A DNA stretch of 63,687 nucleotides, filler included, from Folioceros fuciformis (GCA_049999805.1; 4 parts of 4 records of this genome joined end to end with filler, not necessarily neighbours in it); one strand, 5' to 3'. Counted from the first letter of the whole stretch, positions 1 through 63,687 are shown. Program-made: numbers and translations. Notes: a model not told the origin generated them from the sequence alone.

Positions 1-162
1 CTACCCAGCCCTAGGCCTCGCCTTTGCCTTGAAGGCTACAAGAGGGAAGGCTGTTGTGTTCCAAATTGCAGGAGAGAAGGGTTGAGTTGCAGATTTTGGA
101 AGTGGAAGTGTTGAAGTGAGGAGTTGAGCTGAAGTGAGGGGCTGGAGGGTGAAGTGAAGTGT

Positions 163-245
163 TGAAGTGAAGGACTGAAGTGCTGAAGTGAAGGACTGAA
201 GTGCTGAAGTGAAGGACTGAAGTGCTCAAGTGAAGTGCTGAAGTG
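163..245. repeat. 21-bp minisatellite (TGAAGTGAAGGACTGAAGTGC) x3 plus partial copy, in a GAAGT-rich tract
   Basis: Three exact copies at 163-183, 184-204 and 205-225, degenerate flanks. Confidence 0.9.
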
Positions 246-732
246 GTGGAATGAAGTGTTGGAGCTGGAGTGAGGAGCTAGCTGAAGTTGAGGTTCTCGT
301 TCAGCTGCAGAGGTAGCTAGCACTAGGTGCTGAGAGTTGGAGGCCAGACTTGGGGCTAGAGCCTCCTCTTAGCACTGAAGTGATTGATACTTGGAGCTGG
401 AAATGAAGGCTGAAGACAATGCTGGAGTTCTCATTTTGTTGAGGCTGGGGTTGGTGTTGTGGTAGGAGCCGAAGACAGGACCGAGACTTCTGACCTATTG
501 CTGTAGTACTTGGTATATGCTGATAGATAGGGTGAGATTAGGGAGATGTAGGTAACCTTGACATTAGTTCACTCCCTTGGGAGCGAATCATAAGACTGCA
601 ACGATAATAAGGGGAAGTGTGGCCCCTTGGTGGTTCTTAGGTGCAAGTTTCACTCCACAATTCCCCATCCTGTCTCCCTATCCCTTTTCCCATTTCCCTT
701 CTTCCTATTATCTTCCCATTTGGAAGATAATT

Positions 733-1217
733 TGTCAGCCCCACAAATTTCAGACCTGAAAAGTTTTCGTGGAACATGTCTTTGGAGAAATTCTTTATGG
801 ATCCAAAACTATTTTCAGATTGGAGCTGTTCCTCGAACCAACTCCGTTTTGACACAAACTAGTCTCGCGTCCAAAGTGAGGGTGATACGCTGGTAAGTAA
901 CAAATACTGGCCTACAACTCAAGTGTGGCTACAACTCAGGTGTGACTCTGGTGCAAAACGGACTTCTAGTTTGCTCTAGACGGGACTCCAGCAATTTCCC
1001 CAGAGACTTGTGACAAGCTTGTGTGGAACCCTGCAGGTTGGGTGGAGCAAACACTATGGTGCAAGCCAAAAGGATGGACAACCCACAGGAGCCTAGGGGA
1101 TGTAAGAGCGGCCTCAACTATCTGTAGAGGCACCAATCTAGTGAGATTGCCGGCTTGCAGACGGGCCAGGTGGGAGTTGAGAGGATCCGGATGGCCCATT
1201 TGAAGAATTGCTAAAAT
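733..1217. repeat. Dispersed repeat, homologous to the start of 2371-3800; possible LTR or TE end
   Basis: TGTCAGCCCCACAAATTTCAGACCTGAAAAG resembles TGTCAAGCCCAAAAATTATGGACCTAAAAAG at 2371; 930-1035 aligns with 2558-2675. Confidence 0.6.
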
Positions 1218-1538
1218 TGTTAGAAATGAATGGTTTACGACAACACATCAAAAGAGTAATTGTTCTAATTTAACAGCTAAATATTTATGCCATATCAGAG
1301 AGTGTAGAAGAACTTCGCTTGTAGTCTCAGCAAGATTATTACTATAGAATAGATAGTGTCTAGGATAGTAACATGGTGACCCTCCAGTATACAAGGGGTC
1401 ATGGCCACGCTCTATAGTGTAGTGGTGAATAGATAAGCATCAGTGTTTGAGCTTATTGAGCTCTTACATGTTGTTCACCCTCCTGTGTCTTGTAAAATAT
1501 TTCCTCTCAATAAAGGCTAGATCCGTATATTTTTAACA
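1218..1538. mobile_element. Solo LTR (321 bp)
   Basis: TGTTAGAAAT...ATTTTTAACA inverted termini (9/10); flanks AAAAT/AAAAC (4/5 TSD); AATAAA near right end. Confidence 0.7.
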
Positions 1539-2179
1539 AAAACAGCGGTCTCCAGCCTTATTTCGAGCCACAAGTGCTATATGCATTTGCGTTCATTGAC
1601 CTCGAGGACGGTGGGCAGCATCTAATGCTGCTCTTGGGAAGACACCTGACTGGAAACCGTGGATGTAGTGGCGTGGAGTTGCTGCCCGAGGCCGAGGAGA
1701 CAGAGATGGGTGTATCTGGTCGGCTCGTCCTGTGGAAACGCCTTGAACGAGTACCTGCTAGTGGAGCTGATGACCCCCATGATCCTACTGAGAATCAAGG
1801 GGAGCTTCCGAAGGAGAGGTTTATGTGGAACACGGTTGTCTCATCCAAGGGCGAGCGCAAACGCAGGCACAACTACAATCGCAACAGCGAGGCCAGAATC
1901 AAGGATGTGAAGGTATAAATTGGCACAGCAGGATGGCAATGTGGATGAGCTAGGAGCAAGTGCAATGGCAGCAGTGGTGGTGGCGGCAGCAACAGTGGGC
2001 GGTGCAGGTGGTCATGAGTGGAGTGTGGTGAGCAAGGTGCTGGTGGTGGATGAGGCATCAGGGACGCATGAATCGAGCCAAATCTAGGTGCTGAAGGGGC
2101 TGGACGTAGTGTGGAAGAGGCTAGGGATGTATATTGGGAGCACGAGGACTAAGGGCTACACCACCTAGTGTACGAAGTG

Positions 2180-2345
2180 CTGGACAATATTTTCCATCTC
2201 CTTCTTATCTTCTTCAGATTGGGGACATGAGGCAAATGAGAGCTTGACTCCAAACGCACCTAGGGTGGTTGACACCCTAGCATTCTCCATGTTGAAGCCT
2301 TTGAGCATACCGGCTACATATCTACCTTGGTGAAGATAGAATGTC
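2180..2345 (-). pseudogene. Ty1/copia reverse transcriptase fragment
   Basis: YLHQGRYVAGMLKGFNMENARVST...CPQSEEDKKEMENI matches the copia RT C-terminal pattern seen in other elements here. Confidence 0.75.
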
Positions 2346-2370
2346 GTGGACAAGGCGCAGGCAAGCACTG

Positions 2371-3800
2371 TGTCAAGCCCAAAAATTATGGACCTAAAAA
2401 GGTAATTTTCAGGACCCTGATTTTGATGTAATTCTCCCTTGTGTCCGAAAATATTTTCGAACCGGAGTAATTCTTTGGAATAGTCCATTTCGGAGACGGA
2501 CTTATCCGCAGCCATGTCTGGAGTGAAAGCAATATTCCGATCAGAATAAGGACCGGTGTACAACTCAGGGTCGGCTGTCCATTGGACTCTAGTGTAAATC
2601 AGTCTTCTAGTCCATTCTGGACAGGACTCTAACAATTTCCCCAGAGAGTATGGTATGCCTATGTGGAACCTTGCCAATTAGACGGACTAGGCACCGTGGT
2701 GTAGGAGGAGGACATGGAGCCTATTAAGCAAGGGGATGTCGTTTGTACCCTGCACAGCGCGGTCTGGGGCCAGGAAATACATTCGATGGGCTGTAATATC
2801 GCGTGAGGGTCCACAATGCTAGAGGTTGGGCACATGATCTCGGCATCCAATAGCGGATTCCTGATGCCGACCATGGTGATGGAGCTTAAACGAATCGGGA
2901 GCTGACTGTGGACACGAGTTCTTCTAGCGGCTTCAACGAGAGGGTGGTTTGGGCCTTCAAGGCCTTGGCCATGTTCTAGACCCTAGCTATGAAGCACAAG
3001 GCGGGATTGCTGCCATGCACTCTTCCGCTACCAATGCTGAGCTACGACTTTTCCAATATGGGCAGGCAACCTTCGTTGCATTTCTTCTGGAATACGATTG
3101 TGTAGGGCCCATACCCGGCAGGCTCTCAATGCCCTAGCGTTTGAGGATGGAGCAGTGTGGAGCTAGTGCCCGAGAATTGGAGGAAGGTGAAGCTGGCTCA
3201 TCTTGTCCGTACTGGTGACATTTTGAGGGAACGATGGAGACCGGCAACTGTGGAGTCTTGAAACCAGCTTTGTGTGTGATTCTCTACTCGACATGTGGGG
3301 ATCATTTTGAAGAGGCAAAGGGATGCCAGTGTGGCATTGAATTTCTTCAAGTGGGTCCAGCAGCAGAGATTCCAAGCCGGAAGAGTGTTGTCGCAGCGAG
3401 CATTCATGCACCACCTCGGGCTGATGAGAGTGTTGCTCCCCACGGAGCTAATGCACACGACAAGGCAACTCTACCTCATGCCTATTTCCTTATTTAATAT
3501 TATCTGACTTAAGTTAATATTATTTCTAACCCAAAGACCAAACCTAAATCGAGACCTTCCCGACCCTATGGTCTTGTACCAGACCTAAAACCTTTCTAGG
3601 CCTAGTACCAAAACCTACACCAATTCTAATAACTAAACCAATTATTTACTCATCAATTAATCTAATTAGCACAAGGAAAAATAGAAAAATGACCAGAAAA
3701 TAAGGGAAAATAAGGAGAAAAAGAAAACCAAACCACTATCAACCACTAAACCCTTTTTTAACAAAAAAAAAAACACTATCCCAAACTTTGGAGGTTCACA
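2371..3800. mobile_element. Candidate ~1.4-kb LTR-like element inserted between copia RT fragments
   Basis: Starts TGTCAAGCCCAAAAATT, ends AAACTTTGGAGGTTCACA (loosely inverted, TG...CA); RT fragments on both sides; no TSD seen. Confidence 0.4.
3181..3380 (+). pseudogene. Fragment of a P-class PPR protein N-terminal region
   Basis: Translation DILRERWRPATVES*NQLCV*FSTRHVGIILKRQRDASVALNFFKWVQQQRF resembles the pre-repeat helix (VLK...ALxFFxW) of plant PPR proteins; two in-frame stops. Confidence 0.65.
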
Positions 3801-4537
3801 ATAATCCTCGGGTTGATCCATGGATATCTCTTCTTCCAAGTGACCATGGAGGAAAGTTGTACAAACATCCAACTAATAAATGTCAAGGTTTAGTTCAACA
3901 GATGATGATGACAGGCAAATAGACTTAATCACCTTGATAGTCTACTTCTTTCTAACTACAGCCCTTTGCAACTAATCTCGCTTTGTAACGTGTATGAGAC
4001 TCAACCTCTTGAAACTTGGTTTTACAATAGCCCACCCAAGAGGTAGATCCACTAAGGCCCAAGTGTTATTCTTGATTGGAGAGTTATACTCATCATCAAT
4101 AGCTAGCTTCCACTTGTTAGCATCATGTCTAGCATATGCTTCTTGCAATGTGAGCAAATCTCCTTCTAAAGCGGTAGAACCCACAGGAAAGGAATAGACA
4201 CTGGGATACCCTTCTTGACTGAGCTCAAGGTCAAAGGGTTTCTCATATCAGAGATGTCGAGGAGGTCTCTATCGTGTACAATACCTGCGCTTTGGAACAT
4301 TGACATATGGTCTCGGAGATGAAGATGTTGGATCGGGGACATTAGGAGTTGTTGCATCAACGATAGCCTCCAACTAAATCGGCAGCTATTCTTGATTATG
4401 ATCCATGGGCACTTCTTCTCCCCCCCCCCCCCTTGAATAGAAAGCCTCCGTAGCTATTGGAGGTGAAGGATCCATGGCAAGGATAGGAGCGGCATCTAAA
4501 GGAAAAGACAAAAAATGAAGCTCAAAAGAGATGTAAG

Positions 4538-4931
4538 TGTTAAGCATGATTAATGTTGAGATTAATTAGTGCTAATCCAGCTTATTGAGTTTGTACTAAT
4601 TAGTGGTAAGAGTGATTAAGGTTATGATTAATATATATAGCTTATTATACTTTGTTATGTTAGGCAAAAAGGTATTGTAGGGTTTGGGGTCATTTATCCC
4701 ATATTGCGCACGAAATGAGAGTGCCACCCATAGGTCCATAAAAGAAGGGATGAACCCACCTAGTATTTGCAGTCTAACTCCCTTTTCACTTGTATTGTGT
4801 TGTTTTTGTAGTTCTCCTTTTATTTGAGTTTAAGAGCCTTGTTATAGTGCTCTTATTTTTGGGATTTTGCATCTTGCTTCAACTAACTTGTTTTAACCTC
4901 TTTTGAGCATGGCGGGGGTGACATCTCAACA
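4538..4931. mobile_element. Solo LTR, 394 bp, copy 1
   Basis: TGTTAAG...CTCAACA; perfect TSD GTAAG; near-identical to 23288-23681. Confidence 0.92.
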
Positions 4932-6388
4932 GTAAGTGCCATTAGAGGGTGGGGGACTGCTGAGCAGGGAGGAGTCATCCTCATCGTCCGCCAAAAGGGG
5001 ATTGAAAGACAAAAGACTAGCTTCATCAAAAGTAACAGTTCTATAATACATTGGAGTCTTGGAGTGTATATCAATCAACTTATAGGCCTTGCAATCCTCC
5101 CCATAACCCACAAACACCAGTTTTCGTGCCTAGGAAGAAAGCTTGTCACAAAGCAGGGAGGGGACATAGGCATAGGTAGGACAATCGAAGACTTGCAAGA
5201 GATTGATCAAAGGCTTGTATCCATGCCAGCACTCAAAAGGAGTACGCCCAAGAATAGCCTTAGTGAGTATCCTGTTTCTTAACATACGTGGCAGTAGAGA
5301 TGGCCTTGGCCCAAAAAGATTTGGGCAAACGAGACTGGGCTAACATGGCCCAAGCCATTGGCATGAGATCAACATTGGCCTTCTCCACAATGCCATTCTG
5401 ATAAGAAGTGTAAGGGGCAAAAAATTAGTGCAAGATCCCATGCTCCTCACAGAAGGCTTGGAATTGATGGCTATTTAGTTCTCCCGCATTGTCAAATTGG
5501 ATGCACCGCAGCTTGTACCCAACATGCAACTCGACCATAGAGACAAAGGGCAAGAATATAGGAAAAGAGTCACTCTTGAGTCGAAGCAGATACGCAAAGG
5601 AGTAACAAGAATAATCATCCACTATGGTCATAAAGTGGCAAGCTCTACCTAAAGAGGTGACACGAAGGGGTTCACATAAATCTAGAACCAGCTCCAAGGA
5701 CTGAGAAGCTCTATGAGCGGGAAGACTTGAGTAAGGAGAACTCTGCTACTTGGCAAGCATGCATGCTTCATAGAAGGGCGGAGCCTTGGCCAAAGGGGGA
5801 AGTGTATCTCCAAACAAATCCTGCTGGGTCATCTCAAGGAGCTTGGTAGGATTAAGATGCCCAAGGCGACTATGCCATAAGAGGGCATTCCTTGAAGAAA
5901 GGATGTCCATGGGTAGGAAGCAACCTTGGTAGAGGCCACAATGGAAGTGATTGAGGAATACACAAGAGTACCATTAAATATATAGAGATCATTGTGAGGT
6001 TGTCCTCTAGCTACTACGCGCCTTGGCTGCTTTGAGGATCAATAGATGAGACAATCCTCACGGCCAAACTCGAACTGAAAAGTTCCATTAATTAGAAGTT
6101 GGCAAAGGGAGATCAAATTCTTAGTCATCTGCGGAACGTGGAGCACATTGGTTAGTACAAGAGAAGAACCATCTTCCAAAGTGAAAGTCACAGAACCAAT
6201 GCCAGCAATGGCAAGGCTAGAGTCATCACCCAGCAACATGAAACAGGAGTATTGTTTGTCACTGTGTAAGTTGTAAACATGTGTTTGGAGCTGCAAAGTT
6301 GGGCAATGGCCGCTGAATCTAGCAGCCAAGTAGTTCGTACTTCAAAGGCAACCAAGCATACAGTTAATGCAACTTCAGCCTTTGTTTG

Positions 6389-6665
6389 TGAAGGATCGCT
6401 ACAGGAGCTACATAGTGAAGGAGAAGAGGAGGAAGGAAGGAGGAGAGGAGAAAGAGAGGTCACACTGTCACAATGTCTCAATAGCAAGGGAGCTCAAGGG
6501 GGTATTTATACCCTCTAGAAGAGCTCCCTAGGAAGCTTCACAAGAAGCCCACAGGAAGCTTCCTATAGATTAGCTTAAGCTAATCTAAACTAATGATACT
6601 TAAGTAGACACTAATCTAAGACTAAACCCATTAGCCTAAGCACATTGGGCTTTACTAACCCTACA
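6389..6665 (-). repeat. 3' LTR of element B
   Basis: TGAAGG...CCTACA, homologous to 17332-17601, adjacent PPT (AAGTGGGAGGT on -). Confidence 0.92.
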
Positions 6666-6707
6666 ACCTCCCACTTAAAGGCCAATTTACTTTCATAGGA
6701 GAGTGGT

Positions 6708-9700
6708 CTACCTCATGCCCATGAGTGTCCGAGCTTGTGCAAATTGCTTCGAAAAGAGCCCCTTGGTAAGAACATATGCAGGGTTTTGACTGGTGTGAAC
6801 TTTGACAAGCTGTACCCTCTTGTCTTCCAACACCTCTCGAGTGAAGTGATACTTCACTTCCACATGTTTGGTCTTCGCATGAAACATTGGATTCTTTGCC
6901 AATTGGATAGAACTCTAGCTATCACAATGCAACACTGGCAGCTCAACCTTGATCCCCAAATCTCCCACTAAACAAGCAAGCCACATGGCTTCCTTACAAG
7001 CCTCAGTCGCTGCAACATACTCGGCCTCTGTGGTAGATAGCGCTATGCACGATTGCAAACGAGATCGCCATGAGACTGCTCCTCCAGTGCACATGAAGAC
7101 ATAACCTGATGTGACCTCCTTTTGTTCATATCCTCTGCATAATCAGCATCCGTATATCCCACGACAGATGCATCTTCACTACCAAAACATAAGCCCAAAG
7201 CTTTCGTACCATTTAAGTACCTCATAACTCCTTTCAGTGCCTTCCAATGCTTCCTGCTAGGGTTTGACATGAACATGCTAACCACTCCTACCGCAAAAGC
7301 AATGTCATGACGTGTAGCAATCATTGCATACATCAAACTCCCTATAGCTGATGAATATGGAACCGTCTCCATTTCAGCTTTAACCTCCGTAGAGCTTGGG
7401 CAATCCTTGCTTGAAAGTTTTACATATGGAGGCAACGGAGTACTCAATACCTTCCCCTTCTCCATGTTGAAACGTTGAAGCACCCTATTAATGTATTCAA
7501 TCTGAGACAAGTAAAGCAAATGCTTAGGTCTATCTCGACAAATACGCATGCCAAGAATATGGCTTGCCTCTCCCAAGTCTATCATGTCAAAGCGAGCATT
7601 CAACTTTGACTTCAATGCTGAAATCTCATTACTGCTAATCCCAGCAATTAGCATATCATCCACATAGAGGACCAGAATGAGCAAGCTTCCATCCTTAGCT
7701 TGCTTCGTATAGAGGCAATGATCCTCCTTGCTACATTTATAGCCTTGAGAAAGCATAAATGAGTGGAACTTGTAATACCACTCCTTGGGTGCCTGTTTCA
7801 AACCATAAAGGCTCTTCTTTAACCTGCTCACCAAATTCTCGTTGCCCTTCTCAATGAAACCCTATGGTTGCTACATGTATACCTCTTCCTGGAGATCACC
7901 ATGCAGAAATGCCGACTTCACATCCATCTGGACAAGTTCCAGGTCGTTCCTCGCAACCAGAGCTAAAACACATCGCACGGTGGTCATTTTGACAACGGGT
8001 GAGAAAATCTCATCAAAGTGAATACCTTGCTGATTCTTAAAACCCTTAGCAACTAATCGTGCCTTGTACTTGGGTTTTCCATAATGGGGTATGTCCTTCA
8101 TCTTATACACCCATTTACTTGGCAACGCCTTCTTGCCCTTAGGCAACCATACGAACTCCCAAGTTTGGTTATTATGGAGCAAATTCATCTGCGACTGCAT
8201 CGCCTTCTCCCACTTGTCCTTGTCAGTCAGTGACATGGCCTCTTGGTAACAAGAGGGCTCCCCACAATCCGTCTGCATGACATAATCAAGAGATGCAACA
8301 TACTTGTCAGGAGGACGTGAAATCCTTCCTAACCTCCGAAGCACAGGCGCCTCGACCGGAGTTGGTTGAACTCTCTCCTCTTCTACAAATGGAGGAACTG
8401 GTTCCTGCATATCACGACGTTCAACCTGCGCGGGACGATCAAGTCCATCTTCTTGGAAGATCACCCGTCGCACCTCCATAGTTGGAGTAGGCTTCTTGTG
8501 CATCTTGGTCTCATTGAAGAACACATCTTGGTTCTCCTGTGTTAGCTCGTGGATCAAAGTCTCGAACATCTTGGTCATTGCTGCGAACCACCCTCTTGGC
8601 CTCTCGATCCGATAGATGGTATCCCATCTCTTTAGATTCACCATAGCTAAGAAAAGTACATTTTCTTGACTTGGAAGCCAACTTTTCTTTCTTGCGAAAA
8701 GACTTGGGAGCCAACTTGTCATGAAACTCCTTCGGAACATGGTAGTATGCCTCGTAGCCAAACACTCATAGATGCTTGTATGACGGCTTCTTTCCAAACC
8801 ACATCTCCTCTGGAACCTGCTCATCTACAGCCGTATTAGGAGATCTGTTAATAAGATGCACCGCAATAACCACTGCTTATGCCCAAAATCCGTTAGGCAA
8901 TCCAGAGTTTGACAACAAACTACGCATCCTCTCATGGATGGTCCTGTTCATCCGTTCAGCCACACCATTCTGGGGAGGAGTATACGGGGCAGTCAATTCT
9001 CTTTTGATTCACTTGGAATCATAGAATAACTGGAAAGCCTTTGAAACATACTCTCCCCCATTGTTTGTCCTCAGACACTTCACTTGGAGGCCAGACTGAT
9101 TCTCCACAAGGGTGACAAATTTCTCAAACACTATCAGAACATCATCCTTTTTCTTCAAAGGATAAACCCACACCTTACGTGAGCAATCATCTATGAAAGT
9201 GGCTAAATAGGATGCATCACCTAACGACACAGTGGGCATAGGTCCACAAACGTCACTGTAAACCAATTCAAGAGGTTTACTTTTGTGTTTACCTCTTGCT
9301 CCATGTGGTGACTTCCTCTATTTCCCATACAAACAGTGCTCACACACGGAAAAATCGGAGAAGTCAAAAGTAGGGACGTAACCAAAACGAGATAAGATCT
9401 TCATTCCTTTTTGAGACACATGTCCTAACCGACAATGCCACAAGGAAACACTTGGTTGTTCCGTTACACAAATCACATGATCCTTGATAGTGATTACCTG
9501 AAATGAGTACAAAGTGCCACACTTTGATCCACGAGCTAACACAAGAGAACCTTTAGAGATCTTCCAAGAATGATCTCCAAACCAACAATGGTAGCCAGCG
9601 TCATCCAACTGCCGTGTGCTAATCATGCTTTTGGTCAACTTTGGAACATGCCTAACATCCTTCAGTACGAATGACGATCCATTGTCGAACTTCAATTGCA

Positions 9701-10306
9701 CATCACCAACGCCTGCAATCTCGCATGCGTAATTATTTCCAACCTGAACACATCCTTTCCTAGTAGCATCATATGTGGTAAACCACTCCCTATGCGGAGT
9801 AACATGGAAAGATGCTTCAGAGTCAATTATCCAATTAGAGAATAAGTAACTCTCCACGGCTGTCAGTTGTGCAGAATTGAAGGAAGAAGAGATAATAACA
9901 TTTCCATCATCAACAGAGTTCACCTCGTCACGCTTGATACTCGGACTTGTCTTGTTGTCACTCTGCTTCTTCTCCTTTCCTTTGTCCTTCTTGAACTTCT
10001 CACAGTCCCTTCTTATGTGACCCTTCTTGTGATGATGGTAACACTCAACATTGTTACGACTATGAGACTTACTATGGCAAAGACTTCGCTCCTTGTACTT
10101 CCCCTTTGAAGTGGACCTTCCTCTCACCATGAGGGCATTGGAACCTTTCAAAGGTTCCATATTCTTCCTGTTCACCTCCTTTGTTAACAGGCTACCTTCT
10201 ACATTTACAACGGTAAGACCACTAGTAGGAGCGGAATTACTTAGAGCTATACAAAAAGTGTCCCAAGTCTCCAGTAATGTGACCAACAGAAACATAGCTC
10301 TCATGG
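6708..10306 (-). pseudogene. Element B gag C-terminus and pol (PR, IN, RT, RNase H), frameshifted
   Basis: ORFs 9318-10304 (WIIDSEASFH), 9009-9266 (SDVCGP), 7871-8824, 7043-7834 (LYVDDML), 6708-6902 (KTKHVEVKYHF). Confidence 0.93.
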
Positions 10307-10513
10307 TGTTACGGGGTAACCTCCCTCGCTTAGGGTTTCACCTAGATTGATTTACATTAACCTCTCGGTTAATTATATTTAGGTTATTAAGTCAAGGGGT
10401 GCTTAGCCTAGAGGATAGGCTTATATACATTATACAACTCTTTGTATTATTAACTTATGCATATTTCAATATTTTTGTTTATGCTCTCTTCTCCTGCTGT
10501 ACTTTTCTTTACA
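10307..10513 (+). repeat. 5' LTR of element C
   Basis: TG at the B gag breakpoint; ends TTTACA directly before the Met PBS. Confidence 0.8.
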
Positions 10514-10884
10514 TGGTATAAGAGCCATGAATCATGAACAATTGTGATGGCTTCTGCTACTCGTGGCCAAGCCTTCAGATATCGATACCAGGGGCTATCA
10601 GATTGGTATTCTTATACAATCAATGGCTCTTACGATAACGTACACTGCGTATCGTCAATGCGCCTAAATAGGCGTGCATATACAAGCCTTGATTTACTAT
10701 TACCATCATATGTCCTTCCGCTGCCTAGCAGGATGAAGAAATAAGAATCCTATCTTTTTCAGACTAATCTGATTTTCCAAGAAGAGCAACAGAGACTTCA
10801 ACGGAACTCAACATCATCTCTTGATGCTGGCTGAGCTCTGTCGAAGGCCATGCTCTCCTGCCTGCAAGACAGAATTAGCCTATA

Positions 10885-11268
10885 ATGCCTTCCCGTCGAC
10901 GAGGTCGCTATAACTCAGCAGGGACGCCTGCACAGGACCGGCAAACGGATCAACCCAATTTTCATGGGATACAGCCAGAAATTTCTGAACCGGAAATTGG
11001 AAGGTCAGGGGCTGTTGTGGATAATGATCACCTACTCTGGCGCATCAACAATCTACAGGGTCAGTTGATCCAAATGTTTACCGTTCAGAATTCATGGGTG
11101 ATAGAGAGACTTGATCAGATTAGTGAGCACTTGGTTCAGATTAGTGAGCGCAGGAAATTTGAGCAGGTGGATTTTCCATTACCTATGTCGGTGGCATCAC
11201 CAGCAATGGGATTGTATCTTCCCACCTTGTCTCCAATCCCTAGAAAACCGGACGCTCACAGTAGTTAG
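10885..11268 (+). CDS. ORF0 of C, 127 aa, Arg-rich N-terminus and coiled-coil-like segment, function unknown
   Basis: MPSRRRGRY...LLWRINNLQGQLIQMF...VIERLDQISEHLVQISE; lies between PBS and gag. Confidence 0.6.
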   Translation: MPSRRRGRYNSAGTPAQDRQTDQPNFHGIQPEISEPEIGRSGAVVDNDHLLWRINNLQGQLIQMFTVQNSWVIERLDQISEHLVQISERRKFEQVDFPLPMSVASPAMGLYLPTLSPIPRKPDAHSS

Positions 11269-11563
11269 GGTTTCGTGTGAACAGTTGCTTCACATGACTG
11301 GGGCATTTTTCAGTTAGGGTTTCTGTGCACATACCTTTTCATGTTGACGTTTTGCATGAACTTTGTCGTTTCCTGTGCCTCTCCCTTCAATGCCCTGTCC
11401 CTTCATGTTGTAGATGCCTTTTCAGATCTGCACATTTAGATAACACAGTTAGTCAACCATGCATGGATGATTGGTTACTGGATGACTTAGCAGAATCATT
11501 TTATAACCTTTTTTTAGTGGACTGATCCCTGCTGCTCCAGCCCAGAACCAAGGTCGACCCGGC

Positions 11564-14500
11564 ATGTCTAACATTAATCCTCCCCTTCCCCCTCCTCCAC
11601 CTCCGTCCTCTCTTTCACTTCCTGGTCCTCCTGGCCCTTACAACCCTGTCTTCACATCTGAACTCAAAGAAGAAGACAGGTTTAATGGTCAGAAGTACGA
11701 GGTGTGGAGAGTGCAGATGAAGTCGACATTGTTGGCTAGAGGAGTCTGGGGTATTAGAGATGGCTCTATTCCTGAGCCACCTGCAACTGCCATTCAAGCA
11801 GATAAGGATAAGTGGGCTCATGCAAACAGCATAGGTATAGCCCTTCTTGTTTCTGGCCTGACAGAGGATCTCATTCCTCCTATAGAATTTCTAACCAAGG
11901 CTAGTGAAATTTGGTCCCAGTTAGAGAGCCAGTACAAAGTCAGTAATGTCCTTACACTATGTGCATTACGCACAGAATTCTATGGACTTAAGATGCGAGA
12001 GGGTGACAAAGTTCTTGCTCACACCAGCAAACTTAGACATCTTCGAGCACAACTTACTTCCCTTGGTACAGTGATGGATGAGGTGGACGTGATTGCTCAG
12101 TTGCTCACCAGCCTGCCACCAAGTTACCAGACTTTTGTATCTGCTAACAATGTCCCCATCCGACAGGCTATAGCTGCCGGTGCTGCTGGGAGACAAATTA
12201 CTATTACCTTAGACGAGGTTATAGGTGCCCTCTTCCAGGAAGAGCAGAGCAGGCTCATGTCAGGGACTGGGAAAGCCAAAGCTGACAGAGTGCTTATTGC
12301 ATTCCGTGGCAGAGGGGCACATAAGGATAAAACAAAGATATAGAATTCACAACAAGGAAATAGAAACAAAGGGCAACGCAATCACGCAGGTCCTTCAACA
12401 AAACGTCCTGGAAGCTGCAATTGGTGTGGCAAACCTGGTCATTGGGCCAATGAATGCAGGAAGAAGAAGGCCGGGGAGCCTCGCAAGACTCCTCGTCCTT
12501 CTGCTAGTTCTGTTGTTCAAGATAGACCTGCAGATTCCAACAAACCGGTGGTTAAAATTCTAACCATCTGCCTGTCCACTCTCACAGGTGACAAGGCAGC
12601 CTGGTATTTGGACTCTGGGGCTACTGCCCATATATGTCGTGAGGAATCCCTCTTCACGACATTGACCCCCTCCTCTAGTGTAGACAGAGTCTACTTGGGA
12701 GATGAACGGAATAGCACTAGCCTACAAATTCTAGGACAGGAATCCTGCACATTTAGGCTAAGTGATGGGTCTACGCTTGCTCTTCCAGACGTCCTGTATG
12801 TTCCAAGCATGGCCAAGAATTTGCTGTCTCTCAGCAAACTTTTTCAGCTCAAGATTTTCCAACTAACAGCTCACGAGCATTACTGCTGTTTCTCTCAGAT
12901 AGACTCCCCTTCCATATGTGTCTTTAGGGCTCTGCCTGAGAATGACCTGTATCGTCTGGACTTCACCTGTCTTCCAGGAAGCAAACAAGAAGTCAACTCT
13001 ACAAGTGTAGGAACCCTTTCGGCTAAGCAGCAGTCTATTCTATGGCATGCTAGGCTTGGTCATCTAAATCGCAAGGTTCTGTCCTCCCTTAGTAAGAGTG
13101 ACTACTACAGAGAGCCCATTCCAACATGTTTGAAAGAGCTCCCTCTTTGTGAGACCTGTGCCCTGGCTAAGAAGAAGGAACAGCCATTTCCTACTGGACC
13201 AGCTCACAGAGCAACCACACCCCTGGAACTAGTACATGCTGATATTTCTGGTCGCCTCCAGGTTTCCTCACTTGGAGGGGCAGATTATTACTTCACCATC
13301 ACAGACGACTACACAAGGTACACCTGGACTTTCCCTATGAAAAGAAAGAACGACACTTTCCCCTTATTTCAATACTGGTTGACCACAGTGCAGCGCCAAA
13401 CAGGCTGTCTCCTTAAGATCTTCAGATCTGATAACGGGACAGAGTTTGTAAATCAGTCTTTCGAAGACCTCTTCACAGAACAGGGAATTGTACACCAGTT
13501 TATTGTTCCTTACACACAGCAATAAAATGGTGTTGCTGAACGTAAAAACCAAACACTAATGGGCATGACACGAGCAATGCTGCTTTGGTCTGGTCTCTCC
13601 TCACCTTATTGGGCAGAGGCTGTGGTTACCTCTACCTATATTTTAAACCGCTTACCAACCAGCTCTTTAGTCTCCAAGACACCTTTTGAGCTGCTTTGGC
13701 ATCGTAAACCGAGCCTTCTCCATCTCCGAATTTTTGGCTCTAAGGCCTTTGCCTATATTCCTGCAGACAAGAGGCGTAAGTTAGACAACCGCTCCAAACG
13801 TCTCATCTTCATGGGCTACAGCGAGACAGTCAAAGCATATAAACTTATTGACCCTGTTTCTCGACAACCAGTACTTGCCAGAAGTGTTACCTTTTTGGAA
13901 TCCCTTCAGGCTGCTCCTATTCGAGATGAAGCACTTGATCCTTTTGAACAGCCTGAAGATTCGGATGTCCTAGATTATGAGCTTCCCGGTGTCATTTCTC
14001 TGTACCCCATGGATGTGGACGGCGCGGCCCCTAATTCTGCTGCAGGTAATCCTGGACAGGTCCCTGCTCAGTCACCACAAAATCCAGGACCAGCTCCTGC
14101 CCAGCTTCACAACCCTGGCCAGATCCTTGCCCAACCACAACCAGTTGCTGCTGGTCCCCATTATGATCCTGATCATACAGAACAGGATCCTGAGCATGGT
14201 AACCCAGATTTTGATTTTTCTGCGGAAGATGGGGAAGATGACTTACCTCCTCCTCAGCTATCTGTAGATGTTGCCCCTGCTCCAGTTGACTCTGATGAGG
14301 CTGCTAGACCTCGACGTTCATCAAGGCATAAGCCTCCACCTTCTGAATGGCAGGAACCCCCTTATGCAAGCATTGACTTCAGATGCCCTACTATTTCATC
14401 AGTTTCCTCCCCTCCTGAAGTCCCTCCAGAACCCGTATCTCTTACGGAGGCACTTACTGGACTAGATAAAGACAAATGGAAATTCGCTGTTGATGACGAA

Positions 14501-15973
14501 TATAATAGCCTAATCAAAAATGGCACATGGCGTCTGGTTCCTAGGCCTGCAAACAGGAAAGCCATTACCTGCAAATGGGTCTTTAAACACAAGCTCAATG
14601 CAGAGGGGCATATTGCCCGATATAAAGCTAGGTTATGTGCACGAGGATTTACCCAAGTCGTTGGTTTGGATTACCAGGAGATGTTTTCTCCAGTTGTGCG
14701 TGCTCAAAGTATTCGCATCATCTTAGCCCTTGCTGCACAATATGACCTTGAATTACAGCAGATGGACGTCTGCACGGCCTTCCTCCATGGTCTTCTTGAA
14801 GAAGAACTGTATATGGAGCAGCCAGAGGGGTATGTAGACCCTGCACATCCTGACCACGTCTGCCAGTTAATCAAATGCCTGTATGGACTTAAACAAAGTG
14901 CAGAACGATGGTATAAAAGATGTGATACTGCCCTGAAGTCTCTTGGCTTCACACAGTGCAAAGCTGATTCAAATGTTTATATGTTTTGAGACGGATCTGC
15001 CTATGTTCTTCTTGCACTCTACGTGGATGATGTCATCCTTGCAGCCAGTAACCCTGCCATCCTGTCACATGTGAAGACACTCTTAAGAAATACCTTTGAC
15101 ATGACGGATAGTGGGGACCTTCTCTTCTGTCTCGGGATTCAAGTCCTGAGGGTTAGATCAGAAGGGCTGCTCATCATTCATCAATATAAGTACATAGCAG
15201 AAATTCTACATCGCTTCAACATGGGCCAGGCCCATCCAGCCACTACTCCTGGTGCTGTAGGCACAAAACTTACCAGACATGAGTCTCCTGTGACAGATGC
15301 TGATCAATAGGACATGGCTGATGTGCCTTATCGCCAGGCTGTTGGTAGCTTAATTTTCGTCAGTAATTGGACCCGGCCTGATGTTCAACACTTTGTTAGC
15401 ACAGTTTCTCAGTTCCTGGATAATCCAGGACGTGCCCACTGGACAGCAGTAAAACGGGTTTTCCGCTATCTTAAGGGCACACATTATCTTGGCTTGTGTT
15501 ATAAACATACTGACCAGCCTCACCTTGTGCTTGATGGGTACACGGATGCAAACTGGGCCTCGGACAGTGACTCCCGGAAGAGTCTTTCTACATATGTTTT
15601 CCTCTTGGCACAGGCTGCTATCACCTGGAGCTGTAAAAAACAGACAAGTATTGCCCTGTCAAGTACGGAAGCAGAATATAAGTCCTTGACGGATGCTACA
15701 AAAGAGGTGGAATGGGCACGATCGTTCTTACACGACCTTGGGCAGACTCAAACAGATCCTACTTACCTCTGCTGCGATAATCAATCTGCCATTGCTCTCG
15801 TCGCCAACCCACGCTTCCATGCTCGAACAAAACACATCGAAGTTCACCACCATTACGTCAGAGATGCTGCTGAGAGGGGCCTGGTTAAAATTCTCTATGT
15901 TCCTACTGAAGACAATACAGTAGACATTCTGACCAAGGCTTTATCCAAAGATAAGCATCAAAAACATCAAAAA
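11564..15973 (+). pseudogene. Element C gag-pol, single frame with four premature stops
   Basis: ORFs at 11564, 12548, 13559, 15023 and 15314 share one frame; motifs CNWCGKPGHW, YLDSGATAH, SDNGTEF, YVDD, ARTKHIEV. Confidence 0.95.
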
Positions 15974-16400
15974 CTGGGAACGAGATACCTTGAGCTGAGA
16001 GCTGCCTGAAAATGGTATTGAACTCATTTAGATGATCGGACATCCTTGTCCCTTCCTTCATCTTTAAGTCCACCAGCTGTTTCAACTAGTACACCTAAGA
16101 AGCCGCACTTTGCTTCTCATACAGGTCACACAACTTCTGCCATAGCTCGTAACTTGTGGTCTTGTCTTTCACATTGAAGTAGATCAACTTCAACAATGTT
16201 AGCATGATGGTAGACCTAGCAAGCTCATCTAGATCCTGCCATTCATCATGAGTCATGCTAACAAGTTTCACTCCCAGCAGCTTGATGGGCTTGATTTGCT
16301 TCTTCTGTACTAGAACATTTTACACTTGTTCTTTCCAGAACGGTAAGTTAGTACCATCTAACTTCTCGATATTGAACGTGACGTTTTATGAGGACGTCAT
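15974..16400 (-). pseudogene. Element B gag N-terminal part
   Basis: NIEKLDGTNLPFWKEQV...LVDLKMKEGTRMSDHLNEFN...QGISFP; continues as TMRAMFLL at 10306. Confidence 0.88.
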
Positions 16401-17331
16401 GTTTCAAAATTGATGCGAATCAAGCAAAATAGAAACTATCGGAATGTAATGTAGATTTTGTTACCCTCACACCTTGTTCTAAATTAGTTGTCCACAATTC
16501 AGGTCTTGGTCGCTCACGACTGTAGTCCTATCGTCCGATCGAGATCTCGACGCCTCGTGGCCGAGACGGTTTGGCGCCTGTGCCCCTGCTCTCGGCATCG
16601 GCGCTCTGGCGTCCGCTCTCCAGCACTCAAGATGCCTTCTGGTGCCCGCAATCAGTGTCCGCGACTCTCTCGTCAGGCCCGATCTTTGCCTGCCATCCAC
16701 GTCCTCGCTCGACAACTGGGTCCGCGCCCGCCGGCGTTGCTGGCGCCTGGCGATGCCCCGCCGACCTGCCGTCCGGCTCTGGCAATCCCGTTAGGGGCCT
16801 AAAGCCCCCAGCCCCGCTCCCTCTGGGAGCATAAAGCCTCTGGCACCGCCCCCACTGGGGGTCTGGTGCCCCCGCGGGCCGGGCTGGTGCCCTAGCACCC
16901 CGGCCACGGGCCTGATGGTTCCCCCGGTGCCCCGCCCAAGGTCCAGCGGCGCCCTTGCCCGAGGGGGCGGCGCTGGTGCTGCCTGAGCTGGCCCCCCCCT
17001 AGCGCGGCGGCCGGGGAGCCTAGCGCCCCCTCCTCCTTGCGGCCGGGGCCTGCCTGCCCCTGCTGCAGGACGCCTGAGGGCTGGCAGCCTGCCTGCGGTC
17101 GGGGCGCCCTGTGCGCCCGCGGCGCACATTGCACCCGTCCTCCCGCGGCTTCCTAGTGTCGCCTCGCTCTTAGGGCACACCCCACGCTCCTTGCTTCACA
17201 CAACCTTGCACGGCAAGGTTGGAGATCGTTGCACCCCAGCACTGGGTCGCCGCACACTGCTCCCGGTGGCTGTCTTACTCCGAAGCTTTGCGCACCATCA
17301 CCCTTACTCCAAACTAGGCTCTGATATTAGT

Positions 17332-17601
17332 TGAAGGATCGCTACGGGAGCAATATGGTGAAGGAGGAGAGGAGAAAGAGAGGTCACACTGTCACGATGT
17401 CTTAATAGCAAGGGAGCTCAAGGGGGTATTTATACCCACTAAAAGAGCTCCCTACAAAGCTTCACAAGAAGCACACAAAAAGCTGCGCAAGAAGCTTCCT
17501 ACAGATTAGCTTAAGCTAATCTAAACTAATGATACTTTAGTAGACACTAATCTTAGACTAAACCCATTAGCCTAAGCACATTGGGCTTTATTAACCCTAC
17601 A
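17332..17601 (-). repeat. 5' LTR of element B
   Basis: Homologous to 6389-6665; preceded on + by GCTCTGATATTAGT (degenerate reverse-complement PBS). Confidence 0.92.
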
Positions 17602-18544
17602 GATTGGTTCTTGGCTTTGGAGACAACAGTTGAATTAATAGTCTTAGGCTCCTGCTTTGCCTCATTGGCTTGCTTCTTCCAACACTCTCATTCCCAGTGG
17701 CCAGGTGTTTGACACCAATTACATGTCCCTTGATGTTTGGGGGGCTTGGAACTTGAAGAGGAAGGAGGAGCAAGCTTGGAAGGACCAGAGTGTGATGCCC
17801 TCCAAGGGTTGCTCCCTCTCTTCTATTGCTGATGTTGAGACCGTCCACAAGTCACAAACATCACACACTCTCCACCATGTTTGGACATGCCATAGTTGTA
17901 GTGGGAGGCCTCCTCCTATAGAAGGGCACTCCCAAGCTCTAACACTATTAAGGTGGATTGACCACCAACCACAACTTGTTGAGATGTCCGGATAGTCTGG
18001 TTTTGAGAAGAGATGAACAACTGATAACTAGCTGGAAGGCTAGGTAGAAGCTGGACAGCAGGATCAAACTCATACATAGTAGTCCCAAGTGCAGCCAGTT
18101 GTGCTCGGAGGTACCAAAATTGACTGACATGATGAGCAATGAGATCTCCTGGTTGCATCCGAAGAGTGTAGAACTCTTAACGGACAATGACCAAGGTCAT
18201 GACATTTGTTGATTGATAAATGTCATTGATTTGCTTCCAGGCTTCAGCAGTAGTTAAGCCGCCGTCGGTATGGAGAGTGTTTTCGTCAAGACTTGATACT
18301 AGCATATGCATTGCTTGATGATCTAACTTCATCTAGGCATTGATAGCCGACAGGGGATTGGTTGGTTTAGGGAGAGTTCCCTTCACCTAAGGAAGAAGAT
18401 TACGTGTATTTAAAGCTGTCTTCATCCTTCTAGACCAAATCTCTTACTTCGTGCCATCAAATCTATCCTTTTTTTTAAAGTCTATGGAGACATTCATTAT
18501 ATTAATTACATGTGCCATAGTAGGAGAGAGTGCTTGTTCCTAAA

Positions 18545-18579
<35 letters not shown>
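18545..18579. repeat. (ATT)n microsatellite in the ORF0-gag spacer of A
   Basis: About 11 perfect units. Confidence 0.95.
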
Positions 18580-18581
<2 letters not shown>

Positions 18582-18755
18582 CTGTCTTCAAAAAAAGATT
18601 AAGCGAGCAATGTGTTCTGACACAAGGCTTAGAATGACACAAAAACATTAATAGCACAAGATATTATCAGAATGTTACAAGTCAAGTGAATATAGCCACA
18701 ACATACTCCTACTAAACAATTGGGTAATCCTTCACAGACAGTTTTCATAAACCCC

Positions 18756-19073
18756 TTAGCTACCAAAAGTTGACTCAATTCTGCAAATAGTTTCAACAAC
18801 ATTTACAAGGCTAGTGTTGATGTCGGTAATTGAGTGCCAAAGAGATTGGTAGTGTTGGGAATGTTGCACAAAAGTAGAAGCTTGGACTTGGGCTTCATGA
18901 AACTTGAACTCCTTGAAGGTTGCTTCCAATTTCTCAATAAGTGGAGGAGGTGATTTCGGTTCCTCCTTAAATGCCACAAATGAGAATGCTGATGACGTCC
19001 TTGGGTTGAAGTTGTGAGAGGGAGGAACATATCTCATTGCTAGAATCCGCTAAGGTCATGGAAGACGTCTACC
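18756..19073 (-). pseudogene. ORF0 relic of element A
   Basis: GRRLP*P*RILAMRYVPP...LIEKLEATFKEF...SLWHSITDINTSLVNVVETICRIE, 237 bp upstream of gag. Confidence 0.55.
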
Positions 19074-20143
19074 AATATCAACGCCTTTGTTTGCTGGAGA
19101 AATATTAGAAAAAATGGTGATCAGGAGGGCAAATTGAAAATATATCTAGACCCCTATTTGGCATAATAGGGGTCACACCCATCCGTTGATCCGGCACGGG
19201 TGGCACCCCATTACAGGCCACCTCGGTGTGAAGGGGTGCCTACGACGGGGGCTCTACTTCATGGATAGTCGTCCAACGCCGCTTCTTGAGGAAGCATGTC
19301 CGGATGGGCAGGTGTGTCATTGAGGACGTGCTCTACGCCTCTAGCTTGCTCAACTCCTCCAGCAAAACCAACGCCTCCCACAGAATCCACTCCTCCATCG
19401 AGTGCCACGCCTCCTGCTCACACATTGACCTTTGGATACTTCCTTGTTGCGCACCTGTGGGCACCGTTCCCAACCTTTGCACCTAACCTTGCTGCAAGTA
19501 GAGATTGCCGAGATGAGGATCCCTCCCAAGGGAAATGGAAGCTGGGTATTGTGTCGCCGCTGATGCTTGGTGGGGTAGAGTGCCCAATCCGTTGAGATTG
19601 TTTCTTAAATTGGGAGATTATTGTAAGAATTAGATCGGCATCGTTGCCCTCTCCTTCAAGATTTCTAGAAGAATTGGAGATGCCTAACTGATTTTCTTCA
19701 TGAGATGTGTTGGAAATGTGATGGTTTCATATTTGCGGCCTGAATCTTAAGGAAGTGGGCACAATTTCTCTTGGAAAACCCGATCGCCAATAATGTTTTG
19801 CAATCTCCTTTGTTGGTGGCTCTTGGGGTTAGATGATTGTTGATCATAACCTGTTAATAATAAGGGTTATTTTAGTATAACCTACCTTAGGGTTAATTAA
19901 CCATAGTTATGAAAAGACACTTTGTATATAATACCTTATTTTTTGGTTGAGTTTAATTAATTGTCATTTTATGCAACTTGTGCACTAGCATCTTTTCTTC
20001 TAGCATGGTATCAGAGCCCATGCATTTTTTATCTAGTAGTCCTATGGCTAATTGTAGAAGAAGATTGTCTCTACTTCTATTGTCTAGCATAGAGTGCTAC
20101 TTAGAGTGTTAAAATGCATTTATGCTAGTGAATTTTGTGCAGG

Positions 20144-20599
20144 ATGACGAGGAGAAGGGGAAGCTATTGTTCTTCTAGCTTCAAGCCTTCACAAGGCCAA
20201 AGATTGCAGAGAGAGCAGCAATCCCCACTACAGTCACCTACATTCTACTCTACAAACCCACAGTTTCACTGTGCTAGGGGTAGTAGGTGCCCACCTCCTC
20301 GCTTGCATCCTGCACAACACAATTCCCACAGAATTGCTGCTGAGAGGGTCAATTCAGGTGCTGGAGATATTCAGAGGCGTCTTCTCCAACAAATGAACAA
20401 CAGGCTGGTTTGGCTTGATGAAGTACCTGAAAGAATTAAGGCTTTGGAGGATCGTTTGGATTTTTTGCTGTTAATTTTGCAAGATGTTTCTGCAACAATT
20501 AATAGATTGTATGAATTTCAAATTGCACCTGCACAGTCTACTTCTAATCAGTCCAATTTTGCTAATTTTCAAGCAAATTTGGGTCATCAATCTAGTTGA
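20144..20599 (+). CDS. ORF0 of D, 151 aa, Arg-rich N-terminus and coiled-coil-like segment
   Basis: MTRRRGSY...RRLLQQMNNRLVWLDEVPERIKALEDRLDFLLLILQDVSATINRLYEF. Confidence 0.65.
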   Translation: MTRRRGSYCSSSFKPSQGQRLQREQQSPLQSPTFYSTNPQFHCARGSRCPPPRLHPAQHNSHRIAAERVNSGAGDIQRRLLQQMNNRLVWLDEVPERIKALEDRLDFLLLILQDVSATINRLYEFQIAPAQSTSNQSNFANFQANLGHQSS

Positions 20600-20864
20600 T
20601 ACCTTCAGATAGCAAAAGCCACAGCCTATCCTGAAAGGTTGTGATGAAAGGGTGCCTGCAAAAAGCACCAGCAACTGCCAAAGTTAGTTCCTTTTGATTG
20701 GTTGGCAGTTAGGGTTTTGGCCTTTAATTTAATTTAATTCTATTTTAATTAAATTAGGGTAGCTTTTCACATTGAATGGGTCTTTTGCTTACCTCACATG
20801 CCTCTTCATGTGTTTGTAGTGCTAGGCCTCTTCATATCTGCTCCTTTTTCCACTTTGTCTGCAC

Positions 20865-22108
20865 ATGTCTGCTTTAGATCAGCTTATTTCACAATTTGCT
20901 GCTTTTAGCTTACTTGGTGGGTCAGCAAACATGTCTTCTGCTACAACTTCTGCATTCTCTGGTGACTTCAAAGAAAAGGACCGCTTTGATGGCAAGCCAC
21001 AGCGATTTGAGAGTTGGCGTGCCAGAATGAAGGCCCTTCTTGATGCACGTGATGTTCTGGAATTTGTGGATGGCACCTTTGAACAACCTGGCCCTGCAGC
21101 ACAACAAACTGAAATTGATAAATGGAAAAAGGGTAACAAATTGGCATTTGCTATGCTACTTTCAGGCCTTGATGAGGCCACAGTTTTGGAGGTGGAGTTT
21201 CTACCAACTGCAGCAGATGTCTGGACACAACTACATGATACATATCAAGTAAGGAATATATTGACTCTTGTTGCTGCTAGGAATGAATTCTATGGACTAA
21301 GAATGAAGGAGGGAGATACAATGAGTGCTCACATTACCCGCTTCCGCTACTTGAGACAACAAATTGTTCAGCTTGGTGGAACTGTATTTGATATAGACAC
21401 AGTTGCACAATTGTTGTCTAGTCTTCCTTCCTCCTATCAAAACTTTGTGTCCACACAGAATGTAGCCTTGCGCACCTCTGTTGCCGCAGTTAAAGCAGGT
21501 GGTGCTGCCACCCTCACTTTCAATGAGCTAGTGGGAGCTCTCCATCAAGAGGAGCAGACTCGCCATCGGCCTTCTGGTTCTACAAAGGTTAGAACAGAGA
21601 AATTGTTAGTTGCAATGAAGAAGCCTTTTGGGAAGGGAAAGGGTAAGGGTATGAAAACCCCACCTGGAAATCCCAAAAGGCAAGGCAACTGTAATTGGTG
21701 TCAGCTCCCTGGCCACTGGGAAAGAGAGTGCCGTAAGAAGAAATCAGGAGAAGCTCACAAGGAGCCAAAACTTGAAGCTCATGTTGCTGAAAGAGGCAAC
21801 AAATCTTCTAGTACCCAAAGTGCTCAAAAGAGCAGCTCAACAGTGTTGACTGTCTGCTTGACTTCAACAAGAGAGCATCCCTCTCTTTGGTTCATTGACT
21901 CAGGGGCGACCTCACATGTGTGTAACAATCGCCACCTGTTCACTACCTTCATTAGACAGTCATTCCCACAGTCAGTGTATGTGGGAGATTCACGTGCTGT
22001 GAAGGTACTAGGAAGTGGAACAGTAAGTGTACCTATCTCTAGTGAATTCACTCTTGAATTGCTGGATGTACTTTATGTTCCTGACATGTCAAAGAACCTG
22101 TTGTCAAT
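20865..22108 (+). CDS. Element D gag and protease, open up to the gap
   Basis: FKEKDRFDG, CNWCQLPGHWEREC, LTVCL...WFIDSGATSH. Confidence 0.92.
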
Positions 22109-22208
22109 NNNNNNNNNNNNNNNNNNNNNNNNNNNNNNNNNNNNNNNNNNNNTTAATTAATTAANNNNNNNNNNNNNNNNNNNNNNNNNNNNNNNNNNNN
22201 NNNNNNNN
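22109..22208. other. Artificial contig linker N44-TTAATTAATTAA-N44
   Basis: Six-frame stop linker, the same at three sites. Confidence 0.95.
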
Positions 22209-23287
22209 TCATTTCTAATGAATTTCAAAGCTTTTGCAAGGATGAGGGCATAGGCTGTCAACTTACTGTTGTGTATACTCCGCAGCACAACGGAGTGGCA
22301 GAACGTCTGAATCTTACATTGCAGGAAATGGTTTCCTCCTTGTTGCATGATGCTGAGCTGCCACTTCCCTATTGGGCTGAAGCCCTTATGACCTCCAATT
22401 ACCTGCGCAACAGGCTGCCAACAAGTGCAGTTGCTGATAAAACCCCCTATGAGGCCTTTACAGGCGGCAAACCATCTATACAGCATTTAAGAATGTTTGG
22501 TTGCCTAGCCTATGCATTTATTCCTAAAAAGAAAAGGAGTAAACTTTCAGATAAAGCACGCAAGTTGCTTATGCTAGGCTATACAGAGGGGATAAAAGCT
22601 TACAAGTTGTATGATGTTCCTTCTAACAGAGTGATCTATGCTCGGAGAGTGACATTTGATGAAACCAGGACTTGGGCTTCAGTGGGAGCTCATCCCTCTC
22701 TTCCAGACTCTGATGATGCTGAAGACACTCTTGAAATTTCTTATTTTGACCGTACAGATCATGGCACTCATGATTCGGATGTATCTCTTGCAAGGGGGGA
22801 CACATCAGTTACTGTTCTAGAGTCAGAAGCAGATGCATCTTTGTTAGACTTTGACCAATCTGTTTTGCAGGACCTCCATCCTCATGGAGACATCTTACCT
22901 GATCCCCCTGATCCTCCATTTGATGACCTGCCAGAACCCATTCCTGCAGATGATATTGAATCAGTACCTATGCAAGACTCTGCACTTGTTCGCCGCTATC
23001 CTACCCGTGAACGACGACCTCCTGATTTTTACAATGCACCTGACTTTCGTCCTTCTTCTGATTATGTTCAAGCTTATGCTGCTACTGATCTTGATCCTAT
23101 TGAGCCACAATCATATGCTGAGGCTCTACACAGACCTGATCACAAGGAGTGGGAGAAAGCTATACAGTCAGAATATGATTCACTCATTGATAATGGCACA
23201 TGGGAATTGGCAAAGTTACCCCCTAGCAGAAAAATGGTTACATGCAAATGGGTGTTCAAACTCAAAATTAAAGCAGATGGTACATTT

Positions 23288-23681
23288 TGTTAAGCATGAT
23301 TAATGTTGAGATTAATTAGTGCTAATCCAGCTTATTGAGTTTGTACTAATTAGTGGTAAGAGTGATTAAGGTTATGATTAATATATATAGCTTATTAGAC
23401 TTTGTTATGTTAGGCAAAAAGGTATTGTAGGGTTTGGGGTCATTTATCCCATATTGGGCACGAAATGAGAGTGCCACCCATAGGTCCATAAAAGAAGGGA
23501 TGAACCCACCTAGTATTTGTAGTCTAACTCCCTCTTCACTTGTATTGTATTGTTTTTGTAATTCTTCTTTTATTTAAGTTTAAGAGCCTTGTTATAGTGC
23601 TCTTATTTTTGGGATTCTGCATCTTGCTTCAACTAACTTGTTTTAACCTCTTTTGAGCATGGTGAGGGTGACATCTCAACA
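23288..23681. mobile_element. Solo LTR, 394 bp, copy 2, inside RT of D'
   Basis: Perfect TSD CATTT; removal restores DGTFDRYKARLVARG. Confidence 0.95.
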
Positions 23682-25122
23682 CATTTGACAGATACAAAGC
23701 TCGTCTTGTAGCACGAGGCTTTTCACAAGTGCCAGGTGTAGACTACCTGGAAACTTATGCTCCTGTGGTGAAACTCCCAACCCTGCGAGCCATGTGTGCA
23801 ATATCAGCATATAAGGATTATGAATTACAGATGTTTGATGTCAAGACAGCATTCTTGAATGACAAACTTGATACTGAAATTTATATGCAACAACCTCTTG
23901 GCTATGAAGTAAAAGGCAAGGAGGATTATGTTTGTAAATTACACAAAACCTTATATGGCTTGAAGCAATCTGCAATGGCCTGGAATGTAGTGTTGGACGC
24001 TGAACTTTTGGTCTTTGGCTTCACCAAGAGCCAAGCTGATGGAAGCCTTTACATCTACAACAAGAATGACATTGTGTGTTATCTGGCAGTGTATGTAGAT
24101 GATTTAATACTATCCAGCAACAACCAAGTTTTCATTACAAAGATAACATACTTACTTGCAACCAAGTTTAAGATGTCTAATCTTGGTCCCCTCCAGAGTT
24201 GCCTTGGTATACATGTGCAGCGCAACAGAAAAAAGAGAGTTATCACTCTAACACAACCAAGATACTTGCTGGCTAGTGTAGAACAGTTAGGACTGAAAGA
24301 TGCAAAATCAGCTGCAACACCTTTACCTTCTGGTTTGAGGTTGAGCAAAGACATGTCACCTCATACAGATGTTGAAAAAGGAAAAATGGCATTGGTGCCT
24401 TATGGGCAAGCTGTTGGTAAATTGATATGTGCTGCCAATACTACCCGTCTTGAGGTAGCCTTTGCCACAAGCTCCCTCTCACAGTTCCTTGAAAATCCAG
24501 GTCAAGAGCACTAGTCATGTGCTAAATGAGTATTCAGATACTTAAAGGGAACACCTCACAAAGGTATAAAGTATTGTTACACACCTAAACAGCAGTTGGA
24601 ACTTGATGTGTTTACTGATTTTGACTATGCTGGCGACATAGAAAATCGAAAGTCAGTATCTGGTTATGTGGTGAGTATTGCTGGTGGACCAATATGCTGG
24701 ATGAGTAAAAAGCAGCCCACAGTAGCACTCTCTAGTACGGAAGCTGAATATCGAGTGCTTACAGCAGCAGCAAAGGAAGTGATATGGTGTACCTTACTCT
24801 TCAGCGAGATGGGAATTGCCTTGCCTTCCTGTACAGTGATTCACACAGATAATCAAGGCTCCATGCTGCTGGCTCAAAACCCAGTGTTCCATGCCAGGAC
24901 TAAACACGTAGAGGTAGAATACCATTTTATTCGTGACCTCATCAAAGCTGGCAAAATTAGTCTTGAGTACATACCAACGCAAGAAAATCCAGCTGACATC
25001 TTGACAAAGGCACTTGGAAAAGAGTTACATGAACGGCATGTAAAAAGTTTAGGCCTAGGGGACTCTACAGAGTTCCTAGGCAATTCAGCTGAAACCTAAA
25101 AGGTTCAAAGTGGCAAGGTGCC

Positions 25123-26060
25123 CTAGCTCCCACTACCGTTTGAGGAGTATCCATCATAACAATTACCCCGTAACTCATCCAGGCTTCTCAGTGACCAGGA
25201 ACCGGAAGAATCTCCAGACTGAAGGTTGTCTTCCTCCTCCTCAGATGATCCAGGAGGGACATACTTCTTCAGCTCCTTCACTCTTCTTTTCTCTTTCTTC
25301 CTAGCCTGCTCAGATTTTCTATCTTCTGAAGCCTGGTTCTCCTCCTTTTTCAGCCGGTAGCTAGACCCTGCCACAGACAATGGGAACTAAGTATGCCTTC
25401 CACTGCTCAGCTCAACAAAGAAATGTTAACAACATGCACAGGCCCTGCAGAATCCACAACATGCAAGCCTGGAAACTTACTGTAAGTACTGATCATGTGT
25501 CCGGGAACCAACCAGAAACTTTTTATCTTCACCCAATGCATGGTGGTCTTCTTCTCCCCGACTTTGACAGCATACCACAAAGGGCTTCTTGGGAATTTGA
25601 CTGAACCGAAGGTGACGATCTGGGTTTCCTCAGCTACATGAGACGGAACTGGAAAGCTCAGATGCTTACTGGGATTAGAATCAAATTCGCAAGATGGCAA
25701 TTCAGTATTCATAGGACTGGCGGAAGCAGACTGTTTTGGGATTTTCGGCTTCACGCTGCAGGCGCGAAGAGCTGAGGTCCCTCCCATGGAATTGTTCTTG
25801 CAGATTGACTCCTTCCCGTGATGCTAAGTGTTGCTTGCGGTGCCTCCTTCACCCTGAAGCAGCTTAGGTTTCTTGCTTGCCCGCTCTTTGCCTTTGCTAG
25901 AATCCCGTGAGGTCTTCTTTGTCTCGCAGGCAGTTGCTCTAGTGGCGGCAAATCGGCCTAGGGCATCCCGATTCTGGCATCGGCGCTTAGACGAGGAAGC
26001 ATCATCAGCTGTGGAATCCAAGTCTCAGACCGTCGCAAGCTCTTGCCCCACATAGCTCAT
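25123..26060 (-). pseudogene. Decayed antisense ORF in the 3' region of D'
   Basis: Tiling minus-strand ORFs 25824-26021, 25407-25787 and 25123-25380; in-frame ATG at 26060. Confidence 0.5.
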
Positions 26061-26301
26061 GAAAATGAGGCTGAGCGCGTAAAGGAGAATTAAGAGCAGG
26101 GCAAACCTGTATTCCGGCCCCCGCTCAGTGCTGTTATAGCAGTCTTTCATGCCTTCAGTTTCCATGGAGCGCAATGAGGATGAGGAGTAGTGCTCAATCC
26201 GTGAGTGGTGGCCCGTTGCTTGGAGGGGAGCTCAACGGGCACAGTCTCACAAGGCTCACGGCGGCTACGATTGTCCTTGAATCTTAATCAGCAAGTGGGA
26301 G

Positions 26302-26554
26302 TAATGATATATAGTGCTAATATATGATTAAAGGGTTTATGCTTGATTTAAGATACGTTGAGTTATGATTAAATAGTTTATGGTGTCGTTTCGTTAGGGT
26401 TACGACTCCAAGTGAAGAGCTACAACGTTTCACATTTTTAGTTTAATTTGTGCTATATTTTATAGACACTTACTTCTTCTTTTTTAAGAGAACCAATTAT
26501 GTAAATGTTTTAATGAAATTAATTGTTTTAATTGCATTTACTTATATTTCATCA
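26302..26554 (+). repeat. 3' LTR of D' (TA...CA termini)
   Basis: Follows PPT; TAATGATAT...ATTTCATCA imperfect inverted ends; AT-rich. Confidence 0.7.
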
Positions 26555-27610
26555 TGACTTACTTGGAAGATAAGTGATGTGACAACTATCTGCGTTTAAA
26601 ATGACTTGCATACTATGTTCTAAACATACGCTAGCAGCAGACACTAAGTATTTGTGCATGGAAGGTACATGAAGGACATGAGAGAGAGAGGGAACTTGGC
26701 CAGAAGAACATCTAAGAATGATAGAACCTACACCAGAGATGGGAAGGATGTGGTCATCGTCCAAAAGGACAGTTTGGTGTCTTGTGATTAGCGAATAAGA
26801 CTCAAAAGAGTTTATGTTGTGATAGATGTGTGATGTAGCTCCATTGTCCAAGTACCAATTTGGGTTTGTTGGCTTTAATAATGCCAAGCATACAATGAGA
26901 GCTGATGGTGTTGAGGAAGATTGTTTCTTTACAGCAACATGTGCCCTAGGTGTGGCCTCCTTTCTAGGCTCGCCATTCTTCTTCTTATAGCAGTCCTTCT
27001 CCATATGATTAGGTATTCTGCACCAATTACAAATAACTCCAATCTTCTGTTTACCTTTTGTAAGCATTGAAGAAGATGTAGATTCTCCATGAGGAGGGTT
27101 GGTATATGGGCGAGAAGTCTTGGGTGTTTTACCTTGGGCACGTCCTCAGCCTCTACCTTTGCCTCTTCCAGTGAACATCACTTGATGTCTAGTGGAGCGA
27201 GTGTCATGACGACAGCTGGAGTCCTCCTATATTATGGCTTCTATGAGCTCATTTAAGCTGATATCCAACATTGAAGAACCTTCAGATGCCATAGCCTTCT
27301 GTGCATTATGAGGGATGGTATTTTATGTTGTCAGGAACGTTTGATAGGAAGGTGGTAGGGTGGATAAAAGATAAATGAATGCATTCTTTCTGGAGATTTT
27401 CTCTCCAAATGCTGATTCAAGGTTGTTTTTAGCCAATCCAAAAGCACTAATATGGCTCTCAATGGAACCGTTTTCTCTCATCTTGAGATTTTGGAAATTT
27501 TAGGTGGTCGTCAATATGCTCATCACATAATTTGAAGCATATATTTGAGCGAGATGATCCTACATTTCCTTGGAGGTTTCTGCTTCTGAAACTTGTTGAA
27601 CCATTTATTC
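26555..27610 (-). pseudogene. Copia element E gag-protease relic
   Basis: CNWCRIPNHMEKDC, ALIVCLA...WYLDNGATSH, LPPSYQTF. Confidence 0.85.
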
Positions 27611-30600
27611 GATAAGTCCTTATTATAATATCTATTTTTTTCATGAAGAAAAGGATTCTGATTAATTTAATGGAAGATGTCTTCCACTTACAATACATAG
27701 GGGGACCCCCCTGCTTACGTATGTACAGGGCATGAGCACCATGAGAGGGGAGAGCTGACCTCGTGTTCGAAACTCAAGACATGACACACAGAGGGCGCAC
27801 CCCTACACTATGGTAGCAGCAGGTTGCTAAGACCACTTAGACTTAAACCTCAAATTCACCCAGAGACCATAAGGGCTCACCTTCCCTAGGGGCACGTGGG
27901 ATTCCAATGCTCATCATTCCCAATATCAAGAAAGCCCACTGTCCTCCATTCTTTCCACTTGAACTGATTCCGATGGGACTGCCTCAAAGCTTCTGCTGCA
28001 ATCAGTAAGTGCTCCCATATGCGCCATAATAAAGCCTTAGTTGAGGTTAACTCTTGTCCTCCATAGACCACAGAGGACCACTTAACCCAAAGATAAAAAA
28101 GGCAAGAAGACCGCAATAAGCCCCACCATTGTGTCTGAAGTAAACTTTAGGCTTGCTTGAGACTGCATCCAACCCAAATAAGGCTGATTGTTTCTTGATC
28201 CTGAGATTAGCACCAGGAAAAATCCTTTGCAGCCACCTGCCCACCTCCCTCCAAATCTCCTGAGCAAAGCTGCAATGAAAGAACATGTGCTGACTTTTGT
28301 TCGGGGTACCAGAGGTGCAAAGTCGACACAGCTCCTCTCTCGCTACAACTAACAGCCCATCCCAACGATCTGCATTAGGTATACATGCTTGAAAAAAACA
28401 CCAAACCTTAGTCCTCACCTTGGGAGGGATTCCTACTGACTTCCATAGTAGCTTGATAGCTTCCCTTTGTCGCCGCACCAATAGCTGCAGCCTGGGAGCC
28501 ATTAGCTGTCGTTGCTTGATTTTCTGCGCTCGCACCATCCAGAGGAATATGTCCGCCGTTGGGAAGTTGAAGAAAGATCGAAGGCTAGCCTCCTTGCTCC
28601 CTGGACACCTGGGCCATTTGTAGAGGTCTAGTCTTAAGGCTAATGCCCAATTTTCCACCTGTTGAAACCAGCACCATACCATAGACTTGTCTGAGGGTTG
28701 CGGCTCATTAGGGCATTTGTCTTGAGTGCACCATCACCCTGCTTGAACAGTTTTAGAGAGGACTGTGATGGCCCACAACTCCCCTCTTCGAACTACACCA
28801 TCATCCCTGCCCTGATCTTCCAAAAGTCCTTCAAGCGACATGACCTTGAACGTCCGCAACTGTCCTTTGTCCGCCGTACCTGAAAGCCAAACAACCCTAT
28901 CTAATTCTAGGGTTTCCTCCTATTCACCCTCCTCAAAGTCTACTCCCTTACTGTCCATGGAGTATGCATACCACCCCTCAGCGCCCGTGATAGGATGTTG
29001 CCTTAAAACCTATTGCACCTTATCCTCTAACCCTTCTCGCAACCATGAAAATATGAGTCTGACATGTTGAGCCACTAACCCAAAATCCCCCTTGACCTCC
29101 TCCACCTCCTTCCAACGGGACTCTGATCTATTCCATAAGTGCCCAAGCTGGATAACTCCTTTTCGACATGCCAACCCGAAAATTTGTGACGAATATAGCC
29201 TTGACCTGGACTCTTGAGCCCACAACCTTGAGAATCCTTGCAAAGGAATACCAAGTACATCATCAACATTCGAAAGGTTACCAGGAATAATGCATTGTTT
29301 TACCTCTAAGTAACTACACCAGATGGACTTGAAGAGTGGGGAGCATTCTGCAGTATCAAGTAATGGTTTGTTAGCAAGGATGTTGTCTGTAGACCTCCTT
29401 CTTCCCCTAGGAACAGCTTGAGTGCAGTCCAGATGCTGTGTTAGAAGACTCTTCCAGGGGTAGTACGCCAAATTAATTGCCATTACAACCCACCGAGCAT
29501 GCAAAACTTTCATCTTAGCAACTGGATTCACCACCTCGAGTCCCCCCAAACCACGAGCCTGAATTATGTGTTGCCAAGACACTTAAGAGCACCCGGCCAT
29601 GCTATCCCCCGAACGTTTCCACAAGAATGAGGTCAGCACCTGTTGCAACCGCTTCACCTCTGTCTTGGAGGGGGACCATAAGAACAAATAATACCATAGA
29701 GAGGTTGTAAAGATATGATTAATCACCACTAGCCTTCCTGCAAGGTTAAGCTCCAACAACTATAAGCTCGCCACTTTTCGAATGAATCTGAGGCACACAT
29801 ATTTCCCTATCTCACCATTCTCATTCCTCTCTTGAAAGGGGAGCCCCAAATACTTGTGGGTGGACCCCAAAGACACTCGCCTAATGCATTGAGGGAGCTC
29901 CCCTTCCATGTGCACACACATCATGCGAGTCTTGCTCCAATTAACCTTACATCCGGATAACTCCCCAAAGACCTTAACCTGTTGGAGCAAAGCTTTTAAT
30001 GAGGCCTCCTCAGCCGAGGAAAAGAGGAGAGTATTATCTGCAAACACAGATACCCTTAGCTACGTTTCGTCTGGGTTCCGAATACCTTCCACTGCTGGGT
30101 CTTGCTTAACTGCTTGGAGAAAGAAGTCAGTAACAATAATAAATAAGAATGGAGCTAGGGGGCACCCCTAACGTACCAAACGATAAATGCCAAAGCGCTT
30201 CTTAAAGGACCCATTGACATCCACCTTGGCACCTGCGTTGTCACACAAAATGGCTATCCATCTACAAAAATTATTCCCAAACCCAAAACTACGCAAGCAT
30301 CTCCACAAGAAATGCCACTCAATGGAGTCATAGGCCTTGTAAAAGTGAAGGGAAATGAAGATGGCAGCTTTCTTCTGTACCTGTATATTGTACTTAGCTT
30401 CCCGCAGGAGAAAGAGGTTGTCTAGGATGCACCTATTTTGAATGAAACCTCGCTGCTCTTTCTCAATCTAATCATCAAGAAAGGGTTTGATGCGGTTGGC
30501 CATTATCTTAGCAATCACCTTATATGTGTTTGTGAGCTAGGTGATTGGGCGCCAATTAGAGATGGACAAACTGGCGTCCTGCTTAGGAAGCAAGGAGATG

Positions 30601-31775
30601 ACCCCATATTAAACCAACTTCCCATGCTACCGTCCTCCCAAATCATGCTCACCGCCTCCATGAATAAAGGCTTCATAAACTCCCACCCCCAAAGCAGGAA
30701 CTTGGGAGGGATACCATCATGATCCGGGGATTTATCCCTCGGCATCCCCTTCAGAGCCTGAAACACCTCATCTACAGTTATCGGCTTATCTAGCGCCCTG
30801 CACTGATCATCAGACACCTTAGCCGAGAGTGAATTATAGGTAGCAGACCAAAGTTGCTCCCACCCTGCCATCTTCCCAACACTAGAGAAAATTCCCACAA
30901 AGAAGAGAGTAATGAGTTTTTTAAACCTTCTAGCAAATCCTACACCACGCCTTGCGCATAAGGGAGGGCAGGGATTTGTGTCCTATGCTGGTTAGCAGCC
31001 ACCTTATCGAAGATGAATTTAGAAGGGCCATCTCCTTCCCTCACCCACTTAACCTTGGCCCATTTAAACCAACCTCTGGCTTTGTCCTCCTCCAACTTGG
31101 CCAAAGCGCACTGCACCTCAGTTTCCCGGGCCTCTTCTGCGTTTGTGAAGTCCCGGTCCTCGCAATTCCTTTGGAACCAGCATAGTTCCTCCCTCAAAAC
31201 ATTCTTGCTGGCATTGCTCTTCTGCTCACTGAACCCCACGCCTCCTCAGGTACCTAGTTGCTTCATTGTTGGCACACCAATTTGAGCACCGCAAGTTCTG
31301 CCCCTTGTTTGATTCCCTGCCAGATGTTTTTGACATCATCGAATACACCTTTTTCCTTGAATAAGGATGTGTTCATCCAAAAAATTTGCATATGCCTCCT
31401 TTGACGCCTAGAGTCTGGAGCAAGCCTCAAGTGCAAATAATTGGGTGGTGGTCAGACAGGATCGTACCAACGAGAATACTGTACGACTGCACAAAGGACA
31501 ACCATCTTGAAGGTGTATAGAACCTGTCCAATGTGCGCGCTCCCAAACTCTGTTGTTATTGGTTGGACCAACTAAACATCAAGGATTGTGGTTGGCGATG
31601 TGCCGGGAGGGCCAACCACGGATCCTGTACAGCCAAGACAGTATCTCTTAGCTCCTGCCAAGACATAGGCACTGCCCGGATATCTATTGGGCTATCCCCT
31701 CTAATGTCTTCTCGTCTTTCAACAAAGTTGATGTCACCGGCCAGCATCCACGGGATCTGATCATCCAGTTGATCT

Positions 31776-32103
31776 TGACGTGGATCGAGCTAGCATCACG
31801 CACGTATGCAGATCGCATAAGAGTATATTCAATATTGCACGGGAACGTGCTGGTGGCTTACACGCGGCTTGTCCATGTCGCTTGACATCTCGGTAGTTAG
31901 AAAAACAAATAACCATCCTAGCACGTAACCCTAACTACTTCTAGGTATAGACAATTATATATATATATAGTNNNNNNNNNNNNNNNNNNNNNNNNNNNNN
32001 NNNNNNNNNNNNNNNNNNNNNNNNNNNNNNNNNNNNNNNNNNNNNNNNNNNNNNNNNNNNNNNNNNNNNNNGGTTTAGGGTGAAACGAAACACTACGCCG
32101 TCA
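31776..32103 (-). repeat. 3' LTR of F (contains a 100-N gap)
   Basis: Matches 37716-37947. Confidence 0.95.
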
Positions 32104-32316
32104 CCCCCACTTGAGTTTGATGACTGAAAAAAAAACTTTGCACTCGACGACATGACTCTGCTGACCTACTTTCTCTCAATCTGCACGCTGCTGCTGAAGA
32201 ATCGTGCATTTGTTCTCGCCTGGATCGTCACCGCCTTGGACCGTGTCAGCACCCGGCCTCTCCCGAAATTACTACATAGCTGCGACATAATCCAGGGTGC
32301 TATCAGGCAGTAGTCT

Positions 32317-35300
32317 TCATTCCTCACTGCAGAGTGCTATGCCCAGTCTTGTTGCATGCTTGTTATGCTGTTCTTTAGACAAGGCTTTTGTGAGTAAATC
32401 AGCCGGATTTTTGGCAGTAGGTATGTAGATGACTGCAATTTGTCCATTTCCTACTACTTCGCGAATGAAGTGATGATGTATTTCCATGTGTTTGACCTTG
32501 GAGTGGAAAACCGGATTTCTTGATAATGCAACAGCCCCTTGGTTATCACAGTGAAGGATGGTTGCCTCCCTCTGGGTTACCCCCACATCTGCCAGGTTCC
32601 TTCTCACCCAAATCGCTTCTTTAGCTGCAACTGTTAAAGCCTTATATTCCGCTTCTGTGCTGGAAGTAGAAATAGTAGCTTGCTTCTTGCTGGTCCAAGA
32701 AATGGGACCTCCAGCAAGCATAAATACAAAGGCTGACAGTGATTTTCTGCTGTCCAGGTCCGAAGCCCAGTCAGAATCGCAGTAACCTTCAAGGGTGAGA
32801 TCCTGGTCCTCTGTGCCCACATAGGTTATGCCGAAATTTGCAGTGCTCTTCAGATAGCGAAAGGTTCTTTTTACTTGACTCCAATGCTCTGGATGTGGAC
32901 TGTCCAGGAATTGGGATTCTAGACTGACTGGAAAAGCAATGTCCGGCCTGGTAACATTTGAGAGATAAATCAAGGTGCCAACAGCATGCCTGTATGGCGT
33001 TCGTGCCATTTCTTCTGCTTCTTCTGAGGTTAGCTGACCCATGTTTTTCTGCAGTCTCAGCCCTGCAGCAAGAGGGGTGGCACTCCCATTTGCTTCACTC
33101 ATGTTAAATTTCTTAAGGCTGTCCCTAATGTACTTCCTCTGAAATATGGACAGTCTCCGTGCTTTCCTGTCTCGTTTAATTTCTATGCCTAGGCACCAGG
33201 TCAATTCCCCAAGCTCGGTCATTTCGAATTCTCGCCTCAGGAGATCCTTTACTTTCTGAAGAAGGCTTCCCTTGCCCTTGGTAGCTGCCAGAATCAAATC
33301 ATCGACGTATAGTAACAGGATCAGGAACTCTCTACCTTCTTGCAGCACATACAAGCCAGGGTCAGCAGTGCCCTGCTTGAATTCCAGTCTCTTCAGGTGT
33401 GAATCAATTCTCTGATTCCAGGCTCGAGGGCTCTGTTTGAGCCCGTACAGAGTCTTCTGTAGTTTGCAGACTAGGTGACCAGCATTTGGCTGAACATAAC
33501 CCTCTGGTTGTTCCATGTACAGGTCCTCCTCCAGCATGCCATGCAAAAACGCCGTTTTTACATCCATTTGTTCCAGGTCTAAATCCATGTGGGCAGCCAG
33601 AGCCAGAACCATGCGCAAGGTAGAGAATTTGACAACTGGTGCGAAAGTGTCGAAATAATCAACTCCAGGAATCTGAGAGAAACCTCTCGCGACCAAGCGG
33701 GCCTTGTACCTTGCTATACTACCATCAGCATTCACTTTACGTTTAAATACCCACTTGCAGGATATGGGCTTTCTACCCTCAGGTAACTCAACTAGAGTCC
33801 ATGTTCCATTTTTTATGATTGAGGAATACTCCTCATCTACTGCTTTCTTCCAGAATTTTTCTTCAGGACCTGAATATGCCTGCTGCATGTTTGCAGGTTC
33901 CGTGGAATCGGTGGTTGCTGCAAGTAAAGCCTGTACATAGGCTGTAGAAGGTGTTGTCTCCTCTTCTGGATGTCCAGCACTCTAAGGTTCTCCGCCTGAT
34001 CCAGGTGCCCCAACTGGTGGCACATCAGTAGCAGCAGATGTACTGCCCTGATCCTTGTTGCTTTTCTGCTTTCTAGACTTAGATTTGCGTGTCACTGCAG
34101 GCCGCCAGTCCTCCATCTCCAAAGGAGGCTCCTTCCACGGTCTATTCCTCTCTCTCAAACTGTACCTCCGAGGCTGCTCTTCAGGTGGCTGTTCAGCTCC
34201 ATCCAAACCGACATCGTCATCAACTTTGGCCCCCACTTTAGGTACATGCTCCAGATCGCCAGGATCATGTTCTGGAGATAAATCATCGTCTGCATTTGGT
34301 TCCAGCATGTTTTCATCGTACTCGCCTGACTGATCAAAATTAGACACTTCCAGAGTGTCCCCATCAACTTGGCTCAACACCTGAAGGTCCTCAAGCAAGT
34401 CTTCTTCCTCATCATGTTCGGTGACCACAGCTGGTATTTGCTCTACACCACTGCCAGTGTCAAGAGTGGCTGTAGGTGGCCGCATTACCCTTCGTTCATC
34501 GAACAACACACTTCTAGCATGACTGACATCACGTGTTGCAGGGTCATACAGTTTATAGGCCTTTATACCATCCGTATATCCAATGAACACTAACTTGTGT
34601 GCTCGATCATGCAGCTTGGTTCTTCGCTTGGGCTTTGGAACAAAGGCGTAAGCAGGTGCACCAAAGATTCGAAGGTGTTGGAGTGCAGGCTTCCTGCCCC
34701 ACCATGCCTCAAACGGGGTCTGACCAGGTACAACCCGAGTAGGTAGTCTGTTCAATAAATAGTTTGCTGTGTTAATGGCCTCAGCCCAATAACCTCAAGG
34801 CAGACGAGATTGTTTTAGCAGTGCTCTAGCAGTCTCCTGAAGCAACTGATTTTTCTTTTCAGCCACGCCATTTAATTGAGCTGTATGCGGAACTGTAAGC
34901 TGCCTCTGGATGCCGAGAGACCGACAATATGCATGGAAGGCCCCTGAGGTATACTCCCCACCATTGTCGGATCTTAGGCATCAAAGTTTGTGGCCAGTCT
35001 GTCGTTCTCCCATCAACAGATAATCTTGAAAACGCTGAAGTGCCTCACTCTTGTATTTCAGGATATACAAAATGCAATAGCGGGTGAAATCGTCGATGAA
35101 CGTCAAAAAATATTCACCTCCACCAATCGACGGTACAGAAATAGGGCCACAAATGTCCGAATGGACTAACTCCAGGGGTGCAGAGGCACGATGAGCTCCA
35201 TCCTTGTCAAATGCAAACTCATGATGCTTGCCATAAATGCAGGATTCACACAAAGGTAGAGCCCCCACTGAACCTGGTATGCCATCTGAATAGAGAGAAC

Positions 35301-36977
35301 TCTTGGCCATTGATAACAGCTTTCGTTCATGTGGGTGACCACAGCGTGGATGCCAAAGCATGGCAGTCTCACTAGGGGAGAGACCTGTAGATACACCAGC
35401 AACATGTAATATGGGCAAGCGACTCCCAACTACACTCAGCTGGTAAATATCGTTGATTGGATACCCTTCAGCCAACACCTCATCTGGTTGTGCACCATTG
35501 GTGATTGTACATTTCTCTCCACGGAAATTAACTTGCATGCCAGTATCTGAAGTAAGCCTACGAACAGATAACAAATTCTTCGTCACTGCCGGGACATGAA
35601 GGACGTTCAACAGCTCCAATTTCCTCCCATGATGCAGCTGCAAGGTAACCTTCCCTGTCCCTGCAATTGGAAGAGTGCTGTCATCTCCAAGGAGTACTGA
35701 CTGTACATCTTGATAATGCTGGTAATCACAAAACTGTGCACGATCATGGCAGATGTGCGCCGATGCACCCAAGTCTATGAACCAAGCAGGAGTGTGAGGG
35801 CCAGATGTTGTAAGACACACAGTGAATATGACCTGTGTCGGCTTCTTCCTAGAAGCTTGCACAGCATGTGCTTCCGGAGAGCCAGCACTCTCCTTTCTCG
35901 GCTCACCAGCTTGTCGCTTGCGACAATCTCGAGCCCAGTGGCCAGGTATGCCACACCAGTTACAATTTCCAGACTTTTTCTGATTACTTGAGGCTTGACC
36001 AGGTCCACTGAAATTGGACCTCCCGCCCCTGCTTGCACTCCAGCCTCCTCGTCCTCTTCTGTAGGGCTTGCCCCTACCAGCAAAGAGGGCTTGCTGGCCC
36101 TGCACTTGCTGTTTCCCAGAGCGAGAGGACAGCCGAGTTGCTTCCTCTTGAAGCATAGCCCCCACCACACCGTTAAATGTAAGGGGTTCAGCGTCAATCT
36201 TCAAAGCCTTTGAGAGACGAGCTTCGACCTTCGCCATGGCTTGCTGGCCGGTGACAAAGGGCTCGTAGCTCGGAGGAAGTGAATTCAACAATCTGCAACT
36301 GGCATCATAGTCGGTAATCTTCGTTCCTGTAGAACTTAGCTTGGCTCGGGCAATGCGAAAACGTGCAACATAGTGCTCCACTGTCTCACCCTCTTGCATT
36401 CTAAGAGAGTGGTATTTTGCTGATCAGCCATGGAAGCCGCCATATCGTGGGATGCAAACATCGTTGCCAGGTGCGTCCACATGTCCATGGCAGAGTCCCC
36501 AGGCCCATCGGAGGCTTGCCTCATCATCTCTGGAGACAAACCTGATCTAATCAGGTTCTTTGCTCGGATGTCAGCCAAATGCCAAACCGGCATGTCTGCG
36601 GAGGTTACTTCAGGTTTGAGAGTCTCCCCATTCACCATGTGCCACAAATTCTTTTCTTCAAGTGCGCCTTGCATGCGCATCGCCCATATATCGTATTCGC
36701 TTCCAGTAACAAGGCGGTCCTTTTCCTTAAACCCGCCACTGGTAAGAGATTGAAGTGCCTGGAGCACATCCTCCCTCGCTTTGTTGTCTAAATCACCCAT
36801 TCTTCTACTTGGATCTGACCAGTTGGTAGCTACTGACGCTCGTGCTGAATCAACATCCGTGCCCCCCGCAGACCTAGTGTCTGTGTTTAAATCTTCGTCA
36901 TCAAGGTCTATCAGACCAGCTTCACTTGCAAGATGCTGCAGCCAGGTGGGCGTCCCGTACAGCCCTTCTTCACTCAT
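32317..36977 (-). pseudogene. Element F gag-pol with a few stops and frameshifts
   Basis: ORFs 36336-36977, 34981-36399 (CNWCGIPGHWARDC, HSDICGP), 33982-34755, 32317-33888 (LYVDDL, RNase H). Confidence 0.95.
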
Positions 36978-37019
36978 CAGCAGCTATCATTTTTAGACTC
37001 GACTTATTCGCTGTTGACA

Positions 37020-37511
37020 CTATGTGCAAATATTGTGATTTTGTTGGGTAGCAAGTGACTCTAAGATTTTGGTTTGTTCCTGGATTTGCGGTTTTGCAAG
37101 AATGAACAACTTAGCATCTACTTGCTGCAGGTGGGAGTCAAGTCTAGTGATCTGGTCAGTAAGACTATCTAAGGTTGACAAGATGTGTTGGGTGCGACAA
37201 AGTGCAGTGCCGTTTATGTTATCCAGATGCTGGGTAAGGTGCTGCATAGAGACAGTGAGAGACTCTTCCCTCTCCCTTGTCAAAGACTCAACATGACGAC
37301 ACGCTGATTCTCTACGACTGTTCGCTAGAGACCTGCAGTAAGCATGAATGCTCGGATTGGGAGTGGCAAGGTGTGGAATTCTCTCAAGAAAGTTGTGCAG
37401 CCTACTGACGTGCTGTCCCCTTGGCGAAGGGATGTTTGTGACTTCGTAAGGTGGGACTGTATGGAAAACTCTTCGCTGGTTTCCACGGCTGTGCCTCTGG
37501 CGTGGTGCCAT
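37020..37511 (-). CDS. ORF0 of F, 163 aa, intact
   Basis: MAPRQRHSRGNQRRVFHTVPP...ILSTLDSLTDQITRLDSHLQQVDAKLFIL; ends 42 bp before the gag ATG. Confidence 0.7.
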   Translation of the reverse strand: MAPRQRHSRGNQRRVFHTVPPYEVTNIPSPRGQHVSRLHNFLERIPHLATPNPSIHAYCRSLANSRRESACRHVESLTREREESLTVSMQHLTQHLDNINGTALCRTQHILSTLDSLTDQITRLDSHLQQVDAKLFILAKPQIQEQTKILESLATQQNHNICT

Positions 37512-37715
37512 CTTCAAGCACCAGACTGGTTTTTGTTTGACATTTGTGCAGGCGCAACTGCGCACGCCTTCCTCTCCGCTATTCTGAGGTTAGCGACGTC
37601 ATCAGAAAGTCTGCTGATCGACATAAGGTGCGTGAACAACTGCTGATCATTGATTCACAGGTCTCACCGGGATCTAGGGGCAAAATCTTGACCCTCTTCT
37701 TGTGCTCTGATACCA

Positions 37716-37947
37716 TGACGTGGATCGAGCTAGCATCACGCACGTATGCAGATCGCATAAGAGTATATTCAATATTGCACGGGAACGTGCTGGTGGCTTA
37801 CACGCGGCTTGTCCATGTCGCTTGACATCTCGGTAGTTAGAAAAACAAATAACTGTCCTAGCATGTAACCCTAACTACTTCTAGGTATAGACAATTATAT
37901 ATATATATAGTTTTAGGTTTAGGGTGAAACGAAACACTACGCCGTCA
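37716..37947 (-). repeat. 5' LTR of F (232 bp)
   Basis: Adjacent Met PBS (GCTCTGATACCA on +). Confidence 0.96.
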
Positions 37948-40233
37948 GATCTCCCAGCCTACAGTAGAGACTACTCCTATTAGTGGCAGCGTTGGGCACA
38001 TAAATATTGTAGATTCCGATTGGGCCTTGAGGTGTTTGCAACACCAGCCACACAAACCTCCCACCTTCATCTTGCCGCGATTCCAGGATGTTGTGGGCTT
38101 GTTTTGGGTGAATTGTGATGGACACACCTCCACAAGTTGCTGACGCTCGCTGAGGAGAATGCTCTTCTCCTCTTGCTTCATCTGCTCTAGCTGCCACCCA
38201 TTCTGTTCTACCTAGAAGAAAGATCTTCTTCACTTTCTGGATATGCTCCATTGAGAGTTTATGCTCTTACAGGCATACAATATCCCAAGTGACTTCCTCT
38301 TCTTACAGATGCTTCAGCCTTCTACACTTCAAAGCCGTCCTTGACCATCCCCCCAAACCCCTAACATTCCAAGAAATGATCCGCAGGTGCGTCCCCCTCT
38401 CATAATTTTTTAGAGTATCGATTCCGGACAGCACATGTCTTGGGCACCCTAGCCCTAGACATGAATCTGGACCGCGCCAAATGGCTCATGGGACATTCTT
38501 TGAAGCCTTTCAGACTTGCGAATGACGGGAGCAATCCTCCTGTCATAAACTCCTGAAATCCTTTCAATTTCACCCACTGCCGTATCCGGAGTCCATATCC
38601 TGTCGTTTGCCCAGGGCACGTCCAAGGTCCACCTCCATTCTGGGATAAGCGGCATAGTTGGTCCATAAACTTGTTTTAGACGGATTTCAACAAAAAAATT
38701 GATCATCCTTCTGATAGACACCACTGAAGAACTCCACCTCCTTACCTTCCTTACCTGCAAGGACCCCTCCGGATAACAAGTCAAAGATCTTTTCCTGCCC
38801 TGAGTGCTATTGATGCAGTGTAATGATAAGAGGTAGCTGCTCCCCCCCCGCCTCCTATCATAACCAGATAAGAGCAAATGTCTTGAATCTTCCTCGTAAC
38901 CTTTAGGTTGATTGAATACTGTCGGCATTTCGTCCTTGTTATTCCTTCCAACTTTCTGCACTCCTAGCCACTAAGCAAGCTAGGTTCCTCCTACCCTGGA
39001 GGAGGGTGCACTTGCTACGCCACCTTGATCTACACTAGGTCCCTTTCTCAGGAGGTTAGCGAAGAGGTACTTCCTTCATCCCTAGAGAAAATAGCTTGAA
39101 CCTCATGCCATTCAGGCTCCGTATCCTCATCGTCCTCAGCACAAGGAGTGGAGAAAACGTCGTCCTCGGATGCATACACCGCATTATCTTGCATGGTGGG
39201 GCTGACATAGTCAAACAAGGATTTTTCCAAACATGTTGATCAAATTCCATCCTCACTAGATCCCAATCCCGCTCCAATTTTGCGGTGACCACGCACTGCC
39301 AATGGATCATTCACCTCACCAGATGAGATCTTCTTGTGAATCCTATTTCCGCCCCTCGGCCCTTCCAGCACTTTGATCTTTTTTCCATTCGGAGAGGTTA
39401 TATCCAGGGCCGTACGTTGAACCACTCTGTTCAACGCCTTCCTTGCCTTGGCCACCGTGATCTAATCTTGCGGCTTATGACCTGCTTAAGGGTCCTCCAA
39501 GACCCGGGTCCTCTTCCCCACAGACACCTCCATATTCCTATGTTTGCCTGTTTTCAAGACAAATGATGTCGCAGCTGTCTAGGTAGGAGAATTGTAGGCC
39601 GGTCCTACGACTGGCTCTAAGATTCCAGCAATACCGAGATCCCCTCCTTGATCGGGAGCCTGGTGTACCGATGCTGACACAATGTTTACTAGTGAAGCCA
39701 TCCCCGGGGAGACAAGCGACTATTGCCCGTGAAAAACCATGGCAGACTTCCTCCCCAAGTCCTCACTGACTTCATTAGAGGGAGCTTCAGGTCCTGACCA
39801 CCGGCTCAAAACCGAAGGAGACAACACATCACTGAGCTTCTGAGGAGGCAATCTCGGCAAGTCTCCAGTAATTATGATAGTTTCTAGATCAGCCCCTGTG
39901 CAAGCACAACTCTCCCCCTCGATTCTTGAAGTAAGGGGCCTCTTTACCAATTCGGCAACCCGTCTACCTTTGTATTGCACGCCCTTCACCTCAGATCCCG
40001 CCGCTTGCACACATACAAAGTCCTCCAACTTACAATCTACGTTAGCTACCCCAAGAGCTGAATCAGAAATCGTCTTCTTAAATTTGGCAGGCAAGCTTAC
40101 TGCCGAACTCGCCTCCCCACCTTGAAAGGCCCCTGCCCATGAGTCTCTTCCACTGCAAGCCAACCAATCTCCTGCCTCCCCCTGGCCTAACCAACAACAT
40201 CCTCCATGGCATCCTGCACGCCTCCCTTCTTCT

Positions 40234-43200
40234 TGTTGAAATAGCACCACTAGCTTAGATGGACTCCATAGTACATTCCTTATGGTGCACAAGATGCTAC
40301 ATGTAGAGCCTTCAGGCGGGGCAACCCTCGATAAGGTAAGCCTTAGTCTCGAGGGTGCAATATCCTGGTATATCCTTATATATCCTGATAACACTTAGGT
40401 GGTAGATAACTACGAGTTCAATATGGGATAATCTTCACTATCCAAAGTGTTGTATGCTCTTAATAACAATTCAATTAGAGCTTGATTTCTAACACTCCCC
40501 CTCAAGCTCAAACTATTTGTAACACTCCAAGTAGTTCACGAAAGTGTAAGAACTTATCTCTACCTAGCGACTTAGTAAAGATATTTGCTACTTGGTCTTC
40601 GGTCTTCACATGCCAAAGATCGATCTTCTCAAATAATACCACTTCCCTAATGAAATGATAATGTACTTCTATGTGCTTCGAACGAGCATGAAACACAGGA
40701 TTAGTAGCTAACCTCATGCTACTAATGTTGTCACAGTAGATTGTGACCTTGCTGTTCACTATATTTCCAAGATCATGTAGCAACTTCTGCAACCAAGTTG
40801 CTTCACAGGCTCCCATTGCAGCTCCTCGATACTCTGCTTCTGTGCTTGACAAAGCAAATGTCGGTTGTTTCTTGCTTTGCCAGCTGATCATACTTTTTCC
40901 CAGACTGAATGCATATCCATTGGTTGATCTTCTGTCATACGCACAACCGGCCCAATCAGCATCTATATATCCCGTCAGTTCAAGATGCTTCCTATGCTCA
41001 TAGAGCAATCCAAATTGAGTGGTTCCTTTCATATATCTCATGATTCTTCTAACTGCATCCAAGTGTGGTTTCCTTGGGTTTTGCATGAATTGACTAATCA
41101 TCCTACTACATAACTTAAGTCAGGACGTGTGATAGTCAAGTAGATCAAACTTTCGACCATCTATCAGTACATGGTCACATTTTCCAGCTCAGTTCCTACA
41201 TCCATTTGCAGCTTGACGTTTTGCTTAAATGGTATATCCATCGCTTTGCAATCTGCCATGCCATACTTCTGCAACATATCCTTAGCATATTGTTTTTGCA
41301 ATAGCCATATTCCTTGAGGTGTAGACACAACCTCAATTTCTAAGAAGTATTTGAGTTCACCAAGATCCTTCACCTTGAACTCATTTTGCAGATTCACCTT
41401 GACATCTACAATACCATCTGCACTATCTCCTGTGATGATCAAGTCGTCAACATAAACGACAAGACAAACTTGTCCTACCTTGGTCTGTTTTACAAATAGA
41501 CTGTGATCTGCGGCTCTAATCACAAACCCTCGCTCCTTCAAATAGCTTGTGATACGAGCATTCCATGCTCTAGGTGCCTGTTTGAGTCCATACAATGCCT
41601 TCTTCAGTTTGCATACGTACGTTGGAAACTTAGGATGAACATAGCCTTCAGGCTGTTCCACGTACACTTCCTCCCGCAACTCACCATTCAAGAAAGCATT
41701 CTTGACATCTATTTGCCATAACTTCCATCCTTTAGCTGCTGCTAATGCTATGACTATCCTTACAGTTGTCATCTTGGCTACTGGACTAAAGGTTTCCTCA
41801 TAATCAAGACCATACTATTGTGCATATCCTTTTACAACCATCTTGGCCTTGTAACGCTCCAGCGTTCCATCTAACTTGAACTTTAGCTTGTACACCCACT
41901 TAGAACCAATAGGAACCTTGCCATCAGGCAATTGAACCAAATCCCACGTTTCGTTCTCAACTAATGCTGAGTATTCTTCATCCATGGCTTGACACCACTT
42001 ATCATCTGTCACTGCCTCAGCAAGCTTGGCTGGCTCCTTACAAGCTGTGACCCTTGTCATATACACATAATGTTGCGCATTGTAGCTTGTATAGGTGTAC
42101 CTGTCAATGGGTTTCCTAACCCTGTCAAATCTTCTTGGTCTTGGTTCAGTTTGAACCTGCCTTACATATCGTTGCTCCTTAGCACCTGGCATTTCCACAG
42201 ACTGAATGCCAAACTCATTGTCAATGCTCTCACTACTTGAGGATTCATATCCCTCATTTCCAGTTTTGCTGCTTTCTACTCTCCCCCTCAATGACATGTT
42301 CGGGTCAGTGGTCTTGGGTTTACCATTCCGCAGTCTTCCAGACCATGGATTCACCGTTGGTGATCCACCATTGGTTACATCCTCACTCTTTGCTGGAGTA
42401 CTTTAACAATACTCTCCCCTGTTGGTTCGTCATAGGGTAGTGCAACTGAGTTGCTATACCAAGAGACTAACTCATCAAATACCACATCCCTGCTTATCAG
42501 GATCTCATGTGTGGATGGCACATAACACTTATATGCCTTCCTATTTCGTGCATACCCCAGAAAAACACTCTTTACTTCTTTAGGATCCAGCTTCCTACGC
42601 TTCTCATCAAGTACATGCACATATACAATGCACCCAAACACTGTCAAATGCCTAATATCCGGCTTATAGCCATACAGTCTCTCAATTGGTGTAGCATCAT
42701 GAATTCCTACCGTAGGAGTTCGATTCAGTACATACACTGCTGCCATCACTGCTTTTGCCCAATAATCATTAGGTAAGCACTTCTCATTCAACATTGCCCT
42801 TGCTGTTTCCATGACTACCCGATTCTTCCTCTCTGCAACACCATTCTGCTGTGGTGTGTATCTACAAGTCAGCTGTCTTCGTATACCATGATTTGCAAGA
42901 TACCTATCAAACGCATTTGAGACATATTCTCCCCCTCCATCTAACTTAGACAAGAGATGGAGCAGCTGAATTCATTTTCAACATGCTTTTTGAAGTCCTT
43001 GAAAGACTCAAACACTTCATCCTTATGCTTCAGTATGTACAGCCACATGTACCTGCTGAAATCATCAATGAAGGAGACATAGTAGTGGGCTCCTCCAAAC
43101 AATGCATTCTGTGAAGGACCCCATACATCAGAGTGTATCAATTGCAAAGGTCTCGAGCTGTTCTGCACGTGTCGCACAAATGGAAACCTTGACTATTTTC

Positions 43201-45547
43201 CAAATTGACATGTAGAACACACATGACCAAGATCAGCATGCTTGAACTTGGGCAATCCTTCCACCACGCTTTTCTGTTGCATAGATTTCAGCTTCTTTAT
43301 GTTCACATGCCCAATCCTCTTATGCCATATTTCAACATCACGTATGGCACCTGCATCATTTGTAAACATTGCTGCATTTAACTCTGGAATGGATGCATCC
43401 AGAGTGAACATCCGTCCATTCCTACTACCTTTAGCAATCAGTTTGCATTCTCTGTCATATTCTTCAATAAAGCATCCATCTTTATTGAATCGAACCTGCA
43501 GATTTTGTTCAGCCATCTGTCCAACAGACAATAGGTTCTTCGTAATGGTTGGAACATGCAACACATCTTGCAGACTCTTCTGCTGACCATTCGACATCCT
43601 AAGAGGAACAATTCCTCTATGCTTTATGTCATGTTGGGTGTCATCTCCTATACACATATGACCATGGGGACTTGCATCCATCTTGTTAAACCACTCGCCA
43701 TGCGGAGTCATGTGGTTTGATGCTTCTTAATTAATGTACCATCTCTCATCATTCTACCCATCCTGTTCAGAGAGATGTTGCATGGCAAACAACCTATCCT
43801 GGTCATTTCCAGCATTACTAGAGGAGGCATAGTTCCCATGCTGCCTTCCTTTTCCTCTCATGTCTGCTTGTTGCTTATAGCAGTCCTTAGCAATATGACC
43901 AACCTTTCCACAATAGTAACACTCCTTGTCTCTATTGGAATGGTCATGAGATTGAAAAGAACCATCTCTTCCTCTTGTGGCTCTACTTGCGCCTCTAAAA
44001 CTTCCAGAATCTCTCTGTGGCCTCTCCCACGTTGGTTAGAAAACAAAACAGTGTCTCTCCCTTGAGACATACCTGATCCTGTGTTCAGACCAAGCTTGAC
44101 TTCCTCATGCAGCAACAAAGCAACCAATTCATCCCAACTTGGGGACTCAGCTCTCACAGAGATTGATGTGTCAAAGGACTTGTATTCCTTGCCAAGTCCG
44201 TTTAGAGTAATTGCAACCATGTCATCTTCCGTCACACTTGCAGCGATTGTAGCAAGCTGATCAGCTATGGTCTTCACCTCTGTTGTATACACGAGTATGG
44301 ATCTGCTTCCTCGTGACAAGTTGTTGAACTGTTGCTTCAACTGGATTTTCCTATCATGTGTGACATTCCCATAGTTCCTCATGAGTATGTCCCATGCATC
44401 CTTCGGAGACTCACATCCCGTGATCTGTATGACCATAGCATCTGAAATACTTAAGGAGAGCCAGTGTAACACTTTACATGCTCTTTCAGTCCAATGCTTG
44501 TGAGCAGTCTTTTGCTCCTGTGATGGAGTACGATCCATCTCCGGTTCACTCTCATCACATGTGCAGAGGTCCCAATAGCCTCTACCTACCAAGAAGTTCT
44601 TCATCCTGAACTTCCACAAAGCAAAATTCTTGATATCCAACTTCTCTCCCACAACCTGAGAGATTGTCTGATCCCTGCACGCTAGCCATGATTCAAGCTC
44701 CTTTATGCACCAACACTTGTCCTGCACCTCAGTTCAGTTGCCTTCTCTTGCTTGCTGTGCCACCAAGTCCCTTGTGGACAAATTGTCAAAACACTTTCAT
44801 GCGTCTTCTAACAGATGGTTTTGACAATCTTGAGTGCAACTCCCTACATTGCTGTAGAGCTCCAGCACTCCACAAGCCTCAATCATATCTCAAAAATTCC
44901 TGAATGTGCAACTAACTCTTTGCTAAGCAAAAACAGCCTTTGCTCAAGCTTTCAAAAGTAAAAAAAAACAGAACACTATTTGCCAAGTTTAGGCCTTCCT
45001 CCTCAAAAATCCTGGGCCTGCTGTGGCTTCCACGGCTTGGTTGCCTCCAGTAGTTGCTGCTCCTCCTGAGTCTCTCCCTCTTGTGCCTCTCGAGTGCTCT
45101 TGCGCTTGTGGCGCCTGTTGCGGCTTCCTACGCCGCCTACGCCGCTGCGCCTCNNNNNNNNNNNNNNNNNNNNNNNNNNNNNNNNNNNNNNNNNNNNNNN
45201 NNNNNNNNNNNNNNNNNNNNNNNNNNNNNNNNNNNNNNNNNNNNNNNNNNNNNATAGCCACCATGGCTGCCGACGCTCTCTCTGGCTCTGATACCATGTT
45301 GAAATAGCACCACTAGCTTAGATGGACTCCACAATACATTCCTTATGGTGCACAGGATGCTACATATATAGCCTTTAGGCGGGGCAACCCTCGATAAGGT
45401 AAGCCTTAGTCTCGAGGGTGCAATATCCTGGTATATCTTGATAACACTTAGGTGGTAGATAACTACAAGTTCAATATAGGATAATCTACACTATCCTAAG
45501 TGTTGTATGCTCTTAATAACAATTCAGTTAGAGCTTGATTTATAACA
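40234..45547 (-). mobile_element. Copia element G, full length
   Basis: LTRs 40234-40494 and 45297-45547; perfect TSD CTTCT; PBS 45285-45296; PPT at 40495-40506. Confidence 0.96.
40508..44689 (-). pseudogene. Element G gag-pol, disrupted
   Basis: [54 protein letters not shown]. Confidence 0.94.
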
Positions 45548-46523
45548 CTTCTTCCCTACTTTCCACACCTACCCCAGAGGTTCCTTGATCTATCTCGCTA
45601 TGACTACTACAGGACAAAGGGCAAACCTTCTCCCACTCCTGTTTTGCAGCCAGGGACAAGAAGGAATCACCGTGCAAGCTCACCCTTGGAGGTACTCCAG
45701 TGACGGTGCCAGCGTCTGAAACATCGCCTAAGAACGCACAATTCTCCCCCTTAATTCTGGAAGCAAGGGACCTCTTTATCTCTTTAGCATCCTGTCCACC
45801 TTTGCCCAGCACCTCCTTCACCTCAGAGCCCATCGTTTGCACAAAAGATGGGTCCTCCACCTGACCTCCCACGTTGGCATCCCTGAGAACTGCATCCGAG
45901 ATCGCCGTCATGTGTTTGGCGAGGAGGCTTTCTGTCGAAAATGCCTCTCCTCTCTGAGAGGACCTAGCCTGGAATGCTCTGGCATTGGAGACCAGCTGAT
46001 CTCCCTTCTTCCCCTGGCCAGACTGATGACACTTTGCAGCACACCCCACCAACATCTCTTCTTCTTCCCTAGCTGCAAAACCCAAACTAGAGACACCTTG
46101 GTCTCTCTCACTGTGATGGCCACAAGAACACTAGCAAACTCCACCCCGCTCCCGCCCCGCCTCTAGGGACGGGGAGGATTCACCCTGCAAGCAATCCCTT
46201 GGAGGATCCATAGCAAATACCTGCTCTGGTTGTGGGGCAACTTCCGAACGAGAAACAGCGTGATTCAGAAGTGGTGGAACGTGTGCTCCATCAACCTTCT
46301 GATCCTTGATGTGGAGGCAAAACCCCGGGCACTGATTGCCGACGGGTCCCACCTTTAGTAACCACACTTATCCCACTGTCGTTGAGACATTAGGTTTCGT
46401 TCCCACGAAGGAGCGATGGGGTTCCTTGCTGCTGTGGATGGAGGGTCGGACTTGATCGACTCGATGACGGATTCGAGGGCTCCCCTCCAGCTCCGATCAG
46501 GCGTAGGACAGGCCTCGCTGTCC

Positions 46524-46623
46524 NNNNNNNNNNNNNNNNNNNNNNNNNNNNNNNNNNNNNNNNNNNNTTAATTAATTAANNNNNNNNNNNNNNNNNNNNN
46601 NNNNNNNNNNNNNNNNNNNNNNN
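46524..46623. other. Artificial contig linker
   Basis: N44-TTAATTAATTAA-N44. Confidence 0.95.
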
Positions 46624-49600
46624 GGAGAGCGTGGGGAGGTTGTGGGAAACATTGACGGCTCATCTCCGTTGAACGTTTCCCATCTCACTAGGAGGTTTGC
46701 TAGAACCTCATCGACGCAGGAAGTTGTGGTTGTTCAGGTTGTGCTACCCATTCACACCTCACCTCAAGAAAACTCTACCATGAGTGGGGGAGGGGTGAGT
46801 TCTTTGACTGGTGGGTTGTCACAACCTCATACACGACAACAGTATGTGAAGTTTGGGGACAAGAAGCGGGATTCAGATGCAGAGGCATTCATTCGCACCT
46901 TTGAGCATGTTTCCCATGCCAACTTGGAAGGAACCGTTGCAGACCGATTACGGATATTTCCAGGCTTATTATGAGGGCACGCTCAACAGTGGTATAGCCA
47001 AACTTATGGAGCTGCAGGACCTCCTAATTGGGATTCAATTTGAGCTGCGTTCTTGGACAGATTCAGGGGTCTGAGCTATGCGAATCATACCTTGGTCAAG
47101 TTACGAACTTTGAGAAGGAAGCGGCGAGAGAGTTTGTACGACTATGTGGAACGTTTCTATGGGTACTTGGATCAAGTACCCAAGTGTCTGCATATTCACC
47201 CAAGCACCCTACCTACTCCACTGGAGGCTACTCACAGGAGCAAGCCCTTGATTGGTTGGTCAGTGGACTTTCGAAGGAGATGAACAAGTATTGTCGACGG
47301 GGCACTAAGACATTGGATGGAGCAATGAAGTTAGCAGAGGAATGGGAGTTGGCTGAACTAGGGAGTGCCAAGGACGAGAAGTCGAAAAAGAGAAAGAAGA
47401 AGAAACATTCTCGGGGAGTGGACGCCTCATCTTCATATGATTCCAGCTCATCGGAGGATTAGTCCTTCCCTTGTCCTTCACATCTCGCTCAAGCTCCTCC
47501 CTCCTCCTACGGACCTTAGCCAAATCTCGCTTCAACCTACGGTTGTAGGTCTTTTCAGACTCACTTGCAAATGTCGTCTCTGTGTTTGAATCACTCTCAC
47601 TCCCCTTCTCAATGGAGCTAGAATCCTCCGATGAGCTGGAATCATATGAAGATGAGGCGTCAAAAGATAGTAGTATGTTGGAGCAAATTGACACCTTAAC
47701 TAAGCGACTCACAGAGTTGGAGGTTAAAGCCCTCAAAAGCCACACTCCACGCCAATCTCCCTCACCAGGTAGGCAGCAAGTATATTGCTCGATTTGCCAT
47801 CAATCAGGGCACACACATCGTGAGTGCACACAGGCTCCAAGACATGTTGTGAACCAAGTGGAATCCTATGTGCCTGGGGATTATTGGTATGTAGACGAGG
47901 CCTACCAAGTTCAAGCTGTGACAAGAGGGAGACCGCCCCAGTCGATGCGACCTACCTACCAACCACCTGCACCTCCTGCCATGAGGTATGGGAACCGGCC
48001 CAGTTCACCAGGGCCATGGAGACCAGATTCATCGCAACGACCTCTCTCGATGCCAGCAGGATGTTGCTATAACTGCGGGGTACCCGGACATTATGTAGGT
48101 GATTGTACTGAGCCTCGGCGGCAGATGGGATATGTTCCCTTTTGCCAAGTCTGCAAGGAATTGGGACATAAGCCTGGGGATGCACGATGTAGTGGTGTCA
48201 ATCAAACAGTCCCTACGAGACCAGGGGTCCGTTTTGCGGAGCCACTAGTAGACACATAACCCGCTAAAACAGAGACGGCCATCACGATCACATCCACTCC
48301 AGTCCTTATGGTGGAGACCTCCGGAGACATTGGGGGACCTTAAGCCTTCGATAGCGTCTGCTGAACCTGGTTACGAAGGGGAAACGAGCGATGGGGAGGA
48401 GGAAATGGTAGCCCGAGTAACCACCCGTGCCGAACGTCGGGAGAACGATCGGCGGTTGGAGAAACGAAGAGACCGAGAGGAGCGACAACGGAAGAAGAAG
48501 TCACAAAAGCCATCCAATGGAATGACTGAACTTGGGGCAACTGTACCCCCATCATCTTCCCCAAATGGTAGGGAGCCCACTCCACAACTAAGCGAGATGT
48601 TGAAAGACGTCAGAACGGGTGTTCAGGAGGAAGGACCCCATACCTTCCCTCCTGACATTAGTAGGGAGGTTGCAGACATGTTGGAAGGTGAGTTACGGAG
48701 ACTTGCAAACTGTGTAGGGAGAAAGGATCCCTCCCTACCTAATGAGGTAATTGAGAAGGAGAAGGAAGATGGGGTACACGAACATTCCTCTGAGGTGAGA
48801 GCTGGAAATGATCAATCTCAAGGAGACATCGGGGAGCAAGTTGCCACAGCTGCAAGGACCTTACTAGACACCGAATTTGTGATAAGCTTAAGGCAATTGT
48901 TGGCAGCTAGTCCGAAGTCTAGGAAGATTGTGAAGGAGGTCATTTGTAACATACCCACCGTAGCCCTTCTACATGAAGCCATTGTAGCAGAGGTGGATGT
49001 AGTATGGACAGCTGATTTAAGAGCTCCTGAGGTTGAGATAGAGATTGCTGGATGCTTAGTACAGGGGGTTCCGCTTGACACTGGGTCAGGGGTCAACTTG
49101 ATGAAGGAAGAAACGGCAAAGGGGCTTGGATTCACAACCTTCCACCCATCCCAAGTTTACTTACGCATGGCAGACCAAACGCAGAGGTGACCCTTGGGAG
49201 TTTTGAAGCAGGTACCTACCAATATTGGAGGGATTCCCTACCCGCTTGACTATTTGGTGATCAAACCTGTTTCAGAGTTGGGATACAAGGTGTTGATTGG
49301 AAGACCCTGGCTCTACGAGACAGCTTGTGTCTTTGACTTTGGGCGACAAGCTATTCGTTTCAAGGACCATGAGGGGCAAGTTAGGAGAGCTTCGTATGTT
49401 TCTTGGAAGAAAACTCCACATGGGGGGGAAACTCCTCCCCCTACAGATGGGTACACCTCAGGCAGTCAAGAAGGGAGTATATCGGAGAGTGACCAAGGGT
49501 ACACGGGGTGGAATTTTGGAAGTAAGGAGATGATGGAAGATGGCTCTTGCTTTCACGTGGATACTGAGGCAGGATTTGCTCATCCATATGAGGGGGCAAG

Positions 49601-49951
49601 AGTGAGCCAAGGAAGCAATCCTGAGGGGACCTACGTGGATTCTGACGCTGTAGAGAGATTGGAGTTAGCACCAGGGAAGGTAGTGAAGATCTCCAAATAC
49701 TTGAGCCCTGCGGAGAAGGAAGCCTTCCGAAGCTTACGGACAGAGTATCTTGATGTCTTTGCCTTTAAAATCACTGACATGATTGGGATCCCTGAGGAAT
49801 TGGGCGTGCACCGGATTGACTTGAGGGAAGGGAGCACTCCCATCCGAGTCAAACAATACCGTTTGAATCTCAAATACTCCATGGTAGTGAAGGAGCAGCT
49901 GGACCCGTATTTGGAAGCAGGGGTGATATGTCCTATTCTGAACAGCGAGTG
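46624..49951 (+). mobile_element. Ty3/gypsy relic: gag, zinc knuckles, protease, start of RT; interrupted by K
   Basis: gag L*GHAQQWY...W...FLDRF; CYNCGVPGHYVGDC; VPLDTGSGVN...LIGRPWL; HRIDL...PIRVKQYRLN...LEAGVI; RT follows protease directly. Confidence 0.88.
47421..47661. repeat. Perfect 40-bp inverted repeat (47421-47460 / 47622-47661) around an inverted gag segment
   Basis: GACGCCTCATCTTCATATGATTCCAGCTCATCGGAGGATT and its exact reverse complement. Confidence 0.93.
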
Positions 49952-50674
49952 AGTTAGAATATAAGGCAGACCACGTGGTTCTGTATCACGTTGGTTAGTC
50001 TAACTAGACCTAGTTATAAGTGCAGTTAGTTAACTGGCAGGCTAGTTATAGGACGCACCCCTTCGTAAACCGCTATTTAAGGCCTACCTTTGTATCCACC
50101 TATTTAGTTGCTATTAGATCATCTTTTATGCATCTGCTTCCACATTAGCAATTCTAACTTGGTATCAGAGCTACGGCTCACATGGTTACTGATCATGGCT
50201 AGAAAGATGCTGTTGAGTTTGCGCAAGAACTCTGGGGAGATCTGCGTAAGATGGGGAGATCTCTGGATCTCTTAGGATGTTTAATAGAAAGTTGCTTCTA
50301 ATTAAATCTGCAAATCAACAGGTTTAGATTAGAGTAGCAAGCTTCTCTATACATTCTACTTTCAGAATAGAACGTTCTGATATAAAAATCCACGAAAATG
50401 ATACCGTTGATCGGTCCCCCACCTCAATATTGATCCTACCCCTAGGCACTCAACTTCAGAGTTTTGATGTGGAGCGGGTTACTTACCCGACTCATACCTC
50501 AGCACGTTATACATCTGGTTTGGTATAAAGATATGAAAAGGCAAACGTCGTAAATATGACTTTAATTTTCGCGGAAAGGCTCGCGGCCTCTCCCTCTTTG
50601 CGCTTCGTTCACATGCGCGACGCGAGACAATTGTCGCGGGGGCAATTCTTCTCAATCTCTCCAATTAGATCACC

Positions 50675-51697
50675 ATGGCAAGAACTCGCAAGAGATCTCG
50701 ACATCCAGGCTCATGGTCTCAAAGGCAAACTGGGCCTCAATCTAACGATAAAACTGGGCCTCAATCTCAATCTGCAAGGGATCAGGTATCCGGACGATGT
50801 CCAATCTTCGGAATTCTGAATCCTCCCAGGGAATTGCAGGCCCTGTCTTCTTCTGATCAGATTGCAATTTGGCTCTCTGCCCATGGCTGGCTACATGGAA
50901 TCCAGGCGTATGTACCTCTCTCAAATTCGCTTGAGATTGCTGCTTCTAGGCCTGAGATTGCCCAGAATTGCCCTTGCTTCAGTCCAGATTGCACACACAG
51001 GAATCCCAGATTGTTTGCTCTTCAGGTAGGAGCTCGCCAAGCGGATCTGGCAGCAGGGGGAGCACAATCCTTTCCCAACCACAATTCTTTGTAGGAGGTG
51101 CAGGTTCAGGGAGAGGCCTCCCACATCGCCGCAGCGCGTGAGGATGCCCTCGCAGTGCGCGGAACGGCACGGGGGTCTGAACCGGTGCCCCCGCCCAGTA
51201 GTTACGGATCGGTTCATTATGAACTGGTGCCCGTGACCGGGTGTGCACCGGTTCATAACCGAACCGGCGGTTCAGGCCCGGACCTGACCTATCCCTCCCC
51301 GGATCTAACTAATCCTTATTTTTCTAAGAATTCTGGTTTTCAGGACTTTACTGGTGGCCTTTCTACACATAATACAGCCTCTCAACAATTGATCTCCGCG
51401 CCTGTTGGACCAGCTCTTGTGAAAATCGAATCGGACTCTTCGCCACCTCCACATCGCAGATTGGCCATTCGAGTTGTTCCTCCCAAGCGCTCTCTGGCAG
51501 AAGTTTATGCTTCGTGTGGTGATCCTCTTGGATCCACTGCTCCTCCGGCTCGGCGGGATAGACTTCTGGCTCTCTGGCAATCGGTGGCCAACGCCAACGA
51601 AGACCTTCTTAACTTGGCAACCCAAATTCAAGAATTTCAAGGGCTTGACCTAAGTTCCGAGAGTGCTGAAGTCACCGAGCCCTCCTCCTCTCCCTAG
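50675..51697 (+). pseudogene. ORF0 of K, 340 codons with one internal TAG (51092-51094)
   Basis: ORFs 50675-51094 and 51098-51697 are in the same frame; MARTRKRSRH...RRLAIRVVPP...RLLALWQSVANANEDLLNLATQIQEF. Confidence 0.65.
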
Positions 51698-51855
51698 ATC
51701 ACTTGTAGCAAGGGAGGAATTATGACGGTTGGATCCTAAAATACAAGTGGTAATATATTTATTATATTAATCTCGTGCTTTGTACCTACCTCGTACACTC
51801 GGCGTTGTGTTACAACATATCGTCGACTTACGCGTTGAAGTCAAATTCATGAGAA

Positions 51856-53374
51856 ATGTCAGGCGCTTCCAGCTCTGGGTCAGGGTTAGGTACTGGTGAC
51901 GGGTTCTACGGGTCTCCACTTCGGCAAGGCTCCAGACCCCCGTCACCACCCATGGGTGGGCCCCCGATTATCCCACCATCTTCACCTTCGGGTGGGCCGT
52001 TGGGTAACCCACCACCCCCACCTCTCGGTGGCCCAGCCGGCCCACTGCCGCCTCTACCCACTGTAGGACCTCAACCTTACTTCAACATCGTTAATATCAA
52101 TATTGACTTTAAGGAAAAGGATAGATTTAACGGTACGAAGTTTGAGGTGTGGTCTAAGCGCATGAAGACTGCCTTAAACACCCGGGACCTTCTTCCAATT
52201 GTGGAAGGAACCATCCCCAAGCCCATTGGTAATCCGATTGCCCTTGATGCTTGGATTCGTCAAGATCGCCAGGCCATGTAGATGTTGATCTCTGGTCTTG
52301 ACGAGGTTACCTTACATCACACTGATGGTGCGTCCACGTCAGCTGAAGCTTGGAAGCAAATCACTGATATCTATCGGTCCACTAACGTGATGATGTTGGT
52401 CACTGTACGCTTAGAGTTTTATTCTTTGCATATGGGCCCTAATGACAGCGTTGCTCAACAAGTTAGTAAGTTTCGATATTTGCGAGCCCAGCTTGCTGCT
52501 CTAGGGACCACCATCACAGAATTTGAAGCTGCTGTTCAGTTATTGGCTAGCCTCCCTGCTAGCTACCAGACCTTTGTCTCCTCACAAAATCAGATGGTGA
52601 GAAATGCACATCAGGCTGTGCAGTTGGGTATGGTACCCAACATCACCGTGTCCGAGATCGCTGGAGCCCTCCTTCAAGAGGAGGCTGCCACGTTCAACGT
52701 TGGGACTTCAAAACATGGAGGAGACCGGGTTATGTTCGTCGCCAAAGGACGTCAACAACAGCGTAAGAATTCTACTAAACCTAAAAACAGGAACACTTCC
52801 CAAGGTTCCGACAAGCCTGCTTCCTCACCTGGCTCTTCTACCAAGACTCCCAAGCGACAAGGCCCGTGCAATTGGTGCCAAACGCTAGGTCACTGGGAGC
52901 GGGAGTGCAGGAAGAAGCAAGCTGGTGAGGCCAAGCGAGAGCACCGTACGGCCAACTCGGCTACTGTCTCGACTAAGGCCAAGAATCCTTCTCAACCTGG
53001 AATTGCTCTCACTGTTTGTCTTGTGGCATTTGAGCACAGTCAGTCATGGCTGATTGATTCTGCTGCGTCTGCGCACATCTGTAGTCACAAGACCATGTTC
53101 ACGACGTATGAGGCGGCTGCTAACATTCAGCGCTTCGTTCTTCTCGGAGATGACTCTGGTCTTTCCATTGCGGGGATTGGCTCCGTCGCCTTCACTCTGG
53201 CTGACAGCTCCCTCATGGTGCTTTCTCATGTTTTACATGTTCCCCAAATGACCAAGAACCTCATCTTTGTTCGACAACTTGTCAAGGACGGCTCCTTTCG
53301 CCTCGAGTTTGGTTTTGGCGATTGTCTTCTATATCGGTCATCTAACCCTCGTGTGGTTGTTGCTAGAGGTCGTC
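51856..53374 (+). pseudogene. Element K gag-protease with one stop at 52279
   Basis: IDFKEKDRFNG, CNWCQTLGHWEREC, LTVCL...WLIDSAASAH. Confidence 0.92.
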
Positions 53375-53474
53375 NNNNNNNNNNNNNNNNNNNNNNNNNN
53401 NNNNNNNNNNNNNNNNNNTTAATTAATTAANNNNNNNNNNNNNNNNNNNNNNNNNNNNNNNNNNNNNNNNNNNN
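53375..53474. other. Artificial contig linker
   Basis: N44-TTAATTAATTAA-N44. Confidence 0.95.
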
Positions 53475-56109
53475 GAGGAAACATGACTGAAGAAACCTCA
53501 CTGGAAGATTCATCCAACTCATCAATCAAGGGAACAGCATCACCACAAACAGAGGCAGACTTACAAGAAGTAATCTCCCTAAACTACGAGCTAGTGTTGA
53601 GCTATGTGTCTGAGGGTCAAATAGCTTGTAGGCCTTGGATTCGTCTGAGTAGCCAAGAAAAACTAAGGGCTTGGACCTATGATCTAATTTCCCCCTTTTG
53701 GCTTCAGGAATGAATGCAAAGGGCTGGAGACCCAAAGACCCAAAGATGAAGAAGACTTGGCTTGCCACCCCAAAACGCCTCATAAGGTGTACGTCCTAGA
53801 AGAGCAGCTGTGACAACTCTATTCAAAATATAAGTGGCAGCAACTACAGCTTCAGCCCAAAAGGACTTTGGAAGACCTTCCCAAGCCAACATACTTCTGG
53901 TCATACCCATTAAGGTTTGATTCTTTNNNNNNNNNNCATAGGAATCCATGTGGAAATATGATCAAAGGCATCACTCTTCAGCTTTAGAGGAAAAGTCCAC
54001 GTATAGCGAGAAAAATCATCCGTGAGAGATAAGTAATACTCAGACCCACCAAGAGATTTAACTGGAAGTCTTCCTGCAAGATCTGCATGTATCAACTCAA
54101 GGACTGCTCTGGCTCTTGTAGCCATCTGATTTTTAAAGGGAAGTTCCTTTTGTTTAGATAATATACAAGCACTGCAGGGTGCAAGGTGCTTGAAACAGGA
54201 AGGCAACTTCTCACGATAGCAGCTGGAGTGAGATATCATATTGAGTTTAGACTGGTTGACATGACCCAAGCGTGTATGCCACAGCTTAGCCCGAAGAGGA
54301 TTAGAAGCCACCAATGATTGAACACTATAGGGAGAAGAGGTATCCAACTGATACAAATCATTCTGCAAAATAGCTTTAGCAACATAGTTCCCTGGATCCT
54401 TTTATTCTGTAAAGAAAACAATGGTTGTGCTCAAAGCTAAATCCATATTGTCTAGCAAAGGTAACTGCTCTAACAGAGAGCAAATTTTTACTCATAGACG
54501 GTACATACAACACATCAAAGAGCTGCAAGGAAGTCCCATCCAACAGTGGTATGTTAGCCTGACCACTTCCTTCAACCTCAAGTCCTCTAAAGTCACCAAC
54601 ATAAATAGTATGAAAAGGTGTCTGATAGCTGAACATAGAAAATAGATTCCTGTTATTGCATATGTGCGAAGTGAACCCGGAGTCCACAAACCAAATGGAG
54701 GAATTCTCCTTACTTGAGGTGAGACAAACAGTTAGAACAGAACTGCTACTCTTGTGCTGCTGAAATCTTGAAGGTGCTCCCTTGGTACTAACCTGAGCCA
54801 CATGGCGAGCCTCCTTCTTTGGTTCACCTGCCTTTTTCTTCCTACAATCACGTTCCCAATGCCCTAGGATTTGACACCAATTGCAGGTGCCCCGTCGCTT
54901 CACAACAGGAGAGGAAGATTGACCATGTGAGAATCCCTCCTTTTTGTTTTTATTGCTGCGTCCTGGACCTTTTCCTTTTGAAACGTAAAGCACCTTCTCT
55001 CCTCGGAGGCGAGACGAAGGCCCTGACTTCTGGTGGCTCTGTTCCTCTTGCAGGAGAGCCCCAATCAAGTCATTCAACATTATAAGAGAAGGTTAACCAG
55101 CACTCATAGCTTGATAAGAAGCTTGAATGGAGGTGTTCTGGCTTGACACAAAGTTCTGATAAGAAATTGATAAGCTGGAAAGCAGTTGAGCAACTGCATC
55201 CACTTCAGTCATAATGCATCCAAGAGCAGCTAGCTGAGATTGCAGATGGCAAAACTTCACAATATGTGGTCCCACTGGATCTCCATCTTGCAATTTCATG
55301 CCATAGAATTCATTTCTTGCATGTACAAGTGTAAGAATATTCTGGACCTGGTAAGTGTCCTTCAATTGTGTCCAAACTTCCACTGCAGGTGGTAAGGACT
55401 CAACTTCAATCACTGTTGTCTCATCCAGGACTGAGAGTAGAATAGCAAAGGCTATTTTATTTCCCTTCTTCCACTTATCAACCATGTCTTGTGTAACTCT
55501 TGGATCAGTGGGATCAAGCTTGGGAAGTGATCCATCAACATACTCCCACACATCCCTAGCGTCCAAGAAGGCTCGCATCCGAGCACGCCAGCTTTCGAAT
55601 TGGGAGGATTTCCCATCAAACCTATCCTTTTCTTTAAATTCACTTGAATAAGTTGCTCCAAGAGAAGTCAAGGCACCATTGGCTGATGTCATGTTGAAGG
55701 GAATAGGAGCAGCTGGTTAAGAAATAGGAGGACTAGAAATTGATCTAGCGAGCTCTTGTAGTGTCAAAGCAATTTGGGTATTTAACCTAATTTGTTCTTC
55801 AACTTCAGAATCAGAAGTGGCATATTTGTTGGCAAAATCAAACTCAACTAAATCTTCTAATTGACTACTAGAAGAGTGGGCAGACATGCACAAAGATGAA
55901 GAGCTTAAAAACAGAAACCAAAAGAAATTTAAATTAAGGTTTCCTCCATTTTTTAATTTTAACTAAATACCGGTTTGAAATACCTTGAAAATTCAAAGAC
56001 ACCAAAGCCGAGACACGAAAGGGCACAACTCAAGAGAGGGAGACGCGTCACGGGAGGCAGACACGCGCGTGTGGCAGCGCCACGAGAGCTCAAGGCTGAG
56101 TCTCGATCA
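53475..56109 (-). mobile_element. Copia element J fragment (gag, PR, IN), close relative of D; leader interrupted by H
   Basis: FKEKDRFDGKSSQFESWRARM, CNWCQILGHWERDC, WFVDSG, HADLAG. Confidence 0.9.
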
Positions 56110-56699
56110 TGTTGAAATAGCACCACTAGCTTAGATGGACTCCACACTGCATTCCTTATGGTGCATAGAATGCTACATATATAGCCTTCAGGCGGGGCAA
56201 CCCTCGATAAGGTAAGCCTTAGTCTCGAGGGTGCAATATCCTGGTATATCGTGATATATCCTGATAACACTTAGGTGGTAGATAACTACGAGTTCAATAT
56301 GGGATAATCTACATTGTCCTAAGTGTTGTATGCTCTTAATAACAATTCAGTTAGAGCTTGATTTCTAACACTCCCCCTCAAGCTCAGACTATTTGCAACA
56401 CTCCAAGCAGTTCACAAAAGTGTAAGTACTTATCTCTACCTAGCAACTTAGTAAAGATATCTGCTACCTGGTCTTTGAGCAACAGCGCTTTCACGCGAAC
56501 ACACACTTCTATTGATAGAATGAATCCATTACATAGGAAGGCGGTTGGCCGTTGGATAACTAACTCGCTAAATAAATCATTTCACATTTCTAACGGCTAA
56601 GAAATACATAAAGCATCAACTGCTTTCACACTCCCTCTATTTCTGCTATTAGCTAACTAGTTTAATTTAGAATATAGCTTGTGCTTCGAATCTTCGAGT

Positions 56700-59600
56700 T
56701 ATTCGACTTACTCGAATAGCTCCAGCTGTGCACCAGTCCGAGCTTACCTCTCGCTCGTCGCGCACGCTACTTGTAGCCCCAACGCCTTGCGATGCTTCTC
56801 GTGCTTCTGCTGAGACAAGGGCTTGGTCAACAAATCTGCTTGGTTTTCGTCAGTCAAAACATAGTGTAGCTGCACCACGCTACGCTCAATGAGCTGCCGA
56901 ATGAAGTGAATTTTGAGTTCAACATGCTTGGTGCGGCTATGAAAGACTGGATTTGCGTCAAGGCTATCGCCGACTGAGAATCTGAGTAAAGCTTGGTCAA
57001 CTCAGTGTATGGCATCTCCAGCCCCTCCGCGAAACCTCTCTAGCAGGTAATTTCCTTTGTAGTTTCTGTACAAGAGGCATACTCAGCCTCGGCTGACGAT
57101 AGGCAAATCGTCGGCATCTTTTTGCTTCGCCATGAAATGGCCGCTTGTGCTGCCATGATTACTTAAGCTGCAGTGGACCTTCTCTTCTCAAGATCTCCAG
57201 CCCAGTCGCTAACGGAGAAGGCCTTGATTTCCATCGGAAGCACTGATTCTGTGCCCCGATACACAAGCGCAAATTCTAGGGTTCCTTTCAAGTAGCAAAG
57301 TATTCGCTTTACTACGGTCCAGTGAGCTTCACCATATGCTTGAAAGGGTTTGCAAACATAGGATACTGACTTACTAATATCAGGTCTGGTTGAAACCTGC
57401 AGATGTTGCAAAGATCCGCAAGCTGCTCTGTATGGTATCTGCTGCATTCGAGCCAAGTCCTCAGATGAAATCGGTTCAGGTAGAGATTGCAGTTGAGATG
57501 TGGTTGAAGTAGGTGTAGAGCAGGGTTTTGAGCTGTCCATATTAAATTTTCTCAAAACCTGGCTTACGTAAGCTGCTTGTGACAAACTTATCTCATGCTT
57601 GCTTTTGTCTCTCTTAATGTTGATTCCTAAGAAGGAGTGGAGATCCCCCAGATCTGTCATTGCAAACCTGGAGCTTAATATGTTCTTGACTCTCTGTAGT
57701 GTGCTTGTAGGGCTGTCCGATACTAGGATGGTATCGTCGACATAGAGTGCTAAAATTACGAAGCCTTCATTATCTCTGAAGAGGAAGACATTCAGGTCAG
57801 ACGCATTCTGTTTGAAACCCATTTCAACCAGATAATCCCTTATGCAAGCAAACCAGCGATTTGGGCTCTGCTTGAGCCCATAAAGAGCTTTTCTCAATTT
57901 ACATACTAGGTGTTCTTGCCCCTCTTTGACTGCATAACCCTGTGGGAGTTCCATATAGATATCCTCGTCGATAATCCCATGGAGGAACACGGACTGAACG
58001 TCCATCTGGTGTAATTCGAGGTCTTTATACGCAACCAAGGCAATAAGATATCTCATAGAGCTCATTCTCACAACTAGTGAGAAAGTTTCAAGGTAATCCT
58101 CACCTGGTTTCTGTGAGAAACCCTTAACGACTAGACGGGATTTCAGTTTATCCAGACTTCCATCTGCTCTATATTTTGTTTTAAAAACCCATTTAGTTTT
58201 AATCGGCTTGCGGCCTGGTAGCAGGGGAACTAGGGTCCAAGTTTCATTTTTGGACAAGGCATCCAGCTCCCTCTGAATGGATTGCTGCCATTTCTCTGCA
58301 TTTTTACCGCTAATAGCTTCTTCGTAAGTGGCTGGATCCTCTCCTCTCTCCGATTCTTCTGCTGCCAAACTTGCTTCTATAGAAAGTGAACAAACTCTGT
58401 TATATGTTAGAGGAGGTTCTCGCCACAGCTCTCTCGGTGGCCTAGATCTTGTGGAACGTCTTGGTTCAGGTGCATTAAGTTCCTCTTCTTCTTCAGCCGG
58501 GTTGTTGTTTTGATTTTCCCGCTGATGTGGTGTATGATCATGTGGAACATATGGTGAGCGGCAGGATGGATCACTCACCTGACTGCCTCCACCTGGATCC
58601 GGTGACCCAGGAGCACCCGCACGCAGAGAGTTTAGTACAGAAGGCGCTTGTGGTCTTAGCTGCGAGTTTGGCGGGTTAAGCTCCAACTCTGATTCTAGTT
58701 GTCCAGGTTCTTCTGGATATTCAGTGAAATCAAAGCCATCATGGGCATCATGATCCGTTTTAGTACTCCCTCTGACTCTCATCCCATCTAGTCTTCTCTG
58801 AATATAACATTCTTGCTATATATAATCTTGCGTGTTTGAGGATTTATCAACTTAAATCCCTTGATGCTTCCGGAGTAGCCAATGAACATTAACTTCTGGG
58901 ACTTGGGGTCCCACTTCTTGCGTGTTTGTTCAGGAATGTGCGCATAGGCAACACAACCGAAGACTCTCATATGCTCGAGGTTTGGTTTCGTGCCCGTCCA
59001 CAGCTCAAAAGGGGTATATCCAGGTATTTTTCAAGAAGGCAGCCTGTTCTGTGAGTGAACAGCTACTGCTATTCCTTCTGCCTAGTAGCTTTTGGGCAGT
59101 GCTGCTGCTTGCAACATAGACCTTGCTGCATTGTTTAGGTCTTTGTTACGCTTCTCTGCCTCCCCGTTTTGCTGAGGATTATATGCAACTGAAAAATGTC
59201 TGTGTATGCCTTGTGCTCTACAAAATTCATTGAATTGACTGGAGATATATTCTCCTCCGTTGTCTGAGCGTAGCACCTTAAGCTGTTGGTTGGTTTGTCT
59301 TTCTGCATACGTTAGGAATTCCTGAAATTTTTCAAACACCTCTGTCCTTTTGCTCAGGAAGTACACGCAAGTGAAGTGACTTCTGTCATCAATAAATGTG
59401 ACATAGTACCGGCTACCTCCAAGAGATGCATTCTCCATGGGGCCACACACATCTGTGTGGACTAGCCCAAGGAGCTGATCCGCCCCTGAGTTGCTGCGAT
59501 AATAAGGTAATTTTTCTTGCTTACCAAATATGCAAGGTTCGCAAGTATTTCTCATGCTGACCTTAAAACGTTTAATACCGCTTGCCAGGTTTCCGTTGAT

Positions 59601-61081
59601 GAGTTCATGCAGCTTTCTGGCCGATGGATGTCCCAGTCGTTTGTGCCAGAGTTCTGTAAGAGACTCGTCTTGTTGAGACACACATATTGCATTCCGATCG
59701 GCCCTGATTGATCGGGCATCCAACATAATCAGTCCATGATCTGGGGTGCCTGACATCAGCGGTGAGCCTGGCTGTGTCTTCAAACTCACTGTGGTAATAT
59801 CATCCTCAAGTACAATTTTGTACAGCTTCAATTTCGTTAAGCTGAGTGTAGACATGAGGTTTTTGGTCAATGCAGGTACATACATAACTGGGTACAATTG
59901 TATAGTCGCCCCAGTTATAAGCTTTAGCGTAACCTTGCCTTGTCCTAGGATTGGACAAAGACGGTCATCGCCCAGAGCTACTTGTCGCGGAGGATCAAAG
60001 GGTTCAAGGTCTCCAATTACTGTTATATCGAAGCAGAAGTGATTCGACTCTCCAGAATCGAGATAGCAAAGTGAACCGTCCAACTCCGTTGACAAGGTGC
60101 ATGTAGCGATGAAGCAACCTGCTGATAACGTCTGTTGATTTTGAGTGGACTTATTTGTGGATATACCACGTTTTTTATCGTCAAATATCTTCTTAGGACA
60201 TTCTTTCCAAAAGTGCCCCGGCTTTTTGCAGTATGAGCACTTGAATCCTCGTTTGTTGAAATTTGGATTACTTGAACAGACTGTTGGTTTTCCTTGTTCT
60301 GCTGCCAAGGTTTCCTACCCTTCTGAAGCCGGCCTCTCGTAAACAAGGCACCTCCTCCCTCAGAGGTATTATTTACTCCAGTTAACTTCTTTGTATTCTC
60401 ATGTTGATACATGGCTGAGATAACCATCGTTACCATTAAATTTGCTCTGCCTTGTTGTGAGGTGATGAACACAGACCAAGAGGCTGGTAGGGAGGAAAGT
60501 AATATAACAGCAGCGTTTTCCTCAGTTACATTTGTCCCCAAGGTGGCTAGCTTGGAGCGATTCACCCTGAACTGAGTCACATGCTTCTCGACCGTATCTG
60601 CATCTGTCATTTTGAGCTGGTAAAAGTTTTGAGTTGCCATTACCAGCGATATAGTGTCTTTTGATGCATAGCTGTCCTGGATTTGATCCCAGGCCTCCTT
60701 CGCCGTGGTTGTACTGAGCATAAGATGCATGGTTTCGGATGACAGGGCTTGCATGAGAATTGTTCTAGCTTTTCGTTCATCCTTATCCCAGGCCGTAATG
60801 TCCCGGGTTTCAACTGCTGTGGGATGTGCAGGATCTGCGGGGACTAGTCTGGCCGTTTGACCTGTGACATGTCCCCAAATCTCTTTATCTTCTAATATAG
60901 ATTTGAGCCTTGCAGCCCAAATTTCGAAGTCTTTCCCTGAGAACCTGTCCTTTTCTTTAAAATCGAAGGTTGTGTAGTTGTTATTGACCGTCGCCATTCC
61001 TCTTCTCCTTGGTATTCTAATAGTATGCCTAGGAGGTGTAGGTGGAAGAGGCGGTGGAGTCGGGGGCACGCTCATGCCCAT
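56700..61081 (-). pseudogene. Element I gag-pol, disrupted; 3' boundary approximate
   Basis: ORFs 60023-61081 (DFKEKDRFSG), 59082-60308 (CSYCKKPGHFWKEC, SDNGGEY), 57163-58782 (LYVDDT). Confidence 0.93.
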
Positions 61082-61581
61082 CTACAATCTTAGACTTATG
61101 TCATGATCAGCTGAGGTAGGTGCACGCGTCTCCGACTCTGGCTTGTGATCTGATTCCGAACAGGCTCGTGTGCGGGATTCTGACAGCTTCGATAGCTGTG
61201 ATAACAGAGTGTTAATCTGTTCCAGAGATTTGCAGAAGGTGTTTCTTACGACGTCCACAGCATCAACTAAGTCCTCGAGTTGAAGACAGAGGGCTCCGTG
61301 ATGCCTGCCTTCATGAATTGCCTCGGACCTAGTCAGGTATGTCAATTCTAGCAACCGATCCACCTTGACCTCGAGATCTTGGATTGCCTGCTGATCTATA
61401 GAGCTTTCCCTTGCATGACCAGAAGGACAACGCGCTCTGTATTCAGAAAGCGCCTGTGCAGCTGCTGCCGGCTCTGGGTACGGCTGAACTCTTCAGCCCG
61501 TGTGAGCCAATCAAGATCGTAAGTTCTTGGAGTTCTTCGTGATCTATGACTTCGAGTCCAGCTAAACGCGTCGTGTGACAT
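61082..61581 (-). pseudogene. ORF0 of I, about 165 aa with one frameshift near 61397
   Basis: MSHDAFSWTRSHRSRRTPR...GKAL then DQQAIQDLEVKVDRLLEL...SLEQINTLLSQLSKL; its stop abuts the gag ATG. Confidence 0.6.
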
Positions 61582-61836
61582 AATTGCGCAGCAGCACTTA
61601 TAGATGCACGAGGTCGTCGGCGATGATAGGTATGCTAGATTCACAACATGGCCCAGATTGCCTGTTGAGGCTCTGATACCATGAGCGACAGTGCTTTCAC
61701 ACGAACACACACTTCTATTGATAGAATGAATCCATTACATAGGAAGGCAGTTGGCCGTTGGATAACTAACTCGCTAAATAAATCGTTTCACATTTCTAAC
61801 AGCTAAGAAATACATAAAGCAGCAACTGCTTTCACA

Positions 61837-63687
61837 GTCTTCGGTCTTCACGTGCTGAAGATCTATCTTCTCAGATAATACCACTTCCCTGATGAAATGA
61901 TAACGAACTTCTATATGCTTCAAACGAGCATGAAACACAGGATAAGTAGCCAACCTCATGCTACTCATATTGTCACAGTAGATTGTGACCTTGCTGTTCA
62001 CTATATTTCCAAGATCATGTAGCAACTTCTACAACCAAGCTGCTTCATAGGCTGCCATTGCAGCTCCTCGATACTCTGCTTCTGTGCTTGACAAAGCAAG
62101 TGTTGGTTGTTTCTTGCTTTGCCAGCTGGTCATACTACTTCCCAGACGAAATGCATATCCATTGGTTGATCTTCTGTCATACGCACAACCAGCCTAATCA
62201 GCATTTGTATATCCTGTCAATTCAAGATGCTTCCTATGCTCATAGAGCAATCCAAACTCAGTAGTTCCTTTCACATATCTCATGATTCTTCTAACTGCAT
62301 CCAAGTGCGGTTTCCTTGGGTTCTGCATGAATTGACTAATCAGTCCTACTACATAACTTAAGTCAGGACGTGTGATAGTCAAGTAGATCAAACTTCCGAC
62401 CATCTGTCGATACATGGTCACATTTTCTAGCTCAGTTCCTACATCCATTTGCAGCTTAACGTTATGCTCCAATGGTGTATCCATCGCTTTGCAATCTGCC
62501 ATGCCATACTTCTGCAGCATATCCTTAGCATATTGTTTTTGCAATAGCCAGATTCCTTGAGGTGTAGACACAACCTCAATTCCTAAGAAGTATCTGAGTT
62601 CACCAAGATCCTTCACCTTGAACTCTTTTTGCAGATTTGCCTTGACATCTGCAATACCATCTGCATCATCTCCTGTGATGATCAGGTCGTCAACATAAAC
62701 GACAAGACACACTTGTCCACCTTTGGTCTGTTTTACAAACAGACTGTGATCTGCATCTCCAATCACAAACCCTCGCTCCTTCAAATAGCTTGTGATACGA
62801 GCATTCCATGCTTTAGGTGCCTGTTTGAGTCCATACAATGCCTTCTTCAGTTTGCATACGTACGTTGGAAACTTAGGATGAACATAGCCTTCAGGCTGTT
62901 CCACATACACTTCCTCCTGTAACTCACCATTCAAGAAAGCATTCTTGACATCCATTTGCCATAACTTCCATCCTTTAGCTACTACTAATGCTACGACTGT
63001 CCTTATAGTTGTCATCTTGGCTACTGGACTAAAGGTTTCCTCATAATCAAGACCATACTGTTGTGCATATCCCTTTGCAACAAACTTGGCCTTGTAACGC
63101 TCCAGCATTCCATCCGACTTGAACTTCAGCTTGTACACCCACTTAGAACCAATAGGAACCTTGCCATCAGGCAATTGAACCAAATCCCACGTTCCATTCT
63201 CAACTAATGCTGAGTATTCTTCATCCATGGCTTGACACCACTTATCATCTGTCACTGCCTCATCAAACTTGGTTGGCTCCTTACAAGCTGTGACCCTTGT
63301 CATATACGCATAATGTTGCGCATTGTAGCTTGTATAGGTGTACTTGTCAATGGGTTTCCTAACCCTCTCAGATCTCCTTGGTCTTGGTTCAGTTTGAACC
63401 TACCTTGCATATCGTTGCTCCTTAGCACCTGGTGTTTCCACAGATTAATGCCAAACTCATTGTCAATGCTCTCACTACTTGAGGATTCATATCCCTCATT
63501 TCCAGTTTTGCTGCTTTCTACTCTCCCCCTCATTGACATGTCCGGGTCAGTGGTCTTGGGTTTACCATTCCGCAATCTTCCATACCATGGATTCACCGTC
63601 GGTGATCCACCATTGGTCACATCCTCACTCTTTGTTGGAGTACTCTTAATAGTACTCTCCCCTGTGGGTGCGTCATAGGGTAGTGCA
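61837..63687 (-). pseudogene. Element H RT and RNase H
   Basis: ORF 62194-63303 ([17 protein letters not shown]). Confidence 0.94.

Follow-up and report, generated by a model that had tools for sequence, protein, structure and literature searches.

The copia elements are regarded as uniform in structure. In the accessible text of Neumann et al. 2019 (PMC6317226), the features named as differentiating them are the PBS type and extra ORFs, with no others, and the 3' ORF of SIRE (eORF-3'F, present in 74% of SIRE elements) is the sole extra ORF called characteristic of a copia lineage. LTR elements with extra ORFs as such are already known, and a 5' extra gene is unusual for copia. We will use the term ORF0 to define the 5' ORF described here. 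Ogre ORF1 ('eORF-5'F', Tat clade of Ty3/gypsy) resembles ORF0 in that it, too, is a sense ORF of a plant LTR retrotransposon located after the 5' LTR/PBS and before gag, and also in having, in the accessible part of the same survey, no assigned function and sequences that are highly divergent between families (PMC6317226). On the other hand, Ogre is a Ty3/gypsy element with RT before INT and an added RNase H, while the ORF0 elements are copia with INT before RT. Ogre ORF1 often contains a plant mobile domain, whereas ORF0 has no Pfam domain, and it is much longer (1527 bp in Medicago Mtr70, for example, in the accessible part of PMC2533021) than the 127–341 codons of ORF0. The env-like ORF of SIRE/Sirevirus is, like ORF0, a copia extra ORF, and evolves too fast for similarity between family groups (PMC6317226, accessible text), but it is located 3' of pol and not 5' of gag. 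The ORF0 of the rice Ty3/gypsy element Retrosat2 shares with the copia ORF0 the state of an orphan with no assignable function; as described in the accessible part of PMC3485330, Retrosat2 is a gypsy element with LTRs of more than 3.2 kb, and its ORF0 is unrelated to the copia one in position, detail, and sequence context. In the accessible text of Neumann et al. 2019, extra ORFs were scored only from 250 codons (PMC6317226), and therefore ORFs of the size of ORF0 would be missed. Within the searchable literature a 5' ORF0 in copia is apparently new, and the supplementary tables of that survey may list 5' extra ORFs of copia.

The window, meaning the whole stretch of DNA that was analysed, is 63,687 nt of Folioceros fuciformis (GCA_049999805.1), in which parts of four records are joined with filler. 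It contains seven Ty1/copia insertions (C, D, F, K, I, A, and J) which are nested and belong to a single gag clade, and in which a sense ORF0 lies between a tRNA-iMet PBS and gag. The first-pass annotation had claimed such an ORF in the first six; a sense ORF upstream of a copia gag, recognised by PF14223 or tblastn, is present in all six intervals, and J is an additional, seventh case. We consider it probable, at roughly 60%, that ORF0 encodes a fast-evolving accessory protein, the first cistron of the element, which is maintained by selection and would probably be nucleic-acid-binding and oligomeric. A LINE with zf-RVT has also been seen and, together with the PBS type, makes it probable that the host belongs to the green plants but not to the well-sampled angiosperms.

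Intact ATG-to-stop copies of ORF0 are found in C, D, and F. In C (+ strand), the PBS (10514..10525, with one mismatch to TGGTATCAGAGC) is followed by an ORF0 of 127 aa (10885..11268) which starts MPSRRRGRY and has a heptad helix at approximately residues 55–89, by a T-rich spacer of 295 nt with two AGTTAGGGTTT motifs (11269..11563), and by the gag start (11564..12343; PF14223, DUF4219), with pol pieces extending to 16009. The arrangement in D (+) is similar, with the PBS at 20006..20017, an ORF0 of 151 aa starting MTRRRGSY (20144..20599), a T-rich spacer of 265 nt with one CAGTTAGGGTTT motif (20600..20864), and an ORF for gag and Pol_BBD (20865..22160). In F (−), the PBS (37704..37715) adjoins the 5' LTR (37716-37911), ORF0 has 163 aa and starts MAPRQRHSRGNQRR (37020..37511), and the gag start is at 36336..36977.

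The remaining copies are damaged or truncated. The ORF0 of K (+; PBS 50160..50171), starting MARTRKRSRH, spans 341 codon positions including the terminal stop (50675..51697); the frame does span the interval that had been annotated as an ORF, but an in-frame TAG at 51092-51094 divides it into 139 and 200 codons. The gag start of K (51856..52281) resumes at 52282 past an in-frame stop. In I (−), the PBS (61670..61681) adjoins the 5' LTR (61682-61839), and the earlier description of 61082-61581 as one ORF was wrong, that reading having five stops. ORF0 is really in two frames with a single frameshift between them, the first part being 61 codons from the ATG at 61581 (MSHDAFSWTRSHRSRRTPR; 61399..61581) and the second 136 codons (61492-61085) with a heptad helix and then a TAG (61082..61492). 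The gag ORF of I is located at 60023..61081. The last two copies are 5'-truncated. A (−), whose 5' end is lost, retains a remnant with a heptad helix, and the proposed interval of 18756-19073 holds in so far as an ORF of 93 aa runs from the ATG at 19037 (18756..19037); stops lie just 5' of this ATG and the start is not Arg-rich. Its gag remnant (17799..18506) is frameshifted and nearest to the K gag. In J (−), a nested LTR at 56107 cuts the 5' part, leaving 81 codons (55962-55720) and a TAA (55717..55962) ahead of the gag ORF (55093..55692).

The class of these elements is clear from their domains. In C, D, F, and I, ORF0 is followed by the copia order of PF14223 gag, Pol_BBD, gag_pre-integrase, rve, SH3_retrovirus, and RVT_2, with no separate model match for RNase H. 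The first gag ORF of K has only weak matches to DUF4219 and Retrotran_gag_3, and the K gag was identified by tblastn, as was that of A. The tRNA-iMet type PBS TGGTATCAGAGC has six matches compared with 0.45 expected, five of them at the 5' ends of the ORF0 elements C, D, F, K, and I, and one at that of G, which is another kind of copia element. The PBS is directly inside the 5' LTR in both elements with LTR pairs, namely F (196 nt, 98% identical, 37716-37911 and 31776-31971) and I (155–158 nt, 95% identical, 61682-61839 and 56476-56633); for C, D, and K, the window yielded no LTR pair. Membership of Ogre/Tat has been rejected on the copia domain order and the lack of a Pfam domain in ORF0. Downstream of the final pol ORF and ahead of the 3' LTR, no ORF of at least 90 aa is present in either of the two intervals, 32317 to 31971 of F and 57163 to 56633 of I, and membership of the SIRE lineage, with its 3' extra ORF, has been rejected on this ground.

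No cross-match exists between the LTRs of F and those of I, and identity to the D gag is 26–60% across the clade, and because of this the families are distinct, as had been proposed. ORF0 is supported as a maintained feature of the whole clade and not of a single family. The clade itself has no close relative in the databases searched: the D gag has no match at E<=1e-10 among longer proteins, and the RT ORF of I is 30–44% identical among the best 120 of 3660 matches.

The ORF0s are far more divergent than the gags. The closest gag pairs are D and J (58–60% identical) and A and K (60–69% in the main tblastx blocks), while the leaders of these pairs have no DNA-level alignment and their ORF0s are faintly similar at most, in colinear order; for the A ORF0, the similarity is to the C-terminal part of the K ORF0, in two short blocks. 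Among the ORF0s, tblastn gives no cross-matches, alignment identity is 13–22%, and C and D reach 24% over 110 aa (E=0.013). The mutual homology of the ORF0s is deduced from their position and architecture. These comparisons support a much faster turnover of ORF0 than of gag, in agreement with the earlier suggestion of a fast-evolving protein. Searches for relatives were negative, with no match to the F ORF0 in a word-indexed search, none to the D ORF0 among 1.84 billion representatives at E<=0.001, a best score of 0.77 in the ESM Atlas, which is under the lead level, only noise for eight ORF0 segments against Pfam at E<=10, and a best E>=0.98 against PDB sequences, so that the conservation of ORF0 is documented from this one window.

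Despite this divergence, the ORF0s are built alike, with an N-terminus that is basic, rich in Arg, and disordered, and then one long α-helix with a heptad pattern. The Arg-rich N-terminus is present in C, D, F, K, and I, as first described, and is encoded by CGN codons in C, by AGR codons in D, and by a mixture in F, K, and I. The helix had been claimed at the C-terminus of all of the first six copies. In shuffle tests, the C-terminal heptad pattern is found at p<=0.003 in five of nine segments (D, F, A, and the C-terminal segments of K and I, that of K being close to the C-terminus) and with higher p values in C (0.033) and J (0.12), while it is absent from the N-terminal segments of K and I. 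AF2 single-sequence models agree with the heptad test and the Arg-rich starts on a basic tail and a long helix. In D, residues 1–59 are modelled as disordered and residues 60–127 as a helix with block pLDDT up to 98, and in F the helix spans residues 68–162 (pLDDT 78–97) after a disordered N-terminus.

The coding character of ORF0 has been assessed by codon usage, with stops excluded, by comparing eight segments with other frames and with shuffles. The ORF0 frame has the top score in 8/8 segments and is above the shuffle mean in 8/8 (Fisher 4e-5); the signal is weak in single segments (p>0.05 in five of eight, 0.30 for F). There are two disruptions in ~2.9 kb of ORF0 (C, D, F, K, and I) and, judging by the ORF pieces, at least 11 breaks in the ~17.3 kb of gag-pol belonging to C, D, F, and I. 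The decay of ORF0 after insertion proceeds at the rate of gag-pol, and since the breaks per kb are about equal, ORF0 was open at insertion. Contigs from DNA runs cover the C ORF0 (10896-11574) with five differences and no gap, the four differences listed within ORF0 being three synonymous changes and one Tyr-to-Cys. The D contig (19976-21032) has one gap whose location is not listed and which could fall in ORF0. No RNA contigs were found on ORF0, and no RNA run is listed for the sequence.

At the sequence level, ORF0 and gag are separate cistrons, with one or more stop codons of its own ending ORF0 before gag. The two are 0–295 nt apart across the clade. In C, D, and K they are in different frames, 158–295 nt apart, and in F four in-frame stops lie within the 42 nt preceding the gag ATG. 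In I the ORF0 TAG abuts the gag ATG (TAGATG), and in J the TAA is 24 nt ahead of it; in both, ORF0 is in frame with gag with this single stop between. A separate start, opening with a similar 'MS' and then a Pro-rich stretch, is present in every gag. The ORF0 ATG is preceded by 1–10 upstream ATGs in 5/5 complete leaders and the stretch from ORF0 to gag contains further ATGs, therefore simple scanning would translate both poorly. By eye, donor- and acceptor-like sites are seen in the T-rich spacers of C and D.

This junction lends itself to another reading, in which ORF0 is a long regulatory uORF whose translation, rather than its peptide, sets the flow of ribosomes to gag-pol or protects the RNA, and only its openness is selected. 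A sequence nearly free to vary, a position right ahead of gag, the ORF0 stop of three elements (I, J, and F) touching the gag ATG or lying close to it, and the many other ATGs in the leaders are all in its favour. It leaves unexplained the Arg-rich N-terminus written in differing codons, the recurring C-terminal heptad helix, and the coding-like codon usage, and usual uORFs are far shorter than 127–341 codons. For these reasons, we regard it as improbable, albeit the best of the alternatives.

Somewhat less probable still is that Gag has ORF0 as its N-terminal portion, joined to it by stop readthrough, frameshifting, or splicing, or as a single ORF in active master copies. The single in-frame stop of I and J and the splice-like sites in the spacers of C and D would suit such an extension, but the candidate introns fall 3' of the ORF0 stop and would not fuse the frames. 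The four stops of F, the differing frames and distances of C, D, and K, and the separate start of every gag also argue against it.

The longest sense ATG-ORF of each leader has been compared with 2000 dinucleotide shuffles, giving p = 0.0145 for C, 0.0005 for D, 0.002 for F, and 0.044 for K (Fisher 1.2e-6 combined) and 0.267 for the frameshifted I, while B (p = 0.198) and G (0.74), whose leaders served as controls from two further copia lineages of the window, gave no significant result. That the ORFs are a noncoding product of chance leader composition or of RNA-level constraint (packaging or dimerisation structure) is equally doubtful, since the combined shuffle result with its negative controls, the preference for the ORF0 frame in all eight segments, and the recurrence of a two-part protein architecture where the leaders no longer align stand against the modest values of K and C, the failure of I, the lack of homologues and expression evidence, and the origin of all cases in a single window.

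As an accessory protein encoded by a first cistron, ORF0 would be placed in an element with the layout 5' LTR, PBS (tRNA-iMet), ORF0, spacer of 0–295 nt, gag-pol, and 3' LTR. Its product may be a small, self-associating protein that binds nucleic acid, and the target may be the RNA or particle of the element itself, for packaging, chaperoning, or nuclear targeting; an RNA chaperone, a targeting factor, and a silencing suppressor had been proposed at first as examples. Gag-pol would then be reached by a non-scanning route. Where the ORF0 stop touches the gag ATG or is close to it (I, J, and F), this would likely be termination-reinitiation, while for C, D, K, and A the T-rich spacer would likely contain an internal entry site or a promoter, or undergo splicing. 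A bolder and rather unlikely version is a bicistronic copia clade with its own basic coiled-coil RNA-binding gene before gag, either similar to LINE-1 ORF1p or a pararetroviral virion-associated protein (VAP) or a Rev-type Arg-rich adaptor moving unspliced genomic RNA, with gag-pol translated by termination-reinitiation or through an internal signal in a conserved T-rich, telo-box-bearing spacer. In this version, the 'complex' genome plan would have been invented convergently in the structurally most uniform LTR superfamily.

Two known systems would be analogous to ORF0 in design. LINE-1 ORF1p is the product of the first cistron of the bicistronic L1 RNA and has a disordered N-terminus and a long coiled coil, and the second cistron, which encodes the enzymes, comes after a short spacer, access to it being unconventional. 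ORF0 shares with ORF1p the first-cistron position, the disordered N-terminus, the long coil or helix, and probably such a mode of access to the second cistron, but it lacks an RRM or C-terminal domain and the class of element differs. Membership of the ORF1p family has been rejected, as none of the eight segments has a Pfam match to the RRM/CTD or Transposase_22 at E<=10. The pararetroviral VAP (CaMV P3, the badnavirus/RTBV ORF2 product) is a protein of ~12–15 kDa encoded directly upstream of the capsid region, whose coiled coil is N-terminal and whose basic, nucleic-acid-binding part is C-terminal. It is like ORF0 in its small size, its place before the capsid gene, and its coil and basic end, but the two parts come in the opposite order, ORF0 having a basic N-terminus and a C-terminal helix, and the virus family differs. 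Caulimoviridae VAP membership has been rejected on this reversed order and the absence of a Pfam match at E<=10. If the reading of ORF0 as an accessory gene is true, a small, clade-wide 5' cistron would mean that copia accessory genes have been under-counted through length thresholds. The clade would, in addition, serve as a compact model for two-cistron expression from a retrotransposon RNA in a plant-like host, and one for an orphan protein which keeps its architecture of basic tail and long helix despite complete turnover of its sequence. If the ORF0 protein binds the RNA or particle of the element, it would represent a third independent 'basic plus coiled-coil' design before a capsid or enzyme gene, after LINE-1 and the pararetroviruses.

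The window is built of nested LTR retrotransposons; no cellular genes were recognised in its 63.7 kb, and Rfam and tRNA scans of the whole window gave no match. The word TGGTATCAGAGC occurs six times against 0.45 expected, as the primer-binding site (PBS) of six copia elements, and is presumably complementary to the 3' end of the plant initiator tRNA-Met. PMC6317226 agrees with this assignment. The Pfam gene order is that of copia, with gag (PF14223, DUF4219), Pol_BBD, pre-integrase, rve, SH3-like, and RVT_2 domains. A tblastn search with the gag proteins identifies one gag clade with seven copies in the window, at 11564 (+) in element C, 18506 (-) in A, 20865 (+) in D, 36758 (-) in F, 52066 (+) in K, 55695 (-) in J, and 61081 (-) in I. 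Also picked up by the same search are E, which is a degraded copy, and elements of two further copia lineages, termed G and B. The elements are nested, with C lying within B (B LTRs at 6436-6665 and 17360-17601) and I within a second G-family copy.

Several features of the surrounding elements were recorded. The second G copy (56108-56475 and 61837-63687), which the insertion of I splits, is 93-94% identical to 40231-42444. Element B also includes 15874-17828, and the B leader (the stretch from PBS to gag) is ~1 kb long and GC-rich (63%). The word depth of the B contig reaches ~30,000 in sequencing run X1, compared with ~10 for an exact-match contig elsewhere, so that B looks like a very abundant family, depth not being equal to copy number. 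The detected LTRs of F (31776-31971 and 37716-37911, ~196 nt, 98% identical; they may be longer, one copy being flanked by a run of Ns) and of I (56476-56633 and 61682-61839, ~155 nt, 95% identical) are very short for copia. An ORF with a zf-RVT domain, of the LINE-type reverse transcriptase kind, at 28047-28682 (-) adjoins E (gag remnant at 27182-27619). A 394-bp repeat at 4538-4931 and 23288-23681 (97% identical), the second copy of which lies within the D pol region, probably represents a solo LTR or some small element of the non-autonomous kind.

In every element of the gag clade, a sense reading frame, here termed ORF0, lies between the PBS and gag. The first-pass annotation had listed six insertions with such an ORF; all six were borne out, and J adds a seventh. 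The 127-aa ORF0 of C, the 151-aa ORF0 of D, and the 163-aa ORF0 of F are intact, and that of K spans 341 codons with a single in-frame TAG. The interval annotated for I does hold the ORF but not in a single frame, as five stops fall in the frame concerned; instead, an ATG-started piece of 61 codons is followed by one of 136 codons in a different frame, indicating one frameshift. A retains a 93-aa remnant, while J has 81 codons left before a nested LTR cuts the frame.

The ORF0 proteins have a common architecture. Their starts are Arg-rich (MPSRRRGR, MTRRRGS, MAPRQRHSRG, MARTRKRSRH, ...TRSHRSRRTPR), and the Arg codons there are CGN in C, AGR in D, and mixed elsewhere. The heptad-like C-terminal helices claimed earlier hold up against shuffles in D, F, A, and the C-terminal segments of K and I (p ≤ 0.003), and the pattern is weaker in C (p = 0.033) and in the truncated J (p = 0.12). 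The same test found no heptad pattern in the N-terminal segments of K and I. AlphaFold2 models made without an alignment place a helix at residues 60-127 of D ORF0 (block pLDDT up to 98) after a disordered stretch at 1-59, and a helix at 68-162 of F ORF0 (pLDDT 78-97). The N-terminal model of the F protein is mostly of low confidence, with 1-29 disordered and two short weak helices within 30-61. The predicted complex of two copies of D ORF0 residues 55-151 gave a score of 0.04 and a mark of 0.32, values that speak neither for nor against self-association.

Chance has been considered as a source of these frames by comparing the longest sense ATG-ORF of each leader with 2000 dinucleotide shuffles. 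The leader ORF is exceptional in C (p = 0.0145), D (0.0005), F (0.002), and K (0.044), with a combined p of 1.2e-6 for these four, and that of the frameshifted I is not (p = 0.267). The leaders of the other copia lineages, B (p = 0.198) and G (p = 0.74), served as negative controls. The G leader has a purine-rich, Arg-coding stretch adjoining a 100-N gap, and the ORF there is not significant. By codon usage, trained on the gag-pol ORFs of the window with stop codons excluded, the ORF0 frame is the best in 8/8 segments and scores above the chance-open-frame mean in all of them (Fisher 4e-5), with p < 0.05 individually in only 3/8.

ORF0 carries two disruptions in ~2.9 kb, and gag-pol at least 11 in ~17.3 kb, counted from ORF pieces. 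The similar rates per kb imply that ORF0 and gag-pol were equally open at the time these copies inserted. Identity with the D gag runs at 60, 44, 37-42, 31, and 26%, and the families of the clade are old relative to one another; in the closest pairs, DNA similarity begins only inside gag and not in the leader. At such deep divergence, a frame of 130-340 codons is not expected to survive in a neutral leader. The decay rate, the depth of divergence, and the conservation of architecture rather than sequence support the maintenance of ORF0.

Contigs of two DNA runs cover the C ORF0 gap-free with five differences; among the differences listed, four lie inside the ORF, three of them synonymous. These contigs most likely derive from this very locus or from nearly identical copies, with little bearing on selection. 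A contig spanning D ORF0 and gag contains a single gap that could fall within ORF0. Run X4 (DNA of the same sample; window 10400-22100) shows C>T at 643 positions and G>A at 624, versus 5-61 of any other kind, which is the pattern of bisulfite conversion. The PBS of element C has one mismatch, an A at 10520, where the contigs of runs X1, X2, and X4 all read C and give a perfect 12-mer. Several further places in this element also differ from all contigs, and these differences suggest another haplotype or near-identical copies. From run X5, presumed to be RNA, nine contigs were placed on the window and none over an ORF0, which speaks neither for nor against expression.

By its arrangement, ORF0 is a cistron separate from gag. 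Fusion of the two is ruled out by frames and stops for F, which has four in-frame stops within the 42 nt upstream of the gag ATG, and for C, D, and K, in which ORF0 and gag lie in different frames across spacers of 295, 265, and 158 nt. In I, the ORF0 stop abuts the gag start (TAGATG), and in J 24 nt separate the two. Every gag has its own start and a similar beginning (MS...), followed by a Pro-rich stretch in C, I, J, and K. There are 1-10 ATGs ahead of the ORF0 ATG, and neither ORF0 nor gag is well placed for scanning ribosomes. Leaky scanning is ruled out because ATGs are not depleted from the ORF0 start to the gag start (4-16). Poor placement for scanning, together with the spacer features, points to other routes: gag would be reached by termination-reinitiation in the short-spacer elements, and by an internal entry site, a promoter, or a splice in those with long spacers. 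The C and D spacers are T-rich and share the blocks CTTCATGT and GCCTYTTCAKATCTGC. The telo-box-like motif (C)AGTTAGGGTTT occurs in sense twice in C (11263-11273, overlapping the ORF0 stop, and 11311-11322) and once in the D spacer (20706-20717), and TAGGGTTT is present nine times across the window (1.84 expected). The motif or the common blocks may be an internal cis-acting element for the expression of gag-pol.

Among the ORF0s themselves, C and D share 24% identity across 110 aa (E = 0.013), A and K share two short colinear blocks, and all other pairs are unalignable. A word-indexed search with F ORF0 and a full HMMER search of 1.84 billion representatives with D ORF0 each gave no matches, the best ESM Atlas score for D ORF0 was 0.77, below a lead, and comparison with Pfam (E ≤ 10) and PDB sequences gave only noise. 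D gag (residues 1-290) gave nothing at E ≤ 1e-10 against longer proteins, and the RT ORF of I has at most 44% identity among the matches listed. Gag-profile scans gave 458 pattern matches in metagenome contigs and 131 in viral contigs, none confirmed; the locus scan used a three-sequence gag alignment, the seven-sequence one being too diverged. The gag clade itself is unrepresented in the databases searched, and this want of outside relatives is the chief weakness of the case. The first-pass proposal of a conserved, fast-evolving accessory protein stands as the best-supported reading, with a probability of about 0.6; the function, oligomeric state, and expression attached to it remain inferred.

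Full-text literature searches and passages from PMC7264820, PMC2774666, PMC9033089, and a 2024 Arabidopsis preprint turned up no copia element described with an ORF on the 5' side, though supplementary tables might list some. PMC6317226 counts extra ORFs only at ≥250 codons, describes copia elements as highly similar in structure, and gives the 3' ORF of SIRE as the only extra ORF characteristic of a copia lineage. Forward extra ORFs on the 5' side typify the Ogre group of gypsy elements (PMC2533021, PMC6317226). The clade elements have the features that define copia. They part from SIRE, whose extra ORF is 3', since F and I have none there, and from Ogre, whose domain order is different. The closest designs to that of ORF0 are LINE-1 ORF1p and the virion-associated protein of pararetroviruses, a likeness of layout and not of sequence, the latter protein having its two parts in reverse order. 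The ORF0-bearing copia clade is a case of LTR retrotransposons with extra ORFs, a kind already known.
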